The notes below the pieces were generated by a model. The model was not told the origin of the DNA. It did not search any database and worked only from the letters and a program-made list of their open reading frames with translations. This document shows positions 1 through 64,000 of a DNA stretch of 64,000 nucleotides, in pieces. The translations under genes were made by a program, and so were the position numbers. The stretch is from Malacoraja senta (Eukaryota), in contig CM075993.1 in the NCBI GenBank assembly GCA_038087875.1, positions 10,108,001-10,172,000 of the forward strand, read 5' to 3'. The number at the start of each line of letters is the position of its first letter. Within the stretch, counting starts at the first letter, position 1.

Positions 1-177
1 TAAATAGTCGGCATGTGGCCTAAAGACTCACCAGCACCTTCATAGTCTGACTGAACGCCTCTTCCACACACCAAACCACGCCACCTGTGGATTTAGTCAC
101 ATATGTCCAGGTTAGGTTAGAGATAACTAAACTGACTGTGGTGTAACTAGACCACATGGACACATACTGTAGATAAC

Positions 178-546
178 TAGAGGTGTACAAAATCATGAGA
201 GGAATAGATCGGGTAGACGCACAGATTCTCTTGCCCAGAGTAGGAGAATGGCGAACCAGAGGACATAGTTTTAAGGTAAGGGGGGGAAAGATTTAATAGG
301 AACCTGAGGGGTAACTTTTTCACACACAGGGTGGTGGGTGTATGGAACGAGCTTCCAAAGGAGGTAGTTGAGGCAGGAACTATCGCAACGTTTAAGAAAC
401 ATTTAGACAGGTACATGGATAGGACAGGTTTTGTGTCATATGTGGCCAAACACAGGCAGGTGGGACTAGTGTAGATGGGACATGTTAGTCGGTGTGAGCA
501 AGTTGGGCCGAAGGGCCAGTTTCCATGTTGGATGACTCTATGACTC
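178..546 (+). mobile_element. CR1 LINE 3' fragment
   Basis: EVYKIMRGIDRVDA.. region and tail gggccgaagggcc...gactctatgactc. Confidence 0.88.
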
Positions 547-1058
547 CACGACATACAGCATGAAAACAGGCACTTCAGCCCATCGAGTCCACATTGACCT
601 TCAATCGCCCCTTCAAGCCATTTCTCTGCTATCCCTCTTTCACATGTGCTCCCTGCACAAAGGCCAACCAACCTACAAAGCCGCACATCAGTGGCATGTG
701 GGAGGAGACTGAAGGAAACCCACACGATCACGGGGAGAACATGCAAACTCTACACAGACAGCATCCGAGGTCAGGATGGAATGTTTCTGACCCATGTTCG
801 CCGGAGACACTGCCTGACCAGCTGAGCTACTCCTGCACTTACAGCAGTGTTTTGTTCCCAGAAGCACATAACTGGCTGCTAGATCAATGCATGATCTAGT
901 TTCATGCATTCATTTTCCTTGATAAAATGTTTCAAATTTGCCGCCTATCCATGTGGATGTGCCATTTTTCCCCCCAATTAACATAACTCCCTTCCCCTTG
1001 AAGGGTTCGGAGTGCGAAAGGTCTGTGGAAATAAACACAATGAATTTTAAAATCTATG

Positions 1059-1240
1059 TGTATGAAGGGACTGCGGATGCTGGTTTAAACCAAAGATAGA
1101 CACAAAAGCTGGATTAACTCAACGGGACAGGCAGCATCTCTGGAGAGAAGGAATGGGTGACATTTCGGGTCTGAAGAAGGGTCTCGACCCACAACGTCAC
1201 CCATTCCTTCTCTCCAGAGATGCTGCCTGTCCCGCTGAGT
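1059..1240. mobile_element. Penelope-derived fold-back mini-element, subfamily A
   Basis: Arm ..gcagcatctctggagagaaggaatgggtgac and its reverse complement. Confidence 0.8.
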
Positions 1241-1518
1241 GATAGAATCGTGGAGTGATACAGATGTGGAAACAGTGATACAGATGTGGAAAGATGTGTC
1301 CATCTTTGGTTTTAAATCTATTCTTCTTATTCTGTTGCCTGTTATTTTTCCAGCACATTTCACATTCGGATCTGAAGGGCCGAGACGGGACTGGTGTACA
1401 AGAAGGCAGGTGCACGCAAGGTCAGGGCCGACCCCCCCCCCTCTGATCTCTCAACCCTCTGGAACTATCGTGTACAGGTGGCACAGCTGGTTGGAACTGC
1501 AGGGAAAGAGCGGCCTGC

Positions 1519-1550
1519 CTCTCTCTCTCTCTCTCTCTCTCCTCCTCCTC
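1519..1550. repeat. (CT)n/(CCT)n microsatellite
   Basis: Direct reading. Confidence 0.9.
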
Positions 1551-1999
1551 GTCATGTCCATCTGAGAACAGGCTGGATCGCTGATAGTTCCAGCATCTGC
1601 TCCCTCTGCTTGGAAACCCGAAGAGCAGGTGACCGACCGACCGACCGATCTTCACGTCAGCAGTGTTCCTGAACTACTCTCTTGAATTTCTCACTGAAGG
1701 CAGTGACAGTGAAGGGCATTCACTCCAGGAAGCACAGGCAGATTCTAGGGCTAAATCCTCTTTGTCAGTATTTTATATCACAACACACTTTGCCCTCTAC
1801 TGGGGTTTCAAGGAAACCTTTCTATATCCCCACTGTTTTGTAATCGCTTGCTGCAGATGTTTAGGGTATTAACTTTCATTCAGAGTTGTTTGTTGTAAAT
1901 CGCCGGTTTTGGTGATTCTTCATTGCAGCAGCTTCCTCATGGACTGTGCGACCAGTGTGTGTCCCTGCCCCCTCAACGCATCTCCCCTCGACACCTGAG

Positions 2000-2600
2000 T
2001 AGGAAGGAACTGCAGATTTAACTGCTGGTTTAAACTGAAGATGGAATCAAAAAATCTGGAGGGACTGAGCGGGTCAGGCAGCATCTCTGGAGAAGAGCAA
2101 TAGGTGACGTTTTCGGGTCGAGACCCTTCTTCAGACTGAGAGTCGGGGGGGAAAGGGAAACAAGAGATATAGACGGTGATGTAGAGAGATATAGAACAAT
2201 AGAATCAAAGAATTAACGATGATAAAGGCAAAAGGCCATTGTTAGCTGTGGCTAAAGTGAAAACTAGGTGCAAAGTAACCCTTGCATCCCCCCTCTCTCC
2301 ATCCATCCCCCACTCATGTCGTACCAGCTTCAAGTTGTCTTGTTGAATCTGACTGTCTATACTCGTTTCACCCGCCCACAGCTAACAATGGGCTGTTTAC
2401 TTGATCATCATTACTTTTTTGCACATCTTTCATTCATTTGTTCTATATCTCTCTCTACATCACTGTCTTTATCTCTCGTTTCCCTTTCCCCTGACTCAGT
2501 CAGTAAGAAGGGTCTCGACCCGAAATGTCACCTATTGCTCTTCTCCAGAGACGCCGCCTGGGCCGCTGAGTCACTCCACCTTTTCGTGTCCCCTCTACAC
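2000..2600. mobile_element. Penelope fold-back (two 3' ends tail-out)
   Basis: 2000-2265 is an inverted relative of about 2380-2600. Confidence 0.75.
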
Positions 2601-2910
2601 CTGTCTGTGTTTCACAACTCCTACAGGGACCCCCAGCGGTATAACTCAGTGGGCCGGTGGCAGGAAGACTGGGATCAGCCGCTGTGGCTGGGTCTGTGCT
2701 TGCGGCGGGTAGTTTGGGCTGTGCTTGGATCTGAAAGGGCCGGTGGGGGCGGGTGATCAAATACAGCACAGCGCCGTGCTACGGGGGGGGGGTTCATGGG
2801 TTACATTGCACCTAGTTCCCACCTGGGCCGCGGCTAACAATGACCTGTGTCCTTTATCATCGTTATGTTTTTGCATATCTTTCATTGTGTTACCGGCTAT
2901 TATCCCACGC

Positions 2911-2946
2911 CAGCGCAGCGCAGTGCCGTGCCGTGCCGTGCCGTGC
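2911..2946. repeat. (CAGCG)n(GTGCC)n microsatellite
   Basis: Direct reading. Confidence 0.8.
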
Positions 2947-3449
2947 TAGGAGGCTGGGGACCATTGTGTTACCGGCTATACTAACCCAGTCATCACCAAG
3001 CATGAATGAAACTTTCTGCCTCCCCCATTCTTTTCTAATTCCAGTATCAGAGAGGTACTGGAGCACAAGGACAATCACGTGGCTGTAACAGCCAGTGGAA
3101 GGGCTCTGTCATTACACTATTTGGACTCATTCTCATTGGGAGGATCGGTGATTTCTTGATTCCAGGTTGAATATTCTCTTTCATTTCCTTTCGGTTTTCT
3201 TGCAACTGAATGTAAGCAATTGATGTCGACTGATATCTCTGCGTCTATCCCCGTTGGAAACCTCTGGTTATATTTTGAATATATGGCTTTCCCATTGCTT
3301 GTTGTCTTAATAAATAAATGAAAGCAATCCGACTGCTCAAGCTGTGTCCACACACTGTACCACCATCCACAGTTCCATGCATCTACCATCCATTGTACTG
3401 TTACCACAGACTCACACATTCACTTCCATATTCCACACACTGCACCACA

Positions 3450-3700
3450 TCCACCTGGGCCTGGCTAAGATGGCCATTCGTGGGTCCAGGCAGCGGGTCG
3501 TCGATGGTCACACCAGAGTCGGCTGCCTGCCCCTCTTCCGGGCCTACATCCGTGCTCGCGTGTCCCTGGAGAGGGAACACGCGGCGTCCACGTGGACTCT
3601 AGACGCCTTCCGTGAACGCTGGTCGCCGCGGCATTTAAAGTATTTGAAATATTGTCTTTGTATTAAGCATGTTTTTATTTGACCCAAGGGCAATGGCTGC
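3450..3700 (+). mobile_element. Tx1-like LINE ORF2 C-terminal fragment
   Basis: LGLAKMAI..SRQR..CLPLFRAYIRARVSLEREHA..LDAFRERW. Confidence 0.7.
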
Positions 3701-4155
3701 CCCTTAGTGCACTGGTCTGAGATATCCACCGGGCTTCAGTAGACGCACTCTGGAGGCACACAAGAAATTGCAGATGCTAGGAATCTTGATCAAATTACAA
3801 AGTGCTGGAGGAACTCAGTGGGTCAGGCAGCCTCTGTAAAGGACAGTCTGAAGAAGGATCCCAAAACGTCACCTCCTCAGATGCTACTTGACCCGTTGAG
3901 TTCCTCCAGCACTTTGTGTTTTGAAGCACTTTCGGCACTGAGTTAGAATATCAGGGACAGACACAAAATATTCGAGTAACTCAGCTGGATAGGCAGTTTC
4001 TCTGGAGTGAAGGAAAGGGTGACGTTTCGGGTCGTGACCCTTCTTCACTATCAGGGAGTGAGTATCTAGTGCTGAGGGAGCTGGATCCCCTGGATACAAC
4101 CATGAACAGGAGCCCTTCCTGGTCTCTCCGATGCTCCCTCTGCAACTGGATGCTC

Positions 4156-4355
4156 NNNNNNNNNNNNNNNNNNNNNNNNNNNNNNNNNNNNNNNNNNNNN
4201 NNNNNNNNNNNNNNNNNNNNNNNNNNNNNNNNNNNNNNNNNNNNNNNNNNNNNNNNNNNNNNNNNNNNNNNNNNNNNNNNNNNNNNNNNNNNNNNNNNNN
4301 NNNNNNNNNNNNNNNNNNNNNNNNNNNNNNNNNNNNNNNNNNNNNNNNNNNNNNN
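4156..4355. other. Assembly gap (200 N)
   Basis: Run of exactly 200 N. Confidence 0.99.
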
Positions 4356-4687
4356 AGCAGATCAGTCACACGCCAGACCCCTGCCGTAATGTTGTTTAAA
4401 CAGGTTTCCTGAAACGTTTCTAAATCCAACATCGTTTCTTTGTGTGGCTGCCAAGAATAAAAACAGAACTTGTACCTTTGCCAAGTTAACTGCATGTTAG
4501 CTACGGTAGACCAGTATTAACCCGAGCGTAATGGGAAGTACTTGGCAAGCATGGCTTGCTTTATAAACATTGGTTTTCACATCACAATACATTAATGCAA
4601 TCTAGCAAGCACAGCCTTGTTAAGTTTCAAGATCGCAGGTTTCCCCACTGCATTTTTAATAATAGCGTTCTTTGTCGTTATCCAGAA

Positions 4688-5190
4688 AGAAACATAGAAA
4701 ATAGGTGGAGTAGGCCATTCGGCCCTTCGAGCCAGCGCCACCATTCAATATGATCATGGCTGAACATCCAAAATCAGTACCCCGTTCCTGCTTTCTCCCC
4801 ATATCCCTTGATTCCTTAGCCCTAAGAGCTAAATCTCTCTCTTGAAAAATCCAGTGAATTGGCCTCCACTGCCTTCTGTGGCAGAGAATTCCACAGATTC
4901 ACAACTTTGGGTGAAAAAGTTTTTCCTCTTCTCAGTCCTAAATGGCCGACCCCTTATTCTTAAACTGTGACCCCTGGTTCTGGACTCCCCCAACATGGGG
5001 ATCATTTTTCCTGCATTTCGCCAGTCCAATCCCAATCCCTTAAGAATTGTACATGTATCTATAAGATTCCCTCTCATCCTTCTAAATTCCAGTGAATGCA
5101 AGCCCAGTTGACCCATTCTTTCATCATATAACAGTCCTGCCAACCCGGGAATGAACCTGGTGAACCTACGCTGCACTCCTTCAATAACAG
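4688..5190 (-). mobile_element. CR1 LINE 3' fragment
   Basis: QRRFTRFIPGLAGL..SLEFRRMRG..ESRTRGHSLRIRG. Confidence 0.9.
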
Positions 5191-5361
5191 ATTGTCATCC
5201 TATAAACTGCTTAGACTGTTTAAGGGCCTGGTTGCCTAATTTAATAAATAGATTATATAATTAAAACTTCTGTGAAGTATTAAAGAGACCTAATTTTTTA
5301 ACTTTTTAAGAGTCATAGTCACAAAATAAGCACTGGTTTTCCCTACATTGAATCAGAATGT

Positions 5362-5712
5362 GAAGGCCTGGAGAGAGTTGATGTGGAGAGGATGTTTCCA
5401 CTAGTGGGAGAGTCTAAGGCCAGAGGGCACGGAATAAAAGGACGTACCTTTAGAATGGAGATGAGGAGGAATTTCTTTAGCCAGAGGGTGGCGAGTACAT
5501 GGAATTCAGCGCCGCAGCGGATGTTGAGGCTAAGTCAGTGGGTATTTTAAAAGCTGAGATCGACAAGTTCTCGATTAGTACAGGCATCAGGGGTTATTAG
5601 GAGAAGGCAGGAGAATGGGATTGAGAGGGAGAGATAGATCAGCCATGATTGAATGGCGGAATAGACTTGATGGGCCGAATGGCCCAATTCCTCACCTAGA
5701 ACGTATGAACAT
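5362..5712 (+). mobile_element. CR1 LINE 3' fragment (older)
   Basis: Homologous to 22070-22400. Confidence 0.8.
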
Positions 5713-5846
5713 GTTATGAGGAGCAGTCAGGTGAATGGGGCTAAAAGTAAAAGATAGATCATGCTCCTATGTCTTACGATGTTGGTTCAGTGGCAATATT
5801 CTATCCCAGTCTTGGGTAAAAATGCAAACAAGCATGGAAAGTCTTA

Positions 5847-6012
5847 AGGGCCTGTCCCACTTACGTGATTTTGTTCAGCGACTGCCGGCACCCGTCATAG
5901 TCACAGCGGGTCGCCGAAAATGTTCAACATGTTGAAAATCCAGCAGCGACCAGAAAAAGGTAACTCTTTGGGCGACTACTCACGACCATACAGGCGTCAC
6001 CCCGCAAGATCG
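5847..6012. mobile_element. Harbinger MITE left fragment
   Basis: tta-agggcctgtcccac start; similar to 19869-19960. Confidence 0.7.
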
Positions 6013-6038
6013 CTCAAACCAATCTTCTTTCCCTTGAA

Positions 6039-6263
6039 GGTAGAGAAAATTGCTGGAGAAACTCAGCGGGTGCGGCAGCATCTATGGAGCGAAGGAAATA
6101 GGGACGTTTCGTGCGGCAGCATCTATGGAGCGAAGGAAATAGGCGACGTTTCGTCCCGAAACGTCTCCTATTTCCTTCGCTCCATAGATGCTGCCGCACC
6201 CGCTGAGTTTCTCCAGCAATTTTCTCTACCTTTGATACTCCAGCATCTGCAGTTCCTTCTTCA
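6039..6263. mobile_element. Penelope-derived fold-back, subfamily B
   Basis: Inverted arms; degenerate direct repeat caa.cttctttccct.ga on both flanks. Confidence 0.8.
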
Positions 6264-6529
6264 ACCTTCTTTCCCTCGACTTCATTTACACTTCACGCTG
6301 CCTTGGCAAGGCCAGCAGCTTAATCAATGACCAGTCGCGCCCTTTACTGGACCTTATCTCACAGTAAACGTTATTCCCTTTAACGTATATCTGTACACTG
6401 TGGGCGGCACAATTGTAATCATGTACCGTCTTACTGCTGACTGGATAGCACACGACAATACCTGGTTAGACAGGACAATAAACTAGAATCTGACCATATG
6501 CTTAGACTTTGATGTACCGCAGAACCTGA

Positions 6530-7137
6530 CTATACGCACGACCAGAGATATCTTTGCGCCTGACTTACCTGTTTGCGGTCATCGGCGGTGAAGCGCGGCG
6601 TCGCCGGTCGAGGGGACCGCACGGCAACGGCGAGAGCGCCGAGCCTATCCACGGGAGCGCCGCACGGATGCTGCGCGGGGGCCGAGTAATTCAAATACGG
6701 CTGGTCCCACGTGCTTGCGGTAAGTAAAAAAAAGGGCGGGCCGACTGCGATGACGTCGGCCCGCCGCACGTGACTCACGAGCGGCGGCTGTGGCGGCGGC
6801 CGTCCTGATCGCGGCGCTGTAGCGGTGGCTGTGCCTGCGGCCGTGCCGCACACGTGCCTCACCGGCGGAGGCTGTGGCAGTGGAAGTTTGACGCACGGCG
6901 CTCGAGCCACACTGGCGGCAGCCCGTGCGGGCGGCCGTGCCGCACTCGTGCATCACCGGTGGAGGTTGTGCGGTAAGAATATAGTTTTCAACAGTGTAGG
7001 TTTTATTTTAGCACCGTGCGGTGTTGGGCACACCGCCGCACAGCCCCGGAATTGTGCGTTCTCACGAGTGCGCGGTCTATGGAAGCAGATTCTTCCCGTT
7101 TCGCTGCCAATGACCGCAGACTCGTGAGACAGGCCTT
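6530..7137. mobile_element. CpG-rich segment ending in a Harbinger-type TIR
   Basis: Right end gtgagacaggcctt followed by TTA (7124-7140); very high CpG density. Confidence 0.5.
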
Positions 7138-7529
7138 TTAGGTGCAATCCTCCCTTAAATAAACTACTATGATGATTGTTCGTCAAATGTACTGTTAGAA
7201 CTACCCTCATCTTGGTGAAAGGAACTATGTAAGTGAGGGTTCAAAATGTCCAGCAGAAAATGATCACATCACATTGTTACGCAGGCTTTACGCCTCCGCT
7301 TTCTGCCTCTCTGCCTCAGTGGTGGGAGAGTGGAGTGCAGTTCGCAGAGCAACACAGCCCTCTGAGTTTGCCAGACTCGTATCAGCAAACATGCCACCCC
7401 TGGCCAAAGCTCCAGAGATACCATCAGCCAGACTCTCTGCTTCTGCCAAACGTCGAGATCCAGCGTCATTTCAGACTCAAATGGTTAACATCTCTTTAAG
7501 TGAGGAAAAGGTCAATGTTAAAATCTTTT

Positions 7530-7965
7530 GTGTAGGAAGGAACTGCAGATGCTGGTTTACACCGAAGATACACAAAATGCTGGAGTAACTCAACGGGACA
7601 GGCAGCATCTCTGGAGATAAGGAATGGGTGACGTTTCTGGTCGAGACCCGTAAGGGGCTCGACCCGAAACGTCACCCATTCCTTCTCGCCAGAGACAGAG
7701 GCAGAAAACTGAGGCATAAAGCCTGTGTAACAATGTGATGTGATCATTCCTTCTCTCCAGAGGTGCTGCCTGTCCCGCTGAGTTACCCCAGCATTTTGTG
7801 TCTACCTTCAATTTAAACCGGCATCTGCAGTTCTTAACCTTTCTTCAGATTACCCAAAACGTCATCCATTCCTTCTCTCCAGAGATGCTGCCTGTCCCGC
7901 TGAGTTACCCCAGCATTTTGTGTCTATCTTCGGTGTAAACCAGCATCTGCAGTTCCTTCTAACAC
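7530..7965. mobile_element. Penelope-derived fold-back, subfamily A, with an extra arm and a templated insertion
   Basis: Inverted arms. Confidence 0.8.
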
Positions 7966-8071
7966 ATTTCACCTGCTGTTGCGGATAGCACGCATCCTTC
8001 CACAGAAACGTATGTGGAAACCAGCAAGCCCTGGCTTTGAAGAGACGATGCATATCATACAGTCAATGGAG

Positions 8072-8533
8072 AAGTCAAGTCAAGTCACTTTTATTTCTAT
8101 AGCACATTTAAAAAACAACTCTCGTTGGCCAAAGTGCTTTACATTGGTGGAGGTACTAACGTTATACAACATTGGTTCATAGATTAAGTACATACATAAA
8201 TACAAACATATAGCCCTCCCTCAGAGGACGTCAAGAAAGGCTTGAGAGTAAAGATGAGTTTTAAGTCTCGACTTAAAAGAGTCGATGGAGGGGGCGGTTC
8301 TGATGGGAAGAGGGATGCTGTTCCACAGTCTAGGAGCTGCAACCGCAAAGGCGCGGTCGTCCCTGAGCTTATGCCGGATGTTCAGTAACCCCAAGTCGGC
8401 CGATCTGAGGGACCTGGAGGTGGTGTGGTGGGTAAGCAGACTTTTGATGTAGGTGGGGGCAAGCCCGTTAAGGGCTTTGTAGACATAAAGAAGGATCTTG
8501 ACATTTATTTGGAACGGCACAGGGGAGCCAGTG
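8072..8533 (-). mobile_element. L2-clade LINE 3' fragment
   Basis: KILLYVYKALNGLAPTY..RSLRS..DRAFAVAAPRLWNS..FKSRLKTHL; L2-type tail gtaaagcacttt...tgctatagaaataaa(gtgactt)n. Confidence 0.9.
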
Positions 8534-8974
8534 CACCTCCACTCGCTCTCACCATTAAATTATTTTTTCATACATACATGCACTGGTAGCGATAAACGCC
8601 GCTAATTTACAATTTTCCCCCACAACGCTTGGACTAATACCAATTTAGTTTGCTTTTGAAGGGATGTCTCCTGTAGATCGTAGAAGCCATGTATAACCAT
8701 GAATCGATCGATCTTCCCAAACAGTTCACAGGGAAGGTTTCTTCACTAACTGGGTCATGAAGAAAAATGAGCCCCTGCATTTTTTAATTAAGAAGTTTCT
8801 TGAAGCGATTAGTCATCGAAAGCTGACGATGGCTCATTACCCACATTACACAGAATCTTGCAGTCGTCACACATTATTAACCTCAAACAAAGAAATCGCT
8901 TGCAACCCAGTCAGGCAACACTATGCGCTGGATTAACTCAGCGGCTCAGGCAGCATTTCTGGAGAAAAGGAATA

Positions 8975-9007
8975 GGTGACGTTTCGGGTCGAGACCCTTC
9001 TTCAGAC
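8975..9007 (-). ncRNA. Minimal hammerhead ribozyme motif, sense to dapk2 pre-mRNA
   Basis: Minus strand gtCTGAAGAaGGGTctcgACCCGAAACGTCacc. Confidence 0.7.
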
Positions 9008-9180
9008 ACCAGCTGACTGACCAACCTCTCCTGCAGCTGCCATGGCCAAAGAAATCAATCTCAGCAAAAATATTTTTGTGATGAAGTTCTCAAAGTACAG
9101 AATTCCATTTACATGATAAATTTCTGAATACTTTGAATGGAGAGGGAGAGGAGCGAGAATACGTTCACCACCCAATTATC

Positions 9181-9683
9181 TTCCGAGATTTACTGCAAAG
9201 AAAATCAATGAGATTCCTTGCAGCTGATCAACTAGATCGACTGATCTAGCTTCCTTGTAGCTGACCAACTAGATCGACTAGATCGACTGATCTAGCTTCC
9301 TTGCAGCTGATCAACTAGATCGACTGATCTAGCTTCCTTGTGACTGACCAACTAGATCGACTAGATCGACTGATCTAGCTTCCTTGTAGCTGATCAACTA
9401 GATCGACTGTACACAAAAATGCTGGAGAAACTCAGCGGGTGCAGCAGCATCTATGGAGCGAAGGAAATAGGCAACGTTTCAGCCCGAAACCTGGCCTATT
9501 TCCTTCGCTCCATAGATGCTGCTGCACCCGCTGAGTTTCTCCAGCATTTTTGTGTACCTTCAATTTTCCAGCATCTGCAGTTCCTTCGTTAAAACTAGAT
9601 CGACTGATCTAGCTTCCTTGTAGCTGATCAAGCTGATCAACTAGAAGGAATCTCATTGATTTACTTTGCAGTAAATCTCGGAA
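9181..9683. repeat. 39-bp inverted repeats enclosing a 37-46-bp tandem array rich in GATC/CTAG/AGCT/TCGA
   Basis: 9181-9219 is the reverse complement of 9645-9683 (1 mismatch); unit gcagctgatcaactagatcgactgatctagcttcctt. Confidence 0.85.
9410..9592. mobile_element. Penelope-derived fold-back, subfamily B
   Basis: Inverted arms; aactagatcgactg at 9396-9409 and 9593-9606. Confidence 0.85.
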
Positions 9684-10099
9684 AATTTGACTTGTAAAAG
9701 TATCATTAATAGCGATACACCTGCCAGTTACACGTCATTCAAGAGTCAAGATCGTTTGTCTGTCATATTCACCAAGAATGGAACAATAAAATTATTACTT
9801 GTTGCAGCCTTACAACCACACAATAAATAATCAACAAATTAACAAATTATATCATAACCCTCGTAACCAGGCATAAGAATGCAAACAGACCACAAGCTGA
9901 ACATGACCTGCATGTGTTGCCTTGTAGGAGTGGAAGGTGCAGAAATGTAGACACGCTAGACTGCACTCTGAAAATTCATCTAACTGAGAAAAGATATTTG
10001 AAGATGGGGGTCTCGACCTGAAACGTCACCCATTCCTTCTCTCCAGAGACGCAGCCTGTCCCTCTGAGTTACTCCAGCTTTTTGTGTCTATCTTCAGAA

Positions 10100-10640
10100 A
10101 AGATGTTGGAAAGGGTACAGAGAAGATTTACAGGGATGTTGCCAGGGCTAGAACTGTAGGGGAAGGTGGAGTAGGCTGGGACTCCATTCCTTGGAGCGTA
10201 GGAGGATGAGGGGTGATCTTATCGAGGTGTAGAAAATCATGAGAGGAATAGATCGGGTAGATGAACAGAGTCTCTTGCCCAGAGTAGGGGAATCGAGGAC
10301 CAGAGGACATAGGTTTAACGGCGAAGGGGAAAAGATTTAATAGGAATCTGAGGCGTAACGTTTTCACACAAAGGGTTGTGGGTGTATGGAATGAGCTGCC
10401 AGAGGAGGTAGTTCAGGCACGGACTATCCCAACATTTAAGAAATAGTTAGACAGGTACATGGATAGCCCAGGTTTGTAGGGAAATGAGCCAAATGCGGGC
10501 AGGTGAGACGCGTGTAGCTGGGTCACATTGGCCAGTGTGGGCAATTTAGACAATAGACAATAGACAATAGGTGCAGGAGTAGGCCTGCAATGTGATCATG
10601 GCTGAATTTGGGCCGAAGGGCCTGTTTCCACACTGTAGTT
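10100..10640 (+). mobile_element. CR1 LINE 3' fragment with a short inverted CR1 tail inserted at about 10547-10605
   Basis: Homology to 178-546 and 58958-59565. Confidence 0.85.
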
Positions 10641-10902
10641 AGTCGTTAGTTTAATCCACTGATACGAGCTGGTTTACTCAGGGGTGTTTGGATCCGAAGC
10701 CTTCAGTCCTCATCCCCTGCTGATGTACACACCATGGTGACTCAGGACACTGAACTCCAAGCAATGCTCGCAGTCATTCACACATCTCCAATTGCTCCTT
10801 GCGTTTGGTGCTTCCCAATTTAGAACTGGTCCACCAATGACACAATAACTACGACAATAACCCCACTCCAGGCTCCCACGGAACTCACACAAACCTATGG
10901 GG

Positions 10903-11610
10903 ATGGACACAAAATGCTGGAGTAACTCAGCAGGACAGGCAGCATCTCTGGAGATAAGGAATGGGTGACGTTTCGGGTTGAGACCCTTCTTCCGACCGAG
11001 AGTCAGATGAGAGGGACGCACAGAGATAAGGAAGGGCAAGGTGTGAAAACAAGACATCAAGGGAGATGCAGCTCAAGGAAAATGTAGAATAGATAATTGT
11101 TAGCGAGGAGACGGTGACAACGAGGCATACAAAGATGAAATGTAATCAGAGGGACAGTCAGACTGGTTGGAGAACTATGGAAGGGGAGGGATGGAGAGAG
11201 AGAAGGAAATCAAGAGTTACTTGAAGTTAGAGAAGTCAATGTTCATACCGCTGGGGTGTAAGCTGCCCAAGCGAAATATGAGGTGCTGTTCTTCCAATTT
11301 GCACTGGGCGACACTCTGACAATGGAGGAGGCCCAGGACAGAAAGGTCAGTGTGGGAATGGGTGGGGGGGGGGGTTAAAGTGCTCTGCCCCTCCCCCACC
11401 CGAGTCGTCCTGCCAGTTCCACTGTTTACATCCATACATCCCTTCGTTATCACATCTTCCACAGCCAACAATGGGCCATTGTGGGCTCCACCATCCCTTG
11501 GTCATTGGTGCCGGCTCGGATTCGTTCTCAACCTTTTCATGCCTCTAGTTTCCCTCTCCCCTGACTCTCAGTCTCAGTCATCTATTCCTTTGCTCCAGAG
11601 GGGCTGCCTG
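10903..11610 (-). mobile_element. Penelope-like element fragments in inverted arrangement
   Basis: Minus strand SHSHTDLSVLGLLHCQS..RLGSLHPSGMNIDFSNFK*; plus-strand 3' UTR follows at 11385-11610. Confidence 0.8.
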
Positions 11611-11611
11611 A

Positions 11612-11930
11612 CCCGGGTAGATGCACAGAGTCTCTTCCCCAGAGTAGGTGAATCGAGGACCAGTGGACAAAGGTTCAAGGTGAAGGGGAAAAGATTCAAT
11701 ACACCCACCACACAAAGGGTGGTGGGTGTATGGAACAAGCTGCCGGAGGAGGTAGTTGAGGCTGGGATTAACCCAACGTTTAAGAAAGAGTTAGTCAGGT
11801 ACATGGATATGACAGGTTTGGAGGGATATGGACCAATTGCAGGCAGTTGGGACTAGTGTAGCTGGGACATGTTGGCCGGTATGGGCAAGTTGGGCCGAAG
11901 GGCCTGTTTCCACACTGTATCACTCTATGA
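11612..11930 (+). mobile_element. CR1 LINE 3' fragment
   Basis: RVDAQSLFPRVGESRT..VVGVWNKLPEEVVEAG. Confidence 0.85.
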
Positions 11931-11991
11931 CCCGCTGAGTTACTCCAGTATTTTGTTTCTATCTTCAGGTTACAGACACCAGGACTACTTA

Positions 11992-12311
11992 AACCCCTGT
12001 CCCACTGTACGAGTTCATTCCAAGAGCTCTCCAGAGTTTGCCCTGATTCGAACTCGGAGATTTACGGTAATGGCCACTCGTCGGTACTCGGGGCTCTCGT
12101 GGACATTTTTCATCATGTTGAAAAATCTTCACGAGTCTTCCCGTGCTTACCTGCCGTTAGCGAGTCTTCCCGAGTACCTGCCGTTAGCGCTAAGAGACGT
12201 CCCCGAGCTCCGACGTACCCGCTACGTTCATTCTCCGTGCTTACCACGAGTTTGATTTTTTTTAAACTCGGGAGAGCTCTTGGAATGAACTCGTACCGTG
12301 GGACAGGGCTA
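11992..12311. mobile_element. PIF/Harbinger-type MITE
   Basis: TIRs of about 40 bp (ccctgtcccac.gtacgagttcattccaagagctctcc), TTA on both sides. Confidence 0.88.
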
Positions 12312-12876
12312 TTATCCAGAAATCCAGGTTCAACATGCTCTGGGGAGTTTACATCCTCATTAATTAAATAAACCGAGAATTTACAGCAAGTACCAGTGAT
12401 ATAGATGACAGGATTGGCATAAAATCCCATCAGGCTCACTCAACGCTTCAGGAATAGATCATTCTTCCTTATCCACTCTAGCTATCTGTGACTCCAGAGT
12501 GTTTACTAGTCATATATACTGAAACGGAACAATGACCGCCACTTGCTGCAGCATAACAGGCCTGTAAACACAGTCATCAATAGATAATAGATAAAACAAT
12601 AGAAATTAAATACATTTTTTTTTTAAATATTCGAGAAAAACTAAATAAAAGCTCAAATTCTTTGTACCAACACCAATGCCACTAACTTTGTTCGGACCTC
12701 TGAAGAAGGATCTCGACCCGAAACGTCACCTATTCGTTTTCTCCAGAGATGCTTCCTGACCGCACCCGAGGTCAGGATCGAACCCGGGTTACTGGTGCTG
12801 TGAGGCAGAGGCTCTACAAACTGTGCCACTGTGTTGAACATGTCATGCAATTCAAGGGTAATTAGGGGCAAGTCTA

Positions 12877-13410
12877 GTGACCTGTATCAGCGAGAACAGG
12901 TGCAGGCTCGGCGATTGTTTCGCTGAACACCTCCGCTCAGTCCGCCTGAACCTACCAGATCTCCCGGTTGCTCAACATTTTAACTCCCCCTCCCATTCCC
13001 ACACTGACCTTTCTGTCCTGGGTCTCCTCCATTGTCAGAGTGAGGCCCAGCGCAAATTAGAGGAACACCACCTCATATTTCACTTGGGCAACTTACACCC
13101 CAGCGGTATGAACGTAGACTTCTCTAACTTCAAGTAGCCCTTGCTTTCCCCCTCCCTCCTTCCCCTCCCCCAACCTAGTTCTCTGATGAGTCTTACTGTC
13201 TCTGACTACATTTTATCTCTGTACCGCCCACTCCCCTGACATCAGTCGGAAGAAGGGTCTCGACCTGAAGTCACCCATTCCTTCTCTCTAGAGATGCTGC
13301 CTGTCCTTCTCTCCAGAGATGCTGCCTGTCCTTCTCTCCAGAGATGCTGCCTGTCCTTCTCTCCAGAGATGCTGCCTGTCCCGCTGAGTTACTCCAGCCT
13401 TTTGTGTCTA
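12877..13410 (+). mobile_element. Penelope-like element 3' fragment (GIY-YIG C-terminus plus arm)
   Basis: RLGDCFAEHLRSV..PVAQHFNSPSHS..HPSGMNVDFSNFK*. Confidence 0.85.
13280..13379. repeat. 25-bp tandem x4 (CCTTCTCTCCAGAGATGCTGCCTGT) within a Penelope arm
   Basis: Four direct copies. Confidence 0.9.
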
Positions 13411-13594
13411 GGCCCAGTAAAGAGTTGACTTTAAAGAAAAATGGAGGGGGAGGCGAGAGAACAAAGTTCAGAGCATTCCAGGGTGAACACCCAATCACGG
13501 ACTTTAAAGTCAACATTTCTTCTCAAACCCATTATCTAAATGCAATTATCAAAACTCTCAACTATTTCCTTATGTTCGTAACTTACAGATTCAG

Positions 13595-13810
13595 AAGTGG
13601 GGCATCAGGTAAGTCGGGACATTTTTTCAGCATGTTGAAAAATGTCCACGAGTAAGAAAATAGCCCCGAGTGCCTACGGCTGGCATAACGAGCCGCTACG
13701 ATATATCCACGGTCTCCTACGGCCTCCTACGGACTCGTTACGAACATTCTGCGAGTTTGAAAACTCTGGAGAATTCGTGAATAACTCGGGAAAGTGGGAC
13801 AGACCCTTTA
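13595..13810. mobile_element. Harbinger MITE right fragment
   Basis: Ends gtgggacagaccct-tta; homologous to 53582-53830. Confidence 0.7.
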
Positions 13811-14344
13811 CCCATCTCCTGCCTTCTCCCCATAACCCCGGATACACGTATTAATCAAATATCTGACAATCTCCGCCTTAAAAATACCTAAAAACATGGT
13901 CTCCACAGCGGTCAGTGACGATGAATTCCACAGATTGACTACCTTCTGGATAAAGAAATTCCTCCTCAACTCCTTTCTCTCAAACGATTATATAAGATAA
14001 CCATCTGAGATAAAACTCTCTCCTCAAACTAATTCTGTAGACATTTGAAAATAATTAATTTTCATAGTTTAAAGACGATATCACCTTATCTCAGATGATA
14101 AGTCATCGATGTCCAAGAGATGCCACAAATAAAAAGTGTAATTAAATTAATACAATGAAAAAGATTCACTGAACATTTATTAAAAAATCGCAAGAAATTT
14201 TAGTTAGGATGACAAGTTAGTTAGGAGGGTAAGTGGATATATCCACCAAAATAATGTGTCATTCTCTAGAATTCTGTTTCAAAGATTGAGACGTTATTCA
14301 AATAGGTGGAAAAGTCAAGAACCAAAAACATTTCTAATTTTCAA

Positions 14345-14585
14345 TCATAGAAACAGAAACATAGAATATAGGTGCAGGAGTAGGCCATTCGGCCCTTCGA
14401 GTCAGCATCGCCATTCAATATGATCATGGCTGATCATCCAAAATCAGTACCCCATTCCTGCTTTCTCCCCATATCCCTTGATTCCGTTAGCCCCAAGAGC
14501 TAAATCTAACTCTCTCTTGAAAACATCCAGTGAATTGACCTCCACGGCCTTCTGTTGCAGAGAATTCCACAGATTCACAACTCTG
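14345..14585 (-). mobile_element. CR1 LINE 3' fragment
   Basis: Same family as 4688-5190. Confidence 0.85.
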
Positions 14586-14992
14586 AGGATAAAAGTTACA
14601 CCCAGAGTGAAACTCTCATAAATGAATGCTGCACAAGTTCATTTCTTGCTGGGTTTTGAGTACTGATCACATAGTGGAGATTGCTCCAGACATAATGAAG
14701 ACCTTTGTATCTTCTTCAGCTATAGGCGAGGTCCCAGAGGACTGGAGAGCAGACAATGTTGTGTACAAAAGAAAATACGGATTATCCATAACATTATATC
14801 CCCGTGAGGCTCACATCAAAATAAGGATTATCCATAACATTATATGCCCGTGAGGCTCACATCAGAGGTAGGGAAGCTATTGGAGAGGATTCTTAGCACT
14901 GTTCTATGTTCTAGTATCAGAGAGACAAGATGCAATGACTTTCTGAGCCTCCTTGAATCAGAACTCGCTGCCAGGGTATGTAGAATAGATGT

Positions 14993-15144
14993 GTTTAAGA
15001 AGGAACTGCAGATGCTGGAAAATCGAAGGTAGACAAAAGTGCTGGAGAAACTCAGCGGGTGCAGCAGCATCTATGGAGCGAAGGTTTCCTTCGCTCCATA
15101 GATGCTGCTGCACCCGCTGAGTTTCTCCAGCACTTTTGTCTACC
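14993..15144. mobile_element. Penelope-derived fold-back, subfamily B
   Basis: Inverted arms; perfect 16-bp TSD tatgtagaatagatgt at 14977-14992 and 15145-15160. Confidence 0.88.
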
Positions 15145-15629
15145 TATGTAGAATAGATGTCTACTTTGAAGAACTTCTCCGACTCTGTGATTCCTCCTGC
15201 CACTTTTTGCATCTTTTTCATTCATTGTTCTATATCTCTCTCTCTCCATCACCGTCTATATCTCTCGTTTCCCTTATCCCTAACCAGTCTGAAGCAGGGT
15301 CTTGACCCCATTCCTTCTCTCCAAAGATGCAGCCTGACCCACTGAGTTACTCCAGCTTTTGGTGTCCACCCTATATAGAATAGAACCAAACCTGCATTCA
15401 CCTAGCGGGTCCCGACCCGAAACGTCACCCATCCTTTTTTCTTCAGAGATGCTGCCTGTGACTCGCTGAGTTACTCCAGCACTCTGTGTCTATCTCTGGC
15501 CTTGTCCCTTTTCAAATGAAGGCAAATCCCAGAAGAGCCACTTACCATGTGTCTCCTACACCAGGGCTCAGTCCACATAAATGACCCCAGCCATTTTAAT
15601 TCACCCACTCCAATCTGTCTGGGGCCTCG

Positions 15630-15985
15630 TGCACCATTACAAGACCCTGGCCACGCTCTCAGTTCACTCCTGCCATGAGGAAGAAGGTACAGGAGCCTGA
15701 AAACTAATGTCCAGGTTCAGGAAAGAGCTTCTTCCCAACTACTATCAAGCTATTAAACACTGAATTCCAACTAAATTTTGAACCACAAACTGCCTTGATT
15801 GCACGGCGGACTTAAGGTCATTGCTTTTGTCTTTGCACTTTTATTGTTGGTTTTTTATGTACTGAACTTCTTTTAGTTGTTTATCATGGTTCTACTGAGC
15901 CCTACATTTACATATCTATGGTGCTGCTGCAAGTAAGCATGTCATTGTTCCGTGTTGGGACATATGACAATGAACACTCTTCACT
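15630..15985 (+). mobile_element. Degraded Rex1/Babar 3' end
   Basis: ggaagaaggtacaggagcctgaaaac, homologous to 32940-32965, with a similar 3' UTR. Confidence 0.7.
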
Positions 15986-16103
15986 CACAGAAGCTTGAGG
16001 GACAATGCCGCTACTGATAATGAACGTTGCAGCCTTAGTTTAGTTTAGAGATACCACGCAGAAACAGGCCCTTCAGCCCACCGAGTCTACGCTGACCATA
16101 CCG

Positions 16104-17312
16104 AAGTAGTAGGCCCCCCTCGATTATGACTGACCATGGGTGATGCCTCCTGGTCGGATGCAAGCCTGGGCGATGTCATATGGAGGACAAGCTGTTGCCC
16201 ATGCAGCACGTCCCCCCTCTCCACGTCGCTGATCGATCCAAAGGAACAGCAGGGCCGTTACAAAGCCGCCAGGCCCCAGGTAGTCAAGATGGGAGGAAAT
16301 ACATCGAAGACCCTCACCCTGAGCACAGGATCCCCCCAAGGTTGCGTCCTCAGCCCCCTACTGTACTCCCTGTACACACATGACTGTGTGGCTAGGTTCA
16401 GCTCCAACTCTATAATCAAGTTTGCTGATGACACTATGGTGGCGGGCCTGATCACTGAAAATAATGAGAAGGCCTACCGGGAGGAGGTGGCTGATCTGGC
16501 ACCCTGGTGTCAGGACAACAGCCTCCTCTTGAATGTCAAAAAAAGGAGCTGATCGTGGACTTTAGGAGGGCACAACATCCGAGGACGTACATGCCACTGG
16601 AGATAAATGGGGATACTGTAGATAGGGTGAGCTGCTTTAAATACCTGGGAGTCCACATCTCAGAGGATCTGACATGGACATCACACGCTGCAGCACTCGT
16701 GAGTAAGGCAAGGCAGCGCCTTTACCACCTCAGGCAGCTGAGGAAATTCAGAGTGTCTCTGAGGATCCTCCAGTGCTTCTACTCAGCGGCTGTACAAAGC
16801 ATCTTGTCCGGAAACATCACAATCTGGTTTGGGAACTGCTCTGCCCAGGACAAGAAGGTTCTGCAGAGAGCAGTGCGTTCGGCCGAATGCACTATGGGAA
16901 CTACACTCGCCCCCCTGCAGGAACTATACATCAGAAGGTGCAGATCCAGAGCCAGCAACATTATGGGGGACCCCTTCCACCCCAGCAACGGACTGTTCCA
17001 GCTGCTACGGTCAGGCAAACGCCTCCGTTGCCATGCTGTGAAAACGGAGAGGATGAGAAGGAGTTTCTTCCCAGTGGCCATTGGAACTGTAAACTCCTAT
17101 CTCACCAGGGACTAACTTACTGAACCAATTTACTGTTGTGTAGTGTCTTTTTAAATTGCTGTTTTTTCTTTTTCCCCCCACAGTGGAGGTTTTAAATCAG
17201 AGTTTTCCCTCTCCTAGATGGACTGCCTTCCCAGGCTGTCGAGCCCCATCTGCCCGAGACTTGTGGGGGTGGGAGCGTCTACCTTCCCGTGCAGGTCTAT
17301 AGCACCTGCCCA
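16104..17312 (-). mobile_element. RTE-related non-autonomous element split by the Rex1/Babar fragment
   Basis: Two halves (16104-16265 and about 17180-17312). Minus strand carries the RTE 5'-type motif ggcagtccatctaggagagggaaaactctgatttaaaacc. TSD ctgacca(t/c)accg at 16092-16103 and 17313-17324. Confidence 0.6.
16266..17178 (+). mobile_element. Rex1/Babar-clade LINE fragment (second family), frameshifted
   Basis: [45 protein letters not shown]. Confidence 0.9.
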
Positions 17313-18189
17313 CTGACCACACCGTATACTAGGGTATCCTACACACACGGGACAATTTTGCAATTTTTACTGAAGCATTTAACCAACAAACCTGTACGTC
17401 TTTGGAGTGTAGGGGAAAACCTGAGCACCCGGAGAAAACCCACGCGGTCACGGGGAGAAGATAGAGACTCCGTACAGACAGCACCCATAGTTGTGATTGA
17501 ACCTGGGTCTAAGGGGGTGTAAGGCAGCAACTCTACCGCTGTGCCACCGTGCCGCTCTGAATCGAACGTGGAATTTTCTAACTTGAGATAACAAGCTCTT
17601 TCCTGCTGCCAACAGAAGCATTTTGCTCTGCCATCCTGTATTTCTTGCTTGGCTGCTTGCTACACACCCTAATCGACCAGGACCGCGCCAGCCACAAACT
17701 ACATAACCGCACCACCACCTCCTCCTCACACAGTCACTCATGCTCACTGCCAGAGAAGTTCCCTCGCTTCACCCACTTCTTGCTGCTAACCAGACAAATT
17801 ATTTGTCTCTTTCCCAGGTCTAATGACAAATCCCCATCTCAAACATTAACCGAAGATAGACACAAAATAACTCAGCAGGACCGGCAGCATCTCTGGGGAG
17901 AAGGAATGGGTGACGTTTCGGGTCGAGACCCTTCTTCATTAACATTAACTGCTTCATTTTCCACAGCTGTTGCCCAACTTTTCCCAGTGTTTCCCAATAT
18001 TCTGCCTTTCTTCTATAAACAAACATCTGGCCTGCCAGACAAGTCCCACCATCTCATCAATGACTCTTTATCCAGACCTGGAAGCTTAATGAACATAGAA
18101 CAGCACAGGAACAGGCCCTTCGGCCCACAATGTCTGTGCCGCACACAATGCCAAGACCAACTCTTATCTGCCTACACATAATCCATATC

Positions 18190-18710
18190 CCTTGTGATGA
18201 CAAAGAATGGATCAACTGGGATTGAATTCACTGGAATTTAGAAGGATGAGAGGCAATCTTATAGAAACAAATACAATTCTTAAAGGTAGACAAAATTGCT
18301 GGAGAAACTCAGCGGGTGTGGCAGCATCTATGGAGCGAAGGAAATAGGCAACGTTTCGGGCCAAAACCCTTCTTCAGCCTATTTCCTTCGCTCCATAGAT
18401 GCTGCTGCACCCGCTGAGTTTCTCCAGCAATTTTGTCTACCTTCGATTTTCCAGCATCTGCAGTTCCTTCTTGAACAAAATTCTAAAGGGATTGGACACG
18501 CTAGACGCAGGAAAATTGTTCCCCATGTTGGGGGGGGGTCCAGAACCAGTGGTCACAGTTTAAGAATAAGGGGTAGGCCATTTAGGACTGAGATGAGGAA
18601 AAACCTTTTCACCCAGAGAGTTGTGAATCTGTGGAATTCTCTGCCACAGAGGGCAGTGGAGGCCAATTCACTGGATGTACATATTGAAGAGAGAGTTAGA
18701 CAGAGCTCTT
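18190..18710 (+). mobile_element. CR1 fragment interrupted by a Penelope fold-back (18284-18478)
   Basis: SRTSGHSLRIRGRPFRTEMRKNLFTQRVVNLWNSLPQRAVEA. Confidence 0.85.
18284..18478. mobile_element. Penelope-derived fold-back, subfamily B
   Basis: Inverted arms inside CR1. Confidence 0.85.
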
Positions 18711-19292
18711 ACGGCTATATCCATTGCTAATTTGTTATCTCTTTCAATGCAATGGATTGAACTTAATCCACATCTCTGCATGGATGAACACAGTGCGGAC
18801 ACACTACATACTCTGGCAAGTGGACTATCCCACTTGGCTGAGTGCATTGTAGCTCTGAGCCATCAAATCAAAATTTGTTTACGGAAGCCAATTGCCTATG
18901 ACATAGGTACGCAAGGATTTAAGATCAGGAATCTGATACGGGCCAAACAGGTTTCAGGGTGGTGAGATACATGTAGATGGGGAGAAGGGGAGAAAGACAG
19001 GGAGGAGAGGGGAGAGCAGGAGGAAGAACAGCTGGCACTAATCCAGCTGTGATCACTTGTTTCATGGCAGATTACATTAATTTGGTCAGAGTAGATTATT
19101 TATTTCACTGTGGGATGGGGGGAGGTGATCTGTCAAGTTTCTAAGCAGGTTCTCACGGTGATAAAGGCTCAAAGGATTCTGCTCAGATTTCTATTGCAAA
19201 ATAAGTCACACAGCGCTGGATCAATTCAGCGGATCAGGCAGCATCTCTGGAGAAAAAGGACAGGTGACGTTTCGGGTCGAGACCCTTCTAAG

Positions 19293-19602
19293 TGGGCAGC
19301 ATGGTGGCGCAGCGGTGGAGTTGCTGCCTTACAGCGAATGCAACGCTGGAGACCCGGGTTCGATCCCAACTACGGGTGCCGTCTGTACGGAGTTTGACAT
19401 TCTCCCCGTGACCCGCGTGTGTTTTCTCCGGGATCTTCGGTTTCCTCCCACAAAGGCGTGCAGGTTTGTCGGTTAATTGGCTTGGTAAATGTAAACATTT
19501 TCCCTAGTGTGTGTATAGGATAGTGTTACTGTGCGGGGATCACTGGTCAGCGCAGACCCGGTGGGCCAAAGGGCCTGTTCCCGCGCTGTATCTCTAAACT
19601 AA
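19293..19602 (+). mobile_element. HE1-type tRNA-derived V-SINE
   Basis: A box tggcgcagcgg, B box ggttcgatccc, V-domain-like core, CR1-like tail gggcc.aagggcctgtt, (ctaaa)n. Confidence 0.88.
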
Positions 19603-19654
19603 CCCAGTGCCTTGGTCATTGGTCACATCATTAATCAATTTTTATGACATCAGA

Positions 19655-20205
19655 ATTTAGTTCAGTTTAGAGATACAGCGCGGAAACAGCCCTGCAACCC
19701 ACCGAGTCCGCGCCGACCAGCGATCCCCGCACATGAACACTACCCTACACACTGGGGACAATTTACAATCTTTACCGGAATCAATTAACCTACAAACGTG
19801 TGTGTCTTTGGAGTGTGGGAGGAAACCAGAGAATCCGGAAAAAAACCACGCAGGTCACAGAGAACGGAAGGGCCTGTCCCACTTGCCGATTTTTTCGGGG
19901 TCTGCCGGCGTCATTGAATGACGTATCAGGGTCGCCGAAAGATGTTGAACATTCCAGCGGCGACAAAAAAAAATTGCGACACTTGAGGAAACGCCGCGCA
20001 TCAATACGTCATCACGCCACGTCACACCGCGTCACCCTGTGAATTTTTCGGTGACCTGATACGTCAGTCAATGATGCCGGCATTCGCCGAAAAAATTGGG
20101 GTGGGACAGGCAGTGTACAAACTGTGTACAGTCGGCACCCACAGTCATGATCGAACCCGGGTGTCTGGCGCTGTGAGGTAGCAACTCTACCGCTGCGCTA
20201 CCCCA
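19655..20205 (-). mobile_element. HE1-type SINE interrupted by a Harbinger MITE
   Basis: Reverse complement of the SINE on both sides of 19869-20111. Confidence 0.8.
19869..20111. mobile_element. PIF/Harbinger-type MITE inserted in an HE1 SINE
   Basis: gcctgtcccac..gtgggacaggc ends with long subterminal inverted repeats. Confidence 0.8.
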
Positions 20206-20364
20206 TTGAGAATGTCTCAGCGCAATGTTTAAACTCGGAGTTGGTCTACTGTGCGAAACAAGACAATCGCTCCACAGGACAAGTCTGCAGATTAGGCAGC
20301 ATCTCTGGAGGGTGACGTTTTGGGTCTCCAGAGATGCTGCCTGTCCCGCTGAGTTTGACAGTTT

Positions 20365-22415
20365 GGCAAAAGAATAAATCAGGGAAGGTAGTGCATCCAT
20401 GGATAACAAGGGAAATCAGGGATAGTATCAAAACAAAAGATGAAGCATACAAATTAGCCAGAAAAAGCAGCCTACCAGGGGACTGGGAGAAATTCAGAGT
20501 CCTGCAGAGGAGGACAAAGGGCTTAATTAGGAAAGGGAAAATAGATTATGAAAGAAAACTGTCAGGGAACATAAAAACTGACTGCAAAAGTTTTTATAGA
20601 TAAGTGAAGAGAAAAAGATAAGTTAAAACAAATGTAGGTCCCTTGCAGTCAGAAACAGGCGAATTGATCATGGGGAACAAGGACATGGCAGACCAATTGA
20701 ATAACTACTTTGGTTCTGTCTTCACTAAGGAAGACATAAATAATCTTCCAGAAATAGCAGGGGACCGGGGTTCAAATGAGATGGAGGAACTGAGTGAAAT
20801 CCAGGTTAGCCGGGAAGTGGTGTTAGGTAAATTGAATGGATTAAAGGCCGATAAATCCCCAGGGCCAGATAAGTTGCATCCCAGAGTACTTAAGGAAGTA
20901 GCCCCAGAAATAGTGGATGCATTAGTGATCATTTTTCAAAACTCTTTAGATTCTGGAGTAATTCCTGAGGATTGGAGGGTAGCTAATGTAACCCCACTTT
21001 TTAAAAAGGGAGGGAGAGAGAAAATGGGGAATTACAGACCAGTTAGTCTAACATCGGTAGTGGGGGAAATGCTAGAGTCAGTTATTAAAGATGGGATAGC
21101 AGCACATTTGGAAAGTGGTGAATTCATTGGACAAAGTCAGCATGGATTTATGAAAGGTAAATCATGTCTGACGAATCTTATAGAATTTTTCGAGGATGTA
21201 ACTAGTAAAGTGGATAAGGGAGAACCAGTGGATGTGTTATATCTGGACTTTCAGAAGGCTTTCGACAAGGTCCCACATAAGAGATTAGTATGTAAACTTA
21301 AAGCACACGGTATTGGGGGTTCAGTATTGATGTGGATAGAGAACTGGCTGGCAGACAGGAAGCAAAGAGTAGGAGTAAACGAGTCCTTTTCAGAATGGCA
21401 GGCAGTGACTAGTGGCGTATCGCAAGGCTCAGTGCTGGGACCCCAGCTATTTACAATATATATTAATGATCTGGATGAGGGAATTGAATGCAACATCTCC
21501 AAGTTTGCGGATGACACGAAGCTGGGGGGCAGTGTTAGCTGTGAGGAGGATGCTAGGAGGCTGCAAGGTGACTTGGATAGGTTGGGTGAGTGGGCAAATG
21601 CATGGCAGATGCAGTATAATGTGGATAAATGTGAGGTTATCCACTTTGGTGGCAAAAACAGGAAAGTAGACTATTATCTGAATGGTGGCCGAGTAGGAAA
21701 AGGGGAGATGCAACAAGACCTGGGTGTCATGGTACACCAGTCATTGAAAGTAGGCATGCAGGCGCAGCAGGCAGTGAAGAAAGCGAATGGTATGTTAGCA
21801 TTCATAGCAAAAGGATTTGAGTATAAGAGCAGGGAGGTTCTACTGCAGTTGTACAGGGTCTTGGTGAGACCACACCTGGAGTATTGCGTACAGTTTTGGT
21901 CTCCTAATCTGAGGAAAGACATTCTTGCCATAGAGGGAGTACAGAGAAGGTTCACCCAGACTGATTCCTGGACTTTCATATGAAGAAAGACTGGATAGAC
22001 TCGGCTTGTACTCGCTAGAATTTAGAAGATTGAGGGGGGATCTTATAGAAACTTACAAAATTCTTAAGGGTTTGGACAGGCTAGACGCAGGAAGATTATT
22101 CCCGATGTTGGGGAAGTCCAGAACAAGGGGTCACAGTTTAAGGATAAGGGGGAAGTCTTTTAGGACCGAGATGAGTTTTTACACAGAGAGTGGTGAATCT
22201 GTGGAATTCTCTGCCACAGGTAGTTGAGGCCAGTTCATTGGCTATATTTAAGAGGGTTAAATGTGGCCCTTGTGGCTAAAGGGATCAGGGGGTATGGAGA
22301 GAAGGCAGTTACAGGATACTGAGTTGTATGATCAGCCATGATCATATTGAATGGCGGTGCAGGCTCGGGGCCAAATGGCCTACTCCTGCACCTATTTTCT
22401 ATGTTTTTATGTTTC
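20365..22415 (+). mobile_element. CR1-clade LINE (HER1-like), 5'-truncated ORF2 with stop and frameshift
   Basis: PWIT, KSPGPD, NYRPVSLTS, YLDFQKAFDKV, QGSVLGP, KFADDTKL, RPHLEYCVQFW. Stop at 20601 and frameshift near 21960. 3' tail cctattttctatgttt. Confidence 0.95.
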
Positions 22416-22892
22416 TCCAGCATTTTTGTCTACCTTCGATTTTCCAGCATCTGCAGTTCCTTCTTAAAAACTGATTTATTACACTCCGTCCAGTTCTCAA
22501 AACCAGCGATGGATCGATTTGGCCACTTTCTAACTCCTCTCTGGGAAAGACGTTCAGAGTCACTCTGTCTGACCGAAGATATTTTTAGGGTCCATAACTG
22601 CGGGATGAGTGATCATGTTTCTTGATCACAGCAGATTCTCCTCGTGAGGTAAAACTGTTCAGGAAACATTATGAAACTGGTTGTAGATTCCACACTGCAT
22701 AATGAAACAGCTCATGCCATGCAGTGTAATGTGATGCATGCTCATAATACTTAATAAAGATAGATTTGTGCAAAGCATACAGGTGAATAATATTGTAAAT
22801 CACATTCCCCATTTTATGGCTCACTTCCGCCAACCCTTCAATCATTGGCAGTGGACATCAGCAGTAACCCAGCCAACCAGAGTCGCAGAGAC

Positions 22893-23115
22893 AGGAGTTT
22901 GTACGTTCTCCCCGTGACCGCGTGGGTTTTCGCCGAGATCTTCGGTTTCCTCTCACACTCCAAAGATGTAAAGGTTTGCAGGTTAATTGGCTTTGGTAAA
23001 ATTGTAAATTGTCCCCAGTATTTGTAGGATAGTATTAGTGTGCGGGGATCGCTGGTCGGCATGGCCCCGGTGGGTCAAAGTGTCTGTTTCCATGCTGTAT
23101 CTCTAAACTAAACTA
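22893..23115 (+). mobile_element. HE1-type SINE, 5'-truncated
   Basis: Core and tail. Confidence 0.8.
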
Positions 23116-23624
23116 ATTCCATTTACCAGGGCTAGAACGGTGACTTTGGAGCTTTGACAAGTCAAGTGCTTGGCAAGATGCTTCTTACATGTTGAATCTT
23201 TAGCGCCGAGCTGTCCTGAGCTACCACCTGCTTCATTGGAGACCCTCGGACTATCTTTAATCGGATAGATGATGGTACACTGAACTATCTAGAGACCACA
23301 ATGGCAACGATGGATTTTAAATCAGTTAATAATATGTAATTTGGAGAAAATAAACTAAAAAAAGCAAAACTAGTCTTGGAAATGACGAGCACAAAAATAA
23401 TTGGATTGTCTGAAAAATCTGTCTGGTTCAGTAAAACCCTGCTGAATGAAGTGTGTTATTGTCACCCAGTCACAGAACTGAGCAGCATGAAAACAGGTTC
23501 TTCAGCTCACCTTGGTATACTGGTATACTGGGCTAGTCCCATTTGTCTGCATTTGGCCCATAGCTCTCTAAACCTTTCCTACCCATATATTTGTCCAAAC
23601 ATATTTTAACACTTGTCATGGTAA

Positions 23625-23919
23625 AGGGGCTGTCCCACTGTACGAGCTAATTCAAGAGTTCTCCTGAGTTTCCCCTGATTCGAACTCGGAGAATTACGGT
23701 AATAGCCGCTCGTAGGTAATCGGGGCTCTCATGTTGAAAAATCTTCACGAGTCTTCACGAGCTTCCCGCCTTTACCGAGTACCTGCCGTTAGCATAACGA
23801 GCCGCTAAGACACGTTACGAGCTCCGAAGTACCCGCTACGTACATTCTACGTGCTTACCATGAGTTTGATTTAATTTTTTAAGACCTCTTGAATTAGCTC
23901 GTACAGTGGGACAGCCCCT
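23625..23919. mobile_element. PIF/Harbinger-type MITE (related subfamily)
   Basis: TIR aggggctgtcccactgtacgagctaattcaagag; flanks TAA/TTA. Confidence 0.85.
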
Positions 23920-23924
23920 TTACT

Positions 23925-24590
23925 GTGTCGATAGCTTCTTCTGGCAGCTTGTTCCAGATGTGGATCACCTTCTGAGCAGAAAACTTGCCCCCGAGGCCCC
24001 TCTTCAATCTCTCCCCTCTCACCAGAAGCCTATGCCTCTAGTTTTAGAGTCCTATACCTTGGGCAAAAGTCTTGGAGCTTCACTTTGTCCAGGCCTCTCG
24101 TGATCTTATACACCTAGAGACATAGAGCATTGAAACAGGCCCTTCAGCCCAACTTGCCCATGCTGTCCAAAATGATGCGTCTACATTAGTTCCATGTTTC
24201 CGAGTTTGGCAGATATCCGGTTCTCTGGACACTTTCAAGAGAGAGCTTGATAGGGCTCTTAAAGATAGCGGAGTCAGGGGATATGGGGAGAAGGCAGGAA
24301 CGGGGTACTGATTGGGGATGATCAGCCATGATCACATTGAATGGCGGTGCTGGCTCGAAGGGCCGAGTGGCCTACTCCTGCACCTATTGTCTATCCCTTT
24401 AAACCTTTCCTATCCACGCTCCTCATGATCTTGAACACCTCAATAACGTCACCCATCCGCCTCCTATGCTCCAAGTAAAAAGTCCCCCCCCCCCGTAACT
24501 CCAGCCCGCAAACTCAGGGAACATCATGGTAAATTGTTTTTGCATCCTTTTCAACTTTCCCATAGCTGGGTGACCAGAACTGCACACTGG
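23925..24590. mobile_element. Cluster of CR1 fragments in both orientations
   Basis: Homology to the other CR1 3' ends in the window. Confidence 0.7.
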
Positions 24591-24951
24591 CCAATCTAAC
24601 AATGGGCCATTATGGGCTCCACCCTTCCTTGGTCATCTGCTGCCAGTTCCGGCATTTTCCCACCTCCGGTTCCCACCCCCTCTACTTTCAGTCTGAATAA
24701 GGGTCCCGACCCGGAACGTCACCAATCCCTTTTCCTCGGATGCTGCCTGACCCGCTGAGTTACTCCTTCATGGCAATCTCCTATTCAAAAGCTCCACATG
24801 CACTTTGATACCTTGTGGAAGATTCTGAACCAGCCAAATGACAACACAAAAAGCCCTGAAAAGGCTCTGGAGTTTCAGACTGATTCACTGAAAGTTTAAT
24901 GAAGAGCAACCAAAAAATAATCCCTCGGCTAACAAATAGAATAACTAAGAT

Positions 24952-25190
24952 GTAGAAACTAGGAACTGCAGATGCTGGTTCATACACAAAAGGACACAAA
25001 GTGCTGGAGTAACTCAGCGGGTCAGGCAGAACATGGATAGGTGATGTTTCAGGTCGAGACCCTTCTTCCGTCCGATCCAATTGCAGTGTTATGGATTCAG
25101 TTTGAAGAAAGGTCTCGACCCGAAATGTCACCTACCTATGTCCTCCAGAGATGCTGTCTGACCCGTTGGGTTACTCCAGCACTTGGTGTT
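24952..25190. mobile_element. Penelope-derived fold-back (older variant)
   Basis: Inverted arms. Confidence 0.75.
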
Positions 25191-25544
25191 GTTTTTGAAA
25201 TTCAATAACTAAATTGTCCTTGGAAGGATTTCTAACAGAAGGGATACTAAAACAGTCAGCAGAAACTATCACTCATTGTTTTATGCTAAATATTGTTGGT
25301 GAGAGAATTTTCAATTCCATTGGGCTTTCACGATTATCTCCGGAATGGTTAGCAAGTTAAATCTGGCAGGCAACACCTGCTCTCAACTTCACCATGAAAG
25401 AGATCATTCAGCCAGGAAGGCCTTCTCCTCTGCCAGGGCCATTAGGATATCCGAATTATGCTGTCTGGAGAGAAACATTTTAAAACAGCCGCAAATCACA
25501 ACATTGGGCACTGTGTCTACACTCAACTACCTATCAAATGTTAT

Positions 25545-25840
25545 TAGTTTAGTTTTAGTTTGGAGGTACAGCCTGGAAACAGGCCCTTCGGCCCGCACCG
25601 ACCAGTGATCCCCGCACACTAATAGTACCCTACACACACTGGGGAAGGGTTACAATTTTGCAGAAGCCAATTAACCAACAAACCTGTACGTCTTTAGCAT
25701 GTGGGAGGAAACCGGAGCAACCGGAGAAAACCCACACAGGTCACGGGATAAGCGTACAAGCTCTGTACAGACAGCACCCGTAGTCAGGATCGAACCCGGG
25801 TCTCTGGCGCTGTGAGGCAGCAACTTTACCGCTGCACAAA
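25545..25840 (-). mobile_element. HE1-type SINE
   Basis: Full reverse-complement copy. Confidence 0.85.
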
Positions 25841-27158
25841 CTGTACCTCCCCTGCTGTAATGTTATTACTTCAGTGAAATATTAATTAACTTCGCGACTA
25901 ACCCACAGTGATTTATAAATGTGGGTTTTATACAGCTGTGCCTGGCTGCAGCAGAATCTTGCCAAAAGTTGGCAAATGAATAACTGCAGTTGGTTATTTA
26001 TTTTAATTCCCAGCAAGTGCCTCTGGAAACACATTATAATAGCACATCTGTTCATCGTTGTCTAAAAGAACTCTTTCCAATAACGTCAAATTATACAAAC
26101 TAGTTCCACCTGTATGTGTCTCATCACATGTTTAAAGATGTCAGAATGCCATGGAGTATCTAAACAGGCCCTTTAGTCCACCGTATACATATTGACTGTC
26201 AAACAATCTCCATCTACATTCATGTAATTGAAAGGAACTGCAGATGCTGGTTTGCACCAAAGATAGACACAAAATGCTGGAGTAACTCAGCGGAACAGGC
26301 AGCATCTCTGGAGAGATGGAGATCTCTGGTGTGAAGAAGGTCCCCTACCCGATACGTCACCTATCCATGTTCTCCAGAGATGCTACACTGGAATAATCCT
26401 CCACATTTTCCGCCACCTCCAACGGGATCCCACCACTAGCCACATTTTCCCATCACCACCCCATTCCGCCTTCCACAGAGACAGTTCCCTCCGCAACTCC
26501 CTGGTTAACTCATCCCTTCCCACCCAAACCACCTCCTTCTCAGTTACCTTCCCCTGCAACCACAGAAGATGCAACACCTGTCGCTTTACCTCCTCCCTCG
26601 ACTCTGTCCAGGGACCCCGACAGTCCTTTCAGGTTAGGCAGAGGTTCACTTGCACCTCCAACCTCATCTACTGTATCCAATGATCAAAATGTGGACTCTT
26701 ATACATCGACAGACCAAACGCAGACTGGGCGATCGTTTCATTAAATACCTTCCCTCAGCCCGCATGAACCAACCTGATCTCCCGGTTGCTGGACACTTTA
26801 ATTCTCCTTCCCATTCCTACACAGACCTTTCTGTCCTCAGTCTCCTCCATTGTCAGAGTGAGGCTAAACGCAAATTGGAGGAACAGCATCTCATATTTTG
26901 CTTGGGCAGCTTACAGCCCAGTGGTATGAATATTGACTTCTCTCACTTCAGGTAGCCCCGGCATTCCCTCTCTCTCTCTCTCTCTATCCCTCCCCCACCC
27001 AAGTCGCACCAGCTTCTCATTTTCACCCTACAAACAGCTTACAATGGCCTGTTTCCTTTATCATCGTTACTTTTTTGCATATCTTTCATTCATTGTTCTT
27101 TATCTCTCCACATCACCGTCTATATCTCCCATTTCCCTTATCCCTAACCAGTCTGAAG

Positions 27159-27568
27159 CAAACATCCTATAGCAAGCAAGATAGTCCACTCGACGAAAAA
27201 GACGTAGTACGGTCATGGGCAGAATCATGGATAATTTTCGGCCCCATTTCCGTAACCGGCTTCCGTCTCCGCACCAAAGATCCCATAGCGGAGCAAAGAT
27301 AACTAGGGCGGAGACGGAAGCCGGTTACGGAAACATCCTCGTAAAAATAAAAGTTATTTGGGAAAAATCTTCTCCTCATTTTCAGAATTTTAATTTATTA
27401 ACATAAACTGTTCCCCCGCAACGTTGATTACACTGCGAGTTGGGTCGGGTCGGGTCGGGTTACGAAAATGGATGAAAAAAAGGCCCATGTTCCGCTCCGT
27501 TGCGTACAACACATCAGCCCATTGCATTTAGCAGGAGTGGTCTATCTTGCTCCGCTATAGGATCTTTG
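27159..27568. mobile_element. hAT-type MITE
   Basis: CA..TG ends; imperfect TIR caaacatcctatagc..gcaagatag / ctatcttgctccgctataggatctttg; 8-bp TSD gtctgaag at 27151-27158 and 27569-27576. Confidence 0.85.
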
Positions 27569-27601
27569 GTCTGAAGAAGGGTCTCGACCTGAAACGTCAC
27601 C
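27568..27601 (+). ncRNA. Minimal hammerhead ribozyme motif, restored by the hAT TSD
   Basis: ggt-CTGAAGA-aGGGTctcgACCT-GAAA-CGTC-acc. Confidence 0.55.
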
Positions 27602-27764
27602 CATTCCTTCTCTCCAGAGATGCTGCCCGTCTCGCTGAGTTGCTCCAGCTTTTTGTGTCTACCCACCTGCACTAATCCCATACAACATCCCTCTGATTCT
27701 CTTGCTGCCCACTACTGCAAGGGACATCTTACAGCAGCCTAACGACCAGCTGGCCACTAAGGTT

Positions 27765-27912
27765 GGGGCACCATGGTTGCGCAGCTGCAGAGTTGCTGCC
27801 TCCCAGCGCCAGGAACCCAGGTTCGATCCTGACCGCAGGTGCTGTCTGTACGGAGTTTGTACGTTCTCCCTGTGACCACGTGGGTTTTCTCTGGTTTCCT
27901 CCCACTCTCCAA
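27765..27912 (+). mobile_element. HE1-type SINE 5' part
   Basis: tRNA-like head and core. Confidence 0.75.
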
Positions 27913-28119
27913 AGCTCCCCCCACCCCATTCCTCAATTCGGTACACCCATTACTGCCCATGCTCTGCCCCCCCCTCCTCACTCCCCCCTGCATTCAGTCT
28001 GAAGAAGGGTTCCAACCTGAAACATCACCAATCCATGTCCTCCAGAGATGCTGCCTGACCCGCTGAATTACTCCAGCATTTTGTGTCTTTCTTTGGTTTA
28101 AACCAGCATCTGCAGTTCC

Positions 28120-28378
28120 TAGTTCAGTTTAGTTTATTTACAGTCGACGCCAACCAGAGATCCTCGTTAAACTAGCACACACTAGGGACAATTTACAATT
28201 TTTACCAAAGATTATTAACCTACATACCTGTACGTCTTTGCAGTGTGGGAGGAAACTGGAGCACCCGGGGAAAACCCACGCAGTCACAGGAAGAATGTAC
28301 AAACTCGGTACAGACAGCACCCGTAGTCAGGATCGAACCTGGGTTTCTGGCGCTGTAAGGCAGCAACTCTACCGCTGC
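28120..28378 (-). mobile_element. HE1-type SINE
   Basis: Reverse-complement copy. Confidence 0.8.
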
Positions 28379-28919
28379 TAGACAAAAGTGCTGGAGAAAC
28401 TCAGCGGGTGCAGCAGCATCTATGGAGCGAAGGAAATAGGCAACGTCTCTGCGCTGTCTTAACTTCTGCCTTCTGCTCAAATCAGAGGCCTTCACTTTTG
28501 TGCTCCAGCCACCTTCCTTTCCCTTCCTCGAAACTGAAGATAGACACAAAATGCAGGAGTAACTCAGCAGGACAGGCAGCATCTTTGGAGAGAAGGGATA
28601 GGTGGCGTTTCGGTTCGAGACCCTTCTTCAGATTCCTTAAAACTGATCTACCAGAACCAGCAAAATGCAAATAGTTGACATGATCTCTACTGCAGTATAC
28701 AGATTGTCAAAGGACCTTGCCCAGACTCTTCGCTGTTCCTCGAGCTCTGACCTACTGAGTATTTTCAGCACTTCCTGTTTTTATTCTAGATTTTCAACAT
28801 CCGTAATTATCTGCTTTTCCACATCAGCACAAAGAACTATTTCCTACTTAAATCACTGGAAGAGGAAGAAGAAAGATCAGTCATTCATTACACTTTCAAG
28901 TGGAACAGGTGTCCGAGCT

Positions 28920-29212
28920 TATTTTAGTCTAGAGATACAGTGGAGAAACAGGTCCTTCAGCTCACCAAGTCCGCATCGACTAACAATCCCCGCACATTAA
29001 CACTACCCTACACACACTGGGGACAATTTACATTTATGCCAAGACAATTGACCTACAAACCTGTACGTCTTTGGAGTGTGGGAGGAAAGCGAAGATCTCG
29101 GAGAAAATTCATACAGTCACAGGGAGAAGGTACAAACTCCGTAGTGGGGATCGAACCCTGGTCTCTGGCGAAGCAAGGCAGCAACTCTACCGCTGCGCCA
29201 CCATGCAGCCCT
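28920..29212 (-). mobile_element. HE1-type SINE
   Basis: Reverse-complement copy. Confidence 0.82.
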
Positions 29213-29374
29213 TAGATGCCAACAGTTAGATGTTGCTTACACAATTACAAATAACTGAAAGGGGAAACCTGGCTTTGAGAAATCATGAAACATTTTAAGA
29301 TCTTTTCTATCCAAAACTCTAATTTCTCTACTGTTATTGGCAGTTCACTATTCAGTGCAGCTTCTGAATTCATC

Positions 29375-30320
29375 TTCATAAGCGATAGGTGCAGAATTAG
29401 GCCATTCGGTCCATCAAGTCTATTCCGCCATGGCTGATCTATCTTTCCCTCTCAACCCCATTCTCCTGCCTTCTCCCCATAACCCCTGACACCCGCACTA
29501 ATCAAGAATCTATCTAAAAATATCCATTGACTTGGCCTCCACAGCCTTCTGTGGCAATGAATTCCACAGTTTTGGTCTAACTGGGTCAAGATCTTATTCT
29601 ATCTCACAGCACTCTGTGACTGCTTCATCAATGGGATCCCAGTGGAGTTTGGAGATAGCATGGAGACAGGCCCTTTGGCCCAACTTGCCCATTCCGACCA
29701 ACATGCCCCAACTACACCAACATATCCCATATAGACAATAGACAATAGGGGCAGGAGTAGGCCATTCGGCCCTTCGAGCCAGCATCGCCATTCAATGTGA
29801 TCAAGGCTGATCATCCCCAATCAGTACCCCTTTCCTGCCTTCTCCCCATATCCCCCGACTCCGCTATTTTTAAGAGCTCTATCTAGCTCTCTTGAAAGCG
29901 TCCAGAGAACCTGCTTCCACCGCCCTCTGAGGCAGCGAATTCCACAGACTCACCACTCTCTGTGAGAAAAAGTGTTTCCTCGTCTCCGTTCTAAATGGCT
30001 TACCCCTTATTCTTAAACTGTGGCCCCTGGTTCTGGACTCCCCCAACATCGGGAACATGTTTCCTGCCTCTAGGGTAGACAAAAGTGCTGGAGAAACTCA
30101 GCGGGTGCAGCAGCATCTATGGAGCGAAGGAAATAGGCGACGTTTCGGCCCGGAACGTTACCTATTTCCTTCGCTCCATAGATGCTGCTGCACCCGCTGA
30201 GTTTCTCCAGCACTTTTGTCTACCTTCGATTTTCCAGGATCTGCAGTTCCTTCTTAAACACATTGTCTACTTTCCTGCCTCTAGCATGACCAAGCCCTTA
30301 ACAATCTTATATGTTTCAAA
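29375..30320 (-). mobile_element. CR1 3' fragments, interrupted by a Penelope fold-back (30074-30270)
   Basis: GESRTRGHSLRIRGKPFRTE..; (ctattgt)n tail. Confidence 0.8.
30074..30270. mobile_element. Penelope-derived fold-back, subfamily B
   Basis: 14-bp TSD tttcctgcctctag at 30060-30073 and 30271-30284. Confidence 0.88.
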
Positions 30321-30961
30321 CTACATATTTAATACTGTATATAAGCTACATCATGACTTAAAGCTGATTAAAAGGCAAGCATTAAATATTAACCTTGCTT
30401 GCAATGGCTGTATCGAGAACATTTAATTGAAGTACGCTGTGTAATTTAACTTGTAAAGGTAATGCCCACTGCAAAACAAATTCGTGTGAGATTGAGCTGT
30501 AAATTTAATTTTGGAGCACAGTTAATCATCTCAAGTTAACTTGTTCATTCCTTGATAAGCCCCAGACATCATCAACAGGAACTTGGCATCCAAGTCCAGG
30601 AAGCAGCTGACTGGCCCCAAAATAGCAAGATGGTCTCACATATCTGGAATTCATCACAGTATGGTTCAAAATGTCAAATGTTTCACATATGCGCCACATT
30701 ATGGTAACTTTCTATTATAAAATGCCTACAAGTGTGTCATGGAAAGTGCAAATAATGTCCTATATTGTCTTTGGCTTCAGTCCAAATAGTTCCTGGTCTC
30801 CAAAGTGCCCCGCTAAGGGTGGATTAATTTGTGTTTAACACGTTAACTGCCGTGACTTTCCCAACTCAAGTCACTGTGGCAGGGATGAAGTTACCTTCTC
30901 TGTCTGCTCCAGATGAGATTCAGGAAACCTCTAACTTATAAAGAAGCTGTTACGAGATCAC

Positions 30962-31263
30962 GGGCAGCACGGTGGCGCAGCGGTAGAGTTGCTGCCTCAC
31001 AGCGCCAGAGGCCCTGGTTCGATCCTGACTACGGGCGCTGTCTGTACAGAATTAATCCGTTCTCCCTGCAACCGGGTAGGTTTCCCCCGAGATCTTCGGT
31101 TTCCTGTCACGCTCCAAAGACGTGCAGGTTTGTCAGTTAATTGGCTTCGGTAAAATTGTAAATCGTCCCTAGTGTGTGGGATAGTGCGAGTGTGCGGGGA
31201 TCGCTGGTCGGCGCGGACTCGGTGGGCTGAAGGGCCTGTTTCTGTGCTGTATCTCTAAACTAA
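30962..31263 (+). mobile_element. HE1-type SINE
   Basis: Full copy with A/B boxes and tail. Confidence 0.88.
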
Positions 31264-31888
31264 AGAAAAGTGATGCACCAAATGGATTGGGATTATTACT
31301 CTTGCCTGTGGAACCATCCCTGGACTGAGGGACTTTCCATGTGACACCAGGAACAGTGGGTTCCTTGAAGCAGGGAAGTTCAAGGAGAAATCTAAAAAGG
31401 CGTTCAGAATAAGGAAAAATGTTGAGACAATAATTACAGGAAAACTCCAATAATCCTCTGGATAGACACAAAGTGCTGGAGTAACTCAGCGGGTCAGGCA
31501 GCATCTGTGGAGAACATGGACACAAAGTGCTGAAGTAACTCAGCGGGTTAGGCAGCATCTCTGGAGAAAACTTTGTAACTCTGTTGGCGCCCTTTGTAAT
31601 GCAGATTATTATATTGTTCAAGGAATTTTTTCCTCTAGCCACTAAGATTGAAGACAATGGGTAAGGAGATAAGCTCGTTACGTATGCAAACTCTCCACGA
31701 AACATTCATAGCCGTCCACAGATAAATCTTCAAAACACAGTCTCTTGATTAACTGTTTCTTTATCGTCGTAGTAACAACAGTGATATTCATCCAAACTTC
31801 TTCTTGTTTTAGTACATTTTAATCTGACTCATAGTCAAACTCGTGCATGGTAGAAAGCTGTGCCTTCCCCCCATGCTTCTTCAACTAA

Positions 31889-33240
31889 ACTAACGCCTGT
31901 GGTAATGAAGTGCTTTGAGAGGTTGATCATGACGCAGATCAACTCCTACCTCGACAAAAACCTGGACCCACTGCAGTTCGCTTACCGCCACAACAGATCA
32001 ACGGTGGATGCGATCTAGCTGGCCCTCCACTCCGCTCTGGACCACTTTGACAACAAAAACTCATATGTCAGGCTGTTATTCATTGATTACAGCTCGGCAT
32101 TTAATACAATCATCCCCTCCAAGCTGGTTACCAAACTCGCAGAACTGGGTCTCTGCGCATCCCTCTGCAATTGGATCCTCGACTTCCTCATTCACAGACC
32201 ACAGTCTGTTCGTATTGGTGGAAATGTGTCAGACTCGATAACAATCAGCACAGGAGCACCTCAAGGCTGCGTGCTCATCCCCCTGCTGTACTCACTCTAT
32301 ACTCATGACTGCGTAGCCGGTCATAGTGCGAACTCCATCATCAAGTTCGCTGATGACACCACTGTTGTGGGACGTATCACTGATGGGGATGAGTCAGAGT
32401 ATAGAAGAGAGATCGAGCAACTGTCCATATGGTGCCAGCACAATAACCTGGCCCTCAACACCAGCAAAACCAAGGAACTGATTGTGGACTTTGGAAGGAG
32501 TAGGATGGGGACCCACAGTCCCGTTTATATCAATGGGTCGATGGTTGAAAGGGTCAAGAGCTTCAAATTCCTGGGCGTGCACATCTCTGAAGATCTTTCC
32601 TGGTCCGAGAACACTGATGCCATTATTAAGAAAGCACATCAGCGCCTCTACTTCCTGAGAAGATTACGGAGAGTCGGTTTGTCAAGGAGGACTCTCTCTA
32701 ACTTCTACAGGTACACAGTAGAGAACATGCTGACCGGTTGCATCGTGGCTTGGTTCGGCAACTTGAGCGCCCTGGAAAGGAAAAGACTACAAAAAGTAGT
32801 AAACACTGCCCAGTCCATCATCGGCTCTGACCTCCCTTCCATCGAGGGGATCTATCGCACTCGCTGCCTCAAAAAGGCTGGCAGTATCATCAAGGACCCA
32901 CACCATCCTGGCCACACACTCATCTCCCTGCTACCTTCAGGTAGAAGGTACAGGAGCCTGAAGACTGCAACGACCAGGTTCAGGAATAGCTACTTCCCCG
33001 CAGCCATCAGGCTATTAAACTTGGCTCGGACAAAACTCTGAACATTAATAGCCCATTATCTGTTATTTGCACTTTATCAGTTTATTTATTCATGTGTGTA
33101 TATATTTATAGAATGGTATATGGACACACTGATCTGTTTTGTAGTCAATGCCTACTATGTTCTGTTGTGCTGAAGCAAAGCAAGAATTTCATTGTCCTAT
33201 CAGGGACACATGACAATAAACTCTCTTGAATCTTGAATCT
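31889..33240 (+). mobile_element. Rex1/Babar-clade LINE, 5'-truncated
   Basis: [56 protein letters not shown]. One stop near 32017. AATAAA followed by (CTTGAAT)n tail. Confidence 0.92.
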
Positions 33241-33911
33241 AAACTCGCGTTTCTGCGTGAAAACTCCCAGCCACAAACACGCCTCCGACTACGTGATAAA
33301 TTCTACCCACATAATTACAGGCAGATAAAATGTAAAGGGCACTGGTTATAATTATAACATACAGAGTTAAGCTAAATGCCCACCACACCCTTTATGTAGC
33401 GACTCTTTGCATACCTTGGGTGGACAAAACAAAGAATATCACTGTGACTTGTCACATTCATTCATTCCCCTTAAACTCAGGAGTTTGTGATTCCTGGCTT
33501 CCCTGTAAACACACCATGGCCTTATTTCCCACACTTGTTCCAAACGCATACGTCTCAGTCGAACATTTATTCTGCTTCTGTGTAGGAAAGTGAATTGGTA
33601 TTAATAAGAGTGATATGCAATAGTCTGGTAAATGATTCAGTCCAGCACCACCAAGTCCCGAGGGTGCCATGTAATCGAAGCTTTACTGTAAAAAGAAACT
33701 GATCGCCGTTGGTTTAAAGTAATGGGGAAAAGAACAGGAAGGTCACCGGACGATTCTCAGGGAGTTCTACAAAGACGGCGATTGAATCTATTCCCACCCC
33801 CTGTGCCACAGATCAGAACCCCACGCTGCTCCTTCTGGAAAAGACTTTTGCTCATTCTAATGCGCCGCTCGAAAGGATAATTGAAATATATTCAGTATTA
33901 ACCCTCACAAT

Positions 33912-34062
33912 AAAACATAGAAACATAGAAAATAGGTGCAGGAGTAGGCCATTCGGCCCTTTGAGCCAGCACCACCATTCAATATGATCATGGCTGATCA
34001 TCCAAAGTCAGTACCCGTTCCTGCTTTCTCCCCATATCCCTTGATTCCATTAGCCCTAAGAA
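33912..34062 (-). mobile_element. CR1 3' tail fragment
   Basis: Matches 4688-4830. Confidence 0.8.
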
Positions 34063-34177
34063 ACTAGTTGATAGTTACAAAAGCTGCAGTAACTCAGTGG
34101 GCCAGACAGCATCTCTGGAGAAAAGGAATGGGTGACGTTTCGGGTCGGGATCCTTCTTCAGACAGAGTCAGGGGAAA

Positions 34178-37100
34178 GGCCAAACATTTCACTCTTCATT
34201 TACCTCCAAATCTAGAGGTACTGCAATTATTATTCGTAAAGGAATTCCATTTAAATCAAAGAACACTATTTTAGATAAGGAAGGGAGATATCTTATAGTA
34301 GCAGGGGAGATCAATAATATGCCAATTACGCTGGTAAACATATATGCGCCCAACTTTGATAACCCTCAATTTTTTAATAAAATTCTGAATATAATTGCAG
34401 AATCTAATTATCAAAATGTTATAATCGGAGGAGATTTTAATTGTGTTTTAGATCCTTATTTAGATAAATCGATGCAAAAACAAAAAGGTCAGACGAAATC
34501 TAAAACCAGTGAACTCTTACACACATATATGGAAAACACAAATATAACAGATGTATGGAGGATTGCAAACCCGACGGGAAGGGATTACTCGTTTTATTCA
34601 ATGGTGCATAAAACATATTCACGGATAGACTATTTTCTTGTGGATACAAAATTAATTTCGCAATCTCTGAATCCTAAATATCATATTAATGCGATCTCAG
34701 ATCATTCTCCGTTAACTTTTGTTCTAAAACTAGAAGGAATGTCTATGAATAAACCGTTCTGGAGGTTTAACTCACAAATTTTAAAAGACCCTCAAGGGAG
34801 TATCTATCTAAAAAAACAGATGGATCTATTTTTTGAGTTAAATGATACACCAGAGATATCCCCCACGTTATTATGGGAATCCTTCAAAGCATTTATAAGA
34901 GGAGTCATTATTTCATTTCAAGCTTATCAAAATAAAAAGAATAAGAATGAACAAAGACACTTAGAAGATCAAATAAAACAGTTAGATATAGATAATGCTA
35001 AAGACCCAACTATGGATAAACATAATAAAATACTACTACTGAAATTTCAGTTAAATAAATTACTGTCAGAGAAAGTTATAACATTATTTCAAATCACAAA
35101 ACAAGAACACTTCGAATTCGGGGACAAACCCCACAAACTTCTAGCACGACAACTTAAAAAACGGGAAAAAGAGAATGCAATATTAAAGATTAAATCAGAT
35201 AGAGGGGAAGTATTAACACTACCCAAGGATATTAATAAAAGATTTGCTCAATTTTACCAGAATCTATACACATCTAAAACGTCAATAGACAATAATAAAA
35301 TCGCAGAATTTTTAGATAATTGTAATCTACCACAATTAGAACGCAGGGAACAAGAGGAACTGGGAGCACAAATTACTTCTAAGGAGATAGAAGACACAAT
35401 AAAAACACTAAAAAATGGAAAAACACCAGGACCAGACGGATTCAGTAATGAATTTTATAAATCTTTTTATGATATAGTTACTCCACGATTACAAAAAATG
35501 TATACATATGCTTATAAAGAGCAAAACCTACCTGAAACACTAGCGGAATCAACGATCATATTAATACTTAAAAAAGATAAAAATATAGAAGAACCAGGAT
35601 CATATAGAGCTATTGCTTTGTTAAATACGGATCAGAAAATAATAGCAAAAACATTAGCCAATAGATTAAGCAAGTATGTTAGTAGACTAATACATGAGGA
35701 TCAAACAGGATTTATACCTAAGAGACACTCATTTAATAATTTGAGACGTTTGCTTAACATAATGCATTCACATAAATCTGATGACCAAGAGTTAGCTATC
35801 ATCTCACTGGACGCAGAAAAAGCGTTTGATCAAGTAGAATGGGACTATATGATCAAAGTATTGCAAAAATTCCAATTGGGAGAAAACTTTATTGCATGGA
35901 TAAAACTACTATATAACAAACCTACGGCTAGAATACTAACTAATAATATATTATCTTCAAAATTCGAATTATCTAGGGGCAACAGACAAGGATGTTCACT
36001 ATCACCGCTGTTATTTGCTTTGGTAATTGAACCCCTTGCTGAAAAAATAAGAACACACTCGAATATTCACGGTTATAATACAAAATATTCAAACAACAAA
36101 CTATCCCTATATGCTGATGATGTACTACTGTACATCACAAAACCACAAATTAGTATACCAAATATATTAAACTTAATTGAGGACTTTGGATCCTTTTCAG
36201 GATATAGAATAAATTGGAACAAAAGTGAAATTATGTCGATTAAACCAAAAGACTCAACACATCTCAGGAAATTCCCTTTTAAAATAGCTATGGAAAAATT
36301 CAAATATTTAGGAATTGAGATTACTAGAAATTACCATGATATGTTTAAAGCTAATTATAATCCCCTACTTAAGAAATTAAATAATCTGATTAAATTTTGG
36401 AAAACACTTCCGATGTCCTTAATAGGTAGGATAAATGCTATAAAAATGATTTTCTTGCCACAAATCCTTTACCTATTTCAATCAATACCTATATATCTCC
36501 CAAAAAAGTTTTTCAAAAAACTGGACTCAGACATTACAAATTTTATATGGGATTACAAATCCCACAGAATACAAAGAACACACCTTAACAAACGAAAAGA
36601 GTTGGGGGGTCTAGCGCTCCCTAACTTTATGTATTATAACTGGGCAGTAAATATTAAAAATATGATTCACCTGCTGGACAATTCTGCCCAGCAGGTGGAC
36701 TGGATTATAATGGAAAAAGGGGATTGCTCCCCGAATAATATAGGAGCGATTATTCTCTCTCCAATAAATTTGAATAATAAAAATTATAATAAAAATCCAA
36801 TTATATATAGCACTATTAGAACATGGAAGCAAATAAAACAGAATCTAAAATTAAGAAACCTATCTCTCTTAATACCAATAGTCAATAACCCATCGTTTAA
36901 ACCTTCAATCATAGATAAAGCATTTATACAATGGGAAAGAATGGGAATTAAAACGCTCGAAGATCTGTATGAATTAGAAAAATTACTATCATTCCAACAA
37001 CTACAACTGAAATATAATTTGAAAAATAATCAATATTTTAAATATCTACAAATCTGTGACTATTTGAAAACACACACAAAAGATTATTATAATATGCCTT

Positions 37101-37780
37101 CCGACTTACTAGATGAAGCAATGAAGACAAAGGCGGAATCAGTTAATTTAATATCATACTTATATAATATCATCTTAAATATAGAAATACCCACAACAGA
37201 TGGAATTAGAAGAGATTGGGAACAAGATCTAGGTATAAAAATTTCAAAAGAGAGTTGGGATAATCATTTATTACAGGTGCATAAATGCTCGATCAACGTA
37301 CGACATACGCTTATCCAATTTAAAACATTACATAGATTATATTATTCAAAAACCAAACTAAATAAAATCTTTCCTAACGTCTCACCAATCTGTGATAAAT
37401 GTATATGTCAAGAAGCTACCATAGCACATTCTTTTGTTTTTTGTACAAAAATCCAAAAATTCTGGTTTGAAATATTTGATATTTTTTCAAAATTAATCAA
37501 AATAAAACTGGTACCAAAACCAGAATGGATTATTTTTGGAATATCGGAAGGTATTCCTGAATTAAACGTGTATCAGAAGAATTTACTCAATTATGGGCTA
37601 ATAATGGGAAAAAAGCTTATACTTAAATTCTGGAAAAATGCGCCCACACCAACAATAAAAATGTGGACATCAAATATGTTGGAAACATTACATCTGGAAG
37701 AGATGAGATTCCTCCTAGTAGGCAAAGTAGATCAATTTCAAAAGACGTGGTCTACGTTTTTGGACCTATTACAAGCATGA
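34178..37780 (+). CDS. L1 ORF2 (AP endonuclease lacking its N-terminus, reverse transcriptase, C-terminal Cys/His motif)
   Basis: Uninterrupted frame, open upstream of the 34319 ATG back to the insertion junction (GQTFHSSFTSKSRGTAII..). Motifs NIYAPN, GDFN, SRIDY, SDH, PGPDG, DAEKAFD, RQGCSLSP, YADD, CDKC..H...C. Confidence 0.95.
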   Translation, partial: GQTFHSSFTSKSRGTAIIIRKGIPFKSKNTILDKEGRYLIVAGEINNMPITLVNIYAPNFDNPQFFNKILNIIAESNYQNVIIGGDFNCVLDPYLDKSMQKQKGQTKSKTSELLHTYMENTNITDVWRIANPTGRDYSFYSMVHKTYSRIDYFLVDTKLISQSLNPKYHINAISDHSPLTFVLKLEGMSMNKPFWRFNSQILKDPQGSIYLKKQMDLFFELNDTPEISPTLLWESFKAFIRGVIISFQAYQNKKNKNEQRHLEDQIKQLDIDNAKDPTMDKHNKILLLKFQLNKLLSEKVITLFQITKQEHFEFGDKPHKLLARQLKKREKENAILKIKSDRGEVLTLPKDINKRFAQFYQNLYTSKTSIDNNKIAEFLDNCNLPQLERREQEELGAQITSKEIEDTIKTLKNGKTPGPDGFSNEFYKSFYDIVTPRLQKMYTYAYKEQNLPETLAESTIILILKKDKNIEEPGSYRAIALLNTDQKIIAKTLANRLSKYVSRLIHEDQTGFIPKRHSFNNLRRLLNIMHSHKSDDQELAIISLDAEKAFDQVEWDYMIKVLQKFQLGENFIAWIKLLYNKPTARILTNNILSSKFELSRGNRQGCSLSPLLFALVIEPLAEKIRTHSNIHGYNTKYSNNKLSLYADDVLLYITKPQISIPNILNLIEDFGSFSGYRINWNKSEIMSIKPKDSTHLRKFPFKIAMEKFKYLGIEITRNYHDMFKANYNPLLKKLNNLIKFWKTLPMSLIGRINAIKMIFLPQILYLFQSIPIYLPKKFFKKLDSDITNFIWDYKSHRIQRTHLNKRKELGGLALPNFMYYNWAVNIKNMIHLLDNSAQQVDWIIMEKGDCSPNNIGAIILSPINLNNKNYNKNPIIYSTIRTWKQIKQNLKLRNLSLLIPIVNNPSFKPSIIDKAFIQWERMGIKTLEDLYELEKLLSFQQLQLKYNLKNNQYFKYLQICDYLKTHTKDYYNMPSDLLDEAMKTKAESVNLISYLYNIILNIEIPTTDGIRRDWEQDLGIKISKESWDNHLLQVHKCSINVRHTLIQFKTLHRLYYSKTKLNKIFPNVSPICDKCICQEATIAHSFVFCTKIQKFWFEIFDIFSKLIKIKLVPKPEWIIFGISEGIPELNVYQKNLLNYGLIMGKKLILKFWKNAPTPTIKMWTSNMLETLHLEEMRFLLVGKVDQFQKTWSTFLDLLQA

Positions 37781-38174
37781 GGTGCAATAGTAATTTAGAA
37801 AAACAAATAAATAAATAAAAGGTATCTGGACCTGGTAATGGGAGGTAAAATAAAAACAGACTTGGTTGGTAGTTCCTTCTCTATGAAGTATGGTATAAGA
37901 ATTATAATAGAGCGATTGTTCCTTCTTTCTTTCTCTTTTTTTTTCTAGGGTCTATTTTCTAACTTTACTTCCTTCTCTAACTTCTTTTCTAAGGGGCTTT
38001 CTTTTCCCAACACTCTTTTGCACTTCACAACCTTTGTGCACTTTCTTCACTTTTCTTACTTCTTTCTTTTTCTTTCTTAAAGTTTAAAAAAGTGAAGCGG
38101 TACAAAAAATGTATTAATATATACGTGTTGTACATTACTGTAATCTACCGTACTTCTAAAAAATAAAAAAAAAA
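34180..38174 (+). mobile_element. L1-clade LINE, 5'-truncated, young
   Basis: Long ORF2, T-rich 3' UTR, AATAAA plus poly(A) at about 38158-38174. 29-bp TSD tccttcttcagacagagtcaggggaaagg at 34151-34179 and 38175-38203. Confidence 0.95.
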
Positions 38175-38472
38175 TCCTTCTTCAGACAGAGTCAGGGGAA
38201 AGGGAAACGAGAGATATAGATGGTGATATAGAGAGATATAGAATAAATGATGAAGGATATGTGAGAAAGGGAACGATGATAATGGAGACAATCCACTGTT
38301 AGCTGTGGACTAGGTGAAAACAAGTTACAGACAGTGAGACTCAACAAGTTGATAGTTGATAGTTATATGACTTGGTTTATTTGAGCAAGTGTGGGATCAA
38401 GGAGCCCCAATAAAACTGAACTTAAAGGGATTCAAGAATAAAATTCACTAATGGTTCAGTCATGGCCCGCAC

Positions 38473-39061
38473 AAAGGAAGTGTGGAAGAAAGAAGCGTGC
38501 AAGAAGGAAGCGTGCAAGGAAGCGTGCAAGGAAGCATGCAAGGAGGAAGCGTGCAAGACGGAAGTGTGCACGGCGGAAGCGTGCAAAGACGGAAGTGTAC
38601 AAGAAGGAAGTGTGCAAGGAAGCATGCAAGAAGGAAGCGTGCAAGAAGGACGCGTGCAAGAAGGAAGCGTGCAAGAAGGAAGCGTGCAAGACGGAAGTGT
38701 GCAAGAAGGGAGCGTGCAAGAAGGAATCGTGCAAGAAGGAAGCGTGCAAGACGGAAGTGTGCAAGAAGGACGCTGCAAGAAGGAAGCGTGCAAGAAGGAC
38801 GCGTGCAAGAAGGACGCGTGCAAGAAGGAAGCGTGCAAGACGGAAGCGTGCAAGAAGGAAGCATGCAAGACGGAAGTGTACAAGAAGGAAGTGTACAAGA
38901 AGGAAGTGTACAAGAAGGAAGTGTGCAAGAAGGAAGTGTGCAAGAAGGAAGCGTGCAAGACGGAAGCGTGCAAGAAGGAAGCGTGCAAGACGGAAGTGTG
39001 CAAGAAGGAAGCGTGCAAGAAGGAAGCATGCAAGACGGAAGTGTACAAGAAGGAAGCGTGC
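38473..39061. repeat. 15-bp minisatellite (AAGAAGGAAGCGTGC)n, about 39 units
   Basis: Direct tandem units with point variants and a few 12-bp units. Confidence 0.95.
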
Positions 39062-39390
39062 AAGGAGGAACTGCAGATGCTGGTTTAAACCGAAGATAGA
39101 CTGGAGTAACTCAGCGGGACGGGCAGCATCTCTGGAGAGAAGGAATAGATTACATTAGATGTCGACCCTTCATCGGATTGGGAGTCGGGGGAGGGGAAAC
39201 TAGAGGGATGGGAAGGTCCAGAACAAAGCAGTGATCGGTGCCAGCTCTGATCTGTTCTGTACCGTTCCATACCTCTAGTTTCCCTTTCCCCTGAACTTCA
39301 GTCCGATGAAGGGCTCGACCCCAAACGTCACCTATTCCTTTTCTCCAGAGATGCTGCCTGAGCCGCTGAGTTACTCCAGTTTTTTTCCTG
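39062..39390. mobile_element. Penelope-derived fold-back abutting the 15-bp satellite
   Basis: Inverted arms. Confidence 0.8.
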
Positions 39391-39595
39391 CACAAAGTAA
39401 GATACTTGTAACTGCTGGTGGTCGATATGTTCGGCTACAGGTCCACAGAGTATATGTGAGGTGCAACTAAAAACTTGGATTGTTTTTTCTGGACCGGAGG
39501 CCAAGTGGAAACCTGAAAGAAGTTTATAAAATTATGGGAGGCGTAGATGTAGTAGACAGTCAGAGCCTTATTCCCCAGGGCGAAAATGTCAAATA

Positions 39596-39880
39596 TGGTG
39601 CGGTAGTGCAACGGTAGAATTGCTGCCTCACAGCGCCAGAGACCGATCCTGACTACGGTGCTGTCTGTACAGAGTCTGTACATTCTCGCAGTGACCTGCG
39701 TGGGTTTTCTCCAGGAGCTCCAGTTTCCTCCCACACTGCAAAGACGTACAGGTTTGAAGGTTAATTGGCCTCGGTAAAATTGTAAATTGTCCCTGGTGCG
39801 TGTTAATGTGCGGGGATCACTGGTCGGCGCGGACTCGGTGGGCCGAAGGGCCAGTTTCCACGCTGTATCTAAACTCTGAA
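39596..39880 (+). mobile_element. HE1-type SINE
   Basis: Full copy. Confidence 0.85.
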
Positions 39881-39934
39881 CTACTGGTGATCAATATATT
39901 CAGTTATGCCGACTTTGTTCAGAGTTTATGTAAC

Positions 39935-40415
39935 TAATAAACTTTGATTGTTTTATCCTGGACTGGAGGCCAAGGGGAAAACCTGAAAGAGCTTTATAAA
40001 ATTATGGGAGGCATAGATAGGGTAGATATTCAGAGCATTTCCCATGGTGAAAAATGTCAAATACTAGTAGGGCATAGATTTGATGTGGGAGGACGAGGTG
40101 GTTTGTGAAGGAAGATTCTATTCGGGAAACACACGGAGGGATAGATGCCTGTAACACACAGAGGGATAGGTGCCTGTAACACACAGAGGGATAGTTGCCT
40201 GTAACACACAGAGGGATAGGTGCCTGTAACACACAGAGGGATAGATGCCTGTAACACACAGCCAGATGGTAGAAGCTGATTTAATAGCAATGTTTAAGAG
40301 GCATTTAGACAGGTCATTAGCAGGCAGGGGACAGAGGGATACGTATCATGTACAGGCAGATGGGATTATTTAGGCTGTCAGTGCAGACACTGCAGTACTA
40401 AGGCCTGTTCCTATC
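39935..40415 (+). mobile_element. Old CR1 fragment containing a 25-bp minisatellite
   Basis: Diverged CR1 3' sequence. Confidence 0.65.
40129..40260. repeat. 25-bp tandem x5 (ACACACAGAGGGATAG.TGCCTGTA), CR1-derived
   Basis: Five direct copies. Confidence 0.9.
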
Positions 40416-40459
40416 AATTCTGGGCACCAGCTTGTTCTCAACCCATATCGTTATCTATT

Positions 40460-40765
40460 AGGGGCAATACGGTGGCGCAGCGGTAGAGTTGCTGCCTCAC
40501 AGTGCTTAGCTTGCAGCGCTAGAGACCCGGATTCGATCCTGACTACGGGTGCTGTCTGTACGGAGATTGGGCGTTCTTCTCGTGGATTTTCTCCGAGGTC
40601 TTTGGTTTCCTCCCACACTCCAAAGACGTACAGGTTTGTAGGTGGATTTGTATACTTGGTATGCGTGTAAATTGTCCCTAGTGTGTGCAGTGGGATCGCT
40701 GGTCAGTGTGGACTTGGTGGGCCGAAGGGCCTGTTTCCGCACTGTATCTCTAAACTAGACTAAAT
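40460..40765 (+). mobile_element. HE1-type SINE
   Basis: Full copy. Confidence 0.85.
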
Positions 40766-41399
40766 ATCAAGGATACAGACTTGCTATTGCATTCCCTCGA
40801 AGGCAGGGAGATTCTTACGTGGGTATACAATGCAGAAAAAGTAGAAGGAAGAGAGATCTACTTCCACATCAGGAAGGTACAAGGCTTGGAGAAGAACCTG
40901 CAGGAAATGGTGCTTGGGGAGGAAGGAACTACAGATGCTGGTTTACACCGAAGATGGACACAAAATGCTGGAGTAACTCAGGCAGCATCTCTGGAAAGAA
41001 GGAATGGGTGACATTTCGGGTCGAGACCCTTCTTTTCCATAAGTTAAGAATTGGGCCATTTGGCCCATCATTCACTCATGGCTGATCTATCTTTCCCTCT
41101 CAATAACCCCATTCTCCTGCTTTCTCCCCATAACCCCATGTACCGGGAATGGTCCTTTTATGCAGTAGAGTTGCTTGGTTTGGGAGGCACCTGGGGACAT
41201 GATTACTGTTTATTTTGTAGACAGTCTACGGCACTGCAGCCAATGTGCACGCTGGTGGAGTGAGAGGATGTTGGATGGGTGCCCAACAAGTGGGTCATTG
41301 TCCTGAATGACACCCAATGTTCCAACCGCACACATCCTGTAGGTAGACATCTCATTGTTATGCTCCCAACTGGTGTCTTGTTGATGGTGGAAAAGCTTT

Positions 41400-41586
41400 G
41401 ATCTGGTATTTTGTTGGTTCACATGCTTGATCAATGGTGTTTTACCATTAATGTCCTATTATTATTAATGTTTAGTGTTTTCTGAGATTCGTAAACTGTC
41501 ACTGTATGTCATGTTGTCACTTGTGGGCGGAGCACCAAGGCAAATTCCTTGTATGTGAATACCTGGCCAATAAACCTACTTACTTA
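41400..41586 (+). mobile_element. LINE 3' UTR fragment with AATAAA and (CTTA)n tail (copy 1)
   Basis: Near-identical to 61352-61540. Confidence 0.7.
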
Positions 41587-41749
41587 GGGGAACATCAGGG
41601 TGGTTGAGGCTGATACGATGGTGGTGTGTAAGAGACTTTTGGATAGGCACGTGGAAATGCAGGGATTGAAGAGATACGAGTTACGTGCAGGCAGATAGGA
41701 GTTTAGTTTAACTCTTCGATTTACAGCTCCTTTCGACACAAGAGTTTAG

Positions 41750-42258
41750 TTCAAGAAGGAACTGCAGATGCTGGAAAATCGAAGGTAGTCAAAAATGCTG
41801 GAGAAACTCGGCGGGTGCAGCAGCATCTATGGAGCGAAGGAAATAGGCAACGTTTCGGCCCGAAACCCTTCCGGGTTTCGTCCCAAAACGTTGCCTATTT
41901 CCTTCAGGGTTTTCGGCCCGAAACGTTGCCTATTTCCTTCAGTGTTTTCGGCCCGAAACGTTGCCTATTTCCTTCAGGGTTTTCGGCCCGAAACGTTGCC
42001 TATTTCCTTCAGGGTTTTCGGCCCGAAACGTTGCCTATTTCCTTCAGTGTTTTCGGCCCGAAACGTTGCCTATTTCCTTCAGGGTTTTCGGCCCGAAACG
42101 TTGCCTATTTCATTCAGTGTTTTCGGCCCGAAACGTTGCCTATTTCCTTCAGGGTTTTCGGCCCGAAACGTTGCCTATTTCCTTCAGGGTTTTCGGCCCG
42201 AAACGTTGCCTATTTCCTTCGCTCCATAGATGCTGCCGCACCCGCTGAGTTTCCCCCA
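41750..42258. mobile_element. Penelope-derived fold-back, subfamily B, containing a 35-bp array
   Basis: Inverted arms flank the array. Confidence 0.85.
41873..42220. repeat. 35-bp tandem array x10 (G[G/T]GTTTTCGGCCCGAAACGTTGCCTATTTCCTTCA)
   Basis: Head-to-tail units without spacers. Confidence 0.95.
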
Positions 42259-42259
42259 G

Positions 42260-42690
42260 TGTTTAGTTTAGTTTGTTTTATTGTCACGTGTGCAGAGGTA
42301 CACAGAAAAGCTTTTGTTGCGTACTAACCAGCCAGCAGAATGGTAATACACAGTTATAATCGAGTCATTTACAGTGTATAGATACATGAGAAGGGAATTA
42401 GGTTTAGTGCAAGGTAAAGCCAGAAAAGTCCGATCAAAGGGTCTCCAATGAGGTAGATAGTAGTTCAGGACTGCACTCTACTTGTGGTAGGATGGATCAG
42501 TTTTAGCTGTTAACAGCTGGGAAGAAACTGTTCCCAAATATAGTGGCGTGTTTTCACCCTTCTGTATCTTTTACCTAAGAGGGGGAAGAGGGAGTGGCCA
42601 GGGTGCGACTGGTCCCTGATTATGCTGCTGGCCTTGCCGCGGCAGCGTGTGGCATAAATGGAGTCAATGGAATGGGAGGTTGGTTTGTGT
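42260..42690 (-). mobile_element. Rex1/Babar 3' fragment (third family)
   Basis: Minus strand encodes ..SIYATRCRGKASSIIRDQSHPGHS..; related 3' UTR pieces at about 6345-6490, 47585-47900 and 55545-56000. Confidence 0.7.
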
Positions 42691-43104
42691 GTTTGTTGGT
42701 TTGAGTTGACCTTGGCATCTTGTCCGGCACAGGCATGGTGGGCCGAAGGGCCTGTTCCTGTGCTGTACTATCCTACGTTCTATGCTATGCAGGGAATGGA
42801 GAGATATGGAGTCGGCCTTGGCATCTTGTCCGGCACAGACATTGTGGGCCGAAGGGCCTGTTCCCGTCCTGCACGGTTCTATGCTATAACTAGGAATTGT
42901 CACTCACCACAAGACCCCTGGCCTCCGAGCTCCTCACGCAGCCATTGCATTGTTGGGCCGGTCGAGTTCTGGTTACGGTGACCCGTTATTTCTGCTCCCG
43001 GTAAGTTCGGCATCAACATTCGGCGATCCTCCTCAACTCATTTACCTTTTGCCAGTTAACGGTTCGGCTTCTGGACTTGGTTTCCTGAAGCTCCCCATCC
43101 CTCC

Positions 43105-43420
43105 TTTAGTTTAGTTTAGAGATACAGCGCGAAACAGGCCCTTCGGCCCACCGAGTCCGCACCGACCAGCGATCCCCGCACGCCAACACTATCTTACACC
43201 CACTAGGGACAATTTATACCTACACCAAGCCAATTAACCTACAAACCTGTACGTCTTTGGAGTATGGGAGGAAACTGAAGATCTCGGCAAAAATGCATGC
43301 AGGTCACGGGGAGAACGTACAAACTCCGTACAGACAGCACCCGCAGTCGGGATCGAACCAGGGTTTCTGGCGCTGCAAGCGCTGTAAGGTAACTCTACCG
43401 CTGTGCCATCGTGGCACCCT
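43105..43420 (-). mobile_element. HE1-type SINE
   Basis: Full reverse-complement copy. Confidence 0.88.
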
Positions 43421-43754
43421 AAAGTTCCTAGAAAATACTCAGATTGATGCAAGGTCAATGACCCAAAACGTCACCTATCCACGTTCTCCAGAGATGCTGC
43501 CTGACCCACTGAGTTACTCCAGCATATGTTTTTTTAAGGGGAGGAGAAAAAGCTGAAGAGAGATGGGTTGGAACAAAGTCTGGCAAGTGGTGTGTACATA
43601 CAGATGAGGGGTTTGTTTGTCAGATGGGTGGAGTAAGTGACAAATTCTAGAGGTGGAAAGGAGACAGATGGGTGTCAGATAATGAGAGAATATGAGAAAT
43701 GAAATGTAAAGCTGGAAGGTTTCCACATGCAGCCTTTGTCACTTACTCCACCCA

Positions 43755-44145
43755 GAGTCATAGAGTGATACAGTGTGGAAACCCACTCCCCTTTGTGTGA
43801 AAAAGTTACCCCTCAGATTCCTGTTAAATCTTTTCCCCTTCACCTTAAACCTATGTTCACCAGTCCTCGATCCCCCTACTCTGGGCAAGAGACTCTGTGC
43901 ATCTACCCGATCTATTCCTCTCACGATTTTATACACCTCTATAAGATCACCCCACATCCTCCTGCGCTCCTGGGAATAGTCCCAGCCCACTCAACCTCTC
44001 CCTGTAGCTCGCACCTTCTAGTCCAGGCAACCTCCATGTAAATTTGGATTTCCAGCTTAACATCTTTCCTATAAATCGTTCGCAGAACTGATCATACTCA
44101 CTCTATAAACACGGCTTCACCAACTGCAACATGAGCTCCCAGCTT
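43755..44145 (-). mobile_element. CR1 fragment
   Basis: RRRMWGDLIEVYKIVRGIDRVDAQS. Confidence 0.85.
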
Positions 44146-44929
44146 ACAATCTTTTGTCTGGCAGAACTTGTCACAACAACTTCTCCCACCACGAGTCACA
44201 TCTTCCCTCCACAACTCCTTGTTCACTCATCCATTCCCACCCAAACCACCCCCTCCCCAGGTACTTTCCCCTGTTCTCGGAGAAAACCCACGGGGTCACG
44301 GGTATGCTAGCGCTGTAAGGCAGCAACTCTACCGCTGCGCCACCCTAAACTTAATGGGATAATAATAACCGTGGGATATTAATTAGTTCGATGCTGACGC
44401 TGGGATGAGAGATGCCAGAATGTCAATAGTTCTCCAACACAATTGAAATATTCTAGAAATTTTATTTGAGCAACACTTATTAACCCAAGTCGTTATTTTT
44501 GATACAAGGCGTATAGACCATGAGAATGGAAATGAAAAATTGTAGATCAGGAAATCAGTCATTAATTCAAGATATGAACGGCAAATGTTTAACTTCCTTC
44601 ATCAGCTTTGGAAAGGACATGGTTTAGAAATGTTTCAGCTCTGTACAATGGGGGGATGAGAACACTTATGACCCTATGTCACGTATTAACAAAGCCCAAA
44701 TCATAGAGAGCAAAGTATTTTGTTTGCCAAGGCGCCATCTACACCAGCTACACCAAGCACAAATACTCACACTGACCCTCCGCTCACAGTCAATTCATCA
44801 CGATGGGAGCAACCCTTCATCACGATGGGATCAACCCCACACAGACATCCTGAAGGAAGCAGCTTCCCAGCTCAGCTCCGGCCAAACCTGCTCCCAAATT
44901 CCACTAATTTCTTAATTGTTTTACTTTTG

Positions 44930-45271
44930 CGGGCGGTGCCAGTGATGGCTGCCTCGCCTACAGTCTGTCTGTCCCTTCCTTCTTTGCTGTTTCTATAGTG
45001 TGTTAAATGTATGTTTTTAGTGTTCTTTAGCTTGTTTTATGTGGGGGGCAGTGTTGGGGGAAACTTTTTTTAATCTCTTACCTTGACGGAGACGCGATTT
45101 TTTTCCGTATCACATCTCCGCCCGCACGCTGCCTAACATCGAGGAGCTGGCGGCCAATGCTGGAGCCCGACTTCGGGAAGCTCCAACTGCGGGACTTTAA
45201 CATCGTGAGCTGGCGATCCCTTTGCTAGGGAATGAACTTTGAGCTCCAACCGCGGGAGCCTGCGGACTTTA
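44930..45271 (+). repeat. Unclassified interspersed repeat (host of the L1 fragment)
   Basis: Internal repeats ctccaac.gcgggac/gcggacttta and a mixed GC/T-rich structure typical of retroelement ends. Confidence 0.4.
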
Positions 45272-45647
45272 TTTTATTTTTTCCTTTTTTTTTTTTCCAT
45301 TCAATACAAGTTTTATTATCTATTTATTTTAATTTTTTTATAGATAGGAAGGAGGAAAAAAAACGATAAAAAAACAGAATATATTACCAATAATACAACT
45401 TTGGAGATGGGTCTGTAGATTATATACTATTCATGTAATTGTATAGAAGGAGAAAAAAAAACGATTAAAAAAATAGAATAAATGACCAATAATACAACTT
45501 TGGAGATGGGTCTGTAGATTATATACTATTCATGTAATCCTGGGTTCAAGTTTCAGTCAGGCTTCCGTGCCGGAACAATTTACCCTTTCAGAAAATCAAT
45601 AAATGGAAACCATATTCTAGCAAATAATTCTTGTTTGTCAATTAAGA
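45272..45647 (-). mobile_element. L1 3' fragment with poly(A), 15-bp TSD and an internal ~97-bp tandem duplication
   Basis: LIDKQELFARIWFPFIDFLKG* on the minus strand; TSD agcctgcggacttta at 45257-45271 and 45648-45662. Confidence 0.85.
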
Positions 45648-46237
45648 AGCCTGCGGACTTTAACCGTGGATATTCAGGGTCCAACCTTTATTGACCATCT
45701 GCAATTATCCTTGAATTGACTGGACCGTTCACCTCTGAGCCTTCATGACATGTTTCACAAGAGGCATTTAAAATTGAAAGGACATTTAATAGAGACATTC
45801 AAACTTCATTGCATCTTTTAAATAAATTCTGATGAAATTCTGACACAATCGAGCAAAGAAATAGTTTAGAATAATATTGAATAAGTAATTGGAATATTTA
45901 TTCCGAAGGTCCGACGGCCCGCAGTGGGTGGGTGGGGGGGGGCGCTGAGAGAGTAATGAGGTACCCACCATTGGGGGGTGGGGGAGGGGGGGGCTGAGAG
46001 AACCATTGGAGACCACAGTGAACACTCTGTAACTTTGACTCCTTGCATACATTGTGTATGGAATGCAAAACAAAGACTTTCACCGTGTCATGACACAAGT
46101 GTTGATAGAGTCTGAAGAAGGGTCTCGACCCAAAACGTCACCTATTTCCTTCGCTCCATAGATGCTGCCTCACCCGCTGAGTTTCTCCAGCATTTTTGTC
46201 TACCTTCAATTTTTCCAGCAACTGCAGTTCTTTCTTA

Positions 46238-46558
46238 AAGCCCTGTCCCACGGTACGAGTTCATTCAAAGAGCTCTCCCGAGTTTGCCCTGATTCGAACT
46301 CGGAGATTTACGGTAATGGCCGTTCGTCGGTACTCGGGTCTCTCGTGGACATTTTTCAACTTGTTGAAAAATCTTCACGAGTCTTCCCGAGCTTACCTGC
46401 CGTTAGCGAGTCTTCCCGAGTACCTGCCGTTAGCGCTAAGAGACGTCCCCGAGCTCCGACGTACCCGCTTCGTTGATTCTCCGTGCTTACCACGAGTTTG
46501 ATTTTTTTTTAAACTCGGGAGAGCTCTTGGAATGAACTTGTACCGTGGGACAGGGCTT
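46238..46558. mobile_element. PIF/Harbinger-type MITE (same family as 11992-12311)
   Basis: TIRs and TTA TSD; inserted in the TTA at the end of a Penelope B arm (compare intact ttcttaaaca at 30251-30260). Confidence 0.88.
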
Positions 46559-47261
46559 TTAAACATAAAGTATTAATTAATCAATTGAATAGGAGCAAAT
46601 GGATTTGGAAAATGTCATGGGCTTGGATCAGAGTGGATAACATCAAGAACGATGCTAGCATGGAGAAAGATAGCATCAAACTACCAGATGCAAGATAATA
46701 ACTGAAGCTGTGGTCTGGACTTTGTCTGTACATCAGACCAATCACTGGGATCATCAGTGTATTTGCTTCACCACAATCGTGTTATATAATTACAGTCATA
46801 GAGTGAAACGCCGTGGAAACAGGCCCGTCAGCCCAACTTGCCCGCATCGGCCAACATGTCCCAGCTACACGTCCCACATGCCCACATTTGGTCCATATCC
46901 CTCCAAACCGGTCCTATTCATGTACCTGTCTAACGGTTTTTAAATGTTGGGATAGTCCTTGCCTCAACTACCTCCTTTCATACACCCACCACCCTTTGTT
47001 TGAACAGCAGTAGTGCAGTTTTACAAAATATGTCAAATGAAAACAGGTATAAAAATAGAATGTATGTTCTGTTAAAAAGTGTAAGGCCGAGCCCCTTGAT
47101 TATACTGACCTTGTGAAAACCAATAGACTTTTATTTGTGGCCAAGATACTTTTGTGCAACAGATGTTTAAGCAGCGATTCAACTTCTGTTCAAAGTAAGT
47201 GGCTGAGGTTTGGCAAAAGTTTAAGGAAAATATTTGTTGCAAAATACAAACCTTACAAGAA

Positions 47262-47450
47262 GATCGACACAAAAAGCTGGAGTAACTCGGGACAGGCAGC
47301 ATCTCTGGAGAGAAGGAATGGCCGACCTTTCGGTTCGTGACCCTTATTCAGTCACCCATTCCTCCTCTCCAGAGATGCCGCCTGTCCTGCTGAGTTACTC
47401 CAGCATTTTGTGTCTGGTTTAAACCAGCATCTGCAGTTCCTTCCTACACA
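47262..47450. mobile_element. Penelope-derived fold-back, subfamily A
   Basis: Inverted arms. Confidence 0.8.
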
Positions 47451-47659
47451 AATATTACAAGACCATACCAGATTCCATTTAAAACTTTCAAAGGACACTA
47501 TATACAATAATAGAACCTCATAAAGATTTTCAAGAATTTGATTTCCCATTTATTGCCTGTGCAGGAGGCTGAGGGGCGAACTTAGTTTAGTATATGGTCA
47601 CGTGTATCGAGGTGCAGTGGAAAGCTTTTGTTGCATGCTAACCAATCAGTGGAAAGCCA

Positions 47660-48230
47660 AATCACTGGATGGATTTAAAAGAGAGCTAGATAGAGCTCTA
47701 GGGGCTAGTGTAACCAAGGGATAATGGGAGAAAGCAGGCACGGGTTATTGATTGGGGACGATCAGCCATGATCACAATGAATGGCGGTGCTGCCCCGAAG
47801 GGCCTCCTCCTGCACCTATTTTCTATGTTTCTATGTTTCTACAATACATGATTACAATCGAGCCATTTACAGTGTACAGATATATGATAAGGGAATAACA
47901 TTTAGACGCAAACATCTCTTACAAAGGTATATAAAATCTTAAGGGTTATAAATAGTGAGAATACAAAGTCTTTTACCCAAAGTCGGGTAATCAAGAACCA
48001 GAGGGCATAGGTTTAAGGCGAGAGGGAAAAGATTTCATGGGAATCCAGAGGGCAGTTTTTCTCACACAGAGGGTGGTGGGTATATGGAATAACCTGCCAG
48101 AGCAGGCAATTGAGGCAGGTGCGATAACAGCATTTAAAACATTTGGACAGGTACATTGTTTGGAAGCGGTTAGAGGGATATGGGAGAAATACAAGCAGGT
48201 TGAACTAGTGTAGATTGGGCATCTTAGACG
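47660..48230 (+). mobile_element. Two CR1 3' fragments
   Basis: Homology to the other CR1 copies. Confidence 0.75.
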
Positions 48231-48289
48231 GCCACGAGTTGCAAGGGTGGTTTGTTTAAAGATGCTTCCAGCACCGTTGGAATCTTACT

Positions 48290-48673
48290 ACCGATGCACG
48301 CTGCCCTCGGGACAGCTGCTATGGAGAGGAGACGGTTGCCCACTTCTTCACAGTGTGTGGATTTGCGAAGAGGATCTGGAGAATGATGCAGGGTCCCTGT
48401 CAGGGTTCATCCCAAATAGCTCCGTCACAGAGGACTCTGTGATTTACGGACTATTCCCAGGGACACATCAGAGACTGACATCGAGTGCTGCTGGAAGGTC
48501 ATCAACTTGGTGAAAGACGCTCTTTGTTTGGCCCGAGCGTTGTTGACCTCCCAGCGGAGCAAGATGTCCATCAGGCAATGTTGCTGACTGGCCCGCTGTA
48601 GACTGCAGGAGTACGTGCTGAGGGACGCACTGAAGCTCAGTGCAGCCAACGCCAAGGCTCTGTGGGGGAGGGC
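48290..48673 (+). mobile_element. Tx1-like LINE ORF2 C-terminal fragment, runs into gap
   Basis: FIPNSSVTEDSVIYGLFPGTH..; LQEYVLRDALKL.AANAKALWG. Confidence 0.65.
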
Positions 48674-48873
48674 NNNNNNNNNNNNNNNNNNNNNNNNNNN
48701 NNNNNNNNNNNNNNNNNNNNNNNNNNNNNNNNNNNNNNNNNNNNNNNNNNNNNNNNNNNNNNNNNNNNNNNNNNNNNNNNNNNNNNNNNNNNNNNNNNNN
48801 NNNNNNNNNNNNNNNNNNNNNNNNNNNNNNNNNNNNNNNNNNNNNNNNNNNNNNNNNNNNNNNNNNNNNNNNN
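48674..48873. other. Assembly gap (200 N)
   Basis: Run of exactly 200 N. Confidence 0.99.
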
Positions 48874-49485
48874 AGTACTCATCACGTATATATTATTACA
48901 ATTAATGTACTCCGTCATTTTTTACACTAATAAAAAGGAAAGGTTAAGATTAAGAAAAAAGAGAAAGTGAAGGAAAATAGTGAAGGTGTAAAAACGTGAC
49001 AACAAGAAAGAACAGGGACCCTGTAGAAAAGAAATTAAAAAGAAAGAATTAAGAGATAGACCCTAAAGAAGAAGAAAAAAGAAAAAGAGAAAAAATAGAA
49101 AAACAAATACTTTGTTATAAGCATCACGCAAATGGGACATACCAACTCTCCAGCTTTCATCCCCCTTTACCTGACCTCAGTTTTTTAAAGTACTTTTGCA
49201 CCCTATACTTGTAATAATTCTATGAATGCAGACCAGGTCAGGTGGAAGTGATCTGGTTTACCTGCCAGGAGTCTTATCTCTTCCAGGTGTTATGTTTCAA
49301 ACATATTTGAAATCCACATGTTTATAGTTGGTATTGGAGCATTTTTCCAGAATTTTAGGATTAACTTTTTTCCAGTTATTAACCCATAGTCTATTCATTT
49401 CTTTTGAAACACATTTAGTTCAGGACTATCTTCCGTTGTTCCGAAGATAATCCATTCTGCTTTGGGTATCAGTTTTATTTTAATG
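48874..49485 (-). mobile_element. L1 3' fragment
   Basis: Reverse-complement homology to 37500-38150 (KKLILKFWKNAP.PTI.MW). Confidence 0.85.
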
Positions 49486-50234
49486 CCCTCTAGTTTTAGT
49501 AGCATCTTGCTTTCCTCAACTGAATTCCAGGAAATGTTTTACAAAAAATAGCATTTCACCACATTTTGTACTTTTTTGGAGGAAGCCCAATGCATAATGA
49601 AGTGTTGGTGAGCATCGAAAAAAAACCATATACAGCACAGCAGAGGGCTCCTTCTTATTCTCCTCAAGTCTCTCCAGGTCTTTAGTTTAGAGATACAGTG
49701 CAGAAACAGGCCCTTCGGCCCATCGAGTCCACAACTACCAGCAATCCCCGCACATTAACACTACCCTACACACACCATGGACAATTTGACATTTATACCA
49801 AGCCAATTAACCAACAAACCTGTACGTCTTTCAACTTGGGAGAGTAAAACTTACCAAGTGAAATGTATTACACTAACACATAATTTCTCAGTTTGGACTA
49901 GTGAGCAGAAACCAAATGAGAATCAGATACTCAAGATCCACAAAAGGCAAATAAAAGTAAATGTTAAACTGTATTATTTTTCGCTAGAGATGCTGCCTGA
50001 CCCACAGAGTCTGGAATTGTACTCGGAATTTTAGACGAGGAAATTAAGTGGGACAGCAGGTTTAAATATGGTCAGAGGTTTACAGCATGGAAACAGGCCC
50101 TTTCTCCAGCACTGTGTCTAAAATGAAACCTGACGTTGGTTGCATTAACTAGAGGCAGTGAGAGGCTACAGGGCGGTGTGGTTTAGTGTGGGTTTATACG
50201 ACAGCAGAGTGCAAATTGTCTCAGGCTAAACAAG

Positions 50235-50445
50235 TATGTGTAGGAAGGAACTGCAGATGCTGGTTTAAACCGAAGATAGGCACAAAAAGCTGGAGTAACT
50301 CAGCGGGACAGGCAGCATCTCTGGAGAGAAGGAATGGGTGACGTTATGGGTTTGAAGACGGGTCTCAACCCGAAATGTCACCCATTCCTTCTCTCCAGAG
50401 ATGCTGCCTGTCCTGCTGAGTTACTCCTGCATTGTGTGTCTATCT
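50235..50445. mobile_element. Penelope-derived fold-back, subfamily A
   Basis: 14-bp degenerate TSD tcaggc.a.acaag at 50221-50234 and 50446-50459. Confidence 0.85.
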
Positions 50446-51032
50446 TCAGGCCAGACAAGGCTATGACAAGGCTCTCACGATTGATGGTGTAAGAGGAAGT
50501 CCTGTCCACAGCCAGATCCGGCACAAGCTACGATTAACTTGACAATCTTTCGTATGTGGAGAGCAAAAAAATGTCTCTCCACAACTTTTAACAGAAAGTC
50601 GCTGCATATTCTCCCAGCACAACAAATCTGACTCTGCATTTAAGAATTATTATTGAGGAAACATTTTCATAGCCGTAAGAACAAGCCGTTGGATTGATGG
50701 GATCAATGGAGTTCCGTCTAAGAGTTGCAGCACACAAATACCACAACTTCAGCTTACTACGAGATCAGTTTCAAAATCAATTGCTTGCAAGGAACCATGC
50801 AGCTTCCTCAACAGTACAAATACATGTTGGTTCCTTGAGCAATATTGCCCTGAGCATCTATCCATGTTCTCCGCTTGTGCTGTCTGACCCGCTGAGTTAC
50901 TCCAGTATTTTGTGCCTGTTTCTGTAAACCAGCATTTGCAGTTTCTTGTGTCCACAATTAATTCATGCCACCCAGAGCAGTTGGCACAGCAATAAAATTG
51001 GCCCCAGCTTCAGAATGGAAAGGCAACCAGAG

Positions 51033-51312
51033 ATTAGTTTAGTTTGGAGATACAGCACAGAAACAGGTCCTTCGGCCCAACGAGTCCACACCGACCAGCG
51101 ATCCCCGCACACTAACACTATCCTACACATGGGGCTATTTATAATTTTAATCAAAACCTATTAACCTATAAACCTGTACGTCTTTGGAGTGGGAAGAAAC
51201 CGGAGCACCCGGAGAAAACCCACGCAGGTCACAGGGAGAAGGTACAAACTCTGCACAGACAGCACCTGGGTCTCAGGCGCTGTGAGGCAGCAACTCTACC
51301 GCTATGTCACTG
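51033..51312 (-). mobile_element. HE1-type SINE
   Basis: Reverse-complement copy. Confidence 0.82.
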
Positions 51313-51636
51313 TTGAATATTAGCACGGCCTCCATAGGTGTGTGCAGCTAGTTGAACAGATACGTACGCGTCTCGTTGAACAGATGATCCATGCTCAATA
51401 TCCAGATACACAAATTGTCTCCTTGTAAATGACAAGCTGGTAGAGCCACCCAGATCCAGACACCCAGTCAATCCTGACCTTGGGTGCTGCCTGTATGGAG
51501 TATGCATGTTTTCCTGGTGACCATGTGGGTTTCCTCCGGGTGCCCCGGTTTCCACCCATATCCCCAAAACATGGTAGGTTGGTAAGTTAATTTGCGCTAA
51601 GTTGCTCAGTGTGTCCACAGATACACATGTATACAT

Positions 51637-52080
51637 GGGTGGCACAGTGACGCAGAGGTAGAGTTGCTGCCTTCCAGCGCCAGATACCCAGGATCGATCC
51701 TGACTACGGGTGCTGCCTGTATGGAGTTGTACGTTCTCCCCGTGACCTGCGTGGGTTTTCTCTGGGTGCTCCGGTTTCCTCCCACACTCCAAAGATGTCC
51801 AGGTTTGTAGGCTAATTGTAAATTTCCCCTAGAGTGTAGGATAGTGTATGGGGATCGCTGGTCAGCGCGGACTCTTAGCTCTTGGGGCTAAAGGAATCAA
51901 GGGATATGGGGGAAAAACAGGAACGGGGTACAGATTTTGGTGATCAGCCATGATCATATTGAATGGCGGTGCTGGCTCGAAGGGCCGAATGGCCTACTCC
52001 AGCACCTATTTACTATGTTTCCAGGACTCGGTGGGCCGAAGGGCCTGTTTCTGTACTGTACCTTTAAAGTAAAAGTCTAG
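51637..52080 (+). mobile_element. HE1-type SINE with a CR1 tail inserted at about 51875-52022
   Basis: SINE resumes at ggactcggtgggccgaaggg. Confidence 0.82.
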
Positions 52081-52714
52081 AGTACAGAATCAAAAGAGGA
52101 TTTTTATGGAAATGCAGGAAGAATAAAATGTAATTTGTGTAAAAAATGACTGCTCTGTGGTAGGAGCGGACTCAATGGGCCGAAGGGCCAGTTTCTGCTC
52201 TGTATCTCTATGACACTATGACCAATTATCCCCAGCAACCGAGAAGCTGCACGAGCCGATTGTCCCTGCATGTGAGGGTCCTTGGAAACATAGACCACTT
52301 CACACAACTCAGGAAGCACCACAGAATGAATGCAGATAACAGGGAGGAAATTCTCCAGAACAGTCATCGGCCGATCGAGGCACAGGGTACTTGACACACG
52401 AAACCTCAGAACCAACTCATGTGAGAAAATAAGGAATGGCTTATCTTCTTGGACCAAGATCGGACTTTTCAGTGACTTGGAAATTCCAAGATGGCGTTGG
52501 AATGTGGAACTCTGCGGCTGGTCCGTGGAGAGGGTCTATTGTACTCATGTGATTTGACAGAACAGCATGCAGCACACACATTTATTTGTATCTCTACACA
52601 TCTAACATTAAACAACGTAAACTAAACCTCATCTTCTACCAGGCAGCAGTCATTCCCTGCCCTCAGATTTACTTCTGTGACTCGGACTACACACACACAC
52701 AGACATCTGTGGTA

Positions 52715-52850
52715 AATACAACAAACACTGGCTCCACAAACTTCTCAAAATTCACTGGTCGGATGTGAACCAACGTCAGCGACCTTTCCCAGGCCAATAT
52801 CACCAACCGCATTGTTAGCATGCCTGACACCAAATACTCCACTGCAAACA
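52715..52850 (+). mobile_element. Old RTE-clade LINE remnant
   Basis: Translates (with a frameshift) to ..LHKLLKIHWSD..TNVSDLSQANI....IVSMPDT. Confidence 0.55.
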
Positions 52851-52887
52851 TATCCAACCTAGATATATTATTCACCACTGCCACAGA

Positions 52888-53270
52888 AAGGGTGGCACAG
52901 CGGTATGGTTGCTGCCTTACAGTGTTAGAGACCCAGGTTCGATCCTGACCACGAATGCTTGTCTGTACGGAGTTTGTACGATCTTCCCGTGACCTGCATG
53001 GGTTTTCTCAGAGATGGACAATAGACAATAGGTGCAGGAATAGGCCATTCAGCCCTTCAAGCCAGCAACGCCATTCACTGTGATCATGGCAGATCATCCA
53101 CAATCAGTTTCATCTCCGGTTTCCTCCCACACTCCACAGACTTACAGGTTTGTAGGTTAATTGGCTTGTTATAAGTGTAAATTGTCCCTAGTGTGTGCAG
53201 GATAGTGTTAATACGTGGAGATCACTGGTCGGTGGAGACTCGATGGGCCGAAGGGCCGGTTTCCGTGCTG
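52888..53270 (+). mobile_element. HE1-type SINE with an inverted CR1 tail inserted at about 53015-53108
   Basis: Collinear SINE halves. Confidence 0.82.
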
Positions 53271-53583
53271 CAAAACACTATGATTCCAAAAATTTAAACC
53301 AAGAATTATCTGCTGTCCCGCTTCATTTCCTCATCTGAAGCTTTTAAACGTCCAGTACAATTCCAGACTTTCAATGGAATGGGATGAGGTGTTAAATCAG
53401 CCCTCAATCTGCAGACAGGATTCTCAGTTTCAGCAGAGCCAGCGAGGTGTCACAACAGGCAGAGCTGCTGTCTCACAGTTCCAGCAGCCTGACCGTTCAA
53501 TCCTGACCTCTGGTGCTGTCTGTACGGAGTTTGCACGTACTCCCTTTCACCATGAGGAGAGGGCAGCACAGTGGTGCAGCCTT

Positions 53584-53832
53584 AAGGCCCTGTCCCACTT
53601 TCCCCGGGTTACTCAGGAATTATCCTGAGTTTTCCCCTTCAATCAAACTCAGAGAATTACGGAAATAGCCAGCCGTAGGTACTCGGGCTATTTTTTTTAA
53701 CTTGTGGACATTTTTCAACATGTTGAAAAAACGTCCCGACTTACCTGATGCCCTGAGTTCCTACGGCTGGCATTACGAGCCGCTACGAAATATCTACGGC
53801 CTCCTAAAGACTCGCTACCGACATTCTCCGAG
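53584..53832. mobile_element. Harbinger MITE left fragment
   Basis: tta-aggccctgtcccac start. Confidence 0.7.
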
Positions 53833-54175
53833 TCATATATGTTGATTATTGTATTTATTATTGTCCTTTACCTACCAAGGAGAATTTTTTTTACCTTAAT
53901 GTTATCCTTGTAATATCATTGCTGAGGTGACCCGTTGTCTTGTCAAACACATTTCATTGTACAGTTGACCCTGTGTTAACCTACATATGACAAAGAAAAA
54001 CTGAACTGAACTGAACTGAATCAAGGGGAAAACGCGGGAGAATTCGTGAATAACAGCACCAGAGACCCGGGTTTGATCCTGATCCTGCTGTCTGTAGAGT
54101 TTGGCCTTTTTCCCCGTGACCACGTGGGTTTTCTCCAGTTTCCTCCCACACTCCACAGATGTGCAGGCTTGTTGT

Positions 54176-54500
54176 AAAGTAAAGTCAAGTACATTTATTT
54201 ATATAGCACTTTTCAATCAATTTCAATCACAGAAGCCAAAGTGCTTTACAGAGAAAATTATCCATATAAATGAAAAAAAAGAGGTAGAAAAAAAAAAAAT
54301 GACACAACACACTATAAGAGATTCAACACGAACATCCCCCCACAGCAGAATCTACACTCTCCACTGTGAGGGAAAGGCACTAAAATGTCCAGTCCTCCTC
54401 CTCCTCCTAGTCCACCCAAGGTCGGGGCCAGTTTGAGGCCACCGCAGCCCGATGATTATAGGCCCACCCGCCGGGAAGCTGGAAAAACCGGCATCGTCCT
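54176..54500 (-). mobile_element. Short element with L2-type 3' tail, inserted in an HE1 SINE
   Basis: Tail similar to 8072-8140; HE1 SINE halves lie on both sides. Confidence 0.55.
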
Positions 54501-55595
54501 CTGTAAATTTATAAATTGTCCCTAGTGTGTAGAATAGTGCGAGTGTATGGGGTGATCACTGGTCGGCACGGACTTAATGGGCTGAAGGGCCTGTTTCCAT
54601 GCTGTATCTCTAAAGTCTAAAGACTTCCTCTGGGTGCTCTGGTTTCCTCCCACATCCCAAAGACATGCTGGGGGATTAATTGGCTACCAAGATGCCCTCG
54701 TGTGCAAGCGAGGGCTAGAATCTGGAAGGGAAGGAATGGAAATACAGGGAGAATTAGTGCAGGTGGAAAGGTTGATGGTCAGTGCAGACTTGATGGGCCG
54801 AAGGGCATGCTTTCATGCCGAGTGCCTCTACGACCGAGTCTATAAATACCAGTAAACACGTTTCAAAGATTTATCACCAACTGAAGCGAGGATAACACTA
54901 CACTTTTTAAGATTCATCGCTGCAAAGCCTTTCACAGCCCAACTTCGCCACTGTGAGAAAACCCTGGGAAAGTCTGTGAAGGACAATCCATCAATTACTA
55001 CAGCTCAGGGACAGCAGACTAATGCTTAGATGAAAAATATTATTTATTGCCTTGCTGAATTACAGATTGAAAGGCATCCTTGAAAGACATAGAAGATTGT
55101 GTACACAATCAGGACTAAACATTCCCGCTACTTAAAATAATGCAATCAACCGATCCATCAAAACCAAAGCTTCAGGGACTCGCCTTCAGTTACGCTCACA
55201 AAACTGAAGGGAAAAGGGGCAGCATATGTGAATTTGGTGAAGTATGTGAAAAATGCACGCCTGCGGTTAAAAAAAATCTAATCTACTCATTACATGCTGT
55301 TCACATTGGTCCTATTTGTGAGAATTCCAAGTCCAAGTCAGGTCAAGTCTATTCGCCACATACACATACGAGATGTGCAGTGAAATGAAAAGTGCAATGC
55401 TTGTGGATTGTGCAAAATAACTAAACAGAATGGAACAGAATCACATATTCACATATTACATATTTGTGGGAGGAAAGAAAAAGGAAAAATGGAGAGAGCT
55501 TGTGACAACATTTTAAGCTTCAGGCTGAAGAGACCCTGCAAGGCTTCAGTTCAGTTTATTGTCACGTCTACCATGGTACAGTGAAAAGCTTTTGT

Positions 55596-55824
55596 GCAGG
55601 AAGCAACTGCAGGTGCTGGTGCTGGTTTAAACCGAAGATAGACACAAAATGCTGGAGTAACTCAGCAGGACAGGCAGCATCTCTGGAGAAAAGGAATGGG
55701 TGACGTTTCGGGTCGAGACCCTTCTTCTGAAGAAACTGAAAAAGGAATAGGTGACGTCACATATTCCTTCTCCCCGGTGATGCTGCCTGTCCCACTGAGT
55801 TATTCCAGCATTTGTGTCTATCAA
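55596..55824. mobile_element. Penelope-derived fold-back, subfamily A
   Basis: 14-bp TSD tgaaaagcttttgt at 55582-55595 and 55825-55838. Confidence 0.85.
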
Positions 55825-56061
55825 TGAAAAGCTTTTGTTGCATGCTAACCAGTCAGCGGAGAGGCAATACCTGATTATAATCGAGCCATTTACAGTGTAT
55901 AGATACATGATCGTGCAGGGTAAAGCCAGTACAGTTCCATCAAAGTCCGAGGGTCACCAATGAGGTAGATAGTAGTTCGGGACTGCTCTTTAGTCGTGGT
56001 GGTAGACAAAAATGCTGGAGAAACTCAGCGGGTGAGGCAGCATCTATGGAGCGAAGGAATA

Positions 56062-56094
56062 GGTGACGTTTCGGGTCGAGACCCTTCCTCAGAT
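56062..56094 (-). ncRNA. Minimal hammerhead ribozyme motif (N7=G variant)
   Basis: Minus strand atCTGAGGAaGGGTctcgACCCGAAACGTCacc; weak stem I. Confidence 0.5.
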
Positions 56095-56841
56095 TCCTGG
56101 TGGCATCTGGTTCTATTAATCGACCACTCCCGGCTCCCAGCTCTCTGCTCCTTCACAGCAGTGAAGTGAACTTCAGGAGTACAGAGACACAAGGAACTAC
56201 AGATGCTGGTTTACCAATACAGACACCAAGTGCTGGAGTAACTCAGTAGATCAGGCAGCATTTCTGGGGAACGTGGATAGACAACATTTCAGGCCTGAGG
56301 AGTCCTGACCCAAAACGTTTCCTATCCATGTTCTCCAGAGATGCTGCCTGACCCACTGAGTTACCCCAGGCTGTTTTTCCAGAAGTACATTACTGGCTGC
56401 TAAATAGTTGATCCAGTTGCAGGCATTAATTTTATGGAAAATACTAGTTCTGGTTTATTTATTGATTTTAATATTAATAGTCACACTTCACACTACATCC
56501 TTTATTTGGTATGATGTTTGGTGCAACTATTGTGGGCTGAAGGGCCTGTTTTTGTGCTGTTCTATGTTCCACGTTTACCTGGATTAAATCCGTAGCGTCA
56601 GAGGGAGAGGGTGCAAACTCCAGACAGAGAGCATCGGAGGCAAGGATTGAACCCACGAGCTATGAGCCAACCACTCCACTTGCTGCACCACTGTGCCTTC
56701 AGTACATGACACCATTGCAATGCCTAAAACTTCCCTCGTTTAAACTTGGGCTACAGAGTGAAAATAATTTTCTAACTTCAAGTAATCCTTGAATTTCCTC
56801 TCTCTCCATCCCTCCCCTTCCCAGTTCTCCGACCAGTCTTA

Positions 56842-57338
56842 AGGGCCTGTCCCACCAGCATGCGGCAAGCGGGACCTAACGTGGTCGCTTGAGCCGTACG
56901 GCCTCGCGGGGCCGGTCCCACTTCGATCGCCGGAGCCGTATGGAGTTGTGCGGAGCTGGTCCCGACATCACGTGGGGCTCCGGAAAACTGACAGCGTTCA
57001 AAAATTCTGGGCGGCAACGGCCTGCCGGCCCGCTACCGCCTCGACGGCGTACGCACCGCCTCGACGGGCTTGCGCAGCGTCCCGACGCCGTACGCAGCGT
57101 CCCGACGCCGTACTTCACGCGCGAACTTCCCGCGGACTTCGCTCGAACTTCACGTCACTCACTCGACCTCCGCGCGGCCCCCGCTTACGGTTTGGTCGCG
57201 CTTGCCGCATGCAGTCGCATGCTCATGGGACAGGCCCTTTACGGGGATCACTCGACCTCCGTGCGACCCCCGCACGGCCCCCGCTTCCGGTTTGGTCACA
57301 CTTGCCGCATGCAGTCGCATGCTTGTGGGACAGGCCCT
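56842..57338. mobile_element. GC-rich PIF/Harbinger-type MITE with duplicated right end
   Basis: agggcctgtccca..tgggacaggccct; TTA at 56839-56841, 57239-57241 and 57339-57341. Confidence 0.85.
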
Positions 57339-57495
57339 TTACTGTCTCCAACTACATTTATTCTCTGTTTGCTTTGTTGTTATCTTCTCCCAGCTAACAA
57401 TGACATATTCGATATTTTCCTTGATCTCCATCCCCTTTGTCCTATTTTCACACCTTACACTTCCTTATCTATGTACCTCCATCTCCCCTGGCATC

Positions 57496-57529
57496 AGTCT
57501 GAAGAAGGGTCTCAACCCGAAACGTCACC
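57496..57529 (+). ncRNA. Minimal type I hammerhead ribozyme motif (Penelope-associated)
   Basis: gt-CTGAAGA-a-GGGT ctca ACCC-GAAA-CGT-C-ac: core boxes, 4-bp stem II, palindromic ACGT stem III, predicted cut after C57526. Confidence 0.7.
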
Positions 57530-58107
57530 CATTCCTTCTCCCAGTTTGTCGGAGCCCCGCGTGATGTCGGGACCAGCTCCGCACAACTCCATACGGCTCC
57601 GGCGATCGAAGTGGGACCGGCCCCGCGAGGCCGTACGGCTCAAGCGACCACGTTAGGTCGCTGCCTATTACTCCAGCATTTTTGCAGCAGATCTTGCTGC
57701 CTGAGTTACTCCAGCATTTTGTATCTATCTCCGGTTTAAGCCAGCATCTGCAGTTCCTTCTTACACAGAGTGAAAATAAAATTCTGCATGTCATTTATAA
57801 AATTCCAAAATGTTATTGATATATTGTTGAGGATAAACAAGATTTGAGGAATGCATTTAGTGCAAAAACGGCAATGTATGTGCACACTTAGCTGCTGTAA
57901 ATGTTAATTTACAATTTGAGAAGGTAAATCCTTTTTGCAAGGGAACTCCTGCCAACTCTCCTTATCAATGCTGAATCAAAAATACTGCTGTTTCTTCTTC
58001 GTACAACAATTTAAAGTGCAGTCTCTTACGCTGCTTTACATTCCTGCAGTCCTCGTTCCACTTTCAATATTTTGTCAATATATTCTGTCCTGGAATGCAA
58101 CAACTAT

Positions 58108-58284
58108 GTAGACACAAAGTGCTGGAGTAACTCAGCGGAACAGGCAGCATCTCTGGAGAGAAGGAATGGGTGACGTTTCGGGTCGAGTCCCTTCTTCAGA
58201 GTCTGATGGGTCTCAAGCCGAAACGTCCTTCTCTCCAGAGATGACCGTTGATTTAAACCAGCATCTGCAGTTCTTTCCTACACA
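58108..58284. mobile_element. Penelope-derived fold-back, subfamily A
   Basis: Inverted arms. Confidence 0.75.
58169..58200 (-). ncRNA. Minimal hammerhead ribozyme motif, sense to dapk2 pre-mRNA
   Basis: Minus strand tCTGAAGAaGGGactcgaCCCGAAACGTCacc. Confidence 0.55.
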
Positions 58285-58569
58285 TGCAGACTAGAAAGTA
58301 GAAGCTGCACTTCTGGAAAATAACTAGACCAAAGAGAATGAGAAACTCTCGCAGAAATAGCCAAGCTGATAACAGATTAAAAATGAGCAAAACTTGTCTG
58401 ATCTTGCTTAACTTCAAGAAAAATTCAGTGTAGGCCCTTTCTGACGCCCTTCCCGATCAGTTAGTATGGTTGTGTCTAATGTGTAGTGGAATAGTCACTG
58501 AACCGGACGCAAAATGAGAATTTCACTGTACTTGGGTGAATGCGGCTATGAAGCAACATTGAAGCATGG

Positions 58570-58690
58570 AGGTAGACAAAAGTGCTGGAGAAACTCAGCA
58601 GGTGCAGCAGCATCTATGGAGCGAAGGAAATAGATTCGCTCCATAGATGCTGCTGCACCCGCTGAGTTTCTCCAGCATTTTTGTCTACCT
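58570..58690. mobile_element. Penelope-derived fold-back, subfamily B
   Basis: Near-perfect palindrome of about 120 bp. Confidence 0.8.
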
Positions 58691-58957
58691 TCTCCAGAGA
58701 AGCTGCCTGACTTGCTGAGAAACTCCAGCATATGGCTAGGAGCAGGATTAGGCTATTCAGCACATCGAGTCTGCCTTTCAAAAACATCTGATCGATTTTC
58801 CCCTCTCAATCCCATTCTCCTGCCTTCTGCCGATAACCCTTGACGCCCTTCCTAAATCACGAAACTATCAATCTCCGCCTTCACCGCCCCAGTACTTTAC
58901 AAATGAAACCCAGTGTCTTTATTGTTAAACCACCATCTGCAGTCACTCATTTCTAAT

Positions 58958-59565
58958 TCATAGAGTCATAGAGTGATATAGTGAAGAAACATGCCCTTCA
59001 GCCCAACTTGCCCATACTGGCCAACATGTCCCAGCTACACTAGTCCCACCTGCCTGGGTTTGGTCCATATTCCTCCAAACCTGTCCTATCCATGTACCTG
59101 TTTAACTGTTTCTTAAACGTTGGGATAGTTCCAGCCACAACTTCCTCCTCTGGCAGCTTGTTCCATACACCCACCACCCTTTGTGTGAAAATGTTACCCC
59201 TCATATTCCTTTTAATTCTTTTCCCCTTCACCTTGAACCTAATTCCTCTGGTCCCCGATTCCCCTACTCTGGGTAGGAGACTCTGTGCATCTACACGATC
59301 TATTCCTCCCATGATTTTACACACCTCTATAAGATCACCCCTCATCCTCCTGCGCTCCAAGGAATAGAGACCCAGCCTACTCAACCTCTCCCTATAGCTC
59401 ACACCCTCTAGTCCTGGCAACATCCTCGTAAATCTTCTCTGAACCCTTTCAAGCTTGACAATATCTTTCCTATAACATGGTGCCCAGAACTGAACACAAT
59501 ACTCTAAATGCAGTCTTACCTACATCTTATACAACTGCAACATGGCCTCCCAACTTCTATACTCA
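58958..59565 (-). mobile_element. CR1 LINE 3' fragment
   Basis: MLPGLEGVSYRERLSRLGLYSLERRRMRGDLIEV. Confidence 0.9.
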
Positions 59566-59869
59566 AAAGAATTTTGGAAAAATAGTTTTCCAATTCCTAG
59601 TAAAATGTATTTCAGTTGGACAGTGTTGGTGAAAAATGTCAAGCAAGATCTGTACAGATTGCAAAAGTTGTGTCAGTGGACTTAAGTTACTTTTTCTGGA
59701 CTATATGTAGAGTAGCAGTAACTAAAGCTCAGGGACAAAGGCTGGGTGGCCTCCAAACCCCAGCCGCAGATGAACCAGCAGGAAACAACTTTAAGTTGAG
59801 ACAAAGCAGAAGGAAACTAATTTCTGTAGACATGGTACCAAATAAAAGCCAGCGTAGTTTACACACCAG

Positions 59870-59891
59870 AGGTCACACAGAGTTCAGGTCA
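59870..59891 (+). promoter_or_regulatory. DR5 retinoic acid response element (AGGTCA-cacag-AGTTCA) with an overlapping third half-site AGGTCA
   Basis: Exact RGKTCA-N5-RGKTCA match at 59870-59886, extra AGGTCA at 59886-59891. Lies in non-repetitive DNA about 90 bp from the exon donor. Confidence 0.55.
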
Positions 59892-59976
59892 ACACAATCT
59901 CTCACCAGGATGAATTTTAAGCATCTATTGAAGCTCATTAGGGAACGTACGCAATATTAGTCCATCACATTCCTAC

Positions 59977-60053
59977 CTTCCCAATTCTTCTCCTATTTCA
60001 TAAAACTCTTCCACCTTCTCCTGCTTAAAGGAAGCCATGCCAGATATCTTCAT
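59977..60053 (-). CDS. dapk2: First coding exon of a death-associated protein kinase (DAPK2-like), N-terminus of kinase domain up to the Gly-rich loop
   Basis: Minus strand reads ATG AAG ATA TCT GGC ATG GCT TCC TTT AAG CAG GAG AAG GTG GAA GAG TTT TAT GAA ATA GGA GAA GAA TTG GGA AG|gtagga = MKISGMASFKQEKVEEFYEIGEELG(S). This matches the DAPK family start as I recall it (human DAPK2 ..MEPFKQQKVEDFYDIGEELGSGQF). FKQxKVExFY is closer to DAPK2 than to DAPK1/3. The phase-2 GT donor falls inside the Ser codon of GEELGS. A second ATG (60038) has the better Kozak context. Confidence 0.88.
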
Positions 60054-60125
60054 TCGTCGCCAACCCCACAGACCATGGCACTCAAAGATGGTCACAGTCC
60101 ACTCTCAATGCGCAGCATCCAGCAT
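59977..60125 (-). other. dapk2: Full exon containing 5' UTR plus first coding segment of dapk2
   Basis: Acceptor ttttgttttcttgtttcgtag| (AG at 60127-60126) with a polypyrimidine tract; donor GTAGGA at 59976-59971. Implies an upstream non-coding exon. Confidence 0.7.
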
Positions 60126-60521
60126 CTACGAAACAAGAAAACAAAACTCAGACAACATTGCAGTTGGAGGGAGGGGAGAGAGCAGGGCGATTGTAAAATA
60201 CTTCAACTGTGCGACAAAGCGGGGTTGAATTCACGAGTAAAAAGGAAAAGTGCTGGAGGAACTCTGCAGGTCAGGCAGCATCTGTGGAAGGGATGGATAG
60301 GCCACCTTTCTGGTTTATTTTGATTTAATAAAAGTAAAAATTCTATAAAATTCATTACCACACCAATTGTTGGTGGGTGAACAAGAAAGAATGTGGCATA
60401 TGATAAAGAAAGTCATTTCATTGTTCCTACCACAGAATCTGCTGGGACTTCAGTCAGTTTGCTGTGATTCTCTAATACCCATTGTTGAAGGAGCTGCCAG
60501 AGGAGGTGGTTTTTGTTGTTG

Positions 60522-61015
60522 TTTTTTTAAATTTATTTTTATTAGAAGCAATTGGACAAGGATAAAACGATCGACATCACAATTATACAATTATTGTACA
60601 GCTTCATTTTTAACCTTATAACCTAAAGTTTAAAAAAAAGAAAAAAGAAAAAAGGAAAACAAGGAAAGAAGAAAAGAGAAAATGAAGAGATAAAAATAGA
60701 AAAGAACAAGAAAATGACCCCTAAGCTACCAAAGCAGTGCAGAGGAAAGAAAAGGAAATAAGAAAAAAGATGGAGATATACCCCCCCCCCTCCCTCACCC
60801 CTCACCCCCCCCCCTCACCCCCCACCGCCCCCCCCACCCCCCACCCGTCATAGCATTGGATTTAGATTTAAATTTGTGTTTCACCATTCTGTTGTTGTAA
60901 GAACTCAGTAAAGGGTATCCATATTTTAAGAAATTGATCTGTTTTTTCCGCCAAGACAAGCCTAATGTTTTCCAAGTGAAGTGTCTTGGACATATCTGTA
61001 ATCCACATCTTCACT
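60522..61015 (-). mobile_element. L1 3' fragment with G-rich tract and poly(A)
   Basis: Homologous to L1 C-terminus (KMWITDMSKTLHLENIRL); a second tail copy at about 62170-62320. Confidence 0.8.
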
Positions 61016-61351
61016 GTCAGAGGAGGTAGTTGATGCAGGTTCTATAACAACATTTATATAGAGACTTTCCTGCTAATGAAAGTGTTTGATGGAGTAGACA
61101 TTGAGAGGACAATGCTCCTCGAGGAGATTACAACCAACCTCTTTTTATTTTTGGACAGGTACACGGATAGGATAGGTTTAGAAGGGTATGGGCCAAATGC
61201 AGGCAGATGGGATTAGTGAAGATGGGGCATCTTGGTTGGCCTGGGCAAGTTGGGCTGAAGGCCTGTTTTCCATGCTGTGCGACTCTATGACACAGCATGG
61301 AAACATATCAAACATAGGCATGCCACCATTTGTTCAGAGAAACTTCCTTTA

Positions 61352-61541
61352 ATCTGGTATGTTGTTGGTTCACATGTTTGATCAATGGTGTTTTATCATT
61401 AATGTCTTATTATTTTTAATGTTTAGTGTTTTCGGAGTCATTCGTAACTGTCACTGTATGTCATGTTGTTACTTGTGGGCGGAGCACCAAGGCAAATTCC
61501 TTGTATGTGAATACTTGGCCAATAAACTTACTTACTTACTT
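61352..61541 (+). mobile_element. LINE 3' UTR fragment with AATAAA and (CTTA)n tail (copy 2)
   Basis: Near-identical to 41400-41586. Confidence 0.7.
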
Positions 61542-61614
61542 TCAATCGATACATCTAATGAGATCAATTATTACATTTACCAGTTTGGTGCAAGTTTCCG
61601 TTAAATCATCTATG

Positions 61615-61791
61615 TTTAAGAAGGAACTGCAGATGCTGGAAAAATCGAAGGTAGACAAAAATGATGGAGAAACTCAGCGGGTGAGGCAGCATTATGGTGA
61701 CGTTTCGGGTCGAGACACGAAACGTCACCTATTCCTTCGCTCCATAGATGCTGCCTCACCCGCTGAGTTTCTCCAGCATTTTTGTCTACCT
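61615..61791. mobile_element. Penelope-derived fold-back, subfamily B
   Basis: 14-bp TSD ttaaatc(a/c)tctatg at 61601-61614 and 61792-61805. Confidence 0.85.
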
Positions 61792-62676
61792 TTAAATCCT
61801 CTATGCTACTTCATCAGCCACACCTTGTGGTAAAGAATTCCACATTCAGGGTGAACAGTTACTGCTAAGCTTGACTGGAAATTAATTTCGCAGCTGCCTG
61901 AGAGAGGTTGGCTGTAATCACCTCGAATAGCATTGTCCTCTCCATGTCTACTCCATCAAACACTTTCATTAGCAGGAACGTCTCTGCATTAGAACACTCA
62001 GGACATCAGTCATTTCTTTCAAGTCCTTTAATCCATCTTCATTTTGGAATATATAAGCGCTCGCTGTAACTGACCTGTAAGGAACTGTAAGGGGGGGACG
62101 GTGTCCACGCTGGCCACACACTCATTTCACCCCAGCCATCATTTATGATATTGTTCACAGTGTACTATGTTTTTTTAAATTATTTTTAATTAATTTTATT
62201 AGAAGCAATTGTACAAGAATAAGACGATCGACATAGCAGTTATACAATTATTGTACAGTTTCATTTTTAACCTTATCCCCTAAATCAAAAAAAAAGAAAA
62301 AAGAGAAAAAAAGAAAAAAAGTGTACTATACTATAAGTGTAATAACATTATATAATTTGTTACGCTGCAGCAAGTAAGAATTTCATTGTTCCATCTGGGA
62401 CATATGACAATAAAACACTCTTGACTCTTATTGCCGTTTGTCCGCTATAACCAAGCGGGGGAGGGTGGGGACAAATGCTAACCAGTTTAACCCAAGGGCC
62501 AGGTGGGAAGAAAGGGGGTGTCATGGATGTTAAACAAGGGGGAATTCACAGGCTGGGGAACCACAGAGTCCCGGCCCCACAGACCCGGTAATCACTCTGT
62601 GTTCATGCTGGAAGCTCCCGCCTCGTGGTACCAACTCACTGGGTAACCTGGTGGAAGTGGGGACGGGGCAGTGTAT

Positions 62677-63178
62677 AATAGACAATAGGTGCAGGAGCAG
62701 GCCATTTGGCCCTTCGAGCCAGCACTGCCATTCAATGTGATCATGGCTGATCATCCCCAATCAGTACCCCGTTCCTGCCTTCTCCCTGTATCCCCTGACT
62801 CCGTTATTTTTAAGAGCCCTATCTAGCTCTTTCTTGAAAGCATCCAGAGAACCTGCCTCCACCGCCCTCTGAGGCAGAGAATTCCACAGACTCACCACTC
62901 TCTGTGAGAAAAGGTGTTTCCTCGTCTCCGTTCTAAATGCCTTACTCCTTATTCTTAAACTGTGGCCCCTGGTTCTGGACTCCCCCAACATGTTTCCTGC
63001 CTCTAGCGTGTCCAAGCCCTTAACAATCTTATATGTTTCAATGAGATATCCTCTCATCCTTCTAAACTCCAGAGTATACAAGCCCAGCTGCTCCATTCTC
63101 TCAGCATATGACAGTCCCGCCATCCCAGGAATTAACTCTGTAAACCTACGTTGCACTCCCTCAATAGCAAGAATGTCC
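62677..63178 (-). mobile_element. CR1 LINE 3' fragment
   Basis: QRRFTELIPGMAGLSYAERMEQLGLYTLEFRRMRG. Confidence 0.9.
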
Positions 63179-63439
63179 TGGGAGAATGTAATGGGAGCCT
63201 GGCGCCGTTACCAGGTGACCGCGGCTGGCATTGACAGGGCGGCGCAGGTGTAGTGGCGCACACTGAGTCTACATCCAACCCCCATCCCCGGACCTCACTT
63301 TGTAGCAACCGCTGCACGCCCGTACCCAACGCTACACTTCTTCTCCCCGTCTCTGCCTTCCCACCGCGCTGCCTGCCGCCCGCCAACAGACAGCACCAAA
63401 CGACACCTCAGTCTGCCCTAACCACAATCTATTATATAG

Positions 63440-63620
63440 AAGATAGACACAAACAGCTGGAGCAACTCATCGGGACAGGCAGCATCTCTGGAGAGAAGGA
63501 ATGGATGACGTTTCGGGTCGAGACTCTTCTCTCAGAGATGCTGCCGGTCCCGCTGAGTTACTCCAGCCTTTTGTGTCTATCTTCAATTTAAAACAGCATC
63601 TGCAGTTCCTTCCTACACAA
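63440..63620. mobile_element. Penelope-derived fold-back, subfamily A
   Basis: Inverted arms. Confidence 0.8.
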
Positions 63621-64000
63621 ACATCCTTTGTCAGAAGTAGGGTTTTTCAACCCCTTTGACCTGAAATGTAAATTCTGTTTCTCTCCCCACAGACGCCACC
63701 TGACCTGCTGAGTATTTCCAGCATTTTTGTTTTAACTTATTAATACGATGCAGTTCACGTTGGCTGACAACTTAACTTTTAAAACTCTTAACTACAAAAC
63801 TGGGAATTCAGATAACAGGATAATTCAAAACTCAAGCAATTCCGCTTAAAAATACAGAAAGTACGATATCTCGGAATAAGCAATGTTTAATCCTTAGAGG
63901 GAACTACCAGATTAATGAAAGTGGAAACAAATACAACATAAATCTAATTGAAGAAAGCGCTTTCTAAGCGAGGTTCCTGCTCCAAATCAAAACAGAAAAC

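Follow-up and report, generated by a model that had tools for sequence, protein, structure and literature searches.

The short palindromes that crowd a 64,000-nt stretch of the Malacoraja senta genome (hereafter the window) probably represent insertions, with extreme 5' truncation, of a Neptune-type Penelope-like element (PLE), likely made afresh by double priming. Their arm, about 130 nt long, corresponds to the terminal repeat at the 3' end of this element together with its 'tail'. As expected from the original prediction of a very common repeat, an arm profile gave 93 matches in about 50 clusters, which cover 7,531 of the 64,000 bp (12% of the window), and none in the reversed 64-kb window. 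The 3' ends of 76 aligned arms fell into two discrete groups, with 33 at positions 86-102 (near end, median 93), 27 at 120-131 (far end, median 130, the upper bound of 131 being the reference length), none at 103-119 and 16 shorter; the two ends thus lie about 37 nt apart. Within the window, 22 of about 50 insertions were fold-backs with their tails outward. The predicted length of 120-330 bp applied to 18 of these 22, but not the claim that most copies are such palindromes; likewise, the predicted density of one copy per 2-3 kb fits the fold-backs alone (1 per 2.9 kb), all arm loci together reaching about 1 per 1.3 kb. The claimed stem II difference between subfamilies A and B was confirmed, and a third arm type (C) and A bodies carrying a B-type hammerhead were additionally found. 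About 25 further solo or tandem arms are spread over 780-63727. A solo copy and a complex cluster are given here:

46107..46240, plus strand: solo full arm from C3 to the far end
7528..7967: complex B cluster of a fold-back, an upstream piece of host DNA copied in inverted orientation and two tandem far-ended arms

The PLE origin is supported by four copies in which the arm is contiguous with the end of a GIY-YIG ORF:

26229..27662, plus strand: the longest of the PLE copies; a tailed inverted arm (26229-26320) is followed by a short direct arm, a frameshifted coding remnant (26385-26955; RT thumb, Cys linker, GIY-YIG), the 3' region and a tail-less arm ending at 27662, with an unrelated insert (about 27160-27560) inside the hammerhead
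12877..13419, plus strand: 5'-truncated copy; GIY-YIG C-terminus, 3' region, and an arm with internal 27-nt tandem repeats and a near-site end
10901..11372, minus strand: 5'-truncated copy; GIY-YIG end, 222-nt 3' region, and an arm to the near site, with U4 changed to G
56753..57779, plus strand: non-fold-back copy from the last ORF codons to the far end, split by two other inserts; perfect 15-bp target site duplication (TSD; 56753-56767/57765-57779); hammerhead boxes intact at 57499

At 12877-13410, 26229-27662 and 10901-11372 (minus strand), the arm adjoins the GIY-YIG C-terminus plus 110-222 nt of 3' region. The first two had been predicted (12877-13410 and 26230-27660) and were confirmed, the minus-strand case being additional; the copy predicted at 56770 does have an ORF followed by the arm, but merely the last ~35 nt of the ORF are left (from 56768). 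The GIY-YIG end shows 72-74% identity to skate proteins, and the window remnants aligned to residues 688-887 of an 889-aa RT plus GIY-YIG homologue. Full-length homologues contain both RVT_1 and GIY-YIG, while a Pfam search for GIY-YIG with the window pieces alone gave no match. A C-x4-C-x2-C linker lies at 26555-26581, and 79 of 104 long homologues have one of the same kind. A CX2-5CxxC linker is given as a mark of Neptune and Nematis (PMC8557442); we prefer Neptune because it is the PLE type reported from vertebrates, a placement that comes from host-group reports rather than from RT phylogeny, as the window holds no RT core. No full-length element was found within the 64-kb window. A direct arm piece occurs there only at 26325-27662, ahead of an internally deleted body; direct pseudo-LTRs flanking a full ORF were seen in one relative (L003). 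The plan of inverted copy, tail and TSD also exists on much longer related elements: three of five related loci examined had it, with TSDs of 11-13 bp. Tail-less ends in related loci lie 82-102 nt after C3, and in five full-length relatives protein homology begins 257-773 nt after C3.

The fold-backs are as follows:

1056..1240: B; far end on the left, arm on the right cut; centre in common with 50236
1983..2603: B, each arm with 3' region inside; far+near; 15-bp TSD, 1 mismatch
3761..3921: C, old; far (by HMM) + near
6020..6276: A, with an additional piece of arm nested in it; near+far; 15-bp TSD, 1 mismatch
9396..9606: A; near+far; 14-bp TSD (9396-9409/9593-9606) inside a host tandem repeat
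14977..15384: A, with a 16-bp TSD (14977-14992/15145-15160), directly adjoining a B copy (3' region plus near-ended arm), beside which this target occurs a third time
18280..18477: A, within a CR1-like repeat; near arm with intact core, far arm starting at the predicted cleavage site (arm 29)
24940..25217: B/C; far+near; 14-bp TSD, 2 mismatches
30060..30284: A; near+far; perfect 14-bp TSD (30060-30073/30271-30284); empty site in three paralogous repeats
39057..39385: B, 3' region inside; far + cut
41749..42256: A; centre of ten 35-bp half-hammerhead repeats
47246..47462: B; near+far; 15-bp TSD, 2 mismatches
50221..50459: B; far+near; 14-bp TSD, 2 mismatches (50221-50234/50446-50459)
55582..55838: B; far+near; perfect 14-bp TSD (55582-55595/55825-55838); empty site in paralogous repeat 42277-42389
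56189..56371: C, old; far + cut
58106..58285: B; near+far; near arm with intact boxes (58199, minus strand)
58566..58733: A, then a B fragment; near+near, the exception
61601..61805: A; far+near; 14-bp TSD, 1 mismatch (61601-61614/61792-61805)
63432..63620: B; near+far; TSD looked for, none found

These data support the view that each fold-back was inserted in a single event, with a TSD of 14-16 bp. Such TSDs flank 10 of the 22 fold-backs and two non-fold-backs, including all six predicted ones (9410, 14993, 30074, 50235, 55596 and 61615); none was found for the other 12 fold-backs. A TSD score of at least 10 was reached by 6/21 fold-backs versus 1/420 mismatched flank pairs, and paralogous repeats preserve empty sites for two (30060-30284 and 55582-55838). 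Beside the far end, the TSD starts with ACA-, CA- or AAC-like letters in 8/11 cases (5 ACA, 3 CA, 1 AAC, 2 other), which match the AC-rich terminus. The predicted retrotransposition, rather than DNA transposition, is likewise supported, the TSDs in the window being 14-16 bp and not short and fixed. A MITE of a DNA transposon with a chance likeness to the PLE end would also be short, palindromic, abundant and TSD-flanked. Cut-and-paste superfamilies have shorter, fixed TSDs, however, and here the TSDs vary, the two arms differ by 37 nt and hence form no terminal inverted repeat, the arm is contiguous with the GIY-YIG ORF end in four copies, and non-palindromic copies share the TSD length. The MITE reading is contradicted by the ORF-linked copies with a 15-bp TSD and was rejected as extremely improbable.

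We next consider how the two ends are paired. Among 21 fold-backs, 14 were far+near, two near+near, five far+cut and none far+far. The far+near pairing held in 14-15 of the 16 fold-backs with both ends (P=0.002, or 0.0003 when 3761 is included by its HMM end), and the absence of far+far gave a permutation P of 0.0002; these statistics refer to n=21 fold-backs from one 64-kb window. The prediction that one arm reaches the terminus while the other stops short was thus confirmed, with a shortfall of about 37 nt instead of 25-30. Microhomology is present at the fold-back centres, which differ among fold-backs except for two pairs (1056/50236 and 9400/30069) at microhomology hot spots. The arms of these pairs are not closer to each other than to other copies (ranks 56/74, 46/71, 19/31 and 8/36 in same-class comparisons), and we saw no sign of a master fold-back lineage in the window.

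A process that would produce this arrangement is as follows. The PLE protein, perhaps as a dimer, would nick both target strands 14-16 nt apart, and the resulting 3' overhangs would both prime reverse transcription, one at the far start site and one at the near site ~37 nt upstream. The two short, independent cDNAs would then be joined by microhomology. Most cDNAs may stop in the hammerhead region, where the template would end or stall; 59 of the 76 aligned arms have their 5' ends at -10 to +40. Against double priming count the 12/22 fold-backs lacking a TSD, the near+near case at 58566, the five with a cut end and the two centre-sharing pairs. Alternatively, a far-primed cDNA could fold back and be copied into a hairpin, whose second end an endonuclease trims ~37 nt short, the tail then coming from resolution and not from second priming. 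We consider such a snap-back origin rather unlikely, although it explains the far+near coupling equally well. Both arms of each fold-back are of the same class (21/21), with a mean likeness of 0.91 versus 0.85 for same-class pairs; the far arm is longer upstream in 4-5 copies (55592, 61613, 9400, 30069 and 6034); and Craig et al. (PMC8557442) attribute the tail to EN-mediated resolution of an intermediate. On the contrary, in 7/15 far+near copies (1995, 3761, 18280, 26229, 47258, 50236 and 63432) the upstream reach of the near arm exceeds that of the far arm by at least 15 nt, and the extra sequence, absent from the far arm, therefore cannot come from hairpin copying itself; later deletion within the palindrome could be an alternative source of such asymmetric centres. 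A copy of the near-site octamer also lies at 30262-30270, between the far end and the TSD, which we propose to read as a relic of near-site priming. Furthermore, the near site is also where 15 non-fold-back arms end, one of which is flanked by a 15-bp TSD, and the anole element has two RT start sites in vitro (PMC11167929). Double priming therefore remains our preferred reading.

The arm had also been claimed to begin with a hammerhead. In its native context, this motif is:

57499..57526, plus strand: minimal hammerhead with conserved boxes, an extra A, a 4-bp helix II, CG at 15.2/16.2 and a helix I of just 2 bp

It has the features of a minimal hammerhead (boxes, helix II, extra nucleotide, G10.1-C11.1, palindromic 15.2/16.2). 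Both boxes and helix II are intact at 7 sites, versus a mean of 0.09 (maximum 1) in 100 shuffles. The same core occurs at the same place in 17/36 related loci, with a helix I of 3-6 bp in 16/18; on these comparative grounds, the hammerhead is genuine by descent, sharing its place and a covarying helix I with related PLEs. Most arms do not start with it intact: 29/76 extend back to C3. The 'ribozyme-bearing' part of the claim did not stand, while the hammerhead-type motif and the tail-less inverted repeat did: only two intact-core sites lie in short fold-backs, and predicted folding gave helix I a pairing probability of 0.0 in 7/7 copies and lost stem II in 3/4 fold-backs. The native helix I (U-A or U-G plus G-C) falls short of the published descriptor (at least 3 bp), the one 3-bp case (27571) being borrowed from a neighbouring insert, and no short fold-back passes it. 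An Rfam search gave no hammerhead among 54 matches, and no helix III was found; its microRNA matches were sub-threshold only. The expected excess conservation was not seen, core positions being no better preserved than the rest of the arm among window copies. The hammerhead thus comes from the parent element; with its 2-bp helix I it is probably weak here, and in the fold-backs it is probably a passenger. Since most fold-backs lack a self-cutting motif, they are probably inert products, already dead on arrival by prediction, and not a new self-spreading class.

The original prediction had instead envisaged a possible non-autonomous retrozyme-like class. On such a reading, transcripts of some fold-backs would be cut by the hammerhead and then, with the PLE protein acting in trans, return to the genome as units. 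The high density of TSD-flanked units, the two pairs with a common centre and arm sequence in contigs from presumed RNA runs are consistent with this, and non-autonomous PLE derivatives are known (MRC1, and animal retrozymes including one chondrichthyan). In addition, 18280 was predicted to fold into a junction resembling a hammerhead, whose helix I is long but one nucleotide out of register. We nevertheless regard such a lineage as improbable. Of the 22 fold-backs, two short ones have an intact core, the centres mostly differ and the ranks of the centre-sharing pairs show no kinship, only 1/76 arms begins at the cleavage site, and the RNA beyond the tail, which the anole protein requires, is missing from genomic copies; a hairpin transcript would bury the motif in 3/4 folded cases. 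No two of the 7 intact sites in the window stand in tandem, and the 35-bp array at 41873-42220 lacks the first hammerhead box. It is similarly doubtful that a subset of fold-backs is self-propagating, the inverted arm making up for the parent's 2-bp helix I with a long one. If true, an insertion by-product would have become a ribozyme hairpin RNA re-mobilised by the PLE protein; 18280 is one nucleotide away from this.

Overall, 12% of the window stems from a 130-nt PLE end, and such palindromes are liable to mis-annotation as MITEs or microRNA hairpins. With many short, TSD-bounded products in which both ends and the centre are exactly readable, the family is a test bed for PLE integration, inverted repeats and the one-sided tail. 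The far+near coupling and asymmetric centres provide a genomic test of double priming versus hairpin resolution, which carries the 2024 in vitro result over to a second clade.

The literature already describes inverted repeat, tail, TSD and minimal hammerhead for PLEs, and on present evidence this is not a new class of element. Canonical EN+ PLEs (Neptune/Nematis; Craig et al. 2021, PMC8557442; Arkhipova et al. 2013, PMC3846280) share the C-terminal GIY-YIG, the CX2-5CxxC linker, strong 5' truncation, an inverted 5'-truncated copy, a one-sided 30-40 bp tail, a TSD and a terminal-repeat hammerhead. Their TSDs are 8-10 bp in Adineta versus 14-16 bp in the M. senta fold-backs, and the M. senta copies mostly lack a body, leaving the inverted pair alone. 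Their very high density in the window, at 12%, is a further difference. The protein of Poseidon of Anolis carolinensis (PAc) nicks and extends both strands in vitro, is a predicted dimer and does not need hammerhead cleavage (Frangieh et al. 2024, PMC11167929). According to the same paper, it starts internally at two sites bounding the tail, as proposed here, with an AC-rich far site about 120 nt past hammerhead stem II, and uncleaved RNA is the main template, a further presumed likeness. PAc belongs to another clade, however, its region is the ORF start, unlike the more distant protein homology of our five relatives, and inverted copies are not derived from double priming in the text considered. 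Minimal PLE hammerheads (Cervera and De la Pena 2014, PMC4209133) share the CUGANGA box, the extra nucleotide before G10.1, G10.1-C11.1, palindromic 15.2/16.2 and absence of helix III, and stem II of the Acropora Neptune motif likewise follows a 4-bp plan; the 2-bp helix I of the window does not reach the 3 bp that the descriptor requires, and it is weaker than two G-C pairs as in Drosophila virilis. In the same paper, Schistosoma has dual motifs 100-700 bp apart on opposite strands, and no chondrichthyan is among the entries of Fig. S3. Non-LTR retrozymes of animals (Cervera and De la Pena 2020, PMC7229834; Li et al. 2026, bioRxiv 10.64898/2026.07.22.740005) are also non-coding and PLE-related with a hammerhead-type motif, but are built of 150-450 bp units repeated head to tail, carry complete type I hammerheads and have circular RNAs. 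In contrast, the M. senta fold-backs consist of one inverted pair each, in which the motif is mostly incomplete; neither a tandem of complete type I hammerheads nor a canonical hammerhead with helix III and loop-loop contacts was found in the window.

In twin-primed L1, reportedly described by Ostertag and Kazazian in 2001, the second target strand primes a second cDNA, and the inversion is joined by microhomology between TSDs. There, the second site lies anywhere upstream and the arms do not overlap; in M. senta, the second priming site would be fixed 37 nt from the first, and therefore the arms overlap and a palindrome results.

Profile models built from copies in the window detected 93 arm matches in 50 clusters, which cover 7,531 bp (11.8% of the window), while the same models gave no match in the reversed window used as a control. 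Once fragments interrupted by the element's 3' region or by other inserted sequence had been joined, we counted about 50 insertions, including 22 fold-backs, 18 of which are 120-330 bp long. The 3' ends of the fold-backs point outward: 19 of the 22 adjacent minus/plus arms lying no more than 350 bp apart touch or overlap (gap of at most 23), and the plus/minus neighbours (n = 7) are separated by 29-338 bp. The arm motif had zero matches in each of the viral, prokaryote and metagenome collections. In the DNA run with the stretch, 197,835 contigs fell on one copy of the Penelope-like element (PLE), with a summed depth of 62-68 million over the arm core versus 7-12 million over the endonuclease end; contig depth does not equal copy number, and these values agree with arms greatly exceeding bodies. 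The arm was also present in contigs of three runs guessed to be RNA, such contigs giving no level, strand or ends. Other elements adjoin or interrupt the PLE copies:

34172-38170: LINE of 4 kb, judged L1/Tx1-like by eye, that has a long reading frame and interrupts a PLE arm, the duplication being about 28 bp
27160-27560, 56845-57340 and 57545-57690: other palindromic GC-rich inserts (DNA-transposon-like) inside PLE copies, one within a hammerhead box
38470-39060: 15-bp tandem array adjoining the far end of fold-back 39057

The arm lies 110-222 nt downstream of the C-terminus of the GIY-YIG endonuclease in three copies, and in a fourth copy it comes after the final codons of the ORF. The best protein matches of this endonuclease end were skate proteins (72-74%) and a bamboo-shark protein (59%), which points to an elasmobranch host, probably a skate. 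The remnant at 26385-26955 aligns with residues 688-887 of a homologue 889 aa long that has both RT and GIY-YIG domains, and this remnant contains a C-x4-C-x2-C linker, which is described as a mark of Neptune and Nematis PLEs in the available text of PMC8557442. The RT core and N-terminus are absent from the window, and a Pfam search with three window ORF pieces returned a single weak RING-like match and nothing else. The PLE 3' regions at 11216-10995, 13135-13246 and 26953-27151 are variable and pyrimidine-rich; in most copies the region opens with GT at the stop codon, and its final AG stands one base ahead of the motif. They may be called intron-like by analogy with the Drosophila virilis intron, which ends at helix I; none of the 15 joints listed, out of 305, was a splice joint matching this GT...AG. 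At least three unrelated types of PLE 3' region were seen, and five near full-length related PLEs outside the window (L003, L014, L043, L064 and L065) carry a 5' hammerhead; in four of them, the frame is open through the motif or directly after it.

All six target-site duplications (TSDs) listed in the original prediction were found. When flanks were scored for TSDs, a value of at least 10 was obtained for 6 of 21 fold-backs versus 1 of 420 mismatched flank pairs, and a wider scan brought in two non-palindromic copies as well as fold-back 1983-2603. Among the 22 fold-backs, 7 are flanked by a duplication of 14-16 bp that has no more than one mismatch, and 3 more by one that has two; no TSD was found in 12. 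Empty targets, present in single copy and uninserted, were recovered from paralogous repeats for fold-backs 30069 (three) and 55592 (one). Fold-back 18280, whose flanks are only loosely alike and whose rebuilt empty site is 4 nt shorter than the paralogues, was left out of the TSD count. At 14977, 15145 and 15370, one 15-16 bp target occurs in three copies around a subfamily A fold-back and an adjoining B copy, which suggests re-insertion into an earlier TSD. Between arm pieces, 7684-7754 holds an inverted copy of the host DNA of about 7255-7327, possibly captured during integration.

The 3' ends of the arms fall into two classes. Among the 76 aligned arms analysed (15 low-scoring matches and 2 unalignable ones were dropped), counting from C3 of the hammerhead box, 33 end at 86-102 (near; median 93), and 27 at 120-131 (far; median 130, a value limited by the reference length). 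No arm ends at 103-119, and the other 16 stop earlier (cut). The gap of about 37 nt between the near and far ends is the PLE 'tail', for which 30-40 bp is given in the accessible portions of PMC3846280 and PMC8557442. With 20281 left out as too decayed, the remaining 21 fold-backs comprise 14 far+near, 5 far+cut, 2 near+near and 0 far+far combinations, and 3761, one of the two near+near cases, has a diverged far end by profile. The far+near coupling gives P = 0.002 for 14/16 and P = 0.0003 for 15/16, and the lack of far+far combinations a permutation P of 0.0002. Such quantitative coupling, which was not found in print by a search with Repbase, Dfam and most subscription papers outside it, is of value because it allows the origin of PLE inverted repeats to be tested.

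The fold-back geometry, the TSDs and the far/near coupling are established, and double priming is the best explanation of them. A cut would leave 14-16 nt 3' overhangs, each of which would prime a cDNA, one per start site (far and near), and both cDNAs would then be joined. In the anole element, according to the part of PMC11167929 available, the tail is bounded by two internal sites at which reverse transcription starts, and the PLE protein, a predicted dimer, nicks and extends both strands. A hairpin that snaps back and copies itself would also yield a fold-back and accounts for the far+near coupling equally well. However, in 7 of 15 far+near copies the near arm continues for 15 nt or more beyond the upstream limit of the far arm, and in copy 30069 the octamer of the near site sits between the far end and the TSD, as if the same primer had started at the near site and then switched. 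Because of these longer near arms and this octamer, two independent cDNAs are preferred over a self-copying hairpin; arm asymmetry can also be mimicked by later deletion at the palindrome centre. The centres of short fold-backs show a 1-4 nt overlap or, in subfamily A, a local 15-nt palindrome, and contig strand-change joints lie at arm positions 3/41, 3/37 and -1/32. Double priming in PLEs was not described in the literature searched on PLE twin priming, inverted pLTRs, hairpins and shark/skate PLEs, most subscription papers being outside that search.

Most cDNAs appear to stop in the hammerhead region, where the RNA may begin or the enzyme may stall: of the 76 arm 5' ends, 59 lie at -10 to +40, 6 lie beyond +40 and 11 extend into the 3' region. 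When a sharp transcription start or splice acceptor was sought, 14 of the 76 arms were found to start at -3 to +2, just before C3, but the spread is wide. Hammerhead cleavage was rejected as the source of these ends, as 1 of 76 starts at 28-30 and 55 of 76 extend past the site.

Both hammerhead boxes and helix II are retained at seven sites, compared with a mean of 0.09 in 100 shuffles, and the motif has the features given for PLE minimal hammerheads in the available text of PMC4209133. On sequence comparison, the window motif is genuine by descent, because such a motif occurs 85-146 nt past the stop in 17 of the 36 related loci with room (of 80 related loci), and helix I, not required by the search, measures 3-6 bp in 16 of 18 related motifs. 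When 2 window motifs were aligned with 14 of 26 related motifs, leaving out near-duplicates and four others (three with a helix I of 1-2 bp), 91.4% of cells paired versus 62.0% when shuffled (0/500) and 21-45% when slid, helix II pairing being by construction. The differences between subfamilies A and B within the motif (loop 2, two U-A to U-G pairs and H17) are all fold-compatible. Helix I of the window family is 2 bp only, below the published 3-bp minimum, and U4 is kept in 17 of 23 copies and changed in 6. The core is not kept better than the rest of the arm (390/426 letters, 91.5%, versus 4154/4775, 87.0%, per-site median 93%), a comparison that is not informative and is expected of dead copies. 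Only 18377 and 58199 have an intact core among short fold-backs; in predicted folds, helix I forms in none of seven and stem II is lost in three of four fold-backs. Rfam gave no hammerhead family, only hairpin-driven miRNA matches under the gathering score. For the anole motif, PMC11167929, in the part available, reports that protein is required and that the motif is dispensable for insertion. On the minus strand, fold-back 18280-18480 is predicted to form a hammerhead-like junction in which helix I is about 60 bp long and the register is off by one nucleotide (C3 paired with 1.1), and the far arm begins exactly at the predicted cleavage site. At the fold-back centre 41873-42220, ten 35-bp repeats carry the second hammerhead box and cleavage triplet without the first box.

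The original prediction also suggested that the fold-backs may form a non-autonomous, retrozyme-like class, which we now consider very improbable and which the data do not bear out. Two pairs of fold-backs, 1056/50236 and 9400/30069, share a centre, in each case at a microhomology hot spot, but the arms within these pairs are no closer than other copies; all other centres differ. Tandem arrays of complete motifs are the defining trait of animal retrozymes (PMC7229834 and a 2026 preprint, both in the portions available), but the window holds no tandem array of complete hammerhead motifs. One head-to-tail joint, from 11356 to 10909 (near end to endonuclease region, unit of about 450 nt), was seen in contigs of sequencing runs X15 and X17 from two organisms and might reflect either a retrozyme-like unit or a partial tandem. 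The family was not described in the literature searched, and it may already be catalogued in Repbase, Dfam, most subscription papers or the 2026 preprint supplements, which lay outside the search. Three of five related loci examined (L012, L024 and L035) share the plan of the fold-backs, with bodies of 1.6-2.4 kb and TSDs of 11-13 bp; their inverted copy bears a tail of about 50-57 nt, and their tail-less ends lie 82-102 nt past C3. The available parts of the published work include a 2014 report of paired minimal hammerheads lying 100-700 bp from each other on opposite strands (PMC4209133), Chlamydomonas PLE insertions that are very short, with a median of 128 bp (PMC9977147), and a curation guide that notes inverted pLTRs carrying short extensions (PMC8969392). 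Because the related loci share this plan and such structures have been published, the fold-backs thus represent the short end of a known PLE continuum.

Follow-up and report, generated by a model that had tools for sequence, protein, structure and literature searches.

The locus described here lies in a 64-kb window (the whole stretch of DNA that was analysed) and consists of a tandem array, an adjoining piece of what appears to be a Penelope-like element (PLE), and a target-site duplication (TSD) around both. These features and two others from the same window are as follows.

38466..38480, + strand: left TSD copy, 15 bp, CCCGCACAAAGGAAG, in register with the array and 11/15 identical to its unit
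38481..39056, + strand: minisatellite of 39 units, majority unit CGTGCAAGAAGGAAG, with recurrent linked variants; unit 1 is the most diverged
39057..39071, + strand: last 15 nt of the PLE tail (cDNA sense), forming the final array unit and keeping the element's C at position 15
39057..39232, - strand: long (tailed) pLTR arm of the PLE relic, whose RNA sense is the minus strand
39246..39386, + strand: short pLTR arm, inverted relative to the long arm, with a decayed hammerhead-type core near 39303-39332
39387..39401, + strand: right TSD copy, CCTGCACAAAGTAAG, outside the array and 11/15 identical to its unit
26360..27153, + strand: reference relic with a broken GIY-YIG endonuclease end, a C-X4-C-X2-C finger and then a pLTR, tying the repeat group to PLEs
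41867..42220, + strand: internal control, a 10 x 35-bp array occupying another PLE relic's inversion junction, with CCTTC on both sides

TRF reported a period of 15 with 40.4 copies over 38474-39070 (score 807), and parsing of the array gave 39 units plus a terminal unit over 38481-39071, the 40 unit lengths being 15 bp (35 units), 12 bp (three), 14 bp (one) and 16 bp (one). The terminal unit, GTGCAAGGAGGAA-CTGC, is the element's own end and follows the array in register with zero spacer, which confirmed the original prediction that about 39 units run spacerless into the terminus of a Penelope arm; the termini that it quoted at 7530, 50238 and 57750-57766 also read as written. The 13-mer GTGCAAGAAGGAA was matched with at most two mismatches 49 times in the window compared with 2.6 expected, 35 of the 49 matches lying inside the array and the remainder mostly at element termini. 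BLAST of the array against the 64-kb window gave no match beyond the array itself, and no locus in the window carries the array without the element. Within the window the array is a single-locus minisatellite rather than the satellite that it had been called. Summed sequencing depth was at most 258 over the first units (X23), 29-55 over unique flank and more than 2 million over the neighbouring pLTR, which argues against a dispersed satellite, with the caveat that depth is no copy number. Scanning viral contigs with the array pattern returned 0 loci, and scanning viral and metagenome contigs with terminus patterns returned 11, all of them chance matches with element sequence absent past the pattern. 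We propose no function for the array, which is likely neutral.

An ATG frame with Cys/Lys/Glu repeats runs across the array on the plus strand (38462-39088). Read as a gene, it would start at ATG 38462 and encode 208 codons, MARTK followed by CKKEA repeats, and it does stay open from the ATG to the stop at 39088, where +1 and -1 shifts compensate each other. Such openness comes free, however, because the unit is stop-free in every frame; the recurrent changes are mostly non-synonymous in this frame, and a search at E 0.001 through 176 candidates of similar length found no homologue. We give a coding repeat next to no credence.

The element piece at 39057-39386 (roughly 330 bp, without an ORF) is an inverted pair of arms with an extra tail on only one of them. 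The two arms differ by 23 mismatches in 132 columns (8% per arm), and the long arm is 5.9% from the family majority. By its sequence the piece is a Penelope-like relic, as had been claimed, the identity coming via its repeat group (link to the GIY-YIG relic, layout and hammerhead cores). In a tblastn search, 26360-26952 appeared as the broken end of an endonuclease, where a C-X4-C-X2-C finger precedes a GIY-YIG-type motif, and Neptune and Nematis PLEs are described as having such a finger (PMC8557442; this and the other papers cited are drawn on in excerpt). Homologues of the protein encoded there matched Pfam GIY-YIG weakly, below the cut-off, in 5 of 7 cases, Pfam gave no match on either of two endonuclease fragments of the window, and the best named protein matches of one window fragment came from Leucoraja, Rhinoraja and Amblyraja, by which the window looks like skate DNA. 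The pLTR of the 26360 region links to 39057-39386 at 80-84% (BLAST) via a copy at 1996-2600; the GIY-YIG endonuclease end is seen for the repeat group and not in the 39057-39386 copy itself. Three broken Neptune-type PLE endonuclease ends lie in the window (26234-27153, preceded by an inverted tailed arm, 12838-13134 and 11220-11366), and no PLE reverse transcriptase was recognised there. A LINE ORF2, uninterrupted for 1214 codons, occupies 34136-37780 (+), encodes APE endonuclease, RT and zf-RVT domains and is followed by an A-rich tail near 38160-38176; this LINE appears young and is possibly competent.

The layout of inverted arms, a tail on one arm and a TSD agrees with that known for PLEs, namely inverted pLTRs, an optional tail and a TSD (PMC3846280). 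Minimal hammerhead core motifs, of a type known in PLEs (PMC4209133), numbered 8 in the window and 0-1 in 20 shuffles, pointing to a minimal hammerhead core in the pLTR as a putative ribozyme; Rfam found no hammerhead, only sub-threshold hairpin-type matches. In all, 27 tailed ends were found in the window including this one; agreement with the terminal 14-mer reaches at least 11 positions in 18 of the 26 others. The majority terminus of these other copies is TGTGT-A-A/G-GAAGGAAC (positions 1-15). On the RNA strand, the tail of 39057-39232 ends in ACACA. In the anole element PAc, reverse transcription starts at two AC-rich RNA sites with the tail between them (PMC11167929); because the ACACA end resembles such a start, the junction of array and element would be the place where reverse transcription begins, in agreement with the original prediction.

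The two TSD copies are 13/15 identical, the best match within 3.6 kb upstream, and only 37 of 20,000 random window pairs were equally good. They lie flush with the array start and with the end of the short arm and enclose both array and element. Direct repeats of 12-21 bp were seen at equivalent places in 11 of 18 other copies examined (a count without a separate null), 15 bp being the usual TSD size of the family. Among these 11 TSD-bearing copies (e.g. at 15002, 47440, 55603 and 57757), eight have a TSD ending in a TG or TGT that overlaps the TGTG end of the element, which suggests priming by 2-3 nt of microhomology on the ACACA start. The right copy contains AA-GTAAGA, which we take to be a good match to the splice donor motif. 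A local duplicate of about 110 bp with 85% identity is found at 39462-39569 and 39929-40039.

The position of the array within the TSD bears on whether it was there before the element, since an array so placed is not a simple pre-existing target; of all the observations, this one favours the original prediction most. A more elaborate version can be framed, in which the element landed at the end of a short array of TSD-like units already in place, whose interior was homogenised afterwards to the present unit. Both TSD copies do resemble decayed units (11/15), and microsatellite target bias has been described in PLE clades (PMC8557442). However, no relic unit was found beyond either TSD copy (flanking 15-mers matched at 2-6/15, the best within 150 bp at 8/15), and 15 bp is simply the normal TSD size in this family; we consider this version very improbable.

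In register, the majority unit CGTGCAAGAAGGAAG agrees at 12/15 positions with the majority terminus TGTGTAAGAAGGAAC, which was derived from the 26 other copies in the window, so that the claim of a unit matching the element's last ~13-15 nt stands for the terminal bases, which are present, and fails for the unit as a whole. The differences fall at positions 1, 5 and 15, and at all three the unit has the base of both TSD copies, so TSD and terminus between them account for all 15 unit positions; where the unit differs from the TSD, at positions 2, 7 and 8, it has the terminus base. Position 15 is G in 38 of the 39 units, and C in the last unit and in 26/26 other termini. The right TSD copy, 315 bp past the array, matches the unit at 11/15 (background, 18 of 123,984 15-mers). 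TSD and 15-nt majority terminus match each other in register at 8/15 (2% background), sharing AAG(G/T)AA exactly 15 bp apart, and the TSD matches AAGGAAG at 6/7, as do 0.3% of the window's 7-mers. On these comparisons the array unit is a chimera of target-site and element-end bases, and the short direct repeat of TSD and tail, one period apart, would be a classic minisatellite seed. The G at position 12 of the left TSD copy (T in the right copy) may have been converted by the array, in which case the seed was weaker. Since a C at position 5 is also present in 3/26 termini and the C at position 1 can be reached by one transition, position 15 and the 11/15 match carry most of the mosaic argument. 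At position 15 the predictions diverge: duplication between AAG(G/T)AA of the TSD and AAGGAA of the tail yields a period of 15 with G in all units but the last, whereas RNA-templated addition predicts C.

The history of the units can be read from their variants. Of 26 non-CpG substitutions, 19 are accounted for by three variants found in 10, 5 and 4 units, and independent placement simulated in 100,000 trials reached a maximum of 7. Two linkages of these variants to neighbouring changes were detected (Fisher p 0.004 and 0.001), a run of three identical variant units occupies 38878-38922, and shared variants are interspersed, as DNA-level turnover would lead one to expect. The array has 5 private non-CpG changes in 575 bp; those expected for the age of the insertion are ~46 by arm divergence, a clock which assumes that one RNA templated both arms, or ~30 by distance to the family majority. 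Because variants recur in linked form and private changes are few, the units have probably been copied from one another as DNA. The A-to-C variants were found in 0/26 other termini, and for this reason switching between different RNAs fails to explain them. As a counterpoint, the raw difference from the array consensus (42/575, 7.3%) equals the age of the element if recurrence is ignored. Lag analysis showed no regular higher-order period in the array. These turnover tests date the present units and are silent on the first duplicate.

That first duplicate is where the original prediction placed the reverse transcriptase, by repeat addition on RNA, and PLE and telomerase RTs are described as having the same most recent common ancestor (PMC8557442). 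On that account the PLE RT copied the tail, realigned via TG...TG (A-B-A', 15 nt apart) and repeated the cycle, DNA turnover erasing the original copies. The array does lie inside the TSD at the RT start, which is AC-rich as in PAc, and the tail contains TG twice, 15 nt apart, although this is only a 2-nt repeat, in a template seen as far as the start site; a 2-nt A/A' is enough in some DRT10 systems (PMC12632851), and the eel LINE UnaL2 is reported to undergo telomerase-like template slippage when RT initiates (PMC1636434). Folding of 5 tails predicted an 8-9 bp stem in 4 of them, 3 nt past the second TG, but the folds are no better than those of shuffles (z -1.0 to -1.9). Against this account, the unit carries target-site bases: C is needed at position 15, and thus a C-to-G sweep through all units but the last, together with a chance in-register TSD match (6/7 to AAGGAAG). 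RNA copying predicts independent changes in each unit, but the variants recur, are linked and are absent from the 26 termini. None of the other tailed ends is reiterated (0/26, best 9/13), and the 15-mers upstream of these ends match their own ends at no more than 7/15. Repeat ladders are also absent from the main text of the PAc in vitro paper (PMC11167929). We therefore regard this account as quite improbable, and the later slippage or unequal exchange that the original prediction gave as the alternative as the better fit. Equally improbable in our view is the broader conjecture that the skate PLE RT can reiterate its own 15-nt tail by realigning via TG...TG under a stem boundary, with this locus as a fossil overwritten by DNA turnover; if it were true, short reiterations of pure units would be expected at young insertions elsewhere.

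Other arrays in the window show where tandem duplication occurs. The 10 x 35-bp array at 41867-42220 belongs to a second-family PLE relic, has an interspersed G/T variant and overlaps part of a hammerhead core. An array of 4 x 25 bp, bounded by TCC, lies inside a PLE arm, and duplications of 25 bp and 54 bp are found inside arms off junctions. Further short tandem arrays occur at 13279-13381, 31465-31568, 6070-6154, 40128-40261 and 9214-9409, three of them inside PLE arms, and a PLE relic lies within a tandem repeat at 9214-9600. These arrays matter for a reading in which the first duplicate was a hybrid made during integration, when RT or a repair polymerase switched among nascent cDNA, single-stranded TSD overhang and RNA, with slippage only afterwards. 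It accounts for the chimeric unit and the location inside the TSD, the 41867-42220 array is likewise at a junction formed during integration, and PAc nicks and extends both strands (PMC11167929). It needs two switches, however, compared with one for later slippage, and the 25-bp and 54-bp duplications arose away from junctions too; we judge it unlikely. For the reverse transcriptase as maker of the first duplicate there is a small residual chance.

The junction was also compared in other sequencing samples, the comparison covering 4 of 24 listed runs over 38176-38550 only, the array's first 70 bp included. In the run search, 2/24 runs contained 41-56% of words and 22/24 contained 5-10%. Contigs from two samples of organism H, either of which may be where the assembly came from, are identical across the TSD and the opening units of the array. 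In organism A, one low-depth contig (113 bp, depth 3.6, 2 substitutions, 5 gap letters) spans flank, TSD and the opening units, which likely places the junction before the A/H split. At organism A's junction, a contig of depth ~100 has an insertion that produces the unit variant also present in window units 5 and 40; this hints at different homogenisation, with depth again being no copy number. Neither an empty site nor an array-free allele was seen among the samples compared over 38176-38550; the cover of organism B falls to zero at 38449-38461 with no bridging contig listed, which is uninformative on the empty site.

Taken together, we consider it probable that this is a minisatellite with a chimeric unit, born inside a PLE TSD by DNA slippage or unequal exchange between TSD and tail after integration. 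A non-autonomous PLE piece with inverted arms lies between two 15-bp TSD copies. Because TSD and tail match at 8/15 in register, including AAG(G/T)AA, the fresh junction was a poor two-unit tandem. Misalignment over this microhomology would then have duplicated one period, G plus TGTG..AAGGAA, and DNA-level duplication and conversion would have raised the array to 40 units, with turnover continuing. Only this copy became arrayed, on this account, because its TSD resembles the tail. The evidence comes from one window with 26 other termini, and the first duplication is itself inferred.

Minisatellite birth between direct repeats of 5-10 bp is known (Haber and Louis 1998, via PMC6947457 and PMC3389668), as are Alu-derived minisatellites (Jurka and Gentles 2006, via the same papers). 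As in the excerpted accounts of direct-repeat minisatellites, a short direct repeat bounds the unit, growth is by slippage, conversion or unequal exchange, and the terminal unit differs; here, however, the short repeats come from two molecules, host TSD and element tail, that were joined by the insertion, the unit is a host-element chimera and the element is a PLE. With EN+ Neptune-type PLEs (PMC8557442, PMC3846280, PMC4209133, PMC11167929) the copy shares inverted pLTR arms, a one-arm tail, a TSD and a hammerhead core, as well as the GIY-YIG and C-X4-C-X2-C finger of the linked relic and the AC-rich RT start, whereas TSDs in this window are ~15 bp compared with 8-10 bp in rotifer examples, and tail arrays are not described in the excerpts of these four papers. 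Its likeness to telomerase and DRT10 (PMC12632851) and to UnaL2 (PMC1636434) lies in tandem units at the RT start, a 2-nt TG...TG pattern and, as a prediction, a stem upstream of the tail; RNA, however, does not code for the whole unit, variants are inherited from unit to unit and only 1/27 termini is affected. Retrozymes, with tandem whole pLTR units (10.64898/2026.07.22.740005, excerpt), differ from the array at 38481-39071. In titles and abstract openings of the literature, with few subscription papers, we found no array at a PLE tail and no TSD-tail chimeric unit. The array adds a clear new example of a process already known, minisatellite birth.

The locus does not support the idea that PLE reverse transcriptases add repeats, something that would have had weight for the origins of telomerase. 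What it offers instead is a minisatellite birth that is unusually readable, since the target site and the element end from which the unit derives both persist beside the array, and in which the insertion itself would have created the seed. The account predicts arrays wherever a TSD happens to resemble the tail, and this can be tested on any skate assembly, the repeat group being dense (27 tailed ends per 64 kb).
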